A stretch of DNA of 63,881 bases, counting the filler, from Reclinomonas americana ATCC 50394 (Eukaryota), in NCBI GenBank assembly GCA_048213135.1. It is 3 parts of 2 records of this genome, joined end to end, with 100 filler letters (N's around TTAATTAATTAA, not from the genome) between each part and the next. Parts side by side here need not be neighbours in the genome. Positions count along the whole stretch, not along the records: positions 1 to 27,447 come from PS015025.1; 2 more parts are not named here. The stretch is one strand, 5' to 3'. The position numbers and the translations under genes are program-made. This document shows positions 1-63,881 of this stretch, one piece after another. Under the pieces are notes generated by a model. The model made no database searches. It worked only from the letters and a program-made list of their open reading frames with translations, and was not told the origin of the DNA. Every line of letters begins with the position of its first letter. Within the stretch, counting starts at the first letter, position 1.

Positions 1-1847
1 CTACCTTACCATCTGCGAATGGCAGGGCTGCTCGGTGCTCCTCGGCTTCAATCCGGTGGAGCTGTCGCGCAATGCGCCGATTGAGAAGTGGGATCGGTGC
101 GTGTTTTGTGCTTGACCTCTCTCCTCCGTCCTCGCCACTGACTCCGTGGCGAGCAGCACCTTCCGTGATGTGGCGGTGGCATTTAATGCACGTGCTGACG
201 ACCGTCATATTATGCTGACGCCGGTGGTCGGGCCCGAGGTAGGCCTGATTGATGGACATGCAGCGAAGCTGCACTCTTCTCATCACTATCACGCTGCAGG
301 GCATCACGGGCTCGACGAGAATGAAGGGCGGCTCCGGCACGAAACTGATTCTCGATGCGGCGTTTGGCGCTGCTCTGCAGACCGCACTGGCGGCGCCAGA
401 AGACGGTGAGCAGGCCGTGCTTCCTGATTTCTCCGACTGTGTCACTCACTTCGCGCCGGCACTCGCAGTCGACGCGTCCATTCGCTCGTGGGTCGAGCGC
501 ATCTTGGACAGCACCGAGGCTGCGGTGGAGCGTCTGTACACCGAGTATGCCACCGACCTGGCGGCTGTCGTGCAGTTGGCTGCCAACTCGCTGGCACAGG
601 GCGGCAGTGTGACGTACTTGGGTCAGGGCAGTTGCGTCTGCAGCAAGGAGGAATGTGCGGAGCTAACGACTCACATGATCCTCTGCTGCAGATTTCGGTC
701 TCCTCGGCTTTGTTGATGCCTCGGAGTGTCCGCCCACCTACGGTGCCGCATTCACCGACATTCGTGGATTCCTTCGCTATGGGTGGGACGAGATGCGCAA
801 CCAAGAGGTTCGCCTGATGTGCACCAGTCAGTTTGTGCTGCACCACCGCTCACTGACCATGGCGAACAGGGAAACCTGAGTGGCGTGGGTGCGCCGTACG
901 AGATCTCACATGCAGACTTTTTCAGCAAGGTCGCACCGCACCTGTCATCGAAGGACCTGGTCGTCTTTTTGATGCAGACCACAGAGGAGGTGGAGTACTA
1001 CGCCGAGGTACGCCAGCGCATTGAGGCGGCTGTCGAGACGGCCGAACGACCTCGCATGGCGGCTCTGTGTGTGTTCGACGCCGAGGTCGGTGGACGCCAC
1101 GATAGTTGTTGTTATTGTTGGTGAACGTCCCTCACGTATTCTGCAGGGACCACGAGTGCACATGGCCGATGTCGATGCGTACATCTCGGTGCCGGTGGCC
1201 TCCTCTGTCAAGACTGCTGTCGGTCGGTTCACTCCGGAGGCTGAACTCTCGCTGAAACTGAGTCTGAATGCCATCACCACCGGCATGTGTATCTTTTGGT
1301 GGCTCAGGTTTATTGTCGATCCGTGAACTCACCCAAAGGTATCGTCACGGCTCACGATGCAGGTGCCCATGTGATGAAGGGCCTGGTGTTCGGCAATCGC
1401 ATGATCAATGTCAAAGTCAGCAACAACAAGCTGTACCACCGCGCCATTTCCATCATTGCCACGGTATACCGCGTTCCTCTGCTCTGGATCATCACGGAGA
1501 TACCCATCCATTTCCTGTGCAGATTGCCAAGGTGTCAACCGAGGAAGCCACTCGTGCCTTGCATCGCTCGATTTACGAGGACATTGATCCGGAGCGCGAC
1601 GTGTCCGTGTCGGAGCGCATCAGCGTGGCTGTGGAGAAGGAAAAGGTGAATGCAATGTGCTTGTTGTGGGAGGCGAAGAGAGCGAAAGTCTGACTTTGCA
1701 GTTCTTCGTGTACAGGTCGTCCCCGTGGCGTTGCTGTTGGCGTTGCGTGGCCGTGAGATCGCGGCCAAGGACGCCATTCGCGCGCTGGCGGAGGAGCCTG
1801 TGGTGCGAGTGTGCATGCAAAAGTGGACCGAGTCCAAGGGTTCATGA
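1..1847 (+). CDS. GCKR: Glucokinase regulatory protein-like (tandem SIS domains), 5'-partial, multi-exon
   Basis: Spliced translation: LLGFNPVELSRNAPIEKW, VVGPE|GITGSTRMKGGSGTKLIL, LGFVDASECPPTYGA, ELSLKLSLNAITTGAHVMKGLVFGNRMINVKVSNNKLYHRA; TGA at 1845-1847. Confidence 0.85.
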
Positions 1848-1901
1848 GCGGAGTACATTCAGATTTGATTTACGGTACTGCTGCTGCTGTTGTTGTTGCC
1901 A

Positions 1902-4900
1902 CTAGCAAGTGCACTGGCTGAGCGGCACATTGAGCGGAGGCGTGTGACCGCAGCACGGGACGTAGTACGGATCTGTGGATCGAGAGTGTGAGTACGCAAG
2001 AGAAATGCCGAAACGATGATCCGCATCCCTGACCTTGCGGGTCGAGCTGCGGCTGGCCCTTGACAATGGTGGCCTGGTGAGCGGCCACGGCAGCTTTGAT
2101 CTGCGCCATGATGTCGGGGTACTGCGACACGTCCAGCGGGTACGCCTCGCTCGGGTCGTGCTGCGCGGGACATGTCACACTCTGATAAGAACAACGACGT
2201 GCTTTGTGTGCAAACCTCAATGTTGTAGAGGAGAGGCGGGTCGTGCTTCTGCGGCGCATCCAGCGTGAACCCGTCGCGCGTGAAATAGTGCGCCTTCCAC
2301 GGACCCACACGAGCAGCGTACAGCGTGTGCTCGCGCCAGTAGAAGAACTGATTGCTGACACCCTGCGCGAGTGATAAGAGAGCACCGTCAGCGCATGCAG
2401 AGCGTGTGGGAGTAATGTGTGGCAACGCAACTGGCCCATTGTGGAACAGAATGTTGGAGAGGCTGTGGCCGTCATAAACGCGGTCGGAGGGCGGTTTGGC
2501 ACCTGGGTAACGGGAATGAGTGGGGAGCACAATTGTGGGGTGAGAAGTGGAGCGCTTGCTGCAGCGCACCAGCCAGCTCAGCAATCGTGACAAAGAGGTC
2601 CATGGTAGACGCCTGTGGACGCATTCATGAGTAAGTATTTGCTCCCTGTGAACAAGCTCGTGCTGGTTTCATGCGAACCACTTCCATCGACAAAGTCATG
2701 GGTGCGATACGGCCGGGCCAGCGCGCGATTGCGGGCTGCAGCAATGCAAGTCAAAACGAGTGGACGGTGAGGGGCTAGACAATGCATCGCAACTTCACGC
2801 ATGCCACCCTCCCACGTGGAACCCTGCGAGTGTGACTGCGTTGGCGACGGCACGAGTAAAGAGTGTGAATTGAGACGTACCTTGCCGCCGCGGAAGAGGC
2901 CGCCGCTGCCGCCTTTTACTTCCTACGAGAGGAGTGTGTGTGTGTGCATGAGTGAGTGAACAAGCAGTGATGCTTCGATGCAACAGCATGCTGCATGACG
3001 AGAGAGACCTGGTTAATCCACGGTCCGTTGTCTAGCAGCAGACACCAGTGAGACAATAATGAACAATACAGCGACCCAGGGGAGACCATGCACCTGAAGT
3101 GAAGAACACAAACGTGTTGTCGTCGAGGCCGAGACTCTTCAGGCGCTGCATGATCATGCCTGCATTTCCCACATGAGATGCCTATCCAACGGTACCAACA
3201 AAATGGAGGGACGTACCGATAGAGTTGTCCATCTCTTCCATGGCGTCGCCAAAGAGACCACTGCATGACGAAACGAGGATAGGTCACCAAACCGCGATAC
3301 AGCCACTGCGGTAAAAAGTACACAAACAGACCGGCGCGACACATTCTTGAATTGATCACTGGCAAACAGATCCACATGCACCTCTGTCGCGCACATGTCA
3401 GCGAGTGGAGTAGAATTAGAGGCAGAAAACATCGCTCACCGTCGTACGCCATGTACAAGAAGAACGGCTTGTTCTGGTTGTGCGAGATGAACTCAAACGC
3501 ACGAGCATTGTATCTATGTTGGAATGGTGATGATGAAAAACATACATACAGAAACAGCGATGTCGAGGGTGACGCATTACCGTGGAGTCAGCGTGTCGAG
3601 GTCCACCGGCTACACCAAGAGGAGTGAGTGAGTACGAGAGAGGACAAGAGATAGCCGGAGTGGCAGCGTCACCTGCTGGATGATGGTGTTGTTTTCCATC
3701 TGCACGCGCAATCCCAAAAGTGAGCGGATGAATGTAAATGCATGCGACAAGCTGAGCAACTCACCAGCGGAACACCCTGTGTGGAGTGCAACATGCAGCA
3801 AGTGAGTCAGTAAAAGAAAGGGAGGCGCATGAATTGCATGCACGCACAGGCCCTGTTTGCAGAGAAAAGGAGTCAGTGAGAGGGGAGAGAGAACAGCTCG
3901 GGAACACAAACAACGCACAAATGTTCTGCCACTCCTGCAAGCACGACCAACAAACAAGCTCGTGAGCGCCATAATTGTGGCAGTAAATGGCTGAGCAGGG
4001 GCACGCAACGTGGCAGGGGTACGGCGGGCATCCTTCGTCCTGTGAGTACGGCCTGCGCACGGAAAAAATGTAAATCGCTACTCCACTCCATGCGCGCATT
4101 CCACGGACGCAACAGGCCCTGCACGACAACGAGTGAGACCATGGACGTATCACACGCGATTCGCGGCACGCACGTAAAAGTAGTCGAAACCATGGTCCGT
4201 GGGGCGGAAACCGGGGAGATGTCTTCATAGAGAGAGTGGAGTGAGAAGTTATCGGCTCACTGCACCACCTTGCACAAAACGCACCCCAGATGCCACTTGC
4301 CGATCAGACTGTATGGATGTACACGGAGGCGTGTCAGCGGAGAAACAAGTTCTGAACAGCGAGGCACGAAGAAACAAACCCCGTCTGATAACCCGACGAC
4401 TTGAGCAGCGACGCAATGGTAACCTCCGAGGGCGGCAACCCGCCCGTCGACGACGGGTAGAACACACGGAACACATTGTCGGCAGGCCAGTCATCCGCCG
4501 TGTACACGCCGTTGCGCTACCGGAGGGAGAGCGTGAGCGAGCAGTCACGCGACGAGAAGCCACAAAAAGAAAACGCAACAATCGGCAGTCGGCCCGTCAT
4601 CAGTGCTGCGGAGCATCATGGTNNNNNNNNNNNNNNNNNNNNNNNNNNNNNNNNNNNNNNNNNNNNNNNNNNNNNNNNNNNNNNNNNNNNNNNNNNNNNN
4701 NNNNNNNNNNNNNNNNNNNNNNNNNNNNNNNNNNNNNNNNNNNNNNNNNNNNNNNNNNNNNNNNNNNNNNNNNNNNNNNNNNNNNNNNNNNNNNNNNNNN
4801 NNNNNNNNNNNNNNNNNNNNNNNNNNNNNNNNNNNNNNNNNNNNNNNNNNNNNNNNNNNNNNNNNNNNNNNNNNNNNNNNNNNNNNNNNNNNNNNNNNNN

Positions 4901-5548
4901 NNNNNNNNNNNNNNNNNNNNNNNNNNNNNNNNNNNNNNNNNNNNNNNNNNNNNNNNNNNNNNNNNNNNNNNNNNNNNNNNNNNNNNNNNNNNNNNAAGGC
5001 ATGACTGGCGACACAACAATAGAGAGAGAGATCGCGTGCACGCAACAAGCACGCGACGGAGAGCAGATCGGAGCTGGCGACAAACAAGTAGGAGGTGTGA
5101 GAACAATTCGCAGAATGCGAACACCGACGATGCACATTCTCACTCACCGCCAACGTAAAACTGCGACAGCCGCATGCCCTCCACCGCCAATCGATCAATG
5201 TTGGGCGTGCGAATGGTCGGGTGGCTGCACAGAGCAGAAGCAGTGGTGGTGAGCAGCACACGAGAGAGAGAGCAAAGAACAACAATGAACGCACCCAGTG
5301 ATCGACAAGTCACCGTATCCCTGCAACAAACACACGCGTCAGTGTTGACCACGATAAAGGGCGAAGAGAGAGACGCGCACCATATCATCAGCGAAGAAGA
5401 CGACAATGTTGGGAGGTCCGCTGCCTGTGAAGCAGTGCGTGTGAGACACAGTCATGCAAGCATGAAGAGCGAGCACGCAACGAGCAGCCATGACTGCACT
5501 GCACACAGCAAGCAGCACAAGAGCTGCAAGAACGCTGCGGTGGACCAT
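1902..5548 (-). CDS. Secreted/lysosomal arylsulfatase (ARSA/GALNS-like), more than 20 exons
   Basis: Signal peptide, PNIVVFFADDMGYGDL, HPTIRTPNIDRLA, formylglycine motif CSPSRASLMTGR, GKWHLG, GFDYFYGLPYS, SDNGPW, GKGSTWEGGMREP, C-terminal PCC..CTC; TAG at 1902-1904. Confidence 0.94.
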
Positions 5549-6619
5549 TGTTGTTTGGTGATATTGATCCTGTGTCCTGTGCTCACAGTCTTCATCGATC
5601 GTTTCTGTGTGTGAGAGCGACAGGAGTGTGTGTGTACGTGAGTGTGAGTGTGTGTGCAGTTATCAGTGTGACAGCATGGGAGCAGGAGCAAGTGGAGCAG
5701 GTGGCGAGGAGCGGTTGTCGTCAGCAAAGCAAGTTGCGCCACTCGCACCACACACACACACACACACGAGTCGCGCGTTCTCTCTTGTGTGTGCATGTGT
5801 GTGTATGTCTCTCAGTGTGTGTTTGCACGCGCGTGTGTGCGTCACACTCACTCACTCATCGTTTTCACGTGTGCATGCAAGCGCAGAAGCTGGTGCATTC
5901 CATTGGCTCACTGGACATTGTTGCGTNNNNNNNNNNNNNNNNNNNNNNNNNNNNNNNNNNNNNNNNNNNNNNNNNNNNNNNNNNNNNNNNNNNNNNNNNN
6001 NNNNNNNNNNNNNNNNNNNNNNNNNNNNNNNNNNNNNNNNNNNNNNNNNNNNNNNNNNNNNNNNNNNNNNNNNNNNNNNNNNNNNNNNNNNNNNNNNNNN
6101 NNNNNNNNNNNNNNNNNNNNNNNNNNNNNNNNNNNNNNNNNNNNNNNNNNNNNNNNNNNNNNNNNNNNNNNNNNNNNNNNNNNNNNNNNNNNNNNNNNNN
6201 NNNNNNNNNNNNNNNNNNNNNNNNNNNNNNNNNNNNNNNNNNNNNNNNNNNNNNNNNNNNNNNNNNNNNNNNNNNNNNNNNNNNNNNNNNNNNNNNNNNN
6301 NNNNNNNNNNNNNNNNNNNNNNNNNNNNNNNNNNNNNNNNNNNNNNNNNNNNNNNNNNNNNNNNNNNNNNNNNNNNNNNNNNNNNNNNNNNNNNNNNNNN
6401 NNNNNNNNNNNNNNNNNNNNNNNNNNNNNNNNNNNNNNNNNNNNNNNAACGCATGCTCACACGTTCACACACATGCACGCGAGTGGCAGAGTGCGAGCGC
6501 GAGAGAGAGTGTGTGTGTCATGTCGCGTGCGAGGCCACGCTTTTGTTTTGTTTGTTTTTTCCCCTCGATGAATCTGGCATTCACATGCGCAAAAAAAGGA
6601 CTTCCCGTTGAACGAGTCC

Positions 6620-7246
6620 ATGTCGAAGATCGAGGTCGATCAGCTGTGGGAGGTACGCGCACATGTGAGCGATTTTCCGCGGACTCTCAGTACTCACATC
6701 TCCCACACAGGTGTATGACAAGGATAACAGCGGGTTCCTGGATCAAGTCGAGCTGACCAAGGTCGGCCACTGTGTTGCCTGTGGCCTTGCAGCTTGGGTG
6801 TCGCTTGCTCATGCTTGTGTGTTTCCCCCTGCGCAGCTGATTATCGATGTGTTTGACGAGGTGGCGAACTACAAGGGTCTCAGGTGCGCGCCTCCTTGCA
6901 ACGCGTGGCTTGTGTGCTGTGGCCCTGACACAACTGCAGTGAGGCCAAGAAGCGCAAGGCGCAGAAGCTGCTCGACTGGGCCCTCTCGCCCGAGTCCACA
7001 CGAGCGTTTGCCGATCTGCTGCTGGAGTTTGACAAGAACCAGGACGGCAAGATCAGCAAGTTGCGCTTGCGCGTGAAAAGCAATGCCTGCTGTACCGAGG
7101 GAGAAGCTCATTGTGTGTGTGTGTGTGCAGGCAAGAGTTCCGCGATCACTACCAGCAGGTTTGTTGTGCGTGCGCGGTCTGTTAGCTTCTGTGAACGTGC
7201 GTGCTCATGTGTGGTATCGCCGCAGCTGCTGGCCGTCTTCTTCTGA
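6620..7246 (+). CDS. Small two-EF-hand calcium-binding protein, 6 exons
   Basis: Spliced MSKIEVDQLWE|VYDKDNSGFLDQVEL..., FDKNQDGKISKQEF; two canonical EF loops; TGA at 7244-7246. Confidence 0.82.
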
Positions 7247-7503
7247 GCGTGTGGTGGACCCGGCTGAGGAGGAGGCGGAGGAAGGAGAAGGAAGAGGAAG
7301 AGGAAGGGTCGCAGCCCGACCACGCTTGCATTCTTCCCACCACTTGTTTTTGTCGTCTTTTTTTCTTTATTGCCCTCCACGTCTCTCTCTCCTTTCTCCC
7401 TCCTCACTACCGCCACCACCGCCGCCGCCAATAAGGAAGTGTACGATTTCAGCATCCATTCGACAATCGAATCATCGCATCTTTTTTCCCTACGCGCTGA
7501 GCA

Positions 7504-10172
7504 ATGCGCATGCTGTTGACTCGCCTGTGCGGTCGCCGCCTCTTCTCGTCCTCGGCGGCTGCGCGCAGTGCCAATGTGCCCGCTGTGGTGCCGAACAGCT
7601 CTGACACTCCGCCCGAGAGCCCTCCAAAGCACATCCCCACCGGGAAGGAGGTGGCCGACGCCGCCTTTGCCACTGCGCGATCGCACGTGCGCACCATGGC
7701 GTTTGCGCCACAGCCGATCCTCACCTCGGCGCAGCAGGAGGAGGCCTCGATGCCGCGAGTGCGACCGACAGCGTTGCCGTCGTTGCAGTCGCTGCCGGTG
7801 ACACTGAAGGATGTGCGCAAGGCACACGCGGCCATCAGTTGCGCTTCACTCGCGTGTGTGTGTGTGTGTGGAGTCCGCATTTGGTTGTTGATTGCGTCGG
7901 TGATCATCAGAGTCGTCGATTTGCAAGACCGAGCTCAAGTATAGCTTCCACCTGTCGAACTTGTCGGGTTGCGAGGTGCTGCTCAAGTTGGAGAACACGC
8001 AGATGACGGCCTCGTACAAGGAGCGTGGCGCGTTGAATAAGCTGTTGGTGCGAGCGATGATGGTGTACGGATCTTCGTGGATTGTTTTCGAACTCTCGGC
8101 TCATGTTGCTGGCGATGTGGTGTGTGCGTGTAGAGTTTGACTCCGGAGGAGCGTTCGCGTGGTGTCATTTGCACGTCTGCCGGCAATCATGCGCAGGTGA
8201 GTGTGTGCGTGTTGGTGGAGAGGGAGATCCGTGTTCCGCGGACAGAGATATATTTGCTGTTGTTGGTTGCAGGCGGTGGCGTACCAGGCCAGCCGGCTCG
8301 GAATGAAGGCCACCATTTGCATGCCACGTACCACGCCGTTCACCAAGGTGTGTCTTCCGCGGGAGTGCACTGGCATGCTTGTCGGCGACTCACACTTGCA
8401 ACGGCCCAACAGGTCAGCGGCACCAAGCGATGGGGCGCCAAGATCGTGCTCAAGGGCGATTCGTTTGACGAGACCATGCAAGAGAGTCTGCGCATCCAGA
8501 AGGAGGAGGGCAGTGTGTTCATCCACGCGTTCAACGATCCTATGGTCGTAGCTGGTGCTTGCGGGATGATGGTATCGTGCTTCATGCGCACACTTTCACT
8601 GACTTTTTTTGTTGCGCAGGTCAAGGCACTGTGGCGCTGGAGGTGTTGGGTGAGTGACCTACTAGATATACATGTGTTGTGCAACGATGATCGACTCATA
8701 TCTCGCACCCGGCACAGAGCAAGACCCGTTCATCGACAGGTACATCTTATCGGCCATTATTTCTCCGGGCGAGTCGCTTTGCGTTCTCACTCGTACTGCG
8801 TAGTATCATTGTCCCCGTCGGTGGTGGTGGTCTAGTGGCTGGCATCCTGGCCGTCGTTGCGTTCTTGGCTCGCATCGCATTCCGCTTGTGTGGCGGACCG
8901 CTGATTCTGTGTGATCGTGCAGGTGAAGGCCGTCAATCCGCGCATCAAGGTCGGCGGCTTGAACACCGTGTCCTCTGCTTCCTTGCCCATGACTAACTTG
9001 GCATCTCTGTGGCAGGTTTACGGAGTCGAGTCGGCGCAAATGGCTGGCATGGTGCGCAGGATGTGGTGCAAGCAAGCGATTGTTGTTGTCACTCACGCAT
9101 CACGTTGTGCAGAAACGGAGCATGGCGCGTGGAGAGGTGACTTCTGTGGCTCCTCGGTGCGTCACCTTCTTGACCCTGCAACTGATGCTTCGCCGCCAAG
9201 ATGCATGTGCTCACCGCATACATTTTCTCCTCCCGCAGCAAGACAATCGCCGATGGTATCGCCGTCGGAACCGTGGGCAAGGTGCGTGTTTCTGTGTCTC
9301 ATTATTCCCCGGAGCTGGCACCTCACCGCTGAACTGCCCTTCCAGATTCCTTTTGACATTATCTTCCCGTACCTCGACGAGCTGGTGTTGGTCGACGAGA
9401 ACGACATCAGGTGTGTCATTAAGATTTTGCTTTCTCACATCATCTCTGCTCAACTGTCGTCGCGTGCAGTCTGGCGTTGCTGAAGCTGCTGGAGCTGGAA
9501 AAGACTCTGGTGGAGGGCTCGGGTGCGGCCGGTGTCGCTGCGCTGCTGAGTGGTCGCCTGCCACTGCAACCGGGCGAACGGACCGCCGTCATGTGCACGG
9601 GCGGAAGTTGCGCTAGTTTCACATTACTATGGATCGTCTCTCAGTTTTCGCTCACCGCCATCATAACCCCCCAGATATCGACATGGCCGTGATTGGCAAG
9701 GTGCGTGGGACGCACCTAATGTACCACATTGTGGCGCTGACAGTTCTTATTCGATGCAGATTATCGATCGTGGTCTCGTCAAGGTCTCGCACCAACTCAC
9801 CCTGCCACCACGCACATGTGTTTCACCTCGCCTCACTTTCTCTTCCTCTCGCACGCAGGATGGACGCCTCACGCGCTTCATCTTCACCGTGCCCGACGTG
9901 CCGGGCTCGCTCGCCAATGTTCTCTTCTTCCTGGCCGACCAGGGTGTCAATGTGCAAGACGTTGGTGAGTTTTGCCCATCCGAGCTGTTTCACGCCTTTG
10001 CGTTTGACGACTGAATCGCCACACCCTCGCAGCACACGAACGGTCGTTCTACGACGTGCCTGTGGGCTTCACGCAGCAGATTGTCACGTGCGAGGTGCGC
10101 GGCCACGACCACATTGCCTCAATCCTGGAGGGACTCAAGACCCTCAACATCAAGTACGAGGTGGTGCTGTAG
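7504..10172 (+). CDS. ilvA: Threonine ammonia-lyase (dehydratase) with one C-terminal ACT domain and a likely mitochondrial presequence
   Basis: LKLENTQMTASYKERGA (PLP lysine), SAGNHAQAVA, FIHAFNDP, AGQGTVALE, VPVGGGGL, TIADGIAV, VEGSGAAG, TGGNID, ACT motif VPDVPGSLA..HER; Arg/Ser-rich N-terminus; TAG at 10170-10172. Confidence 0.95.
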
Positions 10173-10451
10173 TGGGAANNNNNNNNNNNNNNNNNNNNGG
10201 AGAGCACACGCGCAGACCGACATTCTTGTGTGTATATTATGCAGACAGTTGCATGCATTTTGGACAGCACTAATTGGGGGAGGAGGGAGGGCAGAGGAGG
10301 CAGAAGGATTAGGAAAGGCAGGAATTCGCAGCAAAGGTGGCAGAAAATTTGTATCGCAAAAAATGATCATAGTTGCGGGTGTGTGCAATCGCACGTAAAC
10401 AAGACGACAACAACAACAACAACAATAAGAAGAGCAGCAGCAACAGAACGT

Positions 10452-11890
10452 CTAAATGGAACCCCCGTTCGCCCCAGACAGAGAGAGGAACTCGCGTCGC
10501 AGCTCGCGGTTGGAGCGGAAGTCGCCGGTGGTGAACACGGTCACGGTGGTGGAGCCAGTCTTCTCCACGCCACGCATGGCCATGCACATGTGAGTGGCCT
10601 CGGTGCGCACCGCCACGCCTCGTGCACCCAAGATCTCTTGCATCGTCTCCGCCACCTGCCGCGTCAATCGCTCCTGCACCTGCAGCCGACGCGCAAAGCA
10701 CTCCACGAAGCGCGCCATCTTCGACAGTCCCAGAATCTTGCCGTTGGGCAGATAGCCGACAGTCACTTTGCCGTAGAACGGCAGCATGTGGTGCTCGCAC
10801 ATGGAGAAGAAGTCTGCGTGCCGCGGTGANNNNNNNNNNNNNNNNNNNNNNNNNNNNNNNNNNNNNNNNNNNNNNNNNNNNNNNNNNNNNNNNNNNNNNN
10901 NNNNNNNNNNNNNNNNNNNNNNNNNNNNNNNNNNNNNNNNNNNNNNNNNNNNNNNNNNNNNNNNNNNNNNNNNNNNTACGACACAAAAAACAATACAAAA
11001 AACACGCACGAGACACGCAACTAATGTCCTTGACGACCACCATCTCATCGGCCTCGTCCTCAAACACGGCGTCGTTCAACACCTCTGCCACCACGGTCAA
11101 CAATCGCAACAGACACACGCACACACAAACAAAGAGGCGACCACACACCAATCGGATCTTGTTGATAGCCCTGTGCTCCATACATCAGTCACCGTGGAGA
11201 GCAGGTACACACAGAGAGAGGGTGACGCACACACATACCTTGGTGAGGAAGCACAGAGCCTTGGCCCAGCGATCCGGCGTCTTCAGCAGTCCATCGCGCT
11301 TCACATCCTCACCAATCGCCGACAAGATCTTCACACACGTACACAAATGAGTGACAAGCAAACACGCACACACACGCGCACACGCACCTGTTCGCCTGCC
11401 TCTCGCAGTGCCTCCAGCTTGGCCTCTGGCACATCGCCCATGGACAGCGAGGGTGCCGCGAGTGAAGGCGAGCTCTCCTCATCACCCTCGCGACGCATTG
11501 CTGCTTGTCGATGCGCGTGGTTGTGCTGACCGTGACGATGTGCAGGCGACGATGAGCTGCTCTGCCCCGAGCTCTCCTCTGCGTGAGAGAGAAAGAGAGA
11601 GAGTCAGTGCATGTGTGTGTGGGAGAGTGTATGTGTGTGCGCGCAGACAAACCGCCGGAGAAGTCGTCAATGGAGCGCGACTTGGTAAAGGCGCTGCGCT
11701 GCTGCTGTTGCTGTTGTTGTTGGTGGAGAGGGTGCTGGTTGTGTCGCGGCGCTGGAGGCGACGAGGGTCCGCGCAGAGGCTGCTCGAGGGGGGAGAGTGG
11801 AGATGCAGCAGTGTCGGAGTCGTGGCCGGCGGTGGCCTCGGCCGGTAGTGAGATGCTGTCGCCGAGGCGAGTGGGTGCGGGGTCGCTCAT
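10452..11890 (-). CDS. GCH1: GTP cyclohydrolase I with long low-complexity N-terminus
   Basis: [74 protein letters not shown]. Confidence 0.96.
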
Positions 11891-12040
11891 GGTTGGTGGG
11901 GAACGGAGAAGGTCGGAGTGCGCGCGGGGGTCGATGAAATGTTGACTGCAGCAGAGCGCGCAAAAAGGCGGACAATTTCACACCGGTATCTCTTCGGTTC
12001 CCGCGCTAATGCACTTCATTCCTTCTTCGTCGATGCGTGG

Positions 12041-15000
12041 TCACTTGGGCTTGGCCACCGAGTACGTCGGAAACGGTGGCTGCCAGTCGCTGCCGGGTGC
12101 GCGAGCCGCTGTCGCCGGTGGGGCGGATACAGGAAACTGCAGTGGCTGTGACAAGGCCGACGGCGGGGTCACTGCCGATGTCGGCTGCAGTGATACCGGT
12201 GAGCGCTGGTGCGACAGCAGTGTGATTCGGGCAATGCCGAGCGAAGCACAGTAGACGCGGTGATCGCCGTTGGCCCAGTCCTGCTGCTGGCAGTGGCGAC
12301 TGCAGTAGCGCGCAACATGGCACCGCGAGCAGCGCTGCAGCACACAATTGCCGCTGCCGCACGACCAGCATAGCCGCTTCCACCGCGAATTGGCCGACGA
12401 TCCACTACCGCTTGCAGCTGCTGCAACTGCCGCCGCCGCCGCTGCTGCTGCAGATCCCGACGCCGGCTCCACCTCCGCCTTCGTAACATCTGTTGTTGGG
12501 ACTAGTGTTGTCGACGCCGGTGTCGTTGTTGTTGTTGATGCTGTTGCGGCTGTCGTCGTTGTTGTCGTTGTTGTCGTGGTGGTGGAAGTGGTGGTGGTGG
12601 AAGTGGCCGAGGTTGCAGACGTCTTTGACGACATGCTCAAGCCGGCTGCCGCAGCAAATAGTGCGTACGCTGGCGCCTCGCGTTCACGATATCGCTGGCG
12701 CTGGGCGGCGCCACTGGAGATGGCCGACATGGCACTCGGTCGGCTCGGGTACGTGCTCGGGTACACGTACAACAGACCTGGGCGATGCACGCCGGGGACA
12801 TGCATCAGCGCCGGCACCCATCGTGGGTCACTGGCAGGCGCCGGCGATGAACCGGGAGCGGCCTCCAGGCCCATGGCAGTCACCTCTGCTGCCGCCGACG
12901 GCGGCACCACACGCGACACAATCTGCTCGTACAGCGGATCGGTGTGTGGCAGCGTGTTGGAGCCCTCTGGCACGCGCACGTTGACGGCCACCGACGGCAC
13001 ATGCGCCTCGCTCGCTAATGGCGGTAGTGTGGGTGACGGCGGTCTCACGGGCGGAAGAGATGCGAGCGCTTGTGCGGAGAGTGAGTGCGATGCGGGTTTG
13101 TTGTGCACGCCATTGACGGTCGACGAGAGCGTGATGGTGGCGCGCACCGGCTGATCCGATGCACTTGCGACAGCCGGCACCGCTGCACACAGAAATAAGG
13201 ATGAGCGCTCGACAAGAGTTACAGTGGACAGACATCACCACCACCACCAACCTGCGGCGCCGTTCGCCGGGGCCTTGCCCGTCTGGGAGTTGGAGACGGC
13301 AACTGCAGCAGCAGCCATGGCTGCGACCTTGGCCTGCAACGGCATGTTCATGTTCGACGAGTGCCGCAGCACCGCAGACGACACGGCCGCCACTGCCGCC
13401 ACCAGAGCCTCGGATTCTGTTGAATTCCACAATGGCTCCAACTTTTTCAGCGCCGCCGGTGGCAACGAGGCCACCAGCGACATGATAGTTTCCGAAATCT
13501 CCTCATCCGGCAACACAATCGACCCCGGTGTTCCTGCCACAGCGTTTTCGCTGAGTGCATGCACCACGTGATCGGAGCAGACGGGAGAAAAGAGAAAGAA
13601 AGAAAAGACAAACCCTCCGCCGCAGCGGCCACTGCCAGCTGCTCAGCACGATCAGTCAGCGTCCGCGTCGCTTGCTCCCAACTCTCCGTGGCTACACGAT
13701 GATGAAACAGGTGAGCAGCGAGAGAATACTCCTTCAAAACATTTCGACGAACACAAAACGCAACGAATGGCATTGATGATTTCGCAAATGGAGGACGGTG
13801 TGAGCCTCGGTGAGTCCAGCAGACGAATGAATGGCTCTTTCGCGGCCGCCGGTGCGGCCACCTCAACCGGTCCAGCTGCTGCCGGTGGTGGCGAGGCGAC
13901 TGGCGGAGTCGGAACGGGTGCAACAGGTGGCGGCCGATTGCCGACGCCGTGCCGAATGATCGAGTCTCGCAGCCAGTCCACCAACGGTTCGCCAAGTGTC
14001 TCAAACTATGTGCATGCGACCACAAAAATGAGCACCGCATGGCGACCCCCTGTCTCTAACTGCCGACACTCACCACGCCCGTATTGAACACATCCACTGG
14101 AACTGTTCGCAAACCGAGATCGACAAACGTGTCCACCAGCACACGAAAATCGGCGTCGGGTCCGTGCGGATGTGATTGCGCAAAGGGATCGCGTTCACAT
14201 CGCTCGCACTTGGCACCGCCAGCTAAACACGTCACCACCGACGACTGTAGCGCGGTGAGGAAGAGCGACTTGAGCACTGGTGGTGAGTAGTCCAGCTCGC
14301 CATCCGTGCCGGCCACGGTGGGTGGCGACGGGTCCAGAAGCAAGAGATCGGGCAACTCCTCAAAGATGGCTCGCATCTGCCGCCAGTACCCTTGCGTCAC
14401 ACACATTTCTAGTGGCGTGTCAATCGCCTGTGTACCACACACATAATGTCAGTGTCTCCATCATTGTTGCAGGCACTTTGTGTCGACTCACCGCACACGC
14501 TGCACGGGAGCGACAATCCACGCAGTTCGAGTCGTCCGAGTCGTGTGGTGGTGGCGTTGGGTGCGAATGTGGATGAGCGCCAGCACGAATGAGTGCACGA
14601 ACAATGCTCACATCACGCCCGTAGTAGCACGCCAAGTGCAGCGGCGTGTACTGCGCACACAGGGAGGAGGTGAGTCGAAGAGCAGGAGCAAGAGTGGCGT
14701 GTCGAAGAGCTGCCTCACCCCCGACACATTGGCCAGAGTTGGATCGGCGTTGTTGGCAATCAGCACCGTCACATGTCTGTATGTACCGTACATGACTGCC
14801 TCGTGCAGTGCATACCATCGACCGGGTTTGATGGGCTGGCTGACCAAAAAGGCGCCCGCCTGTGTGATGTGTCTCCGATAGTTGTCGAAATCGACCACTT
14901 CCCGATCGCCCAGCAACGTCGACTGGCCCAGCACCGACGCCTCGTCTGGTCGAAGATGATACGCGGCACACAGTGTGTGATACGTGAGACGAACCCAGCG

Positions 15001-15813
15001 CAGTGCATTTGGGAAGATGTCCCACAGTGACGCATGTGAGCTATGTGTCAACCTCACGCGAGTAAGACACTGGTCCACACGACAATGACGACGACCAAGT
15101 AACTTGGTGTAGGCCAGCGCCGTCAGCCACGAGTTGGGCGGTCCCAGATGACGCGGCTCAGGCAGCGGGCATGAGCCCGCCGGTCGCTGGTGCACCAGTA
15201 ACCGGAACGTAGGGTGACAGTGGATCATGGCAAACACGCAGGCGCCACGCACAGTGACGACTTTTTCGAGGATCTCGTCTTGCTCCTGTCCGTGTGTCGT
15301 GTGAGCACAAGAAGGGGGAAGGCACAACTCACAAGTGCGAAGCGCAACAGTGAGGGCAGCCAGCTTCTGCAGCGACATGCGTGGCGGCACAAACTTGCGC
15401 TCCCCGTGCAGCACAAAGTCGAGCAGCACCTGATTCCACATCCAGTAGCATTGCGTCTCCGGACGGGCAAAGAGCGCCGCGTGCGAGCGCATGAACGAGG
15501 CCGCCTCCTCAAACTTTCCCAGTCGCATCAGCACCTCCGGCACACTGCAAGCTCACAGTGAGCACGTACACGTACAAGCGCCCACACACGCGTCAGCACG
15601 AAACTTGAGACTGTACACGCAGTCTGGAAACCCCAACCCACCCCCCTTGTTGTCAGCACCAATTAGCAACACAACAACAGAACAACAAGAAGAAACACAC
15701 CGCTGTCGGTCACACTCATGTACTTGCTCAGCGCATCCTCGTACCGCCCGATGCGACGCAGCGCGTTGGCCACACAGTGAATGGCGCGCGGGTCACGCGT
15801 GTTGCCCAAACGG
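12041..15813 (-). CDS. TPR-like + ankyrin-repeat + C-terminal MYND zinc-finger protein (5' end in gap)
   Basis: ANALRRIGRYEDAL (TPR-like), ALHEAVMYG / TPLHLACYYG (ankyrin), CWSC..CSRC..YCSRHCQQQDWANGDH..C (MYND), linked by GT-AG introns. Confidence 0.75.
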
Positions 15814-16754
15814 NNNNNNNNNNNNNNNNNNNNNNNNNNNNNNNNNNNNNNNNNNNNNNNNNNNNNNNNNNNNNNNNNNNNNNNNNNNNNNNNNNNNNNN
15901 NNNNNNNNNNNNNNNNNNNNNNNNNNNNNNNNNNNNNNNNNNNNNNNNNNNNNNNNNNNNNNNNNNNNNNNNNNNNNNNNNNNNNNNNNNNNNNNNNNNN
16001 NNNNNNNNNNNNNNNNNNNNNNNNNNNNNNNNNNNNNNNNNNNNNNNNNNNNNNNNNNNNNNNNNNNNNNNNNNNNNNNNNNNNNNNNNNNNNNNNNNNN
16101 NNNNNNNNNNNNNNNNNNNNNNNNNNNNNNNNNNNNNNNNNNNNNNNNNNNNNNNNNNNNNNNNNNNNNNNNNNNNNNNNNNNNNNNNNNNNNNNNNNNN
16201 NNNNNNNNNNNNNNNNNNNNNNNNNNNNNNNNNNNNNNNNNNNNNNNNNNNNNNNNNNNNNNNNNNNNNNNNNNNNNNNNNNNNNNNNNNNNNNNNNNNN
16301 NNNNNNNNNNNNNNNNNNNNNNNNNNNNNNNNNNNNNNNNNNNNNNNNNNNNNNNNNNNNNNNNNNNNNNNNNNNNNNNNNNNNNNNNNNNNNNNNNNNN
16401 NNNNNNNNNNNNNNNNNNNNNNNNNNNNNNNNNNNNNNNNNNNNNNNNNNNNNNNNNNNNNNNNNNNNNNNNNNNNNNNNNNNNNNNNNNNNNNNNNNNN
16501 NNNNNNNNNNNNNNNNNNNNNNNNNNNNNNNNNNNNNNNNNNNNNNNNNNNNNNNNNNNNNNNNNNNNNNNNNNNNNNNNNNNNNNNNNNNNNNNNNNNN
16601 NNNNNNNNNNNNNNNNNNNNNNNNNNNNNNNNNNNNNNNNNNNNNNNNNNNNNNNNNNNNNNNNNNNNNNNNNNNNNNNNNNNNNNNNNNNNNNNNNNNN
16701 NNNNNNNNNNNNNNNNNNNNNNNNNNNNNNNNNNNNNNNNNNNNNNNNNNNNNN

Positions 16755-17257
16755 GGGCTCACATATCACCGCACAGGCGATGCGAGTGGTCGCGTGTCGC
16801 ACCCCTCGTGTCCAATGACCTACGAGTGTGTGCCGCTCAACACCAGTGTGGCTGACATTGAGCAGCTGGTGACACTGGACTATGCAGAGCACACGGCAGT
16901 TGCGTCCGCAGGCGAGGGAGTGAGCAAGCAAAGCAAACAGAGAGTGGCTCACCTTTTTCTGTGTTAGGCCTGTGCACTGGAATTGGCGCGCGACTCACGC
17001 GCGCGACGACGCAAGTCGGAGGCGGATGCGTCGGCGGCGGCAGCGGCAGTGGCAACAGCAGCAGTGTCGTCGTCGTCATCGTCGTCATCATCCACGCCCA
17101 CGGAAGCAGAAGATGACAGTGAGCAGCAGCAGCAGCAGCATCGATCGTATTTGCCGCCGGGCGACGACTCAGATCCCGCCGACGTGGCCGATCGGCGTGT
17201 CTATCTCAAGTGCCGGGCACCGATCGAGGCGCTGGCGGCCTCGCGTGCGCGAGAGAT
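16755..17257 (+). CDS. Fragment of an unidentified gene between two gaps
   Basis: Two exons joined by intron 16899-16967 give an open frame (..TYECVPLNTSVADIEQLVTLDYAEHTA|ACALELARD..RRVYLKCRAPIEAL); no recognisable family. Confidence 0.4.
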
Positions 17258-17884
17258 NNNNNNNNNNNNNNNNNNNNNNNNNNNNNNNNNNNNNNNNNNN
17301 NNNNNNNNNNNNNNNNNNNNNNNNNNNNNNNNNNNNNNNNNNNNNNNNNNNNNNNNNNNNNNNNNNNNNNNNNNNNNNNNNNNNNNNNNNNNNNNNNNNN
17401 NNNNNNNNNNNNNNNNNNNNNNNNNNNNNNNNNNNNNNNNNNNNNNNNNNNNNNNNNNNNNNNNNNNNNNNNNNNNNNNNNNNNNNNNNNNNNNNNNNNN
17501 NNNNNNNNNNNNNNNNNNNNNNNNNNNNNNNNNNNNNNNNNNNNAATGTACCACGCAAGCAGGGGAATGACATACTGAGAGAGAAAGAGAGACGCAACGA
17601 GAGAGCACGGCCTCCATTCGCAAGTGTGTGTGATGAAAGTGACGTCATCTCGTTTGTCCCCATCACAAAATCACACACTAGTCAAGGTGAGCTGCCCGTG
17701 CCGCTCTTGGCTCACACAGGCACACCGGGCAGTCTACTCCTGCTCTTGCTCTGCTCCTCTCTCTCTTTCACGCTTGTGGTGCTGTGTCGTGGGTGTGGTT
17801 GTGAGGGCGATGTGCATGTCTACATGCGCCTTTGTTTGGCACTCGCTCACTCACTCTTTCTCTTTGCGTGTGCGCGCGCAACAG

Positions 17885-18712
17885 ATGCCGAAGGAGATCA
17901 AGGATATGAAGAAGTTTGTCCTCCTTGCGAGGAACAACGCCAAGAGTTGGGCAAGAGTGTTGCTGTGTGTGTGTGTGTGTGTGTGCCGCATGTGTGCGTG
18001 ATGGCTGCTCACACACTCGTGCACAGCGTGCAAGATCAAGCGCATCAAGGGCAGCGAGGCCACCAAGTTCAAGGTCAGTCACTTCTCCGCGTGTAATCGC
18101 TTCTCTTTTCTGTCACTCTTTGAGAGAGAATTGAGATCCCCTCTTAATGGTGACGTTCCTCGCTCCACACTCCTCTGGCACACGCGCACACACACATACA
18201 CGCACTATATGTGTGTGTATGTGTGGGTGTGAGTGCGTGTGTAATGCGTGTGGGCCCATGAGGATCGGCAAGGTTTCCGGAGGGGAGAATAAGCAGAGAA
18301 GACGCAAGTCTCTTCTGGTTCTTTTGCTGTGACGCCCTCGCCCCTGCGTGCGTCTTCTCTCGTCGTGTTATTGTGGGGAGTAGTTCTGGTGCACGGATCG
18401 TGCCCGGGTAGCTCGTGGCATGCACGCAGTAGAAGCGCTTGGCAGACCAGAGGCACAGTGGAGATACATGATCACTTGATCAATCGCGCATGTGACAATG
18501 ATGATGATGTGTGTGCGCGTGCAGCTGCGCTGCGGACGGTACCTGTACACACTGCTGGTGGAGGACCTCAAGAAGGCCGACAAGCTCAAGGGCGTGTTGC
18601 CGCCGGGTGAGTCGTCTGCGCTTGCCACCGTCGTCTTGCTCACTCACTCACCACGCTGACTGTCGTGTGTGCGTGTGTATTATCAGGCCTGAAGAAGGTC
18701 GAGATCAAATAA
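17885..18712 (+). CDS. RPL38: 60S ribosomal protein L38 (eL38), 4 coding exons plus a 5'UTR intron ending right before ATG
   Basis: [71 protein letters not shown]. Confidence 0.96.
18137..18460 (+). ncRNA. Candidate structured intronic RNA (possible H/ACA snoRNA) in RPL38 intron
   Basis: Inverted repeats TCCCCTCT/GGAGGGGA, AGAGAAGACGCA/TGCGTCTTCTCT and TCTGGT/ACCAGA; AGAATA (ANANNA) after hairpin 1 and ACA after the last hairpin; the intron is 451 nt versus about 60-100 nt typical. Confidence 0.33.
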
Positions 18713-19055
18713 TCACTTCTGTGGATCATGGTGTTCGTGCTCGGAGACGGGGATGGAGGAGGAGAGTGAGAGAGAGAGAGGAGAAGGGAAGGGAATGAGG
18801 GGAAAGGCATGCGTCGTATGCAGCAGGACCAGGGTGGGAGCGGAGAGGCGACGTTGTTGTTTGCTGGCTCCTCACTGTGGCCTGCATGTGATGTGTGTGC
18901 GCGTGAGTGTCTCTCTCTGTGTGTCCTGCCCCTCCTCGCTTTGTATCTCGCTCCCTTCCTTGTCTTCGTTTCGTGTGGAGTGAAGAAGGCGTCCTGACGG
19001 TGTGCAATTGCATGAGTGTCCTCTTCATTATTCTACCAACACACACTCGCCGGAA

Positions 19056-20337
19056 ATGGGCAGTTGCATGTGCTGTGCTTCGCCAGTCAAGGGCGCACCG
19101 GTTGTTCCTCCCGTGCCCGCACTGCTGCTGCAGTCGTCGACCGACGATCGCCACGTTCTCATTCAACGAAACCTGAGTCCGCGTCGCGCGGGCGGAACCG
19201 ACGATCGCTCCTCTGCTGCTCACACACCACTGAGCGAACTCGGCAGCGATGTGCACTTGCAAGCTCCACGGGTGCGTGTGTGTGTGTGTGTGTGAGCCAC
19301 AGAGAAACCAATCCACAACTGATATCGCATTGCTGTACACATGAAGGGGGCACGAGAGGAGCAGAGTGGAGAGAACGCAAAAGAGGAGGAGGAGGGGGTG
19401 ATCGAGGGACCGTATGTGCAGGTGACAAACGGTGCCGACGGGCAACGGAGGCGCATTCCGCTGCGAGGTATGAAAACCACTCTCTCTTTCTCTGTCATTC
19501 TGTGCATTGCTGCTGATCGGAGAGTGCCACGCAGAGGGCATGTCGGTGCGCGATCTGAAGAAGCGCGTGTCGGCGGCGTTTGGGGTACCGCTGGATAGTG
19601 AGCGACTGCGATGCGCGCGGAAGGCGCTCTCGGATGACTATCGTCATGTCGAGTCGTGTTGCGTGCAGCTTGCTCGTGGGAATAGGCAGAGGAGTAGCCG
19701 GCGCTGACATGTGTATTAGATGGAGTGCAGACGCAGGGCGAGGGTCTGGTGTCGGAACTGACGCTGGTGAGTGCCTTGTTCTCGATATCTCTCGTCGCAA
19801 TGCTCACTCTCTCTCCCACCTGCTGCAGGAGATTGTCGAGACGCACCAAGTGAGTGGAGGTCACTGGTCTTCGCTGTGCGCCCCCCTTTTTCCCTCACAT
19901 CTTGAGGCGACGCAGATTGCCATCACCATTGTCACCGGCAGCGGCGATCCGCTGTCCTTGTTTGTGCGCGGTTCGTGCTGCTGTGGCAGGTTGGTCGTGC
20001 GCGGCCGCTCATCGATGCAGCTGCACAGGATCCGATACGGTGGACGACATACGATCGCGGGTCGAGGAAGCAGAAGAGCGTCCGGCCGACACCTTTGACC
20101 TGCTGAGCGCGAACAACCAGGTGAATGCGACAATGGCGTGTTTTCTCTCACGCAACTGGCTGACTGACTGTCGCTGCACCGGCACAGCTCGAGTACGACC
20201 GGAGTCTGCAGGACCAGGGCATTGGCTCTGGCGCCGTGCTGCAACTGGTGGATCGACAAGACAGATTATCCGAGTCTGCCGATCTGTCGTCCACGGCATC
20301 TGCCCCCGACGATCCAGTGGAGCCACCCGAAGAATGA
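19056..20337 (+). CDS. Protein with two ubiquitin-like domains and N-terminal dual acylation motif
   Basis: MGSCMCC start; MSVRDLKKRVSAAFGVPLDSERL..LSDD..SYGV and SDTVDDIRSRVEEAE..PADTFDLL..QLEYDRSLQDQGI..GAVLQLV; TGA at 20335-20337. Confidence 0.75.
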
Positions 20338-20407
20338 AACCACCTCATGACAACAACAACAACAACAACAACAACACATCTACGAGTTTATTAGAATCCT
20401 TCCCACC

Positions 20408-21797
20408 TTACTCCCCCTTCCCCCTGTGCACGCAGCGAAAGAGACGCAGCTGTGCCTCTTCGGCGACGAAGCAGCGTAGCACCAATTGCGGAAGTGGTTC
20501 GTGCTCATGTGCAACGCGCTCCGTCAACTCACGCACGGCCTGCACAGCATTGCGTGCGGCCACCACTTCCAGCTCGAGGTGCCACTGCGCGATCCAGTCG
20601 CCTGCGCAGTGGAGCGCACAATGAGTTGGTGGTCTTTGTTGTTTTTCATCTTTTTCTGGCACGACTCACCCGGAAGCCACAGTCGCACGGTGCCGTCCTC
20701 CGAGCTGCTGATGATACGACCGTCTCGCAGAATGACCACCGAGAGCAGCCAGCCAGTGTGGCCACTCAAAATCGCCACGCACTTGCCACTGGCCGCGTGC
20801 CACACCCGCATGGTTGCATCTGTCGACACCGAAAATCAGCACCGGCAATTTTGCAACAGTAGGCGATGCATGTACACACCAAAGGAGCCACTGACGACAT
20901 GGCGGCCATCGGGGGCAAACGTCACATGATGCACCCGCTTCTCGTGTCCGCACAGCAGTCGTTCCTCCCTGCGCTGCGTGTCATGCAGTCCGACGGCACA
21001 ATTCCACAACCCCAACGCCAGCGTGCGATCGTCGGGTGACAGCGACATGGACCACCAACGCGGCGGTCGCACAGCGTGCATGCATGAGCCGCTCTCCACG
21101 TTCCACCAGCGCACCGTTTCGTCGCCGGAGCCACTGACGACAAAGCGATCGTCGTGCGTCACGCAAACCGCGTTCACATCGTTCGTGTGGCCCTGCAACA
21201 CGCGCAGACATCGACCCGTGCGACTGTCCCACACACGCACCGTGGCATCCACCGATCCGCTGACGACAAAGCGACCATTGTGCGACACTGCAATCGCACG
21301 GATCGCTCGTCGATGACCAGGCGACGACCAGAGTTGTCGAGCGACGCCGCCGGGCGCCATCAGATCCCACAATGCCACCGGGCACTCGCGCGAGTCATCC
21401 ATGTACGTGCCTGCAGCACAGGCCAGCAGCGATCCGTCGACGGGCGAGAAGGCGACGCGAACGCACGGGAGTCCGCTGTCGACCGAGTGCAGCAGCGCGG
21501 CATTCTCGGCCACAAAGATTTGCACGTTGCGATCGCCAGTGGCCATTGCCAGCAACTGTGCGAGTGTGTGTGTGTGAGAGAGAGAGAGAGAGAAGGGGAA
21601 GGGGGGAGGGCAAGAAAAGGCGTGTGAACCTGTGGTGTGCCGACAGAGAGGGCTAAAAATGGGACCGAGTTGAGCGCGGAGAAGAGTGTGATCGACTTGC
21701 TCTGCAACTGCGGTGCATCGTGATACGACAGTCGGCATCGCCGACCGTCTTCGTCGGTGAGCTCAAGTGCCTCCTCGACTCCACCATCGTCGGTCAT
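20408..21797 (-). CDS. WD40-repeat protein
   Basis: Repeated GH..V..V..S.DGR.VVSGS.D.TVRVWD units (e.g. GHTNDVNAVCVTHDDRFVVSGSGDETVRWW); 4 exons. Confidence 0.9.
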
Positions 21798-21967
21798 TTA
21801 TTGGTGATCATGAGTTGTCGATGAACTTTCGTTCATGCATGATCGCGATCGACCGTCGACTTTTTCGATCGTCGGCGTCTCCTTCCGGTTTCGAGAACGC
21901 ACTGCGCATAGGCATCTCTGCCTTTTTTTCTTCGACAACCTTGTGACAGCTGCTCCTCCGTCTCCTG

Positions 21968-23867
21968 TCACTTGGTCTCCTGCATCTCCCACTCGCGGCG
22001 CCCGCTACGAAAGAAGGCACCATTGTCATTGAAATTATCCCCATCATCGTCGTCGTCGTCATCGTCGTCGTCGGCGTCGTCAAAGGCGAAGCGCCGCTCA
22101 TTGTCGGCTGACCAGTCACCGCCGGCCGCGTCCATACGACGCGAGTGCAGGCGCATGCTGCCCGGCGCGTGATCCACGGGTGGAGCACCATACGATTCGG
22201 CATACAGGGCGGCGAATCGATGAGCCGCCATGTACAACAGTGCGTCTGTGAAAAACATGTGATCAGAGAGGGAGAGAGAAGGGGCGAGCGAAGACTGCCC
22301 ACTGTGCGCATACCGAGCACCCAGATGCCATTCGAGAGCACATTCAGCAGATCGCACAGTTGCTGGCCGGAGGCCGGAAAGCGGAAAGCCACCCAGTTGC
22401 AGAGCGTGGCCAGCTGCGAAAAGATCACCGAGCCCAACACGTACAGCAAGTCGGCCCAAAATGTGCAGTCGGGCAAGTACTGCGCACCAGCAGCCACAAT
22501 GAGCGCACGAGCAAGGCGGCGGCGGTGAGACGGAGTGGGTCACACAACAATCAGCTGTCGCCGACGCAGCAGCTTCGGATCAGCGACTTCGCGACGAATC
22601 TCCTCGAGAGTTGGTGGCGGCCGTGATGGTCTCAGACTGCGCGAGAGAATCGTGTGTCAGCGAGACGACGATCGGTGAAGGCAGGTACGTGGTACGCTCG
22701 CACACACCGAAAGATCTCGAATCGCACAGGGCAGCCGAGCTGCACTTCGGCTCGATGATTGATGGCCCAATGGATGAGGCAGCACAACGACACCGGCACG
22801 AAAAAGTACGACATGGCCATGTTGAGCGAGTTGTAAAACTCCCTGCGTGAGCAATGTGAAATGACGATCGGAAGGAGTGACACGGAACCGTGCGCAACAT
22901 CGAGTACCCCGGACGCAGCGACACCAGTGCCAAGTACGTGTAAAACAATTGCGCCACAAAGAACCCCAGTGCCGACAGGCCGTACTGCAGCGAGGAGGAG
23001 AGATGAGCGGACTGTGAGGAAGGAGTGAGAGACAGATAGAGATGCACGCAACCCAGTTGATGCTCTCCAGCACACGCATGAGCACACTGCTACCTGTGCC
23101 ACCGCCGTACATGGGCCACGGGGCCATTCGCTGCGCCTGCACCGTCTCCAGCAGATACAACAACGTATCCTATGCGCGCAATGAGTACGAGCAGCGTAAT
23201 CCACACTGCGCATGGCCGCAGCACACACCGTCTGGTACACCAGAGTCGCCCAGAAGCTGATGCCAAGCGACGCGGAGACGCACTGATTCGACCCATCGAC
23301 ACCGCCACCACCACACGCCCAACTGCGCAGGCCACGTTAAAACAACAACGAACCTCTGAGAGAATCGACAGATCGCGCACTTCAACAACGCCGCCAGCGC
23401 GCCAAAGGTCGCCGCCACCAGGAACACCACATTGGCCCACCACGACCAGGCAACGCGATCAAAAAACGACAACTGCGTTGGTGTAAACACGCTCGCTCTC
23501 TCTCAAAAATAACCATGTTGTGTGGCTGTAAACACACCTGCTCGTCTGCCGAGTGGTGCGCAGGTGGTGAGGTGGCGTCAAACAGCACCTCCTCGTCGTC
23601 GCCACCATTGTCGGCGTCGGGGTCGTCGAGGACGTGCAACGCGTGTGCCGCGCGCAGTGGTGTTGCAGAGGCGGTCGATCGCTTGGAGTGGGATCGTGGT
23701 CGCCAGATGGTGGTGCTGCAGCGTGTGCGCGTCATGCCGACGTAGCGAACCACTTGCGGCTGCAGGGGCGCTGTGTGTGTGTGTGTGAGAAACAGAAGGG
23801 AGTGTGTGAGTGTGAGTGAGCACACGCAACCAGGTGACGCCGCATGGGCAAAGGGTGTCGCATGCAT
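21968..23867 (-). CDS. Multi-pass membrane protein of unknown family
   Basis: Several hydrophobic exons (WWANVVFLVAATFGALAALL, YGLSALGFFVAQLFYTYLAL, FWADLLYVLGSVIFS, LLNVLSNGIWVL) with GT-AG boundaries and an acidic tail; exact exon set uncertain. Confidence 0.62.
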
Positions 23868-24000
23868 GCGTGTGCTCTTGTCTCCTCTCCTCTTCTGTCG
23901 TCGTGGTAGTGGCCACGCGGCGAAGAACGCGAGTTTTTGTGTTCGCGCCCTTTCCGCGGCGTTCATTCGACGCCCCGTTGTTTGCGGAGAGGATAGTCGA

Positions 24001-24076
24001 AGAGCGGTGGCGAAGCTCGGTCTAACGCACCAGATTAAGGTTCTGGCATTCGCGGGTTCAAATCCCGTCCGCTCTA
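24001..24076 (+). tRNA. tRNA-Leu(AAG) with short (5-nt) variable loop
   Basis: Acceptor AGAGCGG/CCGCTCT+A73; D arm GCG-AAGCTCGGTCTAA-CGC; anticodon arm CCAGA-TTAAGGT-TCTGG; variable CATTC; T arm GCGGG-TTCAAAT-CCCGT. Confidence 0.93.
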
Positions 24077-24086
24077 CTTCTTTTTT
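24077..24086 (+). terminator. Pol III oligo-T terminator of the tRNA
   Basis: CTTCTTTTTT directly 3' of the tRNA. Confidence 0.75.
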
Positions 24087-24531
24087 GATTTTTATTTCCT
24101 TTTTTTCTTTTTCTGACACTGACACTGAGTGAGACTTGCGCAGGCAGAGTGGCTTTTGATTAATTTNNNNNNNNNNNNNNNNNNNNNNNNNNNNNNNNNN
24201 NNNNNNNNNNNNNNNNNNNNNNNNNNNNNNNNNNNNNNNNNNNNNNNNNNNNNNNNNNNNNNNNNNNNNNNNNNNNNNNNNNNNNNNNNNNNNNNNNNNN
24301 NNNNNNNNNNNNNNNNNNNNNNNNNNNNNNNNNNNNNNNNNNNNNNNNNNNNNNNNNNNNNNNNNNNNNNNNNNNNNNNNNNNNNNNNNNNNNNNNNNNN
24401 NNNNNNNNNNNNNNNNNNNNNNNNNNNNNNNNNNNNNNNNNNNNNNNNNNNNNNNNNNNNNNNNNNNNNNNNNNNNNNNNNNNNNNNNNNNNNNNNNNNN
24501 NNNNCCTTGATAGTTTTTCATTCTCATATGA

Positions 24532-26630
24532 TTAGAGTGCGTCGGCTGCTGGTCGGCCATTCAGCGCACCGCCTGTCAAACAAGAAAAGTTAGTTTGCAT
24601 GCACCCCAATCGCCAGCCTGCAACACACACACACACACCTGGCGGGCCATCCTCGTCCATGGCCTCATCCTGCACATGCAGTCAGCACTCTCCTCGTGCA
24701 CACACCCTAAGACACACCTACACGCACCTCATCATCCTCGTCTTCCTCGTCCTCCTCTGCTTCGCGTTTCCTCTGCTCCTCCGCGGCTTGCGCATCGAGG
24801 TACGTGGCGTACCGCTCCGTGCACAACGTCCGCAACCGCGTCGAGAATCGCGCCTGGTTCTGCTTCACGTACAACAGCAGATCCTGGATGCCAATGGGAA
24901 CGCGCTCCACGGCCGCCGCTGCTGCCGCGTCGTCCTGCCGCACATAATTCGTCAGCACATCGTGCTGCCCTCCCTCCCACACACAGAGACGCATGCACAC
25001 CTCGGCTTCATCCTTCTTTTTCTGCGCCACCGGCGCCGCCAGCAAGTTGGCTCGCGCGCCCAGCGCCGCCTGCAACGCCGACACCGCACCTGCAGCTTCC
25101 TCCTGCCGTGCCAACTCGTCTTTCTCCTGCTTTTTCTTCGCCTCCTCCTGCAAATCAATCAACGATGAGCACACCTCCCAGACAGCAAATCGTTTGTGAC
25201 ACGCACCTCCGGGTCCTTCTTCTTCTTCTTTTTCTTTGGTCGATCGGCTGCACCGGTGTCAGCATGCACCTCAATATACAAACACACAAACAGCCTCTGC
25301 ATAAAGCACGAACCCACTGGCAACGACTCCACATGCCTGTCGTAGGCCTCTGCCACCGCCCTCGATCGTTTTCTCAACACCAATCCCACACGCGCCTCTC
25401 TAATTTGGTCCGGATACACATCGGCTCGGTGAGCACACGCGTCGGCCTGCAGTGCCTCTTGTGTGAGTGCGCATAACAACAACAGCAACAACAAGAAGAG
25501 GAGCGCGAAAATGACGCACCAGTCCTTGCAACACATCCTTCAGTCTCTCCTGCAACGCCAGCGACAGGTACTTGACGGTGACATCGGGGATGCTCACCAC
25601 TGAGGGTGCCTCGCGCTTCGCCGTCTCGCGCATGCGATGCAGAATCACCGCACGCGCTTGCGGCGGCAATCCGTCACCAGTCGTGTCCACATCACTCACA
25701 TCAAACGCCGTTCGCCGTGACGCCTGCATTCGCTCCTCCTCCGCCTGCACCATTGATCTCCACGTGAGGACACCCACAGCGGACGGACGCGGCGAAGCCA
25801 AACACACACACACACACCTGCACCAACTTGGCATCGACCTCGTACAGCCCACCGTCATCGTCACTCACAACATCGTCATCACCACCGGCTTTCTTCGCCG
25901 CCGCACCTGGCGCAGCCGCAGCAGCCGCCGCCGCAGCAGCAGCAGCAGGACCCGCAAACCGTCCCGCCAGCGCCTGCTTGTACTGCCGAGTCTGCGCCAC
26001 AAGCTGCTCCGCCAGCGCCGAATGCCCCGAGCTCCTCAGCGTCGCCGCGTACTGGTTCATCGCCTCCTCCGACTGCGCGAACCGGTACAAGTGCTCATGC
26101 TGCGCGGACACACACAGTCAGCGTTGAAGGGAAAAAACGGATCGCGCGCGAGTGCGACTCACCGTCCACGGCACAGCTCCCGCTGCTCCCTGCTGCTGCT
26201 GCTGCTGTTGCTGCTGCTGTGCTGCAGTCTGCGATCGCGCGGCGGCAAGTGCAGCGGCCGCAGCGGCAGCTGCAGTGGCGGCTTGCTGCTGCTGCTGCTG
26301 CTGCCTCTGTGCCGCGACTGCCGCCGAAGCCGCCGCCACAGCCGCAGAGTTCTGCGCTGCTGACGTGGATGACGTTGTTGCTGTTGTCGTTGTTGCTGTG
26401 GCCTGCTGCTGTTGATGTGTCTTCAGCCACTCGACAATGTACTGTTGTTGTCTCGGCGCCGGCCATGCAAAGTAATTCTGCGCGCGAGAGAGAGTCAGCA
26501 GGCGTGCATGTGTGTCAGTGAGGTGAGAAAGACGCACTGGATCGACGGATCCCGGCTGCTGTGCAGCGTACTGCTGCAAGTACTGAGTCCACCTGGCCAG
26601 CCACGCCATGTCCACCCCCGTTGACGCCAT
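24532..26630 (-). CDS. TAF4: TAF4-like TFIID subunit
   Basis: Q/A-rich N-terminus; histone-fold-like PDVTVKYLSLALQERLKDVLQ..AHR; AVSALQAALG; C-terminal IGIQDLLLYVKQ resembling the TAF4 conserved C-terminal element. Confidence 0.68.
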
Positions 26631-26955
26631 TTTGTCGTTCTCCTGTGCGTGCTGCTCGCTCTCTCTCACACACACGCGCGCGCGCCAGCACACTCGCCAC
26701 TCGCGATATGCAACACTGCGTGCGCACGCTCTCACAAGGCGCCAAAAAACACAAGTGAGGACAGTCGCGTGCTCGCTTCACAGTCTGTCCATCGTCATTG
26801 TGTTCTCGTCGTGTGGCTTTGCGCGTTGGAGGTTTATTGCTGCAAGAAGAGAGGTGTGTTGTGCCTCTGTGTGTGTGAACGTTGAGAGAGCACGCGCAAG
26901 ACTCATGTTGCTTCCTGCTGGTTTGCAGTTGTCCTTCACATCCCACACACACAGA

Positions 26956-27382
26956 ATGTCATTCCTCGAGCGAGCGGCCAAGTTGCGCCACACACACACA
27001 CACACACACGCACACTCACTTACATCCACGCGCACACACACGCCTACAAGATCCGTCTCTGTCTCCGCCATGTGACTGAAGTGAATTTGGGCGGGATGTG
27101 GGGGTGTTTAGTGCGTTTCTCCCGGCGGCGGTGATCAACCCGATGGAGAGTGAGCGGCTCATTCAAGAGCTGCGGCAGTTCGAGCTGAAGGACGTGGGCA
27201 CACCACGGTTTCGTACCTCTTCTTGTGTGTCTTTCCTCGCGCAGCAGCAGCAGCAGTTTGACGCGATGCACAGTTTCGTGATGCAACTGGAGTGGGTGTC
27301 GAAGCTCAATCTGCAGGCGCACCACTCGGCCGCCGTCATGGAGGACGAGTTTGTGGTGGAGCAGCTCATCTCGCATGACAAG
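26956..27382 (+). CDS. ZMYND10: ZMYND10 (BLU)-like dynein assembly factor, N-terminal part (scaffold end)
   Basis: PMESERLIQELRQFELKDVGT..QLEWVSKLNLQAH..AAVMEDEFVVEQLISHDK matches the remembered ZMYND10 N-terminus; cut off by the spacer. Confidence 0.78.
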
Positions 27383-27447
27383 GTGAGTCGGCGACGTGGG
27401 GGGGAGGCAGTGAGTGATCCAGGCGCGCATGGCTGACACACACACCA

Positions 27448-27547
27448 NNNNNNNNNNNNNNNNNNNNNNNNNNNNNNNNNNNNNNNNNNNNTTAATTAAT
27501 TAANNNNNNNNNNNNNNNNNNNNNNNNNNNNNNNNNNNNNNNNNNNN
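27448..27547. other. Artificial scaffold-joining spacer (N44-TTAATTAATTAA-N44)
   Basis: Exactly 100 nt with a six-frame-stop linker at 27492-27503; identical construct at 52956-53055. Confidence 0.97.
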
Positions 27548-27949
27548 TTGCACGACCTGAAACTGACAGCGATCACACAAGAACACGACAATATCAAACA
27601 GTCAAGAGAGAGAGAGAGAAAGAGACACAGCAACAGCGACAATCATCCAATAGGTATGAAAACACGGAGAAAATGCGAGCAGTGCAGCAGTCGCGCATTC
27701 CCCTCACCGTTGCCACCCATAATCATCCTCTTGTCGCCCGATACTATCACATCACACAATGAGCATCGCAGCTAAAAACGCGACACACAGAGAAAGAGAG
27801 AGAGACGCACGTCTTGTGCTCAATGACAAACACAGAGTCGCTGTTCTTCTGCAGAAGCAAGAGAGTGAGACGGAGAGAAAAAGAGAGAAAGACAGAGAGA
27901 GAGAGAGAGACGCACCGGCTTGCCTCCTCCCGCGCCCATCTTTATGATC

Positions 27950-28289
27950 ACTTGAGAGGACAGCGGAAGCCCGTCTTCTGTGCTTTCCTCTGAAGTGGTG
28001 TTGTCGGTGTTGAGAGTAAGCCCCTCTGAAGACATGTACACACAGCCTCGAGACCAGGTCAAGGAAATGACTGTGAGCGCCATGAGAAGGCCTCGACGTC
28101 GACGCGTCCACAGCACAGCTCCACAAAGATCTTTCACATAGCGTAAGACGTCAGTGACGGCATCTATCTGTGCCACACACTTGCGCTTGTTCTAAGACTG
28201 CGCTGCATTTCACAGCAGGAGAAGTCGTCGACGTCGACGTCGCAACTCACCTGTGCCACCGACGTTCTGCTCCGCGTTCCACATATCAT
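27950..28289 (-). CDS. Possible 5' exons of an unidentified gene
   Basis: ATG at 28289, CAG|GTGAGT donor and CAG acceptor giving MICGTRSRTSVAQ|IDAVTDVLRYVKDL; no family recognised. Confidence 0.28.
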
Positions 28290-28380
28290 TCGATAGCCTA
28301 CCAAACACACCACTCGCACACTGTGCAATCAGTGAAGCTCTCACACAGGACCGCGGCCATTCTTTCACATCAATCATCTG

Positions 28381-28899
28381 ATGTGCGCCAATCGCATTGT
28401 GGTGTCAGAGTACGGCGACCGCGCGTACTGGGAGGAGCGGTACCGTCGCGATCAGCACACGTCGAAGCACGTGTTTGAGTGGTACCCGTCGGCGTGCAGT
28501 GATGTGTTGAAGGTGGTTCGCGCGCGCTTTGGAGAGGATGATACGGCGTGCAGGTGCAGGTGCTTGGATTTTGGGTGTGGGTCGTCGACGCTGCCGGAGC
28601 AGTTGTATGATGCGGGGTGTCGGCCGGTGGTGGCGGTGGATGTGTCGGAGGTGGTGGTGGAGCAGAAGCGCAAGGAGCAGGATGTGGAGAGGAGGAGTGA
28701 GTTGGTGTTTGAGGTGAGGGGGGAGGTGGGGGGAGGGGGAGGGGGGGAGAGGGGAGAGGAGAGGAGGGAGGGGGGGAGAGGGAGGGAGAGAGAGGAGGAG
28801 GGAGAGGAGGAGGGAGGGAGAGGGAGGGAGGAGGAGGAGGGAGGGAGGAGGAGGAGGGAAGGGAGGGAAAGGGAGAGGAGGAGGGAGGAGGGAGAGGAG

Positions 28900-28943
<44 letters not shown>

Positions 28944-29661
28944 GAGGAGGAGAGAGAGAGAGGAGACGAAGAGACGTACGACGACGTACGTACGTNNNNN
29001 NNNNNNNNNNNNNNNNNNNNNNNNNNNNNNNNNNNNNNNNNNNNNNNNNNNNNNNNNNNNNNNNNNNNNNNNNNNNNNNNNNNNNNNNNNNNNNNNNNNN
29101 NNNNNNNNNNNNNNNNNNNNNNNNNNNNNNNNNNNNNNNNNNNNNNNNNNNNNNNNNNNNNNNNNNNNNNNNNAGGGAGAGAGAGAGAGGGAGAGAGAGA
29201 CATGCACAAGACTGCAAGTTGCAGTCAGTTTCCGTGGTAGTCACGCTTGCCCTCTTCGCTTATGTGCACGCAGGTCATGGAGGGCACCGACATGAGCGCC
29301 CTCGCCACGAGCTCGTTCGACCTCGTGGTCGACAAGGTGCGTGGTGGCTGTTCCTCATCGCCTCTCCTCCCTCCTCTGACATTCGCCGCCGAGGCAGGGC
29401 ACGCTAGATGCCATTGACTGCGCGGAGGATGAGATGGCGTCGAGTCGCGCGCTGGCCGAGATCCACCGCGTGCTCGACGCCTCCAATCCCAAGTGCTTGT
29501 ACCTGTGCATTTCGTGTCGGCAGCCGGAGGTGCGCGTGCCGTTGCTGGAGGCCGGCTCGTTTGTGGTTGAGTCGCAGACGCCGGTGTGGGATCCGCGGGA
29601 TCCGAGGGCGCCGGTGCCGAGTGCGTATATTTATTGTTGTGTGCCGAGGGGGGTGGAGTAG
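28381..29661 (+). CDS. Class I SAM methyltransferase, EEF1AKMT4/METTL13-N-like
   Basis: YGDRAYWEERY..FEWY, LDFGCGSS, VDVSEVVV, SFDLVVDK|GTLDAI, EIHRVL..YLCIS. Confidence 0.88.
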
Positions 29662-29819
29662 GTGAGGAAGGTGATTGCTGCATGCAGTCATTATGAAACA
29701 GCAATAGATGTGATATCGACCACGATCATGGTCATGGATATCCAGCCGGTGTTCCAATGACTTGATGTGCGAGTAGAGAGGCTGCCTGTGGCTCAGAGTT
29801 TAGCTGAATTGCAGTCAGC

Positions 29820-30010
29820 CCCGAGTGCGAACTCGAACACACTTCAGAAATCCTTGTCTTATGTTGATGTTTTCGCGTATGGTCGGACTTGGTCATCATG
29901 TCAGCTGCAGTTGCGTGGTGGCTGGTGAATGCAAGGTCGCAGAAATATTGAAAGAGACAAATTGGACAACAACCGAGCGCGAGTACATCGAAAACTACCT
30001 TGGCCGTTAG
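29820..30010 (+). pseudogene. Degenerate dispersed element, copy A (possible PD-(D/E)xK nuclease relic)
   Basis: Aligns by eye with 35540-35620; translates to ..VVAGECK.. with a frameshifted upstream VDV. Confidence 0.35.
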
Positions 30011-30017
30011 ATCACTC

Positions 30018-33000
30018 ATGAACGCGCTGCACCTGCGTCAGTACGACGACGGGTCAGTCCCCTAACTCTCGCACACACACACTCTCTCTCCCCCCTCTCA
30101 CTCACTCTGTTCTCTCTCTCCCTCAGCGCTGACGACTCTGCCTCTGCGAGTTACATGCCACGAGTGCCTTCGTCGTTTGACGGCGGCACAGAGAGCAGTC
30201 TCGACGACGACGATCTCATGCAACTGATGGAACGTGTGACACGCGCACATGACACACTCGTCGGCAAAGGACAGCTGCTGGAGGCGGTTCAGTTCTCGGA
30301 GAAGCTGTCGCAGTTGCACAGGGTGCGTTCCCTCTCTCTCTCTTCTCTCTCTTGTGTGTGTGTCTGTGTGTGAGCTCATGTGTGTGTGTGGTGGGGAGCA
30401 GACGGTGTATGGTGCGGAGAGTGCCGAGTTCATGATGGGAGTGATTGCGTTGGCGAATGAGTACAACAGTGTGGCGTCGGAGTGTGTCAGGCATGGTGAG
30501 TGCGTGGGAGAAGGGAAGGGAGGAGGGAGGGAAGGGGAGATGAGATCAGCATCCTCGTTCAACGTGATGAAGGCAGAGTCGCGTTCGGGAGTTTGATCTC
30601 TTCTGATCTTTGTCTTGTTTGATCTCTCCTCTTGGGAAACTTGACAGCGAGTGATCCTGGCAGTCTCAGGGGTGCACACGCTGATCTTCCACTCGTTGAT
30701 CTTTCCGAGCACTTGTGAAGCGATCCAGACTGAGGCAGAGGCTTGAGAGACTCTACACAGCGAGTCTTTCTCCTGTTGTTCTCTCCGCTCTCGGGAACTT
30801 GAGAGTATGCGTGTCAGGGGTGTACACGCTGATCTTCCTCTCCGGGCTCTTTGGAAGCGGTCCAAGACAGGACTTGACTGTCCACACAGCTGATCTTTCT
30901 CCTATTGAAGCGATTAGGCAGAGTCTCTTGATTGCACTCTTTGATCTCTCTGGGCACTTATGAAGCGATCCAGACAGAGACGGGCTTGAGAGCCTGCGTG
31001 GTTGATCTTCCTGCCATCTGTCTCTCCCGGCACTTGGAAACTCGAGAGTGAGCGATCAGACAAGAGTCGTGTTTGGATCTTCCACTCGTTGATCTCTCCG
31101 TGCGCTTGTGAAGCGATCCTGAGAGACTCTTCCGGTGCTCTTCCTGTCATCCATATCTCCTTGCACTCGGGACTCGAGAGTGAGCAGTCTTGAGAGTCTC
31201 GGCAGCTGATCTTTTCTCTAGTTGATCTCTCGTGGCATCTTGGAATGCGTGAGAGTTTCATTGCAGCTGGTCTTTCTCTCCAGACACTTGTGAGCATTCC
31301 AGAGAGAGCCATGGGCTTGAGTGTCTCTGCGCAGTTGGTCTTTTTCTCGCTTATCGTTCCAGGCACTTGGGAACACGGGAGTAAGCTATCAGACAGATTT
31401 ACTGGTTGGATCTTCCTCTCGTTGATCTGCGCAGTTGATCTTCCAGTCGTTCGTCTCTCCGGGCAGGCGCAGTTTCATAGAGTTTCCTCACCAATCTTCT
31501 TCATGTCTTTCTCTCCACTTGTTTTCCTCGTTCAGAGTCGCCCCTCCTTTTCTCTCATCCTCCCTCTCTTCCCCCTCCTTGCCCCTCACCTCTCCCTCCC
31601 TCCCCCTTCCCCCACAGGCGACTACGCCAACGCAGAACGCCTCCTCCGACAAGCAGAAATGGTCACCGAAGCCGACCGCTACCTCGACGCGGCCAACCCC
31701 GACCGCCTGCTCGCACGCCGCGAGACCCTCAATCACCTCTCCGCCGTCTTCCGCAAACAGGGCAACTTCAAAAAGAGCCTCCAGTTTGCCGAGCGCGCTC
31801 TGAAAGTCGAGTCGCACCTGGTGACTGTCGAATCGGATCCGTCGGCCACCTTCCTCAACTTGTGTGCAGCGCTATCGCGACTGAAGAGGTAAGCTGAGTG
31901 GAGGGAAGATTGGCGATGTATCAGAGCTCATCTTTTACTCGCAGGCACAAGGAGGCACTGGGGTTTGCGGATCTGGCGGTGGCGGATTTGGAGGAAAAGT
32001 CCTCACGAGTTTCGTCGTACATTCTCTTTCTCGCTCCTCCCTGTCCTCGGCTCACTCACCTCCCACCAGTCGAGCATGCTGGCGATTGCGTACCACAATC
32101 GAGCGGTGAGTTGACTTGGATGACAGTAGAGTACGATTCAAAGAGCTTGTTCTTGCTGTGCTCGAGCTTCCGTTTCATCGTGTCACGATTATTGTGGACG
32201 AAATCCTGCATGACCGCACTCTTGCTTTAGTGCACCTTCTTTCTTTCTGTCTCTCTATACTCTTCCTTCAATGCCACTTACTCTCGCTCTCCCTTCTTCC
32301 CTCTCCTCCTCACCCTCTCTTTTCTCTTCTTTTTTCTCTCTTGCCCNNNNNNNNNNNNNNNNNNNNCTCTCTCACTCTCGCTCTCCCCTCTCGCTCTCCC
32401 CTCTCACTCTCCCCTCTCTCGCTCTCCCCCTCTCTCGCTCTCCCCCTCTCTCGCTCTCCCCCTCTCTCGCTCTCCCCCTCTCTCGCTCTCCCCCTCTCGC
32501 TCTCCCCCTCTCGCTCTTCCCTCTCCCTTCTCCCCCTTCCCCTTCTCCCCCCTTCCCTTCACCTCCCTTCCCCTTTCCCCTTCCCCTCTCACTCACCCCT
32601 CTCCTCCCCCTTTAGGTGGAGTACGAATTCCTCGAACTCCACGAGGAAGCCATGATGGACTACGAGCGCGCCAGCCAGCTGGCCCACGAAGCCCTCGGTC
32701 CCGAAGACTCCATCACCGAAAACCTCGTCAGCTCGTTCCGCGACGCGCTGCACAGTTTCCAAGCGCGCATGAGGGGCCGACCCACACCCGTGATGAGCGC
32801 CACTCGCAAGCCACGACCCGTTGGACCGCGCTCCAGCAGCGCAACAGCTGGCTCGCACGCCGAGTCGGAACCGTCGGCGGTCTACGGGTGAGGACGTTTT
32901 GCTGGGGAAGGGACGATGTCTGCAGGAGACAGTCAGAGCTCTTCACTCCGTACTCTGTGGTTATCGATGTTTCTCGTGCTCTACTTGCACGTTGCAACAA

Positions 33001-34724
33001 TTGAGTCAGGCTATCGTTCGCGCTACTTCGTTGCCATTGTCTTTCTCTCATTCTCATGCTGATCTCTCGTGTGAACATTTAGTTGGTCTCTCCTTCGTGC
33101 TTGCAGTCGCTCCCTGTCTCTTAGTCTTTTCTCCCTCTCTCTTTGCTTCTTCTTCTCAGTTGCTCCCATTCTCTCGAATACCAGAACACGTTGTACATTC
33201 TTCTGCACTCCACTGTCTCACCTCACTCTATCCTCTCTTCGCCCATCTCCTCCTACATAAAATTACAGTTGCACTCTCTCTGTCTGTCTGTCTCTCTCCT
33301 TCCCCGCTCTTTCCCTTTCCCCTTTTCCCCCTCTTCCCTCTCACCCTTTCCCTCACTCTTCCCCCCTCCAGCGCCCCCTCCAAGCAACAACGCTCCGCCT
33401 CCCCCTCCACCACCACCGGCGGCGACCAACGCACTGCCTCGCGCACCCAAGGCACCGCCTCACGACAATCCCGCTCCGCCCCCACCTCCAAGACCACACC
33501 CGCACGCGCAGGTCGCCAATCGACCACCACCACCACCACCACCACCACTGGCCCATCTCCACCGGTGCATCCGCCGTCGCGCGCCAACCCCTCACCCACC
33601 AAGCGACCGCGTCCGGCCGCCAAGAAGCCGGCGCCGTCTCCCGATCGTCGACGCCCAGCGGCAGAAGCCAAGGCACCGGCTTCCAAGAATCCGCGCGAGG
33701 CCCTGCATCGCATGCTGCCGAGTGATGACGAATCGTCTTCATCAGACCCCTCACCGGCTCAACAACCCACTCGGCCGGCGGCGGCGGCAGCTGCTGCGCC
33801 AAAGGGGCAACAGCACGTGGTGGAGAGCAGTGACGACGACACGGCCGCTGGCAACACGCTGGACACAGACGACTCGGAGAACGAGAGCCCCAATTACCAG
33901 GTGCAGCATGTGGTGCCGTCGAAATCGGTTTGTTGTTTTTGTCTTTTTTTCTTTGGTGGCTATCTCACGTCACTCACTTTTCCCCGCTGCAGGCCAAGCA
34001 AGCGCCTGCAAGGCGACCTCACAAGGCCGCAGACAGCGACGAGGAGAATGGCAGTGACGACGACGACGACGTACACGATGAGGGTGAGCACGTGGAAGAA
34101 CACACACAGAGTGATCTGGGGTCTCTGTCGTCCTCCGCACCTCCGTCGCGTCATGCACACCAGCGCAACACACCTTCGTCCGCCTCACAAGGCGGCGCGC
34201 TCGCCGATCTCGAGTGATCTGACTGCAGAGAGTATTAAGGTGATTCGTTGCCGTGCACGCAGTAGGCATTGTTCCTCTTGAGACTCACGCGCATGGCCCA
34301 CGCCCGCCCGCCCTACACTGCACTGCACCACATTTATCTCTCGTCTGTCATCTGTCGCCCATCATTCATCATGATTATACTCACCCTAGCTCTCTCTGCG
34401 TGTTTTGTGTCTCTTGTTCCCCATCCTCCTTTTCTTCTTCTTCTACTCTCTCTCTCGTTTGTGCGTCTTCCTCTTTTCTTGTCGTCGTTGTCGTTGTGTG
34501 TGTGTTATGTAACAGCGCCCCCGAGCCGGCCGTCGTACCAGCGGCAAGCGCCGATCAAGCGAGTTGATTCTGGTGTGGACGACGAAACACATGCATGGGG
34601 TCCACCGTCGACGCACAGTAGCGCGCGGCGGCAACAACAGCAGCAGCAGCATCAGCGGGGGCGATCAGCGGCGTCGAGTGCGCGTGACATAGAGGAGGAC
34701 TTGGATAGTGTGGATTCGCGGTGA
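30018..34724 (+). CDS. TPR-repeat protein with long disordered C-terminus (3' end uncertain)
   Basis: TLNHLSAVFRKQGNFKKSLQFAERAL, TFLNLCAALSRLKRHKEAL, LAIAYHNRAVEYEFL..ALGPED; GT-AG introns; frame ambiguous after about 34100. Confidence 0.8.
30590..31460. repeat. Degenerate GATC-rich tandem repeat (about 70-75 bp units, about 148 bp dimer) inside a 1.1-kb intron
   Basis: CAGGGGTGYACACGCTGATCTTCC at about 30667 and 30815; GATCTTCCACTCGTTGATCTYTCCG..CTTGTGAAGCGATCC at about 30683 and 31076; further diverged copies. Confidence 0.7.
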
Positions 34725-35439
34725 AGTGTGTGGATGTAATGTGTGTAACTCTGACGGGGGAGGAGGAGACAGAGGGGGAGGTTGGGAAAGAAGAAAGGGC
34801 AAATAGCGGCAAGGTCAGGGATTGAGTGGAATGGGATGCAGGCTCGTAGTATCCTGCATGGCACTTCTAGCAGTGGGTGAACAAACATCGAGATGATGGA
34901 GAGAAGAAGGTGTGGGTCGCAAAAGATCTGGCTGGTGAGCATGGTTAGTTGACAACAACAACATTTGGGTGGCGCACGTGTCTGCCTGTGTTCCTGTCAA
35001 CACGGCAGTAACTACTGACACTGGCATTGCTTTCATGCAGCCAGCATATCTTGCACGTTCTTCCCTCCACTGCCATCACTGTACAGGATGACGATGACAA
35101 CAACGACTCTCTGTGCGGCCACCGGTCAGTGGCTGTCACAGTGTTTGAAATCACTGCTGCTGCAACAACGACAACAACAACAACAACTGCGCTTACCACC
35201 TGCGCAGCCACCACCGATTTGAGCCTCACCAACAACATGACATGCTCTCTCCTGTTTCAACCACGCCACCAACGTCCGTCACCACCACTGTTTGTTTTTG
35301 CTTTGCCTGCTTCATGGATCCGGAACCGGCTTTGCTATGTTTAAATTTGCCTGGCTATGGCCTTTTCCCGATTTCGATGTGCCGTGTACGATCGCAGAAA
35401 ACGCTATGCGTCTATGCAAATGCGTCAAGTCCACTGGTC

Positions 35440-35640
35440 AACCACGCTTATGCGGTGAAGATCGCAGTTCTCGACTTGTTCGGAGCTCCGAGAACGAACA
35501 CACCCACACACAAAGGAACCTGCTGCTGCCTCAAGATTGGTGTCTGTGTTGATGTTTTGGATACGGTTGAACTTGGTCATCAAGACAGCTGTTGCTTGTT
35601 TGTTGGTGAATGAATTGTTACATGCTGACGTTTCTGCAAG
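35440..35640 (+). pseudogene. Degenerate dispersed element, copy B
   Basis: TGTTGATGTTTT..ACTTGGTCATCA..CAGCTG..TGGTGAATG shared with copy A; VDVLDTVELGHQDSCCLFVGE followed by a stop. Confidence 0.35.
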
Positions 35641-35929
35641 AGAAACCACAGCACGACAAATTTGACGCCGAATTTCAAAGCGGGATGGAGATACATACAA
35701 AGAGGTTTGGAAACCATGGTCACGGGATACCTTGTCGACCGAGTACCGCACAAAACGATTCCCAACCGTACACCCTCTTCTCCTCCCATCCCCTTCCCCC
35801 TCTTCCCTCCCTCCCCCTACCCCCTCCCCTCCCCTCCCCCTCCCCCCTCCCCTTCCCCATTCCCCTTTCTCCCTTGCAACTATAGTCTCTTTAAATTGTG
35901 ATTCAAAACCCCCCGCTCGCCACCCCTCC

Positions 35930-37288
35930 TCATAACCACCCACCCTCATCCTCGTCCTCGTCGAGCCCGGGTGGAGGCGCATCCGGATGCCTGGCCAACC
36001 GCATGACCATTTCGTAGAGTGTCGCCGAGAGTGACGATAGTGGCGCGGCGAGAAGCAGGCGAGGGAGGATGCCCTTGGTGAGCGCCAGTGCACCTTCGTT
36101 CTGCACGACCCGAACGAGAATTTGAAACACGTTCCGGCCGCCGTAGGTGCCCATGCGCGTCTGCAAGCGCGATTTGGCCATGTCCATCGGGTTGGTGGTT
36201 ACTGCAAGGCACAAACAAGTTCAGTCCACTCTCTCCTGAGCTGCTTCCACCCACTTCCCTCCCTTCTCCTNNNNNNNNNNNNNNNNNNNNNNNNNNNNNN
36301 NNNNNNNNNNNNNNNNNNNNNNNNNNNNNNNCCAATACCTGAGACCGCAATTCCTGCAGTGGCACCGGCAAGCCAGTGTCCCGCGGGTCCCAGTTCCGCC
36401 AGCATCCGTTTGGCGAATTCATACGAGCCCCACCAAATACCGGCGGCCGGCGCGTAGGTCAAGATCGACGCACCGACGCCACGGTAGAGGCCTCGAATGC
36501 CCTCCTGCTGCACAATGTTTCTCATGACGGTGTAGCCACCCAAGTAGCCGCCGCCGGCTTCGCGATTCTGCACTTGCACGTTTTGCGCGACCACATCCTG
36601 CGGCACCCACACGAGCATTGAAGAAATCTCCGCGCAGGCGCCCGCAATGACGGGAATGGCTGGTCTCGGCAGAAACGACAGCGGGCCCTCGGTGCCGTCG
36701 GGTCTCCGTCGTGTGCTCTCCTCCAGGTGGTGCTTCATGATGTTGTATGTGGACAGGTACATGGCCTGCAAACAAACAAAGGGTGGAGTGAGCAGGTGAC
36801 ATCTCTCTCACACGCGTGCATCTGTTGGACAGTCTCTCCCTCCCTCCTTCCTCCCCCCTCCCTTCCCCTCCCTGACCTGACAAGGAAACTGCGTCATGGT
36901 CGCAAACGCCACTCCTCGATAAAATCCGCGCACACCATCACGCTTGTAAATCGTGCTAATCTCGCGCTTGTACGCCGTCCAGAACGACGAGTCGCGCAAG
37001 TTGACTTGCAAACGTGTCTGCGAATGGAGTCAGCTGGCAACGACACCCCAGTTACTCTGCGCCCAACAAGCGCACCTTGATCAGATCTTGTGGATACACA
37101 AACATGGCCTCGACCACTGTCAACATACTCCCTGCGCGCGAACAGATATGAGCGACAGAGACAACAACCAAGAACACCGCGTCTCACACACCAAACATGA
37201 GGAACCGCGGAATGGAAACGTGTGGCCACACTCGCTCCGCGACCTCGCGGAATCGCTCCGCGATGCCTCCCGCCGACTCCTCCTTCAT
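35930..37288 (-). CDS. Mitochondrial carrier family protein (SLC25A44-like)
   Basis: Three carrier signatures YPQDLIK|TRLQ, VPQDVVAQNVQ, NPMDMAKSRLQ; GVRGFYRG, GIRGLYRG..APAAGIWWGSYE. Confidence 0.9.
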
Positions 37289-37679
37289 CCTTTCTCTGCT
37301 TTCTCTAACTCCTACTAACGACTATAAAAAGAAACAAGAAACAAGAAACTGCAACAAACCCCAGTCCAACCTGCACGCAGAAGGAGTGCGAGTGAGTGAC
37401 AAGTGGGGAGAGGAGGAGGAGGGGGAGGGGGAGGGGGAGGAGGAGAACGAGAAGGAGAGGGAGAGGGAGAAAAAGGAGGGGGANNNNNNNNNNNNNNNNN
37501 NNNCGAGAAGAAGAAGAAGGACGAGGGAGGAGATGAAAAAGAACAGGGGCGACACCAAGTGAGAAAGAAGAAGGAGAAAGAAGAGGAGAGGAGGAGAAGG
37601 AGGAGAGGAAGAAATACAAGCAGAAGGAGGAAGCGAAGGAGAATGAAGAGAAGACGAAGAACAAGAAGAACAAGAAGAA

Positions 37680-38214
37680 GAGGCACGAGTGGAGAGATTA
37701 CAAACGAGATGCAACACGGAGATCACGTCTGAATCAGGCTGATGATAAACACAGAAGAGAAGACAAAGAAAAGAGAGGAGAAGAAGTGAGAAGAAACGGA
37801 GAGAAGCACAAGTGAACGGAATGCAGAAGACATGCATGAAACTAAGTGTGCATCGGATGTGATAATAATAGTCGATGTGCGTGGTCCGGCTGCTTATGGA
37901 GGAAGAAGAGGACAGGAGAGGGGAGAGAGAGGGAAAGAGAGGAGAAAGAAAGAGAGAAGCACAAGTGGAGGGAATGCAAAAGACATTCAACAAGCGTGCA
38001 TTGCATGTAGTAATGGGCGACATGCTGAATCAACCTGGCCATAGAGAGAGGATAGGAGAGCAAAAGAGAGGATGTGAGCAAGGAGGAGAAGAGAGAGAAA
38101 AGGAGATGAAAAAGAAGAGAAAGACAGAAATGAGAGAGAAGCACAAGCGGAGAGTGCAGAAGACATTAAACAAGTGTGCATTGCATGTGATAGACATGCT
38201 GAATCAAGCTGGCG
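37680..38214. repeat. Four diverged about 60-90 bp units separated by GA-rich spacers
   Basis: GAAGCACAAGYGGAG..TGCARAAGACAT..CAAGYGTGCATTGCATGT..GACATGCTGAATCAA.CTGGC at about 37956 and 38138, more diverged copies at about 37803 and 37680. Confidence 0.7.
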
Positions 38215-38528
38215 ACAGAGAGAGAGAGAGAGAGAGCAAGAGAGAGAGAGAGCAAGAGAGGATGTAAGTAAGGAAGAGAGAGAGAGAGAGGAGGAGAGGC
38301 GAGAAGAGAAGAAAGAGAGAGAGAGAGAGAAGAAAGAACACATCACACGACAACTCCCTGCGCGCACACACGCACACACACACATGCACACACACACACA
38401 CTACTTACCTCCTANNNNNNNNNNNNNNNNNNNNNNNNNNNNNNNNNNNNNNNNNNNNNNNNNNNNNNNNNNNNNNNNNNNNNNNNNNNNNNNNNNNNNN
38501 NNNNNNNNNNNNNNNNNNNNNNNNNNNN

Positions 38529-40178
38529 CTTGCCCTCCTTCCTCCTCTTCCGCCAACAACGCCTTCTCCTTTGACGAACTGCTGAGTGCAGAGGCCCTAT
38601 GCACGCGCTTATCTCACGAGGCAGGCGATCCTTCTCTCTCCACACTCATCACTCAAGTGAGTGGAGGCGGAGGTCTCCCGGAAGAGTACCTGCGACGATC
38701 GAGTCAGCTGATGGTGCCAGTGTCGCCAAGTGACTTGTCTGCGGTGCATGCGGATGATGTTGACAGTGATGAGACAATGATGGAAGAGGATGAACTGTTG
38801 GTGCTGGGCCATGGACGGAGGAGGAGAGGTAGTAGTAGTAGTGCGGCACTGGTGCAGAGTCCGTTGGTGTCGCGGCGCTTGGAGGTGATGCTGGGGAGTG
38901 GGACGCCGTTGCATAGGAATATGAGTTTTCATATGGAGGTGCCGTCGCCGAGGGCGTTGGGTGAGTCGTCGCAGTGGGAGGATGAGGATGAGGGAGAAGG
39001 AGGGGTCTGCTTGTTTGGTCGTCTCTCTGTTTTCACGGTGCTGTTGTTTTTCTCCTCCTTCTCCTCCTGCTTCGTGAGCTTGCTTTTCTCTTCTTCTTCT
39101 TCTTCTTCTTCTACTTCTTCACTCTTGTACTAATGTACCCCTTGTTTTCCTTGTTAATGAGTTGTTTTTGATCGTGTTCTTCTTCCTCTCTTTCCTCTCA
39201 TTGCTCGTCGTCTTCGTCTACTCTCTCTGTTCTGCTTACTCATGAGTTGTTCTTGATCTTGTTCTTCTTCTCCTCCCCTCTTTCATGTTGTCCAACTGCT
39301 ACTCCTCCTCATGCTCTTCCTTTGTTCTCCTTCCCGTTCTGCTTCTTACGCATGAGTTGTTCTTGATCTTGTTCTTCTTCTCCTTCCCCTCGTTCATGTT
39401 CTCCACCTGCTGCTTCTCCTGTTCTTCCTCCCCTTCCTTCTCCTTCTCTTATCCCTCCTCGTTCTTCTTCCTCTCCCTTCTCATGCACGACTTTCCCAAC
39501 TGTTCCCTTGTTTTCCTTGCTTATGTGCTGTTGATCTTGCTTTTCTCTTTCTTCCCCTCATCCCTTTTGTTCTCCTTCTCGTTCTTCTTCTCTCCTTCCT
39601 TGTTCTGCTTCCCGGACTTCATCGCCCTCGTCTTTCTGTTCTTGTTTCACTCCTTCTCCCCTCCTCTTCCTCCTCCTCTCTTCGTTGTCTTTCTTCCTCT
39701 TCGTGTTCGTTGTTCTTCTTCATCTCTTGCTCCTTCTCCCCTCCCCCTCCTTCTCCTTTGTCGCTTTGTTCTTCTTTCTCATCTTGCTATTTGTTAACTT
39801 TGCCTTGTTCTTCGTAGTCTTCTTGTGTCTGTTGGCTCGTTGTTCTACTTCTTATTGTTCTTCTCCTCCTGCTTGTTCCCTCACCACCCTCCCTCTTCCT
39901 CTGCCTACCCCCACTCAGACTTCGCCGACGAATCCATGGAAGAACTGCCGGGTGAGGAAGACGGCGACGCGCAGATGATGATGGAGCAGCAGCATGACGA
40001 CGACGACGACGACAGCCTCGAAATGTCACCCGACGAGATGACGGCCTCGCCGCACAGACGCGGCAGTGCCGGCAGCCGCCGTCCACCACAACCACCACCA
40101 CCGCAGCAGCAGCAGCAACAGCAGCCCTCGCGACCGCGCTACAATGTGCACAGCGAGCTCTTGTCGCAAGACTGGTGA
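38529..40178 (+). CDS. Hypothetical low-complexity protein, 3' part
   Basis: Exon to TTG G|GTGAGT (38961), about 950-nt pyrimidine-rich intron, last exon DFADESMEEL..HSELLSQDW*; 5' end in gap. Confidence 0.55.
39130..39545. repeat. Intronic degenerate pyrimidine-rich tandem repeat
   Basis: Recurrent ATGAGTTGTTYTTGATC.TGTTCTTCTTC units near 39158, 39242 and 39352. Confidence 0.6.
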
Positions 40179-40194
40179 TCGACTGCGATGATTT

Positions 40195-43053
<2,859 letters not shown>

Positions 43054-43142
43054 GCAAACACACACTACACATGTGACTCACGCGCAAACTGTCCCTCAAT
43101 CACTTCTCTCTCTCTCACGCGTGTGTGTGTGTGTGTGTGCGA

Positions 43143-46100
43143 ATGAGTGCAGCCGCGCCTCCTCCGCGCTCCTCTCGCTATGCGCCCACTGCGCCTGCAG
43201 CAGTGTATGGAGGAGGAGGAGGAGGAGGAGCGCCAGAGAGTGCGCGCTCTTCCTTTACTACTCCACATGGTGTGATGCTCACTGCGCGACCGTCGTCGCG
43301 AGGCTCTGTTGGATCGTCGGTGGTGGTCAGTTTAGAGAGAGAGAGAGTGTGTGTGTGAGTGTGTGTGAGAGAGAGATGTATGCATTGATGATTGATGATG
43401 ATTGTGATATCGCAACCGGACAGACGTGCCGCTCTTGCTCTCCTGCTCAACTCCCTGTGTCATCTTCTTCCTCTTCTTCTTCTTCTCATCCTCCTCTCCT
43501 CTGTCTTTGCCGCTGTTCTTGCCCTCCTTCTCAACACTCTGCGTTAGTCGTCTGTCGTCTTCTCCCTCTTCTCCTTCTTCCTCTCCTCTGTCTTTGCCGC
43601 TGTTCTTGTCCTCCTTCTCAACTCTCTGCGTTAGTCGTCTGTCGTCTTCTCCCTCTTCTCCTCTCTGTCTTTGTCTGTGTTCTTGGTCTCTGCAGCTCCT
43701 CTCCGTCCCAGTCTGTCTCTGGATCGCTCTCCTTCTCATTCTCCTTCCTTCTTCTTCTTCTTCTCTCTCTCTCTCTCTCTCCCTCTCTCCACTTTCTCCA
43801 TGCGATTTCGCTCTCAATCTCCCTCCCTTCTCCTCCTTCTCTCTATCTGCGCCTGTGCGTATGGCCTCTGCAGCTCCTGTGTTTGCTTCACACCATAGTC
43901 TGTCTCTGGTTTACGCTGTTTCTTCATCTCCTTCGTCCTTCTCTCTCTCCTCTGCCTTCTTTTCATTTCTTCTTCTGCTTCCTCTCTTCCTCTTTGTCCT
44001 CTTTTTTCTCCCTCCTCTCCTTGATCACTTACTCCCCCACCTTCTCCCTTCTCCTCCCTTCTCCTCCTCCTCCTCCCTCTCCATTCCCTCCTCTCTCACC
44101 AGGGCGAGGACGACACCGCACTGGCATTGCGACAAAAGCGCGCGGGCGGATGCTGCCGGCGCTGCTCACGGGCCTGCGTGCGTGACTGGCGGTACTTTAC
44201 ACTGCTCACCGGCAAGAACTGGCTGTACTATGTTTCGTGGTCGGCGGAGTCGTCTCGCATGGGAAGGACGCAACAAACTGACTGACTCGTTGATCGTGCA
44301 GAGGCGATCGCTGTGGTGGGTGGCGTTCCAGCTGCTGGTGCCGGCGCTGATCATGGCGACGCTTGGTTTCCTCGATCTGACGGCGCGCATTCCAGTGGCT
44401 GCTAAAGTCGGTGCGCTTGTGTGATTCCGTCAGTGCTCTTTTGTGACTGCGATTGACTCGTGCTTCACTGCACAGTGCGAAGTTTCCCGTCGGAGCCGAC
44501 GCCCCCGTTTCCGGCCTGTAAGGATCGCATGATTTGCATTGCCTATGCGCCATGGCAGAATCCGCTGTTGGCGCAGTCGATCGGCAAGGTGAAGCCCTGT
44601 TTCCACTCTCGTTCATTCTATTGTCAACCAAGCAGTTTGTCTTCCGTGCTCTATGCCACTATGCCCTCTCTTTTATCAGTAACTTGTGCAGGTGTTCACA
44701 AGCTCTGCACTTCTTCCACGCCCTGTCTCTCTTCCGTACTTCTCCTTCCTTTGTGCTCCTCCACATTGTAGTCAACCAGCTATTTCACTTCTCTGTTCCT
44801 TTTCTCATCTCCGTTGTGTCTGTTTGTAATTCCTCTCCCCTGTACCCTCCTCTCGTCCTCTCCTCTCTATTTCCTACTGTTCTGCTACCCCTTGCGTATC
44901 TTACCTTTCTCACAGACCTTCCTATCTCGCTTCCCCTTCCCTGTTCTCATCCTTCCACCTTCATCCAGATCGCACGGGAAGCCGGCATTGCAACCACGCA
45001 AGTGGTGGGTCTCGAAGACGAGTACCATTTGCGACAGTACATTGCCAACAATCCCGGCCGAGTGATGCTGGGTGCGTGTGTGTGAAAAGAGCTATTTTCT
45101 CTCTCTCTCTCTCTATGTCTCTCCTTTTCACCGTGGACATGCAGGCGTCCTCTTTCCATACTATCCGCTGCCTCCAGGCCCGGCACCACCACCACGACCC
45201 GTGCCACCTCCACCAAAGAACAACACCAACAGCACGAATAGCACCAGACACATCGAAGATGCGCGGCGGGAGGTCGACACTGTGGTGCCGGTGGAGACTC
45301 GTTCGATTGCACAGTTGCTGTCGCTACCGCCGCGCAACACCACTCGCACGGCCATCAAGTCGCCGTCAGCGAGACGAACAATGTCTGCGAGAATGCGTGC
45401 TTCTGATGTTCCGTGACTTGGCTGAACTTTCCCCGCTCTTATTACGCCGTCCAACAATCACCTTGTGCGTGCAGTCGTACTTGGCCAAGCAGCGGCGGTC
45501 GTCATCACGAGCGATTCCCGCTTACGAAGTGGAGTGGATGTTCGGGGGTGCCAGCAGAGAGGAATCGGAACACACTCCCACTTACGAGCCGTACTCGTTC
45601 GAGCGTTGCGTATGGCATGGATGGCCATGCCGATCTACTTGTTGTTCATTGTGTACCTGCAGTGCGCGCAACCAGTAACTCGACCAGCAACTCCACCAAT
45701 CCATGCATTGTCGGCAACACAACAATTGCCAACTGCACATACAGTCCACCGTCGCTGCCGAATCTGTGGACTCTGGACGGCGCCGAGGAGGGCATTCAGT
45801 ACACGCTGCTGTACAATTCCACATTTACAGCGTGTCCACTGAGGTGTGCTCTTCTCACTCCCGATTTCCATCTCTCTCTCTCACACACACACTCTCTCAC
45901 GCTCTCATAATATTGCGGCGCGCAGTTACTTTGTCAAGGATCCGGTCGCCGACACGCCGGCTTCACGATGCGACGACCCGTGGTCGCGACTCATCTTGCC
46001 CGCACAGGCGGCACTGAATCGTGAAATCTGTTGCGTCGAAAATGATACGAATGGCACGCCTGTCTCTGGTGCTCATACGCCTTCTTGAATAGTGCTACGA

Positions 46101-49100
46101 GGCCAATCCAAGCTCTCCATGTCTGCCATGATCAAACAGTTCCCCCGCGTGGAGCAGTCGCTTCTGAATGGTGAGCGGTCGAGTGAGAGGATGACTGTTC
46201 TGAGGAGACATCGCGAGTCAGGCGGTTTCTTTTCTCACTTTCCTTTTTTCCCTTCATTTCTCCCTTTTTCTCTCCTCGCCTTTTCCTTCTCCCTCCCCAT
46301 CAGTGATGGACGTATGCGGCGCATTTGCGGGCATGGTGGCGGCCGCCATCCCCGCCATTGCCTTCTTGCAAGGCGTGGTGATGGAGAAGGAGAAGGGCCT
46401 GAAAAAGTCACTACTGTTGTACGGCGCTGCGGTGCGTAATGCTGCTGAACTCGGTGTGTGGTGTACTCGCTCACATGACAACTGATTCCCACTTGATTCC
46501 GATTACAGGAGTACCTGCAGCTGCTGGTGTGGTGGATGTACGAAATGGTGCTTCTTCTCGGCATTCAGGCGGCCTATGTGGTTGTCGGTGCAGCCATGCA
46601 GATCCCGTTCTTCTTGAAGAACTCTCTCATTTTATACCTGGTGCCACAAGTGGTGCTCGGCACGGCGCTTCTGTCGCTGGCCATGCTGGTGCAAGTATGG
46701 CTGCGCTCACGCCGTCATTTGGGTGTGTTTGTGTTTGACAATCGCTGTATTTATTCTGTGGCTCACTGTTGCTGTATTCGCCCTGCAGGCCTCGTGCTCG
46801 GTCTTGGCATGCTTTTCGTATTCTCTTTCTCCGAGGCCATGTACTATACTGTTTACGACTCGACAGTCACTGAGGGTGAGGAATGTGTGTGTGTGCTCGT
46901 GCTTGCATGTGTGCGCAAGTTACTGTTTTCTGCGTGAGTAGAGAAATGGGAGAGAGAGAGAGAGAGAGTGCGATTGTGACATGTGCTCGTTCACGAGCCC
47001 ACCCTCTTTATCTCTCCCTCTGTTTCCCTCGTTATCTCTTTCCATGCCTCTCTCAGTGTCTCTCTCTTTCTCTTGTTCTCTCTGTTTCTCTCCTCCCTAA
47101 TCGCTCGCGTCTTCTTACATCTCAGACGTTTGTCGGCTCCTCTTCTCTTCTCTCTTTCTGCCCTCTCCTTATTCATCGTCTCTTCCGAATATCTACTTGT
47201 CTCTTTCGTTCTCCTTGTCTCTCTCTCTCTCATGCGCTCATTCTCCTTCTCCCTTGTCTCTCTTGCACTCCTTTCCTTAATCGCTCGCGTCTTTTTACTT
47301 CCTCAGATGTTTGCGTCGGTCCTCTTCTCTTCTCTCCTTCTCTGCTCTCCTTGTCTCTCTCTCTCCCGCTCATTCTCCTTCTCCCTGTGTCTCTCTCTTC
47401 TCTCGCTCTCTCATCTTCACTCCTCTCCTTAATCGCTCGTGATGTTTTCGTCAGTCCTCTGTCTTCTTCTACCCCTTCCCTTATTTCGGCTCCTCTCTTC
47501 CCCATTGTCCTCACCACCCTTTGCCTATTTCAGGATGGCGCCAGTTCTTCGGCCTGATCGCCACAGTTCCCTTTTGCAAAATCATCCACGACCTCGCACG
47601 CGCCACATCATTGTACTCGTCGCCGGGCGTGCCATTCGGCGCCCTGTCGTCGAACTCGCCTCTGTGGCCCATCTCGCAGTGCGTGCTCTACATGGTGATT
47701 GACATTTTTATCTATTCGGTGCTGGCCTGGTTCTGCATTCAGTGGAAGAAAGGTGCGACTACATTGCTCGCTGGATGATATGCAGAGTCGCGAAACTCAC
47801 CAATCTGTGCGTTTGCAGAGGGCCGCCACGTGTTCTTCTTGTTTACACGTGAGTTTTGGAGTGGCGTGTTCCGACCCAACAACCACCCACTGCACTCGCG
47901 AGCCATTCTGCCGCCTTCCACACTGGTACGTGCCTCCACGTGCATGTGGCAGTCTCTCCTTGATGTGCCACTCGCTCAATCTCGCCACCGCACAGTTCAA
48001 GGAAGACGCCGATGTGCGGTGGGAGGCCGAAGAGATTATGCAGTTTGGATACACTATGGGTGGCCGCAACGGTACGCCTCTCGTCTTCTCCCCAAGAGAA
48101 TACTATTTTGTTGCTCACCTCGCCGCCCCATCTCCGCAGCCATTGTGTGCCACAACATTGTGCATCGCTTCGACTACAGCACTGTGTGGGACTACTTGCG
48201 CGCCGTTGGTCGGCGTGTTGGTCGTGTTCTGCGTCGCTGCCTGCGATGCATCATCAACTTGCGACCCAAGTCACTGTACGTGCGCAAGGAGGACGAACTG
48301 GAATTGCGCGAGAAGCGCAAGCAGGAACGACAACGGAAACAGCGCGCAGCCGGCATCACTCACGATCCGACTGCCCGCTCGTTCCAGCAGCTGTCCAGTG
48401 CGAGGTACCTGCCGACTCGCCGGACAGCCAGTATATCGGCCGACGGCACACTGTCGGTCGGCGATCTCGACAACTATGCGCCAGAGACCATTGGCGAGAT
48501 CTCCGACATTGCGTCGACTGTCGTCGGTTGCGTTCTGCTGAATAGCCACCGTCTCTGGTTTGTCGAGCGGAGCTAACTATGTTCTGACGCAGGTGGCGGT
48601 GGCGCCGGGGCCGGTCCCGATGGTGTGGCTCGTGAGCGCACTGCGGTGCATGACAGCCGCTACCGATACCGACTGAAGGGCGTGTACCTACGCCTTCCGC
48701 ACGACACGACGTATGTGATTGTGGGGCCAAAGGGAGCTGGCAAGGTGTGTGTTGATTGACTTGAGGCAAGCATGTGGTTTCCCTGCCTAACTATCTCTCT
48801 CTCTCTCTCTCTCTCNNNNNNNNNNNNNNNNNNNNTCTCTCCTCTCTCTCTCTCCTCTCCTCTCCTCTCCTCTCCTCTCCTCTCCTCTCCCTCCTTCCTC
48901 TCCTTCCTCCTCCTCCTCCTCCTCCTCCTCCTCCTCCTCCCTCCTCCTCCCTCCCTCCCTCCCTCCCTCCCTCCCTCTCCCTCTCCCTCCCTCCCCCTCT
49001 CGCTTCTCTCAATCAGACACTGCTGGTGGAGAACATGACGGGTCTCGAGTATTTGTACCACGGTACGGTGCGCGTCAGCGACTACGACATGCGACAGGAG

Positions 49101-50409
49101 GTGCGGCAAGTGCGGTCGCGCATGTCGGTGGTGCCGCAGCAACTGCGACTGTGGGACGAGTACACCGTGGTCGAGCATCTCGAACTGTTTGCTTCGCTCC
49201 GCCAGCTGCAAACCGATCAACTGGCCATTGCATCGCGCGATGTCAGGAATGAGATTCGCTCCAGGCTTGAGGTACACGCGCGCCTTGATGAAGATATGTG
49301 TGCACGGCGCATACTCACGCATTTTATTTTTGCGGTGCAGGAATGGGGACTGACTGCGATCAGGAACCGCAAGGTTGGCCACCTGCTGGCGTCGACCAAG
49401 AAGAACATCCTGATGGCTGCTGGTCTGTTCCTCCTTGTCGCGCTTCAAGCTCTTTTTGTGTAATCACTTCAATGCCGTGCGTGCAGCTTTGCTGTTCTCA
49501 CCGAAGACGTTGGTGCTGGACGATCCAGTGCGTACTACCTTTTTCCTTCCGTGTTGTGGTGCGAATGAGCGTGCTCACACAGGATCCTGCAGGCGGAGGG
49601 CTTGAGCCGTGAGGACCGACTCATCATGTGGAGGAGGCTGATTCGTCTCAAGCACTACCACACCATGCTAATGTGCGTCACGCGCTGGCGGAGGCATCCC
49701 TCCTGTGTACATCCAACTCACTATCTCTCCGCGCAGCCTGACTTCGTCGATTGACGACGCACTTCACTTGGGAGACAATATCGGTAGGCTATGAAGCCCT
49801 TTCCCCCTCCCCCCCGCCGCAGCATCCACTCACCCCCTCCTCTTCATTCATCATCAGGGTTCCTCGCGCAAGGACGTCTGCGTGCATTTGGTGCCGAGTC
49901 GCAGCTGGCACAAAAGTTCAATCTCGGCCACATTATGACGGTGTTTGTGGACGGCACACAAGGCGATGTGGTGCGCTACATTCACGACCGCATTCCAGGT
50001 GTGTTCCACGTGCACATTCTCCTTGTCTTCCCGTGCATCGTTTCGCTGACCATCACTGGCAGGCGTTCGCATGAACAACGATTCGCCGGAGACGGTGCGC
50101 TTCAAGGTACCGCGCGGTCTCACACAACAACTGCCGGGCCTCATGGCCGACATGCAATCCCGAGCACGTGAGCTGGCCATTGTCGACACGTCGCTTCACA
50201 TGGAGACCCTGTTTGAGGTGCAGATGCGCGCACGCGTGCAGCGTACATCTCCAAAACACTCACTCCACCCCACCACCGCCGCTCAGATCTACTCCAAGAT
50301 ATGCAAGCGTGCCGACGAAGAAATGCTGCTGGATCAGCGCGCTGCCGGCATTGACCCACTGGAGGAGCAAGACAGGCTCGAGAAAGACGCCGACGACAAT
50401 GCCACATGA
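43143..50409 (+). CDS. Half-size ABCA-family transporter with degenerate nucleotide-binding domain
   Basis: N-terminal TM (FQLLVPALIMATLGFL), large ectodomain (IQYTLLYNST), VVMEKEKGLKK, five further TMs, Walker A GPKGAGKT, Q-loop VVPQ, TVVEHLELF, SLHMETLFE; TGA at 50407-50409. Confidence 0.88.
43493..43662. repeat. Near-perfect about 87-bp direct duplication in ABCA intron 1
   Basis: CCTCTCCTCTGTCTTTGCCGCTGTTCTTG..GCGTTAGTCGTCTGTCGTCTTCTCCCTCTTCTCCT occurs twice with about 2 differences. Confidence 0.85.
47095..47460. repeat. Three degenerate CT-rich tandem units in an ABCA intron
   Basis: TAATCGCTCG(C)GT at about 47098, 47278 and 47430; the first two are followed by CTCAGAYGTTTG..TCGG. Confidence 0.65.
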
Positions 50410-50459
50410 TTGTTATAAAAAGAAATGAGCAAATAATTGTTGATTTTTCCTTCGTCTGC

Positions 50460-52955
50460 TTACTTGGCCGCCGCCGTCTTCTTGCCGCCTCTGGCTCTCG
50501 GCGCAGCCTTGCCACCTCGCTTGCCCAGCTTGCCCTTGGGGACCGGCATCGCACCATCCTCGTCCTCGCCATCTTCGTCGTCACCCAAATCCGCCGCCTC
50601 CGCCACCTCGGTCTCCTCGTCCTCCATCAGGCCGAACTTGACTTTCGAGGACATGGCCGATTTCCGCTGCAGGTGCACACATGTGAGACTGAGACAGCAG
50701 CGGCAGCAAGGGAGGGAGAAGTGAAGTGGCACGAAACGACAACAGACTCCTTCTTGTGATCCTTGTTGAATCTGACCCGAAAATAAGCAAAGGAGTCAAC
50801 TGTGCGCCTAAGACACCCACTCACACACACCTTCGAGTGAACTGCGACTTGACTTGCGTGGCGATTCGGTCGGGCAGGAAGCGCTCCTTTGGATCGCTGC
50901 TCAGCTGCTCCAATTCGTGGATCGCATCAAAGTCGTCCTTACTCAAGCCCATGCTGTCCAGCCGCTGAATGGCGTCGGTGATGAGAGCGTCACGCGCAGC
51001 ACCCTCCAGAGCCGAGGCTGCCGAGAATGCTCTGTCAGCACGGCGGCCTTTGGTGACACAAGAGAGAGAAGGCGACACAAACCGTCGATCAGCGGCTGCG
51101 TGAGCCAGGTACGGAAGAACGGGAGAGTCAGCGTGACCATGTCAAACTCGGAGCCCGGATTGATGCCGGCCACACTCATGCCGCCCATGATGCACTGCAG
51201 CTGTCGCTTGCGCTTGTTGAACGACGACAGCTTGCCGAGTGCTCTGTTGTTGTTCAGTGAATAAACAAAAAACAAACGCGTGCGGCAGCAGTGGAGAACG
51301 AAACTGTGGGAAAGTGACGCCATAGCGATCCGAGTCACGCAGTGGCTCCCACCGACCACGCATGGTGGCGCCGGGGTACACGCACGAGAGGATGCCCATG
51401 GTCGGCAGCAAATCCCACGACTGCGCGCCACGGACCAGCGAGTTGCACACGTCGCCAAGTGAAATGGAGTCGGCGGCACGAGCCAGTGCCTCCAGACGAC
51501 CCAGCTCCGTGTTGCTGCGATTCTCGCCAAAGGCACCGGCAGCGGCATCAAAGTTGCAATAGTTTTCCTGTTGGAGACACACGTCAGCACGTCGTCGCCC
51601 GACGTTGCAAGGGAGGGAGTCACGGATCGCGCACCGCCAAGAAGAGAGGCATAAAGCTGTAGTCCTCGAAAAAATCGTTCAGTCGCTTGCCCAGTGGATC
51701 ACGGCCGTACTCGCTCTTCAGGAAGCGCTCCGCCAGTGAGAATCCACTCAAATCCGTGTTCTTGAACACCTCGACTTGCGTTCTGTGGGCACGAATGGGA
51801 GTGAGCGAACTGCAAGTACAGAGAAAGCAGTGGTGCGTTTGCAACTTTTGCTTCATGTCGTCATAGTCGAGCCGAGTCCTGTTGCGCGTCATCATCTGCA
51901 AGTTGTTTATGATGGAGCGAATGTCATTGTGCTGCGATTCGATCAGCATCTCCACCGCCGGCATTTGGATTTGCACGCCCTTGGCGCGCAGCTTGTCAAT
52001 GAGCCACGTCGACAGCGCCTGCTTTGATGGTCTGCACGAAAGATAACGAGGTGAGTGATGTGAGAGTGGTGTGTGTGTGCCTTCTCCTTCGTCGGACTCA
52101 ACTTGGTCACTCGCATGTCGACACAGTACGGAATCAGTGACTTGAGTTTCGGGTGGTACCGATCGTTGCAGATGCAGATCACAGGCACCTGGAGCGATGC
52201 AAGTCAGCATTCCACACAAACGAGAGACATCTACACAAGTCTTTCTCTTGCACCTTGGCCTTCTTGATCATGTCGATGAGTTGACCGACGCCGCCGCGAT
52301 CACCAGAGCCCGACATGCCATCGATTTCGTCCATGATGAGCGCCAGTCGCTTGTGGTTGGTCGACGTGCCGTGAATGGAGCGATTGGTGACTACGTCGAC
52401 CACGGAGCGCTCCATGATGCTCTTGCTGCGCGCATCCGAGGCGTTGAACTCGACCACCTCAAAGCCGAGTTCTTTGCTCACCACGTGCGCCAGAGTTGTC
52501 TTGCCTGCGTGCGAAAACCACAAAACGTGAGCAGAAGAGGTGGGGATGCACGTTGTAGGGAAGCGCGATCTCACCAATGCCCGGACCACCCGACAGCAGC
52601 ACAGCATTCTTGCGACACAATTCGTCAATCAGCTTGTCCTTGTCCTTGGCGTGCGACGCCTGATTCAGCTGGTGGATGGCGTGATCGAGGGCGCCCTTGT
52701 CGTCGGTGAAATGCAGCAGGAACACTTTCAACTGCTTGGCCAGCATGGCATGCCCGACAATGTCGCCCGACGAGCGCGGCGCCCACTCGTCGACCCACAG
52801 GCCCGAGTTCGCATCGCGAACAGCCGACGACGACAGCGAGGACGAGCCAGCACGCACACCAGATCCCGACGCCGACGACACGTACGTGGACGACAGGGAC
52901 GATACCGGTGGAGACGACGAGTACGAGCCCGAGGAGAACGACGACGACGATGCAG
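50460..52955 (-). CDS. RFC1: Replication factor C large subunit, 5'-partial
   Basis: LWVDEWAP, LLSGGPGIGKTT, VEFNASDARSK, LIMDEIDGMSGSGDRGG, PVICICND, ENY, AADSISLGD, FPQ|ALGKLS, VKSQFTRRFNK. Confidence 0.95.
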
Positions 52956-53055
52956 NNNNNNNNNNNNNNNNNNNNNNNNNNNNNNNNNNNNNNNNNNNNT
53001 TAATTAATTAANNNNNNNNNNNNNNNNNNNNNNNNNNNNNNNNNNNNNNNNNNNN
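52956..53055. other. Artificial scaffold-joining spacer
   Basis: N44-TTAATTAATTAA(53000-53011)-N44. Confidence 0.97.
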
Positions 53056-53890
53056 CCCTTCGGCTCGATGCGTAATGAGTATCCCTCCGCCGCAAAGTCA
53101 TACTCGGTGGCCGCCGTCGCATGCTCCGGCAAGTGATACGAAACCACCGCCTGCGGCTTCTTCGACGACACAATCACCGCCGCCAGCGGCGCCACCTTGC
53201 CAAACAACATGCGCAGAATCGCCTCTGTCATCGACGTACTCTTCTTCCACTTGACGGCCAGATCGCACGTGTACGCATCCTGCTCCGTTTTTTGCCGCTT
53301 CAACATTTGCCTGGCCACCTCCTCCGCCGCCTGCTCCGACTCCATCTGCAACCGTCTCTTGTGCATCTCCATGCGCATAATCTCCTCCCGCGCCTCCCGT
53401 CCCAGCCCGGCCTCGCGCTTCTGTCGCTCCACCTGCGCCTGCGCCGCCTCCTGCTCGCGCTGCTGCAGGCGCTCCAGCATCTTCCGCCGATCGCCATCCT
53501 GCTGCGCAAACTTCTCCGCAATGCGTCGCTTCGCCTCGCGTCGCCGATCGTACTCGGCACGCTTCACATCGTCCTCGAGGAACTCCAGCACCTTGCGCAG
53601 CTGATCGAACTTGTCGGCGGCCTTGGGATCCGGATTGCGATCAGGGTGCCATTTCAGTGAGACCTACAAAGAGAGAAAGAGAACGAGAGAGAGAGAGAGA
53701 GAGTGAGTGATAACAGGCAAGGGTGCGTTGCATGCACATGTGTGTGTGTGTGTGCGTGAAAGAGAGAGAGGGAGGAGAGTTGATCATTGACCTTTCTGTA
53801 TGCGCGAGACAACTCGTTCTTGGTGGCTCCTGGCTCGCACTCCAGGATGGCGTACAGGTCCATGGCCAGCAGCTCGTCATCGGTGGTCAT
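53056..53890 (-). CDS. DNAJC17: DNAJC17/Cwc23-like J-domain + RRM protein, 3'-partial
   Basis: DLYAILE..AYRK|VSLKWHPDRNPD..KRAEYD, coiled coil, then LAVKW..LFGK..AVVSY (RRM-like). Confidence 0.85.
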
Positions 53891-54009
53891 TCGCGTTGTG
53901 TGTGTGTGTGTGCGCGCGTCAAGCAGGAGAGATTGTTATTGTCCGCGTGAAAATTCGAGGCTGCTTACCGTTGCGCTTTAATTCACTCATTGTTGGAGCA
54001 ATCACGTGC

Positions 54010-54829
54010 ATGGATTCACGGACGGTGCGTCTGCCGCTCTTCTCTCACTCTACGTGTGTGGTCGTGTGTGTGTGCATGGAGCAGCGATGCAGCGCAGAGA
54101 GTGCTGTCTCGTTGTCTCGGTCGCCGTTTCTTCTGTCTGTGTACTCTGTTCTCGCAAGCACGCGTCCGGCGGGTTTCTGAAGTGGCTCTTTCGCACACTC
54201 ACACAGAGTTCGAGTGCCAACACAACTGCGGAGCTCAACGAGCTGACGCACGCCATGAAGGGGTTTGAGCACGAGGTCCGCCACCAACGCCTGCATGCGA
54301 TCTGTCTCGCTTGTGTTCACTCTCTCCCGTCTCAGCGATCCGAGTTTGATCGTTTTGGACTGGAAGACAGCGGGCTGGGCAGGTCTGATGGTGGGCGGCG
54401 AGTGTCGCTGAGCGCACTCACCACCAACAACAGCAAGGGTGCGCACGATTGCTGTCGCTGCTGCTCTGCTATCACTTGTCTCCGCTCACCATGTGTGTGG
54501 TTCTCAGCGGTACTGGCCGCGCTGCGTGCGCTGCAAGACAAGATCCGCAAGCTCGAGTCGGAGAAGCGCTTCTACGAGGAGACATTGACGGAGACGAAGC
54601 GCAATGCGGAGGCTGTGCGTGAGGACTTGGAGACTCGCATGCGGGAGCACGCTCAGAGGGAGGAGATTATCCGGAGAGATCGCGATGCACTGCAGCGTGA
54701 CAGAAATGGTGGGTATAGGAAGGAGGAGGAGAAGGGAGAAGAGAGGGGAAAGAGAGGCGGAGTGTTGAGAAGGACATCGGAGGGGGAGTGAGAGCGAGTG
54801 CGTGAATGCTTGTCACGAACGAGAACACG

Positions 54830-54865
<36 letters not shown>

Positions 54866-55723
54866 CTCTGTGTAGTGTCACGAGGGAGAACGCGGTGTAA
54901 GAGACAGGACCTGTGCAATATCACGAGGGAGGACACAATGTGTGTGTGAAAGCGCAGAAAGAGCTGAGCAATCCTGAGACGAGAACAGTGCTTGTATGGA
55001 CGATTTTCACTTGTGGTTCTCATGTGATGCCTCGTGCAGAGCTGGCCATGGCGCTGACGTCGGTCAAGGAGCAAGTGATACAATTGGAGACAGAACTGCG
55101 GTACCTGCGTGAGGTAACCGAATCGACAACGCAGGAGAAGCGAGTGGCAGAGGTACTCGGCAACTCTGTGTGAGTTTTAAGTGGAGCGCTGACCACTCAC
55201 GGAGTCTTGACACGACGCAGGCAAAATCATCGTCAAGCGAGCAGCGGATGCAGCGGGTCATTGATGAGAGCGGTCGGCGTATCCGGGAGCTGGAGCAAAA
55301 GCTGTCGTCGGCCGAGGATCGCGCACAGACAAATGAGCGACAGGTGAAGCAGCTGCAAGACATTTTGAATCACGAGACTACCACAAGGCAAGAGAGCGAG
55401 GCGCAGCGCGAAAAGGTTTGTGCGAGTGTGCGTGCAGATCTATGTGAGCAAACAATGCACTTTGCTGATGGGTGTGCCACGCAGCTCGACAAGGGCATGC
55501 GCGAGTTGTTGCAACTCAACGAGTTGCTGGTGACCAAGCTGACCATGGTGGAGGAGCAAAGGACAACAAACGCCATTGCCTCGGCCTCTGCAACACTGGC
55601 AGGTGGAAAGCGTGGGGTGCGTGAACAATAATGCCCTGCCATCCCCCCCTCTTCCTCCCCATGTCACTCACTGTGTGCGAGCAGCGGAAAAAGACCAAGA
55701 AGAGTGCACCGCGCGCACCGGCC
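54010..55723 (+). CDS. CEP57: CEP57/translokin-like, N-terminal part
   Basis: NNSK|AVLAALRALQDKIRKLESEK (Cep57 centrosome-localisation motif) followed by coiled coil; runs into a gap. Confidence 0.8.
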
Positions 55724-55784
55724 NNNNNNNNNNNNNNNNNNNNNNNNNNNNNNNNNNNNNNNNNNNNNNNNNNNNNNNNNNNNN

Positions 55785-55914
55785 ACTCGGCAAGCCCATC
55801 AGTGCCAACATGGACGAGAATGTGGAGCAGCTGCGACTTCAGTTGCGCGAGCTCCGCAAGACGGTTTCGCAGCGGTACGCCGAGAAGCTCGGCAGTGACT
55901 GTGTTGTAGTGTAA
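55785..55914 (+). CDS. Terminal exon fragment of the CEP85-like gene (in the inverted segment)
   Basis: LRELRKTVSQRYAEKLGSDCVVV* resembles the CEP85 C-terminus (..S.RYA..G..C..). Confidence 0.65.
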
Positions 55915-56147
55915 CTTTTTGTGGAGTTTATCATTTCAGGAGCGTTTCAATGATATTTCTTCCTTTACACTTTCGCCACCCATCACACAAAACAACACAG
56001 CGAGACGTCGCAGATTATCTTTGCCAGAGCGAAACGACCACTGTTGCACGTGCCATCAGCGCGAGAGAAAATAATTGTGTGGCTCTCAGAGGCCACCAGA
56101 TCAGCAAAACAACCAAAAAAAGGTGAGAGGAGAAAAAAAGGATGCCC

Positions 56148-57053
56148 CTAGTTATCCATGTCGCCGGTGCGATCCAGCGTCTTGAGCGAGTGGTACAGCT
56201 TGAGCGCGGCGATGCGCTTCTCCGCCCCACGTGCGCGTGGTGGTGTCAGAGCCTGGCGTAGCCGATCACGCAGAGTGGCGCGGTACGCCTTCAGTGTCCT
56301 CAGTTGCTGGCCCTTGGCCTCCAACTTGTCGATCAGCTCACGCAATGCCGAGCCCAACAACGCGTCGTTTGGTGCAGTGGTGCTTGTGCTCTGCGCACGT
56401 TTCAGAATGTCTTCGTACTTGCTGTGCGGCAACGGAATAATAAGTACGGAGACATTCCACAGCGCACACGACGGCTGCAGCACGCAACGCATAGAGGTCG
56501 TCGTACTCGCGCTGTAGTGCCTGGATTACCTCGCCGACATCCGCGTTGCGGTCGCGCACCGCCGTGAGAATGTCCTCGGCCTGTCGTGTTACTCTGTCGA
56601 CAGACACGCGCGGAGTGCACACGGAGCAGTGGGCGTGGCCGGGTGATTCGTCACCGTGTCGCGAGTAGTCGAGTGAGCGCTGCACAGCGGCCGCTGTGTT
56701 GTGTGAGGCACCCGACTGCGATCGAGCGAGCGTGAGCACCACCAAACGACAAGAAACAGAAGCAGCAGACGTGACGCAACACTGACTCCGGCAGGGATGA
56801 ACGGCACCTCCTCGCCAAGATTCGCACGACGCAATCGGTCGTGAATGGTTCGTCGCGGAGTAATGGAGCGCTTTCTTGTGGCCGATGCAGGTCGAGCAGA
56901 CGACGGACGGGAAGCGCTGGAGCTGCGCAACGACGCCGCGCTCGCCTCCTGCAACGGCAAGCTGCTAATGTCGGTGGTGGTGTGCAGCAGCGCAGAGGCC
57001 ACCGTTGGTTGTTGATAGTGCGGCATCGCATCGTATGCCTCGCTGTCCTCCAC
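56148..57053 (-). CDS. CEP57: CEP57-like C-terminal part (in the inverted segment)
   Basis: EVPFIPAGVS|SGASHNTAAAVQ, DVGEVIQALQREYDDL, LRELIDKLEAKGQQLRTL resemble the Cep57 central motif and microtubule-binding domain. Confidence 0.75.
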
Positions 57054-57558
57054 NNNNNNNNNNNNNNNNNNNNNNNNNNNNNNNNNNNNNNNNNNNNNNN
57101 NNNNNNNNNNNNNNNNNNNNNNNNNNNNNNNNNNNNNNNNNNNNNNNNNNNNNNNNNNNNNNNNNNNNNNNNNNNNNNNNNNNNNNNNNNNNNNNNNNNN
57201 NNNNNNNNNNNNNNNNNNNNNNNNNNNNNNNNNNNNNNNNNNNNNNNNNNNNNNNNNNNNNNNNNNNNNNNNNNNNNNNNNNNNNNNNNNNNNNNNNNNN
57301 NNNNNNNNNNNNNNNNNNNNNNNNNNNNNNNNNNNNNNNNNNNNNNNNNNNNNNNNNNNNNNNNNNNNNNNNNNNNNNNNNNNNNNNNNNNNNNNNNNNN
57401 NNNNNNNNNNNNNNNNNNNNNNNNNNNNNNNNNNNNNNNNNNNNNNNNNNNNNNNNNNNNNNNNNNNNNNNNNNNNNNNNNNNNNNNNNNNNNNNNNNNN
57501 NNNNNNNNNNNNNNNNNNNNNNNNNNNNNNNNNNNNNNNNNNNNNNNNNNNNNNNNNN

Positions 57559-60500
57559 GCACTGGACACGCAACGATTTCAACCCAGTCTCCACCAAGAA
57601 AAACAACTCACCTCGTGCAACTCCCGGCGCAAACCCGCTGCATCACGGGAAGACTCGTCGCGCTCCCGTGTGCACGTCTGCAGTCGCTGATCGAGATCGT
57701 CAAAGGCCTTCAACGTCGGTCGCTCCTCCAGCTCCCGTCGACACTGCGACAGCGCCTCCTTGGTCGTGCTCAACTCGCTCTCGGCCTGATCACGCTCGCT
57801 CGTCACGCGTTCCAGCTCGGTCTTCAATCGATCCCGTTCCGTCGTCGTGCGGTCGAACTCGGCACCGAGCAGCAGCTTCTCGGTGGACACGCGCTCCAGA
57901 TCCGCCGTCAAGCGCGACTTGTCAATTTGCGCAAACTCCAACTCGGCGGCAACTCGTGCCTTCTCGCCCGTCACCCGGTCCAGATCGCTGGCCAGGCGCG
58001 CTTTTTCGCCATTGGCAAAGGCCAGCTCCGCCGATAATCTCGAGCGATCGCTGGTGGTGCGTTCGAGTTCCGACAAGAGTCGCACGCGCTCCATGGCGAT
58101 GCGGTCGGTGGTGTCGGTGGCATCGTCACGAGCGGCAATCAGCTGGTCAAATTGATTGCGCGTGAGCTCCTCCATTTGCTTGGCGGCACTGCGCTGCCGC
58201 TCGATTTCCGCCTCCTGACGCGAGATCGTCTGCGTGCGCGCGCGCGCGCAAAGTCAACACTTCGAACACTACGGTGGCACAGAGATGAGAAGTACACACA
58301 CCTCCTGTTGCTCGGCGTTGAGGCTGCGGTTGCGTTCCAGCTCCGAGGTCACCCGATCGAGCATGGCCGTTTGCTCTTCGAGTTGCGAACAAACATCGTC
58401 CTTCACCTGGCGCAGCTCGCGCATCTCGACAGTCAACATGCCACACCGCTGCGTGTACTCTTGCAGCTGCCTTTCGAGCTCCGCCACTTGACGCCGTCCA
58501 CCACCACTACTGTCGCCATGCCATGCCTCGCCCGAGCCATCCTGCATCAGCGACGCACACAATGTCACGTGAGGCGACGAGGAAAGGAAGAACAAGGAGA
58601 AAGAGAGACCGCAACGCACCTTGCTAGCAGCCGCGGCAGCCGTGGTCTTGTCCAGCAACTGCTGACGCAGTGTCAAGACTTCGCTGGCCAGACGCGCCTT
58701 CTCGTCCAGCCGCTGCTGCAACTGGGCACGCATCGCCGTCAGCTCGCGTTCCGACTCGCCGTCCACACGCTCCCGCTCCGAGCGCAGTCGAGCGACTTCG
58801 CGACGCAGCGATTCCACCTCCTCGCTGACCACGCTGGTGTGCACCAACTGTGATGGTGGTGGTGGGGCAGTAGTGGCGGCGGCGGCGCGTGACAATGTCG
58901 CCCGCTCAGCTCGCCGTGCCTCCAACTCCACGCGCAACGCCTGCGCCTCCGCACGAGCCTTCTCCACCTCCTCCACACACGACACGCGCGAGGAGCGAAC
59001 CTCGATGCGTAGCGACTCGAGATCCACTCGAAGCGCGTTGTTTTCGCGGCGCAGCTGCTCCTCTGACCGCTGCAACGACTCGAGATCGGCGTGGAGACGC
59101 GCGTTCTCGCGCCGCATGGCGGCCGACCGATCCGGCGAACCGTTGCTTCCTGCGCCCATCGACACGTCCATCACATCGGCGGCATTCCTCTGGTGCTGCT
59201 GCTGTTGTTGCTGCTGCTGCTGTACGCGCAACGCCTCCAACTCCAGTCTCATCAACGAGTTCTCGCGTCGGAGTGCTGCGAGCGCAGGTGGTGACTGCGG
59301 CGAGGTGACGAGCGATGACGGTGACGTAGCACCGGCCGCGGCGTGATTCTGTGCATACATCCGCTCAATGTCGGCCGTCAGTCGCGCAATGTCACCCTGC
59401 TGACGCTGCACCAGCAGCAGGAGGCGGGCATTTTCGGCTTTGCCACTGCTCCACTCTGATGACGGTGAGGACGACAGACGTGTGTGAGTGTCAGGAGGGA
59501 GAGGGAGATATGAGTGCCAGCAAGACCTTCGTAGTGCTGCGTGGCCGTTCGAGCCGTCTGCTGTGCCGCGGTCTGCATGTTCTCACACGTCAGCATGGTG
59601 CGCACGTACGAAGGCAATAGAGCTCCGACTCACCAACTGCGTCTGCAACCGTTGTACCTCCTGCTCCAGCTGCGCTACGCGTGTCCGATTCGTGTCCTCG
59701 CGATCACCGTTCCCGGACGTATCTGTGTTGCTTAGTGAGGGGCGATTCTGGTGCGAATCGACTGTGCACGAGGAAACACTCGCCTCTCTTGCTGTGTCGC
59801 AGTTCGTCTTCGAGCCTACACACCTCATTCTGTGTCAGCATGCCATCTCAATTCCCCTCCCCTCCCTCCCACTCTACAAACCGTCGCACAGTCTCAGTGA
59901 GACGCTTGCCGTCGGCGCGCGCAGTCGACACTGCCGCGTCGCGCTCGTCCAGCACGCGCTTCAACACCTCCACCTCGTCCCTGTAAAACTCCAGCGATTT
60001 GCTCTGGCCAACGAAATGAGACTGCTGATCGTGACGACCCAAGCAACACCACCTCGGCAAACCTTTTCCTGCATCAGAGCCTCCAGTCGATGCAACTCTT
60101 GCATGTCGGAGGCCCGTCGATTGGTGCGATCTTGCAGCTCGGCCAGTTGACGACGCAATTTTGTACACCTTTCGAACGGATGAGTCTCCCATCACTCTTT
60201 CTCTCTTTCCACTCCCCCAACCTCTTACACCAACCTCTTCTCCACATCGTCCAGTTCTGCGACAGCATCGTTGCGCTTGGCGTCGGCTTCGGCAAGCTAT
60301 GTACATGCACGCCACAGTGAGCCACCTTTCTCTCTCTCTCTCTTTCCACCGTCATCTGTCGTGCAACGCACCCGATCTCGCATCGATGACAACTCGGCCG
60401 CACACGAAGCACGCACGCTGTCGAGCGTGCTCTGCAGCGCCACGATCCTCTGATCTCGTTCGCGAATCGCCTCTTCGTAGTCCAACTTGCTGCGCTCGAA

Positions 60501-61591
60501 TTCCTCATGCTTGGTGTGCTTCTTCTCGGCCTCCAGTCTGTAACTCCCACGAGTTGAGCAACGCAGGAGTGGTCAGCCTCACACACTCACACACACACAA
60601 CCACACACCGCTGCACGACGCGCGTCAATCGCGACATTTCATCCACTGCCCGTTTGCGTTCCATGTCGGCGCGCTCCTTGTCCTTTTGCAGCGTGGCAAT
60701 CTCCTTAAAGTGCTGCGTGCGCAACTCCAGCAGCTCCAGGTTCTTCTCGCTCAACTCGTTGCGAATGAGCATCACATAGCTCTTCTCCACCAGATTCGAC
60801 GAGCGCTCCCCGTGCGGCACCGCTTCGTGCTCCACCGGCGAGTGATGCCGTCTTGCAGCTCCGCCGGCACCCGACGACGTCGCTACTGGTGGTGGCTGTG
60901 GCGGCGGTGGGTGCGACGAAAGCGGAGCAGATGCCGGTGGTTGTTGTTGCGAGGCTCCCGCATGACCTGTGCAATGCATGAGACAGACAACTGGAAAGAT
61001 CGCGAGGGCACGCACGCATGCCAACCATTGCCAAACGCATCCAGCTCGTACAGATCGCGCTGCTCCAACGCATCCCCGGTAAACAGTGGCGACGAGGCCC
61101 GCACATGCATCACTGGCGGAGGCGACGGATCGCGAGATCGCCGCGACGACGGCTGCTGTTGCCTCGGCGGCAACATGCCAGCTGCGCGCACTCAATCAGC
61201 ACGCACTCCTCCCTCTCTCTCTCTCTCACACACACAGTACCTGTCTCTCGTCGATACGACGGCTGCGTCTGCTGCTGGTACGGCTTGACAGGCGTGACCG
61301 CGTCATTGAAAAAGTACTTGTCAAGCAAATGCGCCTCGCGCGGTGCAAATCGCGACAAGAACGCGTCCTTGTCGATCTCGGGAACACTCAGAGGCACACC
61401 AGCACCGCCTCCACCGCCATTCGTCGCCGACCCGGCAGACGATCGCAAACTGTGTGATGAATGAATGACAGAGAAGGAGTCCACATCGCTTTCGCAGGCA
61501 CCCGCACTTGATCGTTGCATGCGTGCGCATGTGTGCCTCTGTGTGCGTGCGTGTGTGCGTGGGTGTTGGTTGTGTGTGTGGCTCACCTCAT
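57559..61591 (-). CDS. Large coiled-coil protein, CEP85-like (3' end displaced)
   Basis: Multi-exon heptad-rich frame from ATG 61591; ELEERPTLKAF motif; no stop before the gap. Confidence 0.65.
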
Positions 61592-61883
61592 TCGTTCCCG
61601 CCGAAATCGTCACTGATCGACAGCAGCGATTGCGTGTGCGTCTCACTCTCTCACACACTCACGCACAGTCGCCCTCCACTGTGACACTGATCACTCGCCA
61701 AGCGCGGCAAAAGACAACTTCAGAGGCGAGAGAGAGAAAAAAAGTCACGAAATTTCACTTTGCATTTCACAACACACACATCGCGGCTGAGAGCAACCGT
61801 TTTTGTGACTTCTTTGTGCGTCTGTGTGTGTGTTTTCCTCTCCACTGTGCGGTGTGAGAGAGAAAGAGTAAGAACCAGACGCG

Positions 61884-63857
61884 ATGGAGCCACACGTGCG
61901 CAACGATGACCACGACGCTGGAGGCACGACACACGCTGCAGCAACGTTGCGACGCACAATATGTTCCGGACATGGCACTCAGCTCTCACTCACTCTTCCC
62001 CTTCTCCACAGGCGTCTCTCTCCTCCACTGCGTTTCCCCGCGCCGGCAGTACCGCTGCCTGCGCCACCGCCAGTGCCGCAGCCGCCGCACTTTGGCGCAA
62101 GTGTCTCCCCACGCAGTGGCACTCCACCGCCCTCACAGCGACTGCCACCGCTGCCCACCGACGCCGCCAGCAGTGTCAGACGTTGCGCGCGCACACACAC
62201 ACACACGCACACAAGTAAGCGTCTAACACATACACACACTCTCAATCAATGCACAGCGTTGAATGCGGCTCGATTGCTGGCCGGTCGCGGCTTCAACAAT
62301 GCCGCGTCACCGGCGTCGCCGACGTCGTCGCCGCGCTTTGCTCTGGCGACCACATTGCCTCCACGTTTGGCGACGCTGCCGGCCGCGGGAAGCGCCGAGC
62401 CGGCGGCAGCACGCTTGTCGGATGTGCGACTGCATTTGCCACCGGCGCCGTTTGCCATTCGACCGAGTCGCGCGGTGCATGATGACGAGGATGATGAGGG
62501 CGGTGATGATGAGGCGCCGCCGCCACCGCCGCCACCGCAATCGACGGCTTCAGCGTTGCGCCCGGTGACACCGTTGCAGCCGTTTGCCATGTCGATGAAT
62601 CGATCGCTGGGCCCGCGTCCAATCCCGGGACAGGTGCCGTCGCCGCCGCTGGATGCGCCGTTGCAGTTCAATCCGCTGTTTGCGTCGCGTGCGGTGCGTC
62701 ACTGTCGTCGTTTTTTTGTGCATGCCATCGTCTCACCATGTTCTTGTTTGCTCGAACAGTTGTCACCGCCGNNNNNNNNNNNNNNNNNNNNNNNNNNNNN
62801 NNNNNNNNNNNNNNNNNNNNNNNNNNNNNNNNNNNNNNNNNNNNNNNNNNNNNNNNNNNNNNNNNNNNNNNNNNNNNNNNNNNNNNNNNNNNNNNNNNNN
62901 NNNNNNNNNNNNNNNNNNNNNNNNNNNNNNNNNNNNNNNNNNNNNNNNNNNNNNNNNNNNNNNNNNNNNNNNNNNNNNNNNNNNNNNNNNNNNNNNNNNN
63001 NNNNNNNNNNNNNNNNNNNNNNNNNNNNNNNNNNNNNNNNNNNNNNNNNNNNNNNNNNNNNNNNNNNNNNNNNNNNNNNNNNNNNNNNNNNNNNNNNNNN
63101 NNNNNNNNNNNNNNNNNNNNNNNNNNNNNNNNNNNNNNNNNNNNNNNNNNNNNNNNNNNNNNNNNNNNNNNNNNNNNNNNNNNNNNNNNNNNNNNNNNNN
63201 NNNNNNNNNNNNNNNNNNNNNNNNNNNNNNNNNNNNNNNNNNNNNNNNNNNNNNNNNNNNNNNNNNNNNNNNNNNNNNNNNNNNNNNNNNNNNNNNNNNN
63301 NNNNNNNNNNNNNNNNNNNNNNNNNNNNNNNNNNNNNNNNNNNNNNNNNNNNNNNNNNNNNNNNNNNNNNNNNNNNNNNNNNNNNNNNNNNNNNNNNNNN
63401 NNNNNNNNNNNNNNNNNNNNNNNNNNNNNNNNNNNNNNNNNNNNNNNNNNNNNNNNNNNNNNNNNNNNNNNNNNNNNNNNNNNNNNNNNNNNNNNNNNNN
63501 NNNNNNNNNNNNNNNNNNNNNNNNNNNNNNNNNNNNNNNNNNNNNNNNNNNNNNNNNNNNNNNNNNNNNNNNNNNNNNNNNNNNNNNNNNNNNNNNNNNN
63601 NNNNNNNNNNNNNNNNNNNNNNNNNNNNNNNNNNNNNNNNNNNNNNNNNNNNNNNNNCCGCGTGCGGCTACTGCGCCGACGCCGTCGACTCCAGCGACCC
63701 CGGCACCGGCGCCGCCGCTCCCAGAGACGCGACAGCCATCGGCGCCTGTACCGCCGTCTACGCCGCAGCCGCCGCCGAGAGTGGACACGCATCCACCACC
63801 GCTGCCGCCACTGCTGCCCATGTCGCCGACGTCGGCGACGAACACGCCGGCGGGTGA
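61884..63857 (+). CDS. Proline-rich protein, partial, unidentified
   Basis: ATG 61884, introns starting at 61946 and 62182, polyproline/acidic exons; large gap follows. Confidence 0.5.
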   Translation: MEPHVRNDDHDAGGTTHAAATLRRTICSGHGTQLSLTLPLLHRRLSPPLRFPAPAVPLPAPPPVPQPPHFGASVSPRSGTPPPSQRLPPLPTDAASSVRRCARTHTHTHTSKRLTHTHTLNQCTALNAARLLAGRGFNNAASPASPTSSPRFALATTLPPRLATLPAAGSAEPAAARLSDVRLHLPPAPFAIRPSRAVHDDEDDEGGDDEAPPPPPPPQSTASALRPVTPLQPFAMSMNRSLGPRPIPGQVPSPPLDAPLQFNPLFASRAVRHCRRFFVHAIVSPCSCLLEQLSPPXXXXXXXXXXXXXXXXXXXXXXXXXXXXXXXXXXXXXXXXXXXXXXXXXXXXXXXXXXXXXXXXXXXXXXXXXXXXXXXXXXXXXXXXXXXXXXXXXXXXXXXXXXXXXXXXXXXXXXXXXXXXXXXXXXXXXXXXXXXXXXXXXXXXXXXXXXXXXXXXXXXXXXXXXXXXXXXXXXXXXXXXXXXXXXXXXXXXXXXXXXXXXXXXXXXXXXXXXXXXXXXXXXXXXXXXXXXXXXXXXXXXXXXXXXXXXXXXXXXXXXXXXXXXXXXXXXXXXXXXXXXXXXXXXXXXXXXXACGYCADAVDSSDPGTGAAAPRDATAIGACTAVYAAAAAESGHASTTAAATAAHVADVGDEHAGG

Positions 63858-63881
63858 GATGCAGCGTGCGCCGATTCGTGC

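Follow-up and report, generated by a model that had tools for sequence, protein, structure and literature searches.

Gene content of the window

The window, by which we mean the whole stretch of DNA analysed (63,881 nucleotides, filler included), consists of three scaffolds joined through runs of N and TTAATTAATTAA spacers, and its assembly contains 21 N gaps. Genes discussed below include those for a sulfatase, a threonine dehydratase-like protein, GTP cyclohydrolase I, RFC1 and a low-complexity protein. The window is extremely intron-dense, with up to 18 introns per kb of coding sequence. Ordinary donors are G/GTGCGT and G/GTGCGC (the slash marks the exon–intron boundary), and the branch motif is CTSAY. 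A search of the window for a U1 or U6 gene found none.

We parsed genes blind to the donor, imposing only GT..AG and scoring coding potential, acceptor, branch and length, with a minimum intron of 40 nt. A donor-aware re-parse is partly circular, and hence so are its counts. Homology was assessed by spliced alignment of homologues, with GT-AG as the sole splice demand. The sample is one 59-kb window, and the gene models are home-made.

A second class of 5′ splice sites

An earlier note on this DNA had described a class of donors whose motif is displaced by one base and had listed 34 of them. All 34 coordinates carry the claimed motif on the claimed strand, and the preceding exon base is, as claimed, A, C or T at 31 sites and G at three. 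The site positions also bear out the occurrence on all three scaffolds. The blind parse takes 24 of the 34 as donors and the donor-aware re-parse 32. Among short introns, the blind set has shifted donors in 20 of 142 and the partly circular donor-aware set in 37 of 180. At 14–21% of predicted introns, or one in five to seven, they agree with the note's rate of one in six or seven and with its view of them as a real, routine mode.

In the blind parse GTTGCG is the top donor hexamer both by count and by enrichment, used as a donor in 22 of 74 instances (304 of 7555 for GT sites overall, 4%; binomial p ~1e-13). Other bases at +3 are not enriched as donors in the same parse (GTAGCG 1/16, GTCGCG 0/58, GTGGCG 1/92), and every member of the class has T at +3. 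Downstream of it, the blind set has G at +4 (17/20), C at +5 (18/20), G at +6 (20/20) and T or C at +7 (20/20), so that shifted +4 to +7 repeat canonical +3 to +6 with a displacement of exactly one base. GTTGCG(T/C) accounts for 26 of the 37 shifted donors of the donor-aware set, and 28 of these 37 have GC at shifted +3/+4, compared with 28 of 100 ordinary donors (p=6e-7). Less frequent forms are GUUUCGU, GUUGAGU and GUUGUGU. As read from the sequence, the class is a second stereotyped 5′ splice site, H/GUUGCG(U/C), on true GT-AG spliceosomal introns. Its consensus is the ordinary G/GUGCGU moved one base into the intron, at common, real exon–intron junctions.

Junctions supported by homology

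Spliced alignment at codon resolution backs ten shifted sites, at each of which the predicted cut falls at the GU. Sites are named by strand and coordinate. Five of the ten lie in the sulfatase gene and are backed by alignment to bacterial sulfatase: -2431 (cca/GTTGCGT, 2425–2431), -2793 (gaa/GTTGCGA, 2787–2793), -4113 (cct/GTTGCGT, 4107–4113), -4579 (att/GTTGCGT, 4573–4579) and -5046 (ctt/GTTGCGT, 5040–5046). The last four pass a strict flank test, and -2431 and -4113 were also taken by the blind parse. The donor at -4113 follows a 5-nt micro-exon (4114–4118). The donor at -5046 lies within the sulfatase active-site signature, and its intron runs across an N gap (4623–4995).

In the threonine dehydratase-like gene, alignment of two bacterial homologues backs +7838 (tca/GTTGCGC, 7838–7844) and +9607 (gaa/GTTGCGC, 9607–9613), both also found by the blind parse. 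The second of these recovers the TGG-N-ID junction that had been proposed earlier. At +8856 in the same gene (gtc/GTTGCGT, 8856–8862), which both parses take, homology alignments chose a rival at either 8853 (3 nt upstream) or 8861 (5 nt downstream). By our reading, +8856 is the donor that gives a gap-free alignment with the homologues.

All 40 of 40 homologues of GTP cyclohydrolase I set the donor at -11021 (tta/GTTGCGT, 11015–11021), whose intron spans an N gap. Two donors in the RFC1 gene, -52102 (caa/GTTGAGT, 52096–52102) and -51845 (aaa/GTTGCAA, 51839–51845), were each recovered with 18 of 19 homologues and by the blind parse. The donor at -51845 has T+3 without G+6, and 14 homologues give the same acceptor. 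Spliced alignment gave no resolution in the poorly conserved stretches around -4009 of the sulfatase gene (cac/GTTGCGT, 4003–4009; both parses) and, in RFC1, -50737 (gtc/GTTTCGT, 50731–50737; both parses) and the candidate -51304 (aca/GTTTCGT, 51298–51304; donor-aware parse, 3 of 19 homologues agreeing).

Further shifted donors

Both parses take a further set of listed sites. The donor at +631 (gca/GTTGCGT, 631–637) opens a 61-nt phase 1 intron, and the exon downstream matches MurQ/GCKR from the second residue. The donor at -5481 (ctc/GTTGCGT, 5475–5481) lies behind a signal-peptide exon, and the one at -42212 (tca/GTTGCGT, 42206–42212) belongs to a 379-nt intron with an N gap. The others are +7060 (caa/GTTGCGC, 7060–7066), -15348 (act/GTTGCGC, 15342–15348), +16899 (gca/GTTGCGT, 16899–16905), +32009 (cga/GTTTCGT, 32009–32015), +45408 (gat/GTTCCGT, 45408–45414), +45605 (agc/GTTGCGT, 45605–45611) and -56780 (agt/GTTGCGT, 56774–56780), together with two that follow G, -23830 (ctg/GTTGCGT, 23824–23830) and +48527 (tcg/GTTGCGT, 48527–48533).

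Four donors new to the list were found by both parses, namely -13764 (ttc/GTTGCGT, 13758–13764), -22548 (att/GTTGTGT, 22542–22548), -22898 (gat/GTTGCGC, 22892–22898) and, after G, -23052 (tgg/GTTGCGT, 23046–23052); five more were found by one parse only. Among listed sites, the donor-aware parse alone gives -15604 (caa/GTTTCGT, 15598–15604; the blind parse took 15618) and the candidates +26982 (caa/GTTGCGC, 26982–26988), +46030 (tct/GTTGCGT, 46030–46036; blind parse 46021) and -56488 (tgc/GTTGCGT, 56482–56488; blind parse 56467). Opposite-strand models compete with three candidates found by both parses: +19658 (cgt/GTTGCGT, 19658–19664), whose gene model overlaps a higher-scoring minus-strand model, and +61946 (aac/GTTGCGA, 61946–61952) and +62182 (gac/GTTGCGC, 62182–62188) in the low-complexity protein. 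The listed site +27208 (acg/GTTTCGT, 27208–27214), which follows G, gained no support from a parser whose 40-nt minimum exceeds its 37-nt intron.

The last exon base

The earlier note tied the class to exons that do not end in G and proposed a check on whether the -1 base and the combination of T+3 with G+6 depend on each other. Run within the window, this check shows that they do: G precedes 64 of 81 ordinary G+5 donors and 3 of 20 shifted donors (blind set, p=1.7e-7). Of the 34 blind-set introns that follow a non-G exon end, 17 are shifted. When the count is confined to strictly homology-defined junctions, GTTGCG is the donor hexamer after 5 of 7 exons with a non-G end and after 0 of 22 that end in G (p=1.8e-4). 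G is at background level before donor GTTGCG, with no depletion relative to non-donor GTTGCG (3/31 vs 6/43). The tie to non-G ends thus stands as a loss of the ordinary -1 G preference and fails as an avoidance of G. The class is better called indifferent to the exon's last base. Base composition at shifted -1 does not differ from that at canonical -2 in a comparison of low power (p=0.56; A 15/37 vs 41/100), and A is more frequent at -1 of shifted donors (15/37) than before non-donor GTTGCG sites (8/43, p=0.047).

Shifted introns apart from the donor

Shifted introns resemble the others in length (median 67 vs 66 nt), in CTSAY branch and in 3′ end, and they occur in all three phases. All-against-all blastn of 180 introns (E<0.01, low-complexity filter on) returned 0 shifted-to-shifted hits, and the remaining intron–intron matches are 13–24-nt low-complexity stretches. 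Introner-like mobile introns are ruled out by this absence of extended similarity among copies.

U12-type introns have the donor RTATCCTT and the branch TCCTTAAC. They resemble the shifted introns in forming a discrete second donor class beside a main one. The shifted introns differ from them in starting with GTTGCG, in having main-class CTSAY branches, 3′ ends and lengths, and in having neither the RTATCCTT donor nor the TCCTTAAC branch, and a U12 identity is ruled out.

Comparison with known systems

In mammals, shifted-register (+1) 5′ splice sites were reportedly described by Roca & Krainer in 2009 (NSMB), with U1 pairing shown by suppressor U1. The mammalian +1-shifted sites are a rare, atypical set, and we know of no report of the pattern outside rare human introns. 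Like the donors described here, they have GU at the cut and the consensus one base further on, with intron G+1 at the place where G-1 pairs with U1. They are rare, whereas the class here amounts to 14–21% of predicted introns; their motif is A-rich rather than GUUGCGY; and their U1 pairing is experimental, whereas here it is putative.

Bulged-nucleotide U1 registers are said to have been described by Roca et al. in 2012. Registers with bulged nucleotides or asymmetric loops are also treated in the accessible part of Tan et al. 2016 (PMC4856993). These likewise place an extra nucleotide between the GU and the +5-like G within the major spliceosome. In the window the additional base has to be T and the preference for G at -1 has disappeared, neither of which a simple bulge would lead one to expect.

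The ordinary class of the window (G/GTGCGT, G/GTGCGC) and its CTSAY branch resemble the introns of Mamiellales (Ostreococcus, Micromonas), which have GYGCGY donors, and of Thecamonas, which has C+4 donors; both are recorded, in the portions available of the sources, with a standard U1 (bioRxiv 10.1101/2022.06.08.495308; Irimia & Roy 2008, PMC2483917). The available portion of the preprint does not mention a second shifted class for these lineages (bioRxiv 10.1101/2022.06.08.495308). Most of their genome has few introns, in contrast to the extreme intron density here. No relative of the window's RFC1 exceeds about 53% identity, and the organism is therefore not among these lineages. Donor consensus sequences that depart from GUAAGU in a lineage-specific way are also known from Entamoeba (U1 ACAAAC, donors GUUUGU) and Mastigamoeba (U1 ACGUAC, donors GUACGU), according to the accessible text of the same preprint (bioRxiv 10.1101/2022.06.08.495308). 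Those lineages have one consensus and one changed U1, whereas here two registers occur within the same genes.

Interpretation of the shifted register

We consider most likely, at about an even chance, a mechanism in which one heptamer, G-[G/U]-U-G-C-G-Y, is bound in a single register and the intron is cut at the heptamer's only GU. The recogniser would most likely be the U1 snRNP. In ordinary introns the heptamer's first G would be the last exon base. In shifted introns it would be intron G+1, and U+2 would lie opposite the U1 base normally paired with G+1. Placing the cut at the only GU within the bound stretch would presumably fall to U6, U5 and Prp8 in later steps, and these would have to accommodate an additional base separating the cut from the GCGY block. 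The shifted register would cost one internal mismatch and so require the rest of the site to be near-perfect, and this demand would account for the near-restriction of the class to GCG(U/C). Alternatively, so strong a bias towards GCG could indicate a dedicated recogniser. The earlier suggestion that intron G+1 takes the place of exon G-1 fits the statistics (obligatory T+3, displaced +4 to +7, no -1 G preference). Shifted and bulged U1 registers have both been demonstrated by experiment in human cells, as the available part of one source records (PMC4856993).

The same note's relaxed U1 register does not hold as a full explanation. Nearest-neighbour energies with the standard U1 5′ end are -2.5 to +0.5 kcal/mol for H/GUUGCGU and -2.4 for H/GUGCGU, and bulge controls are similar. 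H/GUUGCGU thus shows no energetic gain with a standard U1, and relaxed U1 pairing alone therefore fails to explain the preference of non-G exon ends for the shifted form.

The poor predicted pairing of standard U1 with GUUGCGY would suit a dedicated or co-evolved snRNA, in which the 5′ end of a variant U1, or else of a modified U1 or U6, pairs perfectly with GUUGCGY and two codes run in parallel in the major spliceosome. The class is stereotyped enough for this (GTTGCG(T/C) in 26/37; GC at shifted +3/+4 in 28/37 vs 28/100), and the available part of the preprint documents co-evolved U1 5′ ends in Entamoeba (ACAAAC) and Mastigamoeba (ACGUAC) (bioRxiv 10.1101/2022.06.08.495308). The same part gives a standard U1 for the C+4-preferring Mamiellales (GYGCGY) and Thecamonas, however; the shifted introns are like all others aside from the donor, and the snRNA gene search of the window found none. 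We consider this reading unlikely. Still less probable is that steps after U1 set the class, for example through U6 or U5/Prp8 contacts that require a G, be it the last exon base or one moved into the intron, in which case the human interdependence of -1 G and +5 G would take an unusual form here. U1 energetics leave the preference unexplained, a -1 G/+5 G association beyond U1 pairing alone is described in the accessible part of one paper (PMC8283771), and non-canonical U6 registers are proposed in that of another (PMC11162779). Yet a whole consensus displaced by exactly one base is most simply read as one bound heptamer.

A bulged register is equally improbable. G+1 and U+2 would pair normally, one U (+2 or +3) would bulge, GCGU would pair as usual, and non-G exon ends would go with the class solely through evolutionary compensation. 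Bulges at +2/+3 are recorded at human sites in the accessible part of one source (PMC4856993), and the bulge controls have similar predicted duplex energies. Any extra base should then serve, but GTAGCG, GTCGCG and GTGGCG are donors at 1/16, 0/58 and 1/92 occurrences; a -1 G should add a pair and stay enriched, but is at background (3/31 vs 6/43). It is very unlikely, and largely refuted, that the class is an artefact of misplaced junctions, of a T introduced by assembly error or of mobile introner copies carrying GTTGCG. Home-made gene models, 21 N gaps and several listed sites seen by the parser alone would favour such an origin, but homologues from other organisms pin down ten junctions to the codon. 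A cut displaced by one base would break the frame, as in the sulfatase active-site signature, and the 180 introns gave 0 shifted-to-shifted hits (E<0.01).

Beyond the single bound heptamer, the shifted donors may point to a two-register code in the major spliceosome, with an obligatory G at a fixed U1 position that comes from either exon or intron and a cut at the first GU in the heptamer, or else to a second U1 complementary to GUUGCGY that serves about one-fifth of introns. We regard this pair of possibilities as rather doubtful. If it is true, in either version, intron position would be freed from the constraint of an exon end in G, and this release may have aided the colonisation of genes by introns, to densities as high as 18 per kb of coding sequence.

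Shifted donors are recovered by a donor-blind parse

The window is eukaryotic, with a G+C content of ~57%, and spans 63,881 bases, in which N runs and TTAATTAATTAA spacers separate three scaffolds. There are 21 N runs in total, and the spacers of the form N-run/TTAATTAATTAA/N-run at 27448-27547 and 52956-53055 are artificial scaffold joins. Short introns (median ~66 nt) are densely packed throughout; their branch motif is CTSAY and their 3' end YAG. Dinucleotide runs such as (GT)n and (CT)n are the most frequent hexamers window-wide; they are common inside introns and produce many spurious intron-to-intron BLAST matches unless filtered. Rfam searches at gathering and relaxed thresholds found no U1, U2, U4, U5 or U6 in the window, and the sub-threshold matches were low-complexity only. 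A single tRNA gene at 24001-24076 (+) is the sole above-threshold Rfam match.

An earlier note had named 34 donors of a shifted class, in which a GTTGCG(T/C)-type consensus lies one base deeper in the intron (G at +6) than in ordinary G|GTGCGT-type donors (G at +5). All 34 bear the motif and strand ascribed to them, and 31 follow A, C or T while three follow G, as claimed. We parsed both strands with a Viterbi parser whose score combines a 3-periodic coding model, matrices for acceptor and branch, and the length of the intron, and which requires only GT at the donor. The parser was trained on exons between seed introns and then iterated; unsupervised training of the codon model on long ORFs drifted into low-complexity frames and was dropped.

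This blind parse predicted 304 introns, and 24 of the note's 34 sites are among their donors. GTTGCG was the most common donor hexamer (22 introns), followed by GTGTGT (19), GTGCGT (17) and GTGAGT (12). GTTGCG serves as a donor at 22 of its 74 occurrences, versus a base rate of 304 among 7555 GT sites (p ~1e-13); the equivalent counts are 17/99 for GTGCGT and 12/94 for GTGAGT. The sister hexamers GTAGCG (1/16), GTCGCG (0/58) and GTGGCG (1/92) are seldom donors. Many odd-donor predictions of the blind parse are clearly off by a few bases, and these misplacements weaken the GTTGCG signal and do not generate it.

Homologous proteins place the shifted junctions

Junctions were also placed by a protein-to-genome spliced aligner (BLOSUM62, any intron phase) that has GT..AG as its sole splice requirement, using homologues from other organisms. 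In RFC1, the donors at -52102 and -51845 (signs denote strand) were each recovered with 18 of 19 full-length homologues and the donor at -51304 with 3 of 19; -50737 gave no settled placement. The GTP cyclohydrolase I donor at -11021 was recovered with 40 of 40 homologues. A sulfatase gene at 1990-5570 (-) aligns to the annotated plasmid sulfatase of the Bacteroidota species Chondrinema litorale (locus L001, 1659-3128) with 221 of 456 columns identical and 25 introns. This alignment confirms the donors at -5046 (within the C-x-P-S-R active-site signature), -4579, -4113, -2793 and -2431, and does not recover -4009, where the stretch is poorly conserved.

A threonine dehydratase-like gene at 7504-10172 (+) was aligned to two bacterial homologues drawn from a plasmid collection, a 47-aa exon of the gene having returned no homologue as a query. 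The donors at +7838 and +9607 are confirmed, and near +8856 the aligner picks 8853 or 8861. The exon downstream of +631 matches MurQ/GCKR starting at the exon's second residue, and a PDB search returned no relative for the upstream exon. In all, the spliced alignments fix ten sites to the codon. A one-base displacement of the cut at these sites would break the reading frame, and assembly error was rejected as an explanation on reading-frame grounds.

The same alignments reveal very high intron densities. In the sulfatase gene, 25 GT-AG introns interrupt 449 aligned codons, a density of 18.6 per coding kb, and exon lengths include 5, 12, 23, 24, 26 and 27 nt; the threonine dehydratase-like gene has 16 introns in 407 codons. 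Without the 5-nt micro-exon GGCCT at 4114-4118 (-), between 55-nt and 61-nt introns, the spliced alignment would lose the frame and the match to the bacterial sulfatase at the conserved G-[IL]-P-Y-S motif. In the threonine dehydratase-like gene, both parsers read through a likely intron of 63 nt (aag|GTTGGC...TGGCAG, approximately 8952-9014, +), in frame and stop-free judging from sequence and alignment, and treat the stretch as part of a single exon. Relatives of RFC1 in the protein collection do not exceed ~53% identity, and an RFC1 exon query matched metagenome contigs at ≤48%, as distant relatives only. Set against this, the 221/456 identity to a Bacteroidota protein raises the possibility that the sulfatase gene came from bacteria and gained its introns afterwards.

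Shifted donors and the last base of the exon

Donor form and the exon's last base (-1) are associated in the window. In the blind set (kept genes, introns ≤130 nt, n=142), 64 of 81 donors with G+5 follow G, versus 3 of 20 donors with T+3, G+6 and no G+5 (p=1.7e-7). The remaining 41 donors are mostly misplacements. The shifted form thus makes up 3 of 67 donors after G versus 17 of 34 after non-G. In a strict homology-only set of 29 introns with well-aligned flanks, five of the seven exons not ending in G are followed by GTTGCG, and none of the 22 ending in G (p=1.8e-4). Genuine ordinary donors also stand behind non-G exon ends, as near-perfect GTGCGT or GTGAGT.

The description of shifted donors as tied to exons not ending in G needs one correction. 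Among all GTTGCG sites, donors (3/31) have G at -1 about as seldom as non-donors (6/43); the class is therefore not depleted of G but indifferent to the -1 base. For GTGCGT sites, the corresponding counts are 19/25 donors versus 10/74 non-donors.

A donor-aware re-parse, which includes the donor signal and is partly circular, yielded 180 introns in 32 kept models. Its 37 shifted donors are GTTGCGT (19), GTTGCGC (7), GTTTCGT (5), GTTGTGT (2), GTTGCGA (2), GTTCCGT (1) and GTTGAGT (1). Routine use is borne out, with about one intron in five to seven taking the shifted motif (20/142 in the blind set, 37/180 in the re-parse). Shifted introns resemble ordinary ones in median length (67 versus 66 nt) and in phase (15:13:9). 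Of the 37 shifted donors, 28 have GC at the shifted +3/+4 positions, versus 28 of 100 in the ordinary class (p=6e-7). In base composition, the -1 position of shifted donors (A 15, C 9, G 3, T 10) shows no difference from the -2 position of ordinary donors (41, 24, 16, 19; p=0.56), a comparison with low power at 37 sites. A at -1 is found in 15 of 37 shifted donors versus 8 of 43 non-donor GTTGCG sites (p=0.047). Comparison of all introns gave no matches between shifted introns at E<0.01 and nothing common beyond the donor; we therefore rejected the reading that they are introners (mobile copies).

Possible mechanisms of shifted donor recognition

A single base distinguishes the G|GTGCGY and |GTTGCGY heptamers, and the cut lies at whichever GT they contain. 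This one-base difference, the obligatory T+3 and the lost preference for G at -1 are what a +1 shifted register would predict, and we give the shifted single-register reading about an even chance of being correct. A simple bulge at +3 predicts neither the obligatory T+3 nor the lost -1 G preference and is improbable, although bulged as well as shifted U1 registers have been demonstrated for human splice sites (PMC4856993). An artefact is very unlikely, given the frame broken by a one-base move at ten sites.

The earlier note saw +1-shifted U1 pairing as a routine mode in which intron G+1 replaces the missing exonic G-1. Routine use (14-21% of introns) and the register signature (T+3 and the -1 counts) agree with this view; duplex energies with a standard U1 do not favor it. 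For a standard U1 5' end, with the sequence printed in PMC4856993, the predicted duplex is -7.4 kcal/mol for G|GUGCGU, -2.4 for H|GUGCGU (H being A, C or T), -2.5 to +0.5 for H|GUUGCGU, and -1.4 to -2.6 for controls with another base at +3. U1 thermodynamics alone therefore explains neither the non-G preference for the shifted form nor the acceptance of T only. Control of the choice by later steps seems about as improbable as a bulge. A dedicated or altered snRNA is a somewhat better candidate, though still an unlikely one. A preprint (bioRxiv 10.1101/2022.06.08.495308) reports co-evolved U1 5' ends in Entamoeba and Mastigamoeba, and a standard U1 in Mamiellales and Thecamonas despite a donor preference for C at +4; either a standard or a variant U1 may therefore act here.

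Implications

Shifted U1 registers count as an uncommon fallback for atypical human splice sites and are rare in mammals. Full-text searches of openly accessible papers turned up work on such registers in human, yeast and tunicate only and no account of a shifted class like this one in any organism, although a published genome paper may already contain one; searches for GTTGCG or GUUGCG with intron returned incidental primer or oligo matches only.

In Reclinomonas americana, roughly one junction in five will be misplaced by gene finders trained on a single donor matrix. Shifted donors may be linked to extreme intron density, since the same genes show both, along with exons of 5-30 nt. A genome that uses one stereotyped shifted motif in one intron per five to seven, and in at least half of those that follow non-G exon ends, would be a natural system for open splicing questions — how the U1 binding site is uncoupled from the cleavage site, what the exon-end G really contributes, and what spacing U6 and U5 tolerate.

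Follow-up and report, generated by a model that had tools for sequence, protein, structure and literature searches.

A nuclear tRNA-Leu(AAG) gene lacking the long variable arm in Reclinomonas americana

Introduction

Leucine tRNAs without a long variable arm have been described in bacteria and in animal mitochondria. Streptomyces coelicolor has a type I tRNA-Leu(CAA) with a short variable loop (Fan et al. 2019, PMC6614811; papers identified here by PMC number are cited from extracts). This tRNA shares its compartment with long-arm tRNA-Leu, and a single LeuRS charges both (PMC6614811). As a substrate of that LeuRS, the Streptomyces tRNA sets a precedent for a tRNA-Leu that works armless. Animal mitochondrial tRNA-Leu, a class I tRNA served by a mitochondrial LeuRS, likewise has no long arm (PMC9976931, PMC6614811). 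It is organelle-encoded, A+T-rich and often structurally relaxed, and its anticodon is UAG or UAA. The converse mismatch between arm class and anticodon is found in the nuclear nev-tRNAs of nematodes, in which a long-arm body carries anticodons that belong to neither Leu nor Ser (PMC3333845).

Outside animal mitochondria, tRNA-Leu and tRNA-Ser are described as universally carrying the long arm (PMC9976931), and in a survey of Tritryp genomes all Leu and Ser genes were class II. The arm is part of what keeps LeuRS, SerRS and the class I synthetases apart. A search of full-text articles, part of it loosely targeted, returned no eukaryote for which a nuclear or cytosolic tRNA-Leu with a short arm is described; the Diplonema genome paper and a paper on the mitochondrial code of green algae have no bearing on the matter.

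LeuRS enzymes differ in what they read. The E. coli enzyme requires A73 and the elbow and does not require the arm, and short-arm tRNA-Leu is charged by human mitochondrial and Streptomyces LeuRS (PMC9976931, PMC6614811). The cytosolic enzyme of yeast depends on A73 together with the anticodon loop; in vivo, G18, G37, U55 and A73 of yeast tRNA-Leu are important, while G2, G30, C61 and C62 have moderate effects (PMC9976931). Archaeal LeuRS, which is kin to the eukaryotic cytosolic enzyme, requires the arm (PMC9976931). The human identity set consists of A73, C3-G70, A4-U69, G5-C68, C20a and the variable region (PMC6614811).

Here we analyse a stretch of 63,881 nt, filler included, from the draft genome of Reclinomonas americana ATCC 50394 (GCA_048213135.1). 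We refer to this whole stretch as the window. It contains a tRNA-Leu(AAG) gene with a variable region of five nucleotides.

Results

The gene is intact and lacks only the arm

ARAGORN calls a tRNA-Leu(aag) at 24001-24077 on the plus strand. The gene itself occupies 24001..24076, 76 nt including the discriminator A73, and CCA is not encoded. The Rfam tRNA model RF00005 aligns with 24001-24076 over its full length (model 1-71 of 71) at 57.1 bits, against a gathering score of 29, with an E value of 1.1e-9. This is the only tRNA gene that Rfam finds in the 64-kb window, whether matches are taken at the gathering score or at E<=1. At E<=1 there are 19 Rfam matches in the window, and the 18 others fall far below their own gathering scores. 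Many sub-threshold matches to miRNA models, likely spurious, lie at 26100-26350, a stretch of CAG/GCA-rich low complexity that would encode poly-Q/poly-A in one frame.

All 20 stem pairs are standard. The acceptor stem (AGAGCGG/CCGCTCT) has seven Watson-Crick pairs, the first of which is A1-U72, and is followed by U8 and G9. The D stem (GCG/CGC) has three pairs, with A13 opposite A22, and closes an 11-nt D loop that contains G18, G19 and the motif GGTCTAA. In the anticodon arm, the stem CCAGA/TCTGG carries the loop TTAAGGT, placing the anticodon AAG (24037..24039) between U33 and G37. The T arm reads GCGGG-TTCAAAT-CCCGT, and A73 lies at 24076. The conserved tRNA bases are all kept (U8, A14, G18, G19, A21, U33, G53, U54, U55, C56, A58 and C61), and G15 and C48 can form a Levitt pair. 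Where a long arm would stand, the gene has the 5-nt loop CATTC (24047..24051), as seen both in the sequence and in the Rfam alignment.

As expected of a Pol III type 2 gene, it contains an A box and a B box and is followed by oligo-T. The A-box region, TGGCGAAGCTCGG, lies at 24008..24020 (tRNA positions 8-19), and the B-box region, GGTTCAAATCC, lies at 24055..24065 in columns that are invariant or nearly so in an alignment with long-arm genes (alignment A2, described below). Both regions were read off the sequence by comparison with the general box consensus. Downstream, runs of T6 (24081-24086), T5, T7 and T5 occupy 24081..24112; the T6 run begins 5 nt past A73, and all four runs fall within 36 nt. 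Among the 59,138 non-N bases of the plus strand, T-runs of at least 6 nt occur just 13 times and those of at least 5 nt 45 times, yet 4 of the 45 lie directly 3' of this gene. The cluster is a Pol III terminator and more than a chance occurrence.

Thermodynamic folding is less distinctive. The minimum free energy is -26.4 kcal/mol with a z-score of -1.62, and 14 of 200 shuffled sequences were equally stable, which is not significant; weak z-scores of this kind are common for single tRNAs. The centroid structure contains the acceptor, anticodon and T arms and omits the weak D stem.

These data bear out the preliminary description of the locus, which had reported an intact cloverleaf, A and B boxes, an oligo-T terminator and the Leu-type features GGTCTAA, unpaired 13-22, U33-AAG-G37 and A73. 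Its two oddities, a variable region of merely CATTC and a first pair of A1-U72, are also present in the sequence. The central claim, a tRNA-Leu(AAG) without the long arm, agrees with the ARAGORN call, the full-length Rfam match and the 5-nt loop. The locus is a genuine, intact Pol III tRNA gene of leucine lineage without the arm.

The tRNA body is leucine-type

Comparison genes were gathered with two sequence patterns that differ solely in their spacing over the variable region. The long-arm pattern, run on viral and prokaryote genome contigs, matched 63 loci in the former and 17 in the latter. Across all loci gathered (L001-L088), ARAGORN called 82 Leu(aag) genes, of which 32 are distinct. 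In alignment A2, the window tRNA can be matched along its entire length to long-arm Leu(AAG) genes by opening just one gap, which falls exactly at the arm. Identity over the aligned columns is 58/69 to L038, 58/71 to the L020 group (11 loci, the commonest viral type) and 55/72 to L085, an overall range of 76-84%, and the anticodon stem is the same as in the L020 and L038 viral genes. The one-gap alignment with long-arm Leu genes indicates that the body is leucine-type and that the arm alone is missing.

Individual features agree with this assignment. The window tRNA has the D arm typical of Leu, with a 3-bp stem, positions 13 and 22 unpaired and GGTCTAA in the loop, as do seven long-arm Leu(AAG) genes in A2. 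It combines a Leu anticodon (AAG, within NAG or NAA) with A73. G37 suits a tRNA built for CUN codons. With a variable region of 5 nt it falls outside class II, which has a variable arm of more than 10 nt, and within the definition of a type I tRNA-Leu, which has a Leu anticodon, A73 and a variable loop of 4-5 nt. It is peculiar in two respects relative to all 10 comparison genes: the first pair is A1-U72, which is unusual in an elongator tRNA, and the D loop has two extra bases before G18G19.

The leucine-type body excludes another origin that was considered, mutation of the anticodon in a class I tRNA for some other amino acid. Four of the comparison loci (L073, L075, L084 and L085), on short contigs (950-1742 bp) from prokaryote assemblies and MAGs, carry near-identical 82-nt long-arm tRNA-Leu(AAG) genes; the recorded sources are Brevinema, Desulfobacteraceae, Streptomyces and an unnamed bacterium. 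These genes presumably resemble vertebrate tRNA-Leu(AAG), and the contigs are probably eukaryotic contamination.

Short-arm tRNA-Leu(AAG) genes are rare elsewhere

The short-arm pattern had no match in viral contigs and none in 185,579 prokaryote species genomes. In metagenome contigs, scanned with the short-arm pattern alone, it matched eight loci (L001-L008). A second pattern specific to the D loop, AGCTCGGTCTAA-N9-TTNAG, had three viral matches, none of which is a tRNA. Genes for a tRNA-Leu(AAG) built in this way are rare.

ARAGORN recognises seven of the eight metagenome loci as tRNA-Leu(aag), and four reach the Rfam gathering score (L002, 56.0 bits; L007, 54.4; L006, 49.4; L008, 43.4). 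At 57.1 bits, the window tRNA outscores all other short-arm Leu(AAG) genes to which the Rfam model was applied. Its identity is 57/69 to L002, 49/70 to L001 and 45/67 to L008. L007 has the same CATTC loop as the window gene and encodes CCA. None of the eight loci has a eukaryotic nuclear look.

Six short-arm genes, including that of the window, were compared for their base pairing. Standard pairs fill 98.3% of 120 pair cells, 18 of the 20 pairs vary on both sides, and none of 500 shuffles matched this result. As the six were selected by a shared pattern, these values demonstrate a coherent design and not common descent. Judged by its pairing, the armless cloverleaf is a recurrent and coherent design.

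The contigs themselves are of several kinds. L001, L004 and L005 are gene-dense with a G+C of 0.38-0.40, and the scanned ORFs of L001 include an RFC small subunit, a GDP-mannose 4,6-dehydratase and an EsV-1-7 cysteine-rich motif protein; gene density, low G+C and the ORF content of L001 make the three giant-virus-like. Their short-arm Leu(aag) genes (1847-1920, minus strand, in L001) are identical, have a U-U mismatch in the D stem, and are called by ARAGORN while scoring below the Rfam gathering threshold. L002 carries a short-arm tRNA-Leu(AAG) at 13132-13205 (minus strand) on a gene-dense contig of 14.3 kb with a G+C of 0.36 and all ORFs on one strand. Its uS5 is divergent, and the sole PDB match to its MCM protein at E<=1e-40 is an archaeal chain. 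It is possible that L002 represents an armless tRNA-Leu in a DPANN-like archaeon, a setting in which the arm is considered necessary for LeuRS. Woesearchaeota and Nanoarchaeota MAGs (L072, L077, L079 and L082) contain Leu(AAG) genes of this style that have the long arm. L008 has five Leu tRNA genes within 415 bp (692-1106, minus strand) with all five anticodons, taa, tag, cag, aag and caa; those with tag, cag and aag measure 75-76 nt and are short-armed, and those with taa and caa measure 85-86 nt and are long-armed.

CUY codons are still read as leucine

In 1161 codons from Pfam-matched stretches of the window, Leu is encoded by CTG 48 times, CTC 25, TTG 20, CTT once, CTA once and TTA never. 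Of the 95 Leu codons in these conserved stretches, 26 are thus CTY, and CTC is the second commonest Leu codon.

We examined the meaning of CTC in several proteins. For the queuine tRNA-ribosyltransferase (TGT), 39 homologues of 250 aa or more, drawn from the best 150 matches, were placed on the window by tblastn, giving 20 CTY rows with 8 or more homologues. Four rows (41669, 41639, 41636 and 41631), with commonest residues Q, L, T and L, were left out as intronic. Among the remaining 16 CTC rows, 11 have Leu as their most frequent residue, including rows of 20/20, 35/35, 23/25 and 21/23. The other five are variable columns in which T, Q, Y/R, K and Y each lead once. At the single CTC codon of the GTP cyclohydrolase I fragment, 90 of 120 homologues have Leu. 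CTC also encodes the first L (7982-7984) of an LKLEN motif and the L of DKLKG in an RPL38-like exon (18519-18608, plus strand), in which both CTC codons read as Leu. The preliminary description had argued from LKLEN and the KLK of RPL38 that recoding is unsupported. Both codons are indeed CTC, and the TGT and GTP cyclohydrolase I columns point the same way. Because CTC stands at invariant Leu columns, CUY recoding is not supported.

There is heavy demand here for a tRNA that decodes CUC as Leu. In eukaryotes, CUC is normally read by the product of an AAG gene after A-to-I editing. An extract of the Diplonema genome paper also states that CUC is read by an A-to-I edited AAG tRNA.

Genomic setting

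G+C ranges from 0.43 to 0.60 per 4 kb across the window, and that of the tRNA gene is 0.57. The draft is rich in gaps, with 21 N runs in the window, one of which begins 91 nt downstream of A73. We scanned 269 ORFs of 110 aa or more, and 18 had a Pfam match. The families are arylsulfatase, PLP enzyme, GTP cyclohydrolase I, zf-MYND, ankyrin, WD40, mitochondrial carrier, TGT (in five pieces), RFC1 and DnaJ. Further comparison of the WD40 ORF brought up generic repeat matches alone, a search of the protein Atlas yielded generic clusters, and the arylsulfatase ORF had no match among longer proteins. Neither a LeuRS gene nor a further Leu or Ser tRNA gene lies in the window. No viral hallmark family was found among the 269 ORFs, and no repeats that would mark a SINE or an insertion flank the tRNA gene.

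The TGT gene (40200-42400, minus strand) has GT-AG introns of about 68-75 nt, some of which follow (CT)n(CA)n tracts. Such introns speak against a trypanosomatid source. Its protein is about 60% identical to plant and to vertebrate (including lungfish) QTRT1 alike. The GTP cyclohydrolase I exon (10455-10829, minus strand) is interrupted by an N gap; the best matches to the fragment are cyanobacterial-type enzymes at 60-68% identity, and Chlorokybus and Pavlova entries score lower.

Leucine identity elements

All eight positions of the yeast-type Leu identity set are present in the window tRNA. The human-type set is mostly missing: the tRNA has A73 and C20a, its three acceptor pairs at those positions read A3-U70, G4-C69 and C5-G68, and the arm is absent. 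With the yeast set complete, charging with Leu is plausible under a yeast-like rule. Altered LeuRS recognition, which the preliminary description had invoked, would not strictly be required, given the eight yeast positions.

The window tRNA has neither the G3-U70 pair that marks Ala nor the long arm that marks Ser. Synthetases that read the anticodon would reject AAG (identity rules in part from general knowledge and in part from PMC9976931). An identity other than Leu is unlikely.

Discussion

We put at about an even chance the reading that the gene produces a real, working armless tRNA-Leu(IAG), in which a 5-nt loop would take the place of the long arm. The gene would most likely be transcribed and processed, with A34 then deaminated to inosine. 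The cytosolic LeuRS would charge the tRNA with Leu, recognising it in a yeast-like manner through A73, the elbow (G18, G19, U55 and C56) and the anticodon loop (A35 and G37) and making no use of the arm. The product would read CUU and CUC. Intact stem pairs, conserved bases and Rfam score count in favour of a working tRNA, as do the terminator cluster, the leucine-type body, G37, the eight yeast identity positions, the recurrence of the armless design, the demand for CTY decoding and, by analogy, the LeuRS enzymes of E. coli, human mitochondria and Streptomyces, which have no need of the arm. Against it count the single gene seen in the window, the A1-U72 pair and two extra D-loop bases, the absence of all three human acceptor identity pairs, and the arm requirement of archaeal LeuRS. 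The lack of any nuclear-looking locus among the eight similar metagenome genes, the weak fold z-score and the gap-rich draft count against it as well.

If the tRNA works, it would suggest that a eukaryal LeuRS can dispense with the arm in nature, and it would offer a natural system for studying the conversion of a class II tRNA to class I. Isotype calls based on the arm would then call for caution. A broader proposal, that the cytosolic tRNA-Leu(IAG) family or perhaps every Leu tRNA has lost the long arm and that the eukaryal-type LeuRS recognises a class I tRNA, we regard as rather unlikely. If true, it would be the first cytosolic switch from class II to class I in a nuclear genome, against the textbook view that only animal mitochondria have made it.

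A quite possible, though not favoured, explanation is that a small deletion removed the arm hairpin from one member of a long-arm tRNA-Leu(AAG) family, while normal copies elsewhere do the work. Such a spare copy would be young enough to seem intact and would be silent, unstable or a poor substrate for charging. Odd eukaryotic tRNA genes are more commonly explained as aberrant single copies, the Leu and Ser genes of the Tritryp survey are uniformly class II, and the gene is alone in the window. Its body, which needs one gap to align with long-arm Leu(AAG) genes and is then 76-84% identical to them, is also what a single and recent hairpin deletion in a multi-copy family would leave. A spare copy fits less well with stems free of mismatches, a full set of conserved bases and an intact terminator. 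The residual loop is exactly of class I length and its C48 matches G15. Furthermore, A1-U72 (two matched changes) and the longer D loop together exceed one deletion, unless the normal genes of this organism share both. Were the gene such a copy, it would be an ordinary curiosity, yet one usable as a natural 'minimalist' substrate. Collapse of a real long arm during assembly or sequencing is suggested by the 21 N runs in 64 kb and the gap 91 nt downstream of A73, but we consider it very improbable. The perfectly complementary acceptor strands rule out a chimera of two tRNA genes, and a hairpin of 4-6 bp is probably far below the assembly word size, while a precise 5-nt loop remains.

The other explanations that we weighed have little in their favour. 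Short-arm Leu(AAG) genes on the giant-virus-like contigs L001, L004 and L005 and in the five-Leu array of L008 raise the idea that the gene was acquired from a giant virus or mobile element and is now a nuclear resident. We judge this highly unlikely, as identity to L001 and L008 is just 49/70 and 45/67, the ORFs of the window include no viral hallmark family, flanking repeats are lacking and the terminator is of eukaryotic type. Moreover, the G+C of the tRNA fits the window and not the 0.38-0.40 of the viral-like loci. Both the missing arm and A1-U72 depart from the leucine norm, and nematodes provide the converse in long-arm tRNAs with non-Leu anticodons (PMC3333845), so the tRNA could conceivably serve another amino acid, by CUY recoding or mistranslation, or be a tRNA-like RNA with a role outside translation. 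This we find scarcely credible: CTC stands at invariant Leu columns with no other residue recurring, G3-U70 and a long arm are both absent, and anticodon-reading synthetases would reject AAG.

The window gene can be compared with several kinds of known tRNA. The nematode nev-tRNAs resemble it as nuclear tRNAs in which arm class and anticodon disagree, but they are the converse case, since the window gene joins a Leu body and a Leu anticodon and is armless (PMC3333845). Animal mitochondrial tRNA-Leu shares its Leu identity, A73 and lack of a long arm (PMC9976931, PMC6614811). In contrast to these organellar tRNAs, the window gene is nuclear, has a G+C of 0.57, a complete set of canonical elbow bases and the anticodon AAG. 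The type I tRNA-Leu of Streptomyces is similar in its short variable loop; however, it is bacterial, is charged by a bacterial-type LeuRS and has the anticodon CAA, whereas the window gene is nuclear and eukaryotic and has an A34 anticodon of eukaryotic style (PMC6614811). The short-arm Leu tRNAs of L001-L008 share the GGTCTAA D loop, a 5-nt variable loop ending in C, and A73. They differ in host and G+C, are too distant to show common descent and, unlike the window gene, are not found among intron-bearing eukaryotic genes. Finally, the canonical eukaryotic cytosolic tRNA-Leu (AAG, edited to IAG), a class II tRNA, has the same U33-AAG-G37, A73, 3-bp D stem with unpaired 13/22, GGTCTAA D loop, G15 and C48, and T loop. 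The window gene differs from it in having a variable loop of 5 nt instead of the 11-14 nt or so of the comparison genes, A1-U72 in place of G1-C72, and a D loop that is 2 nt longer.
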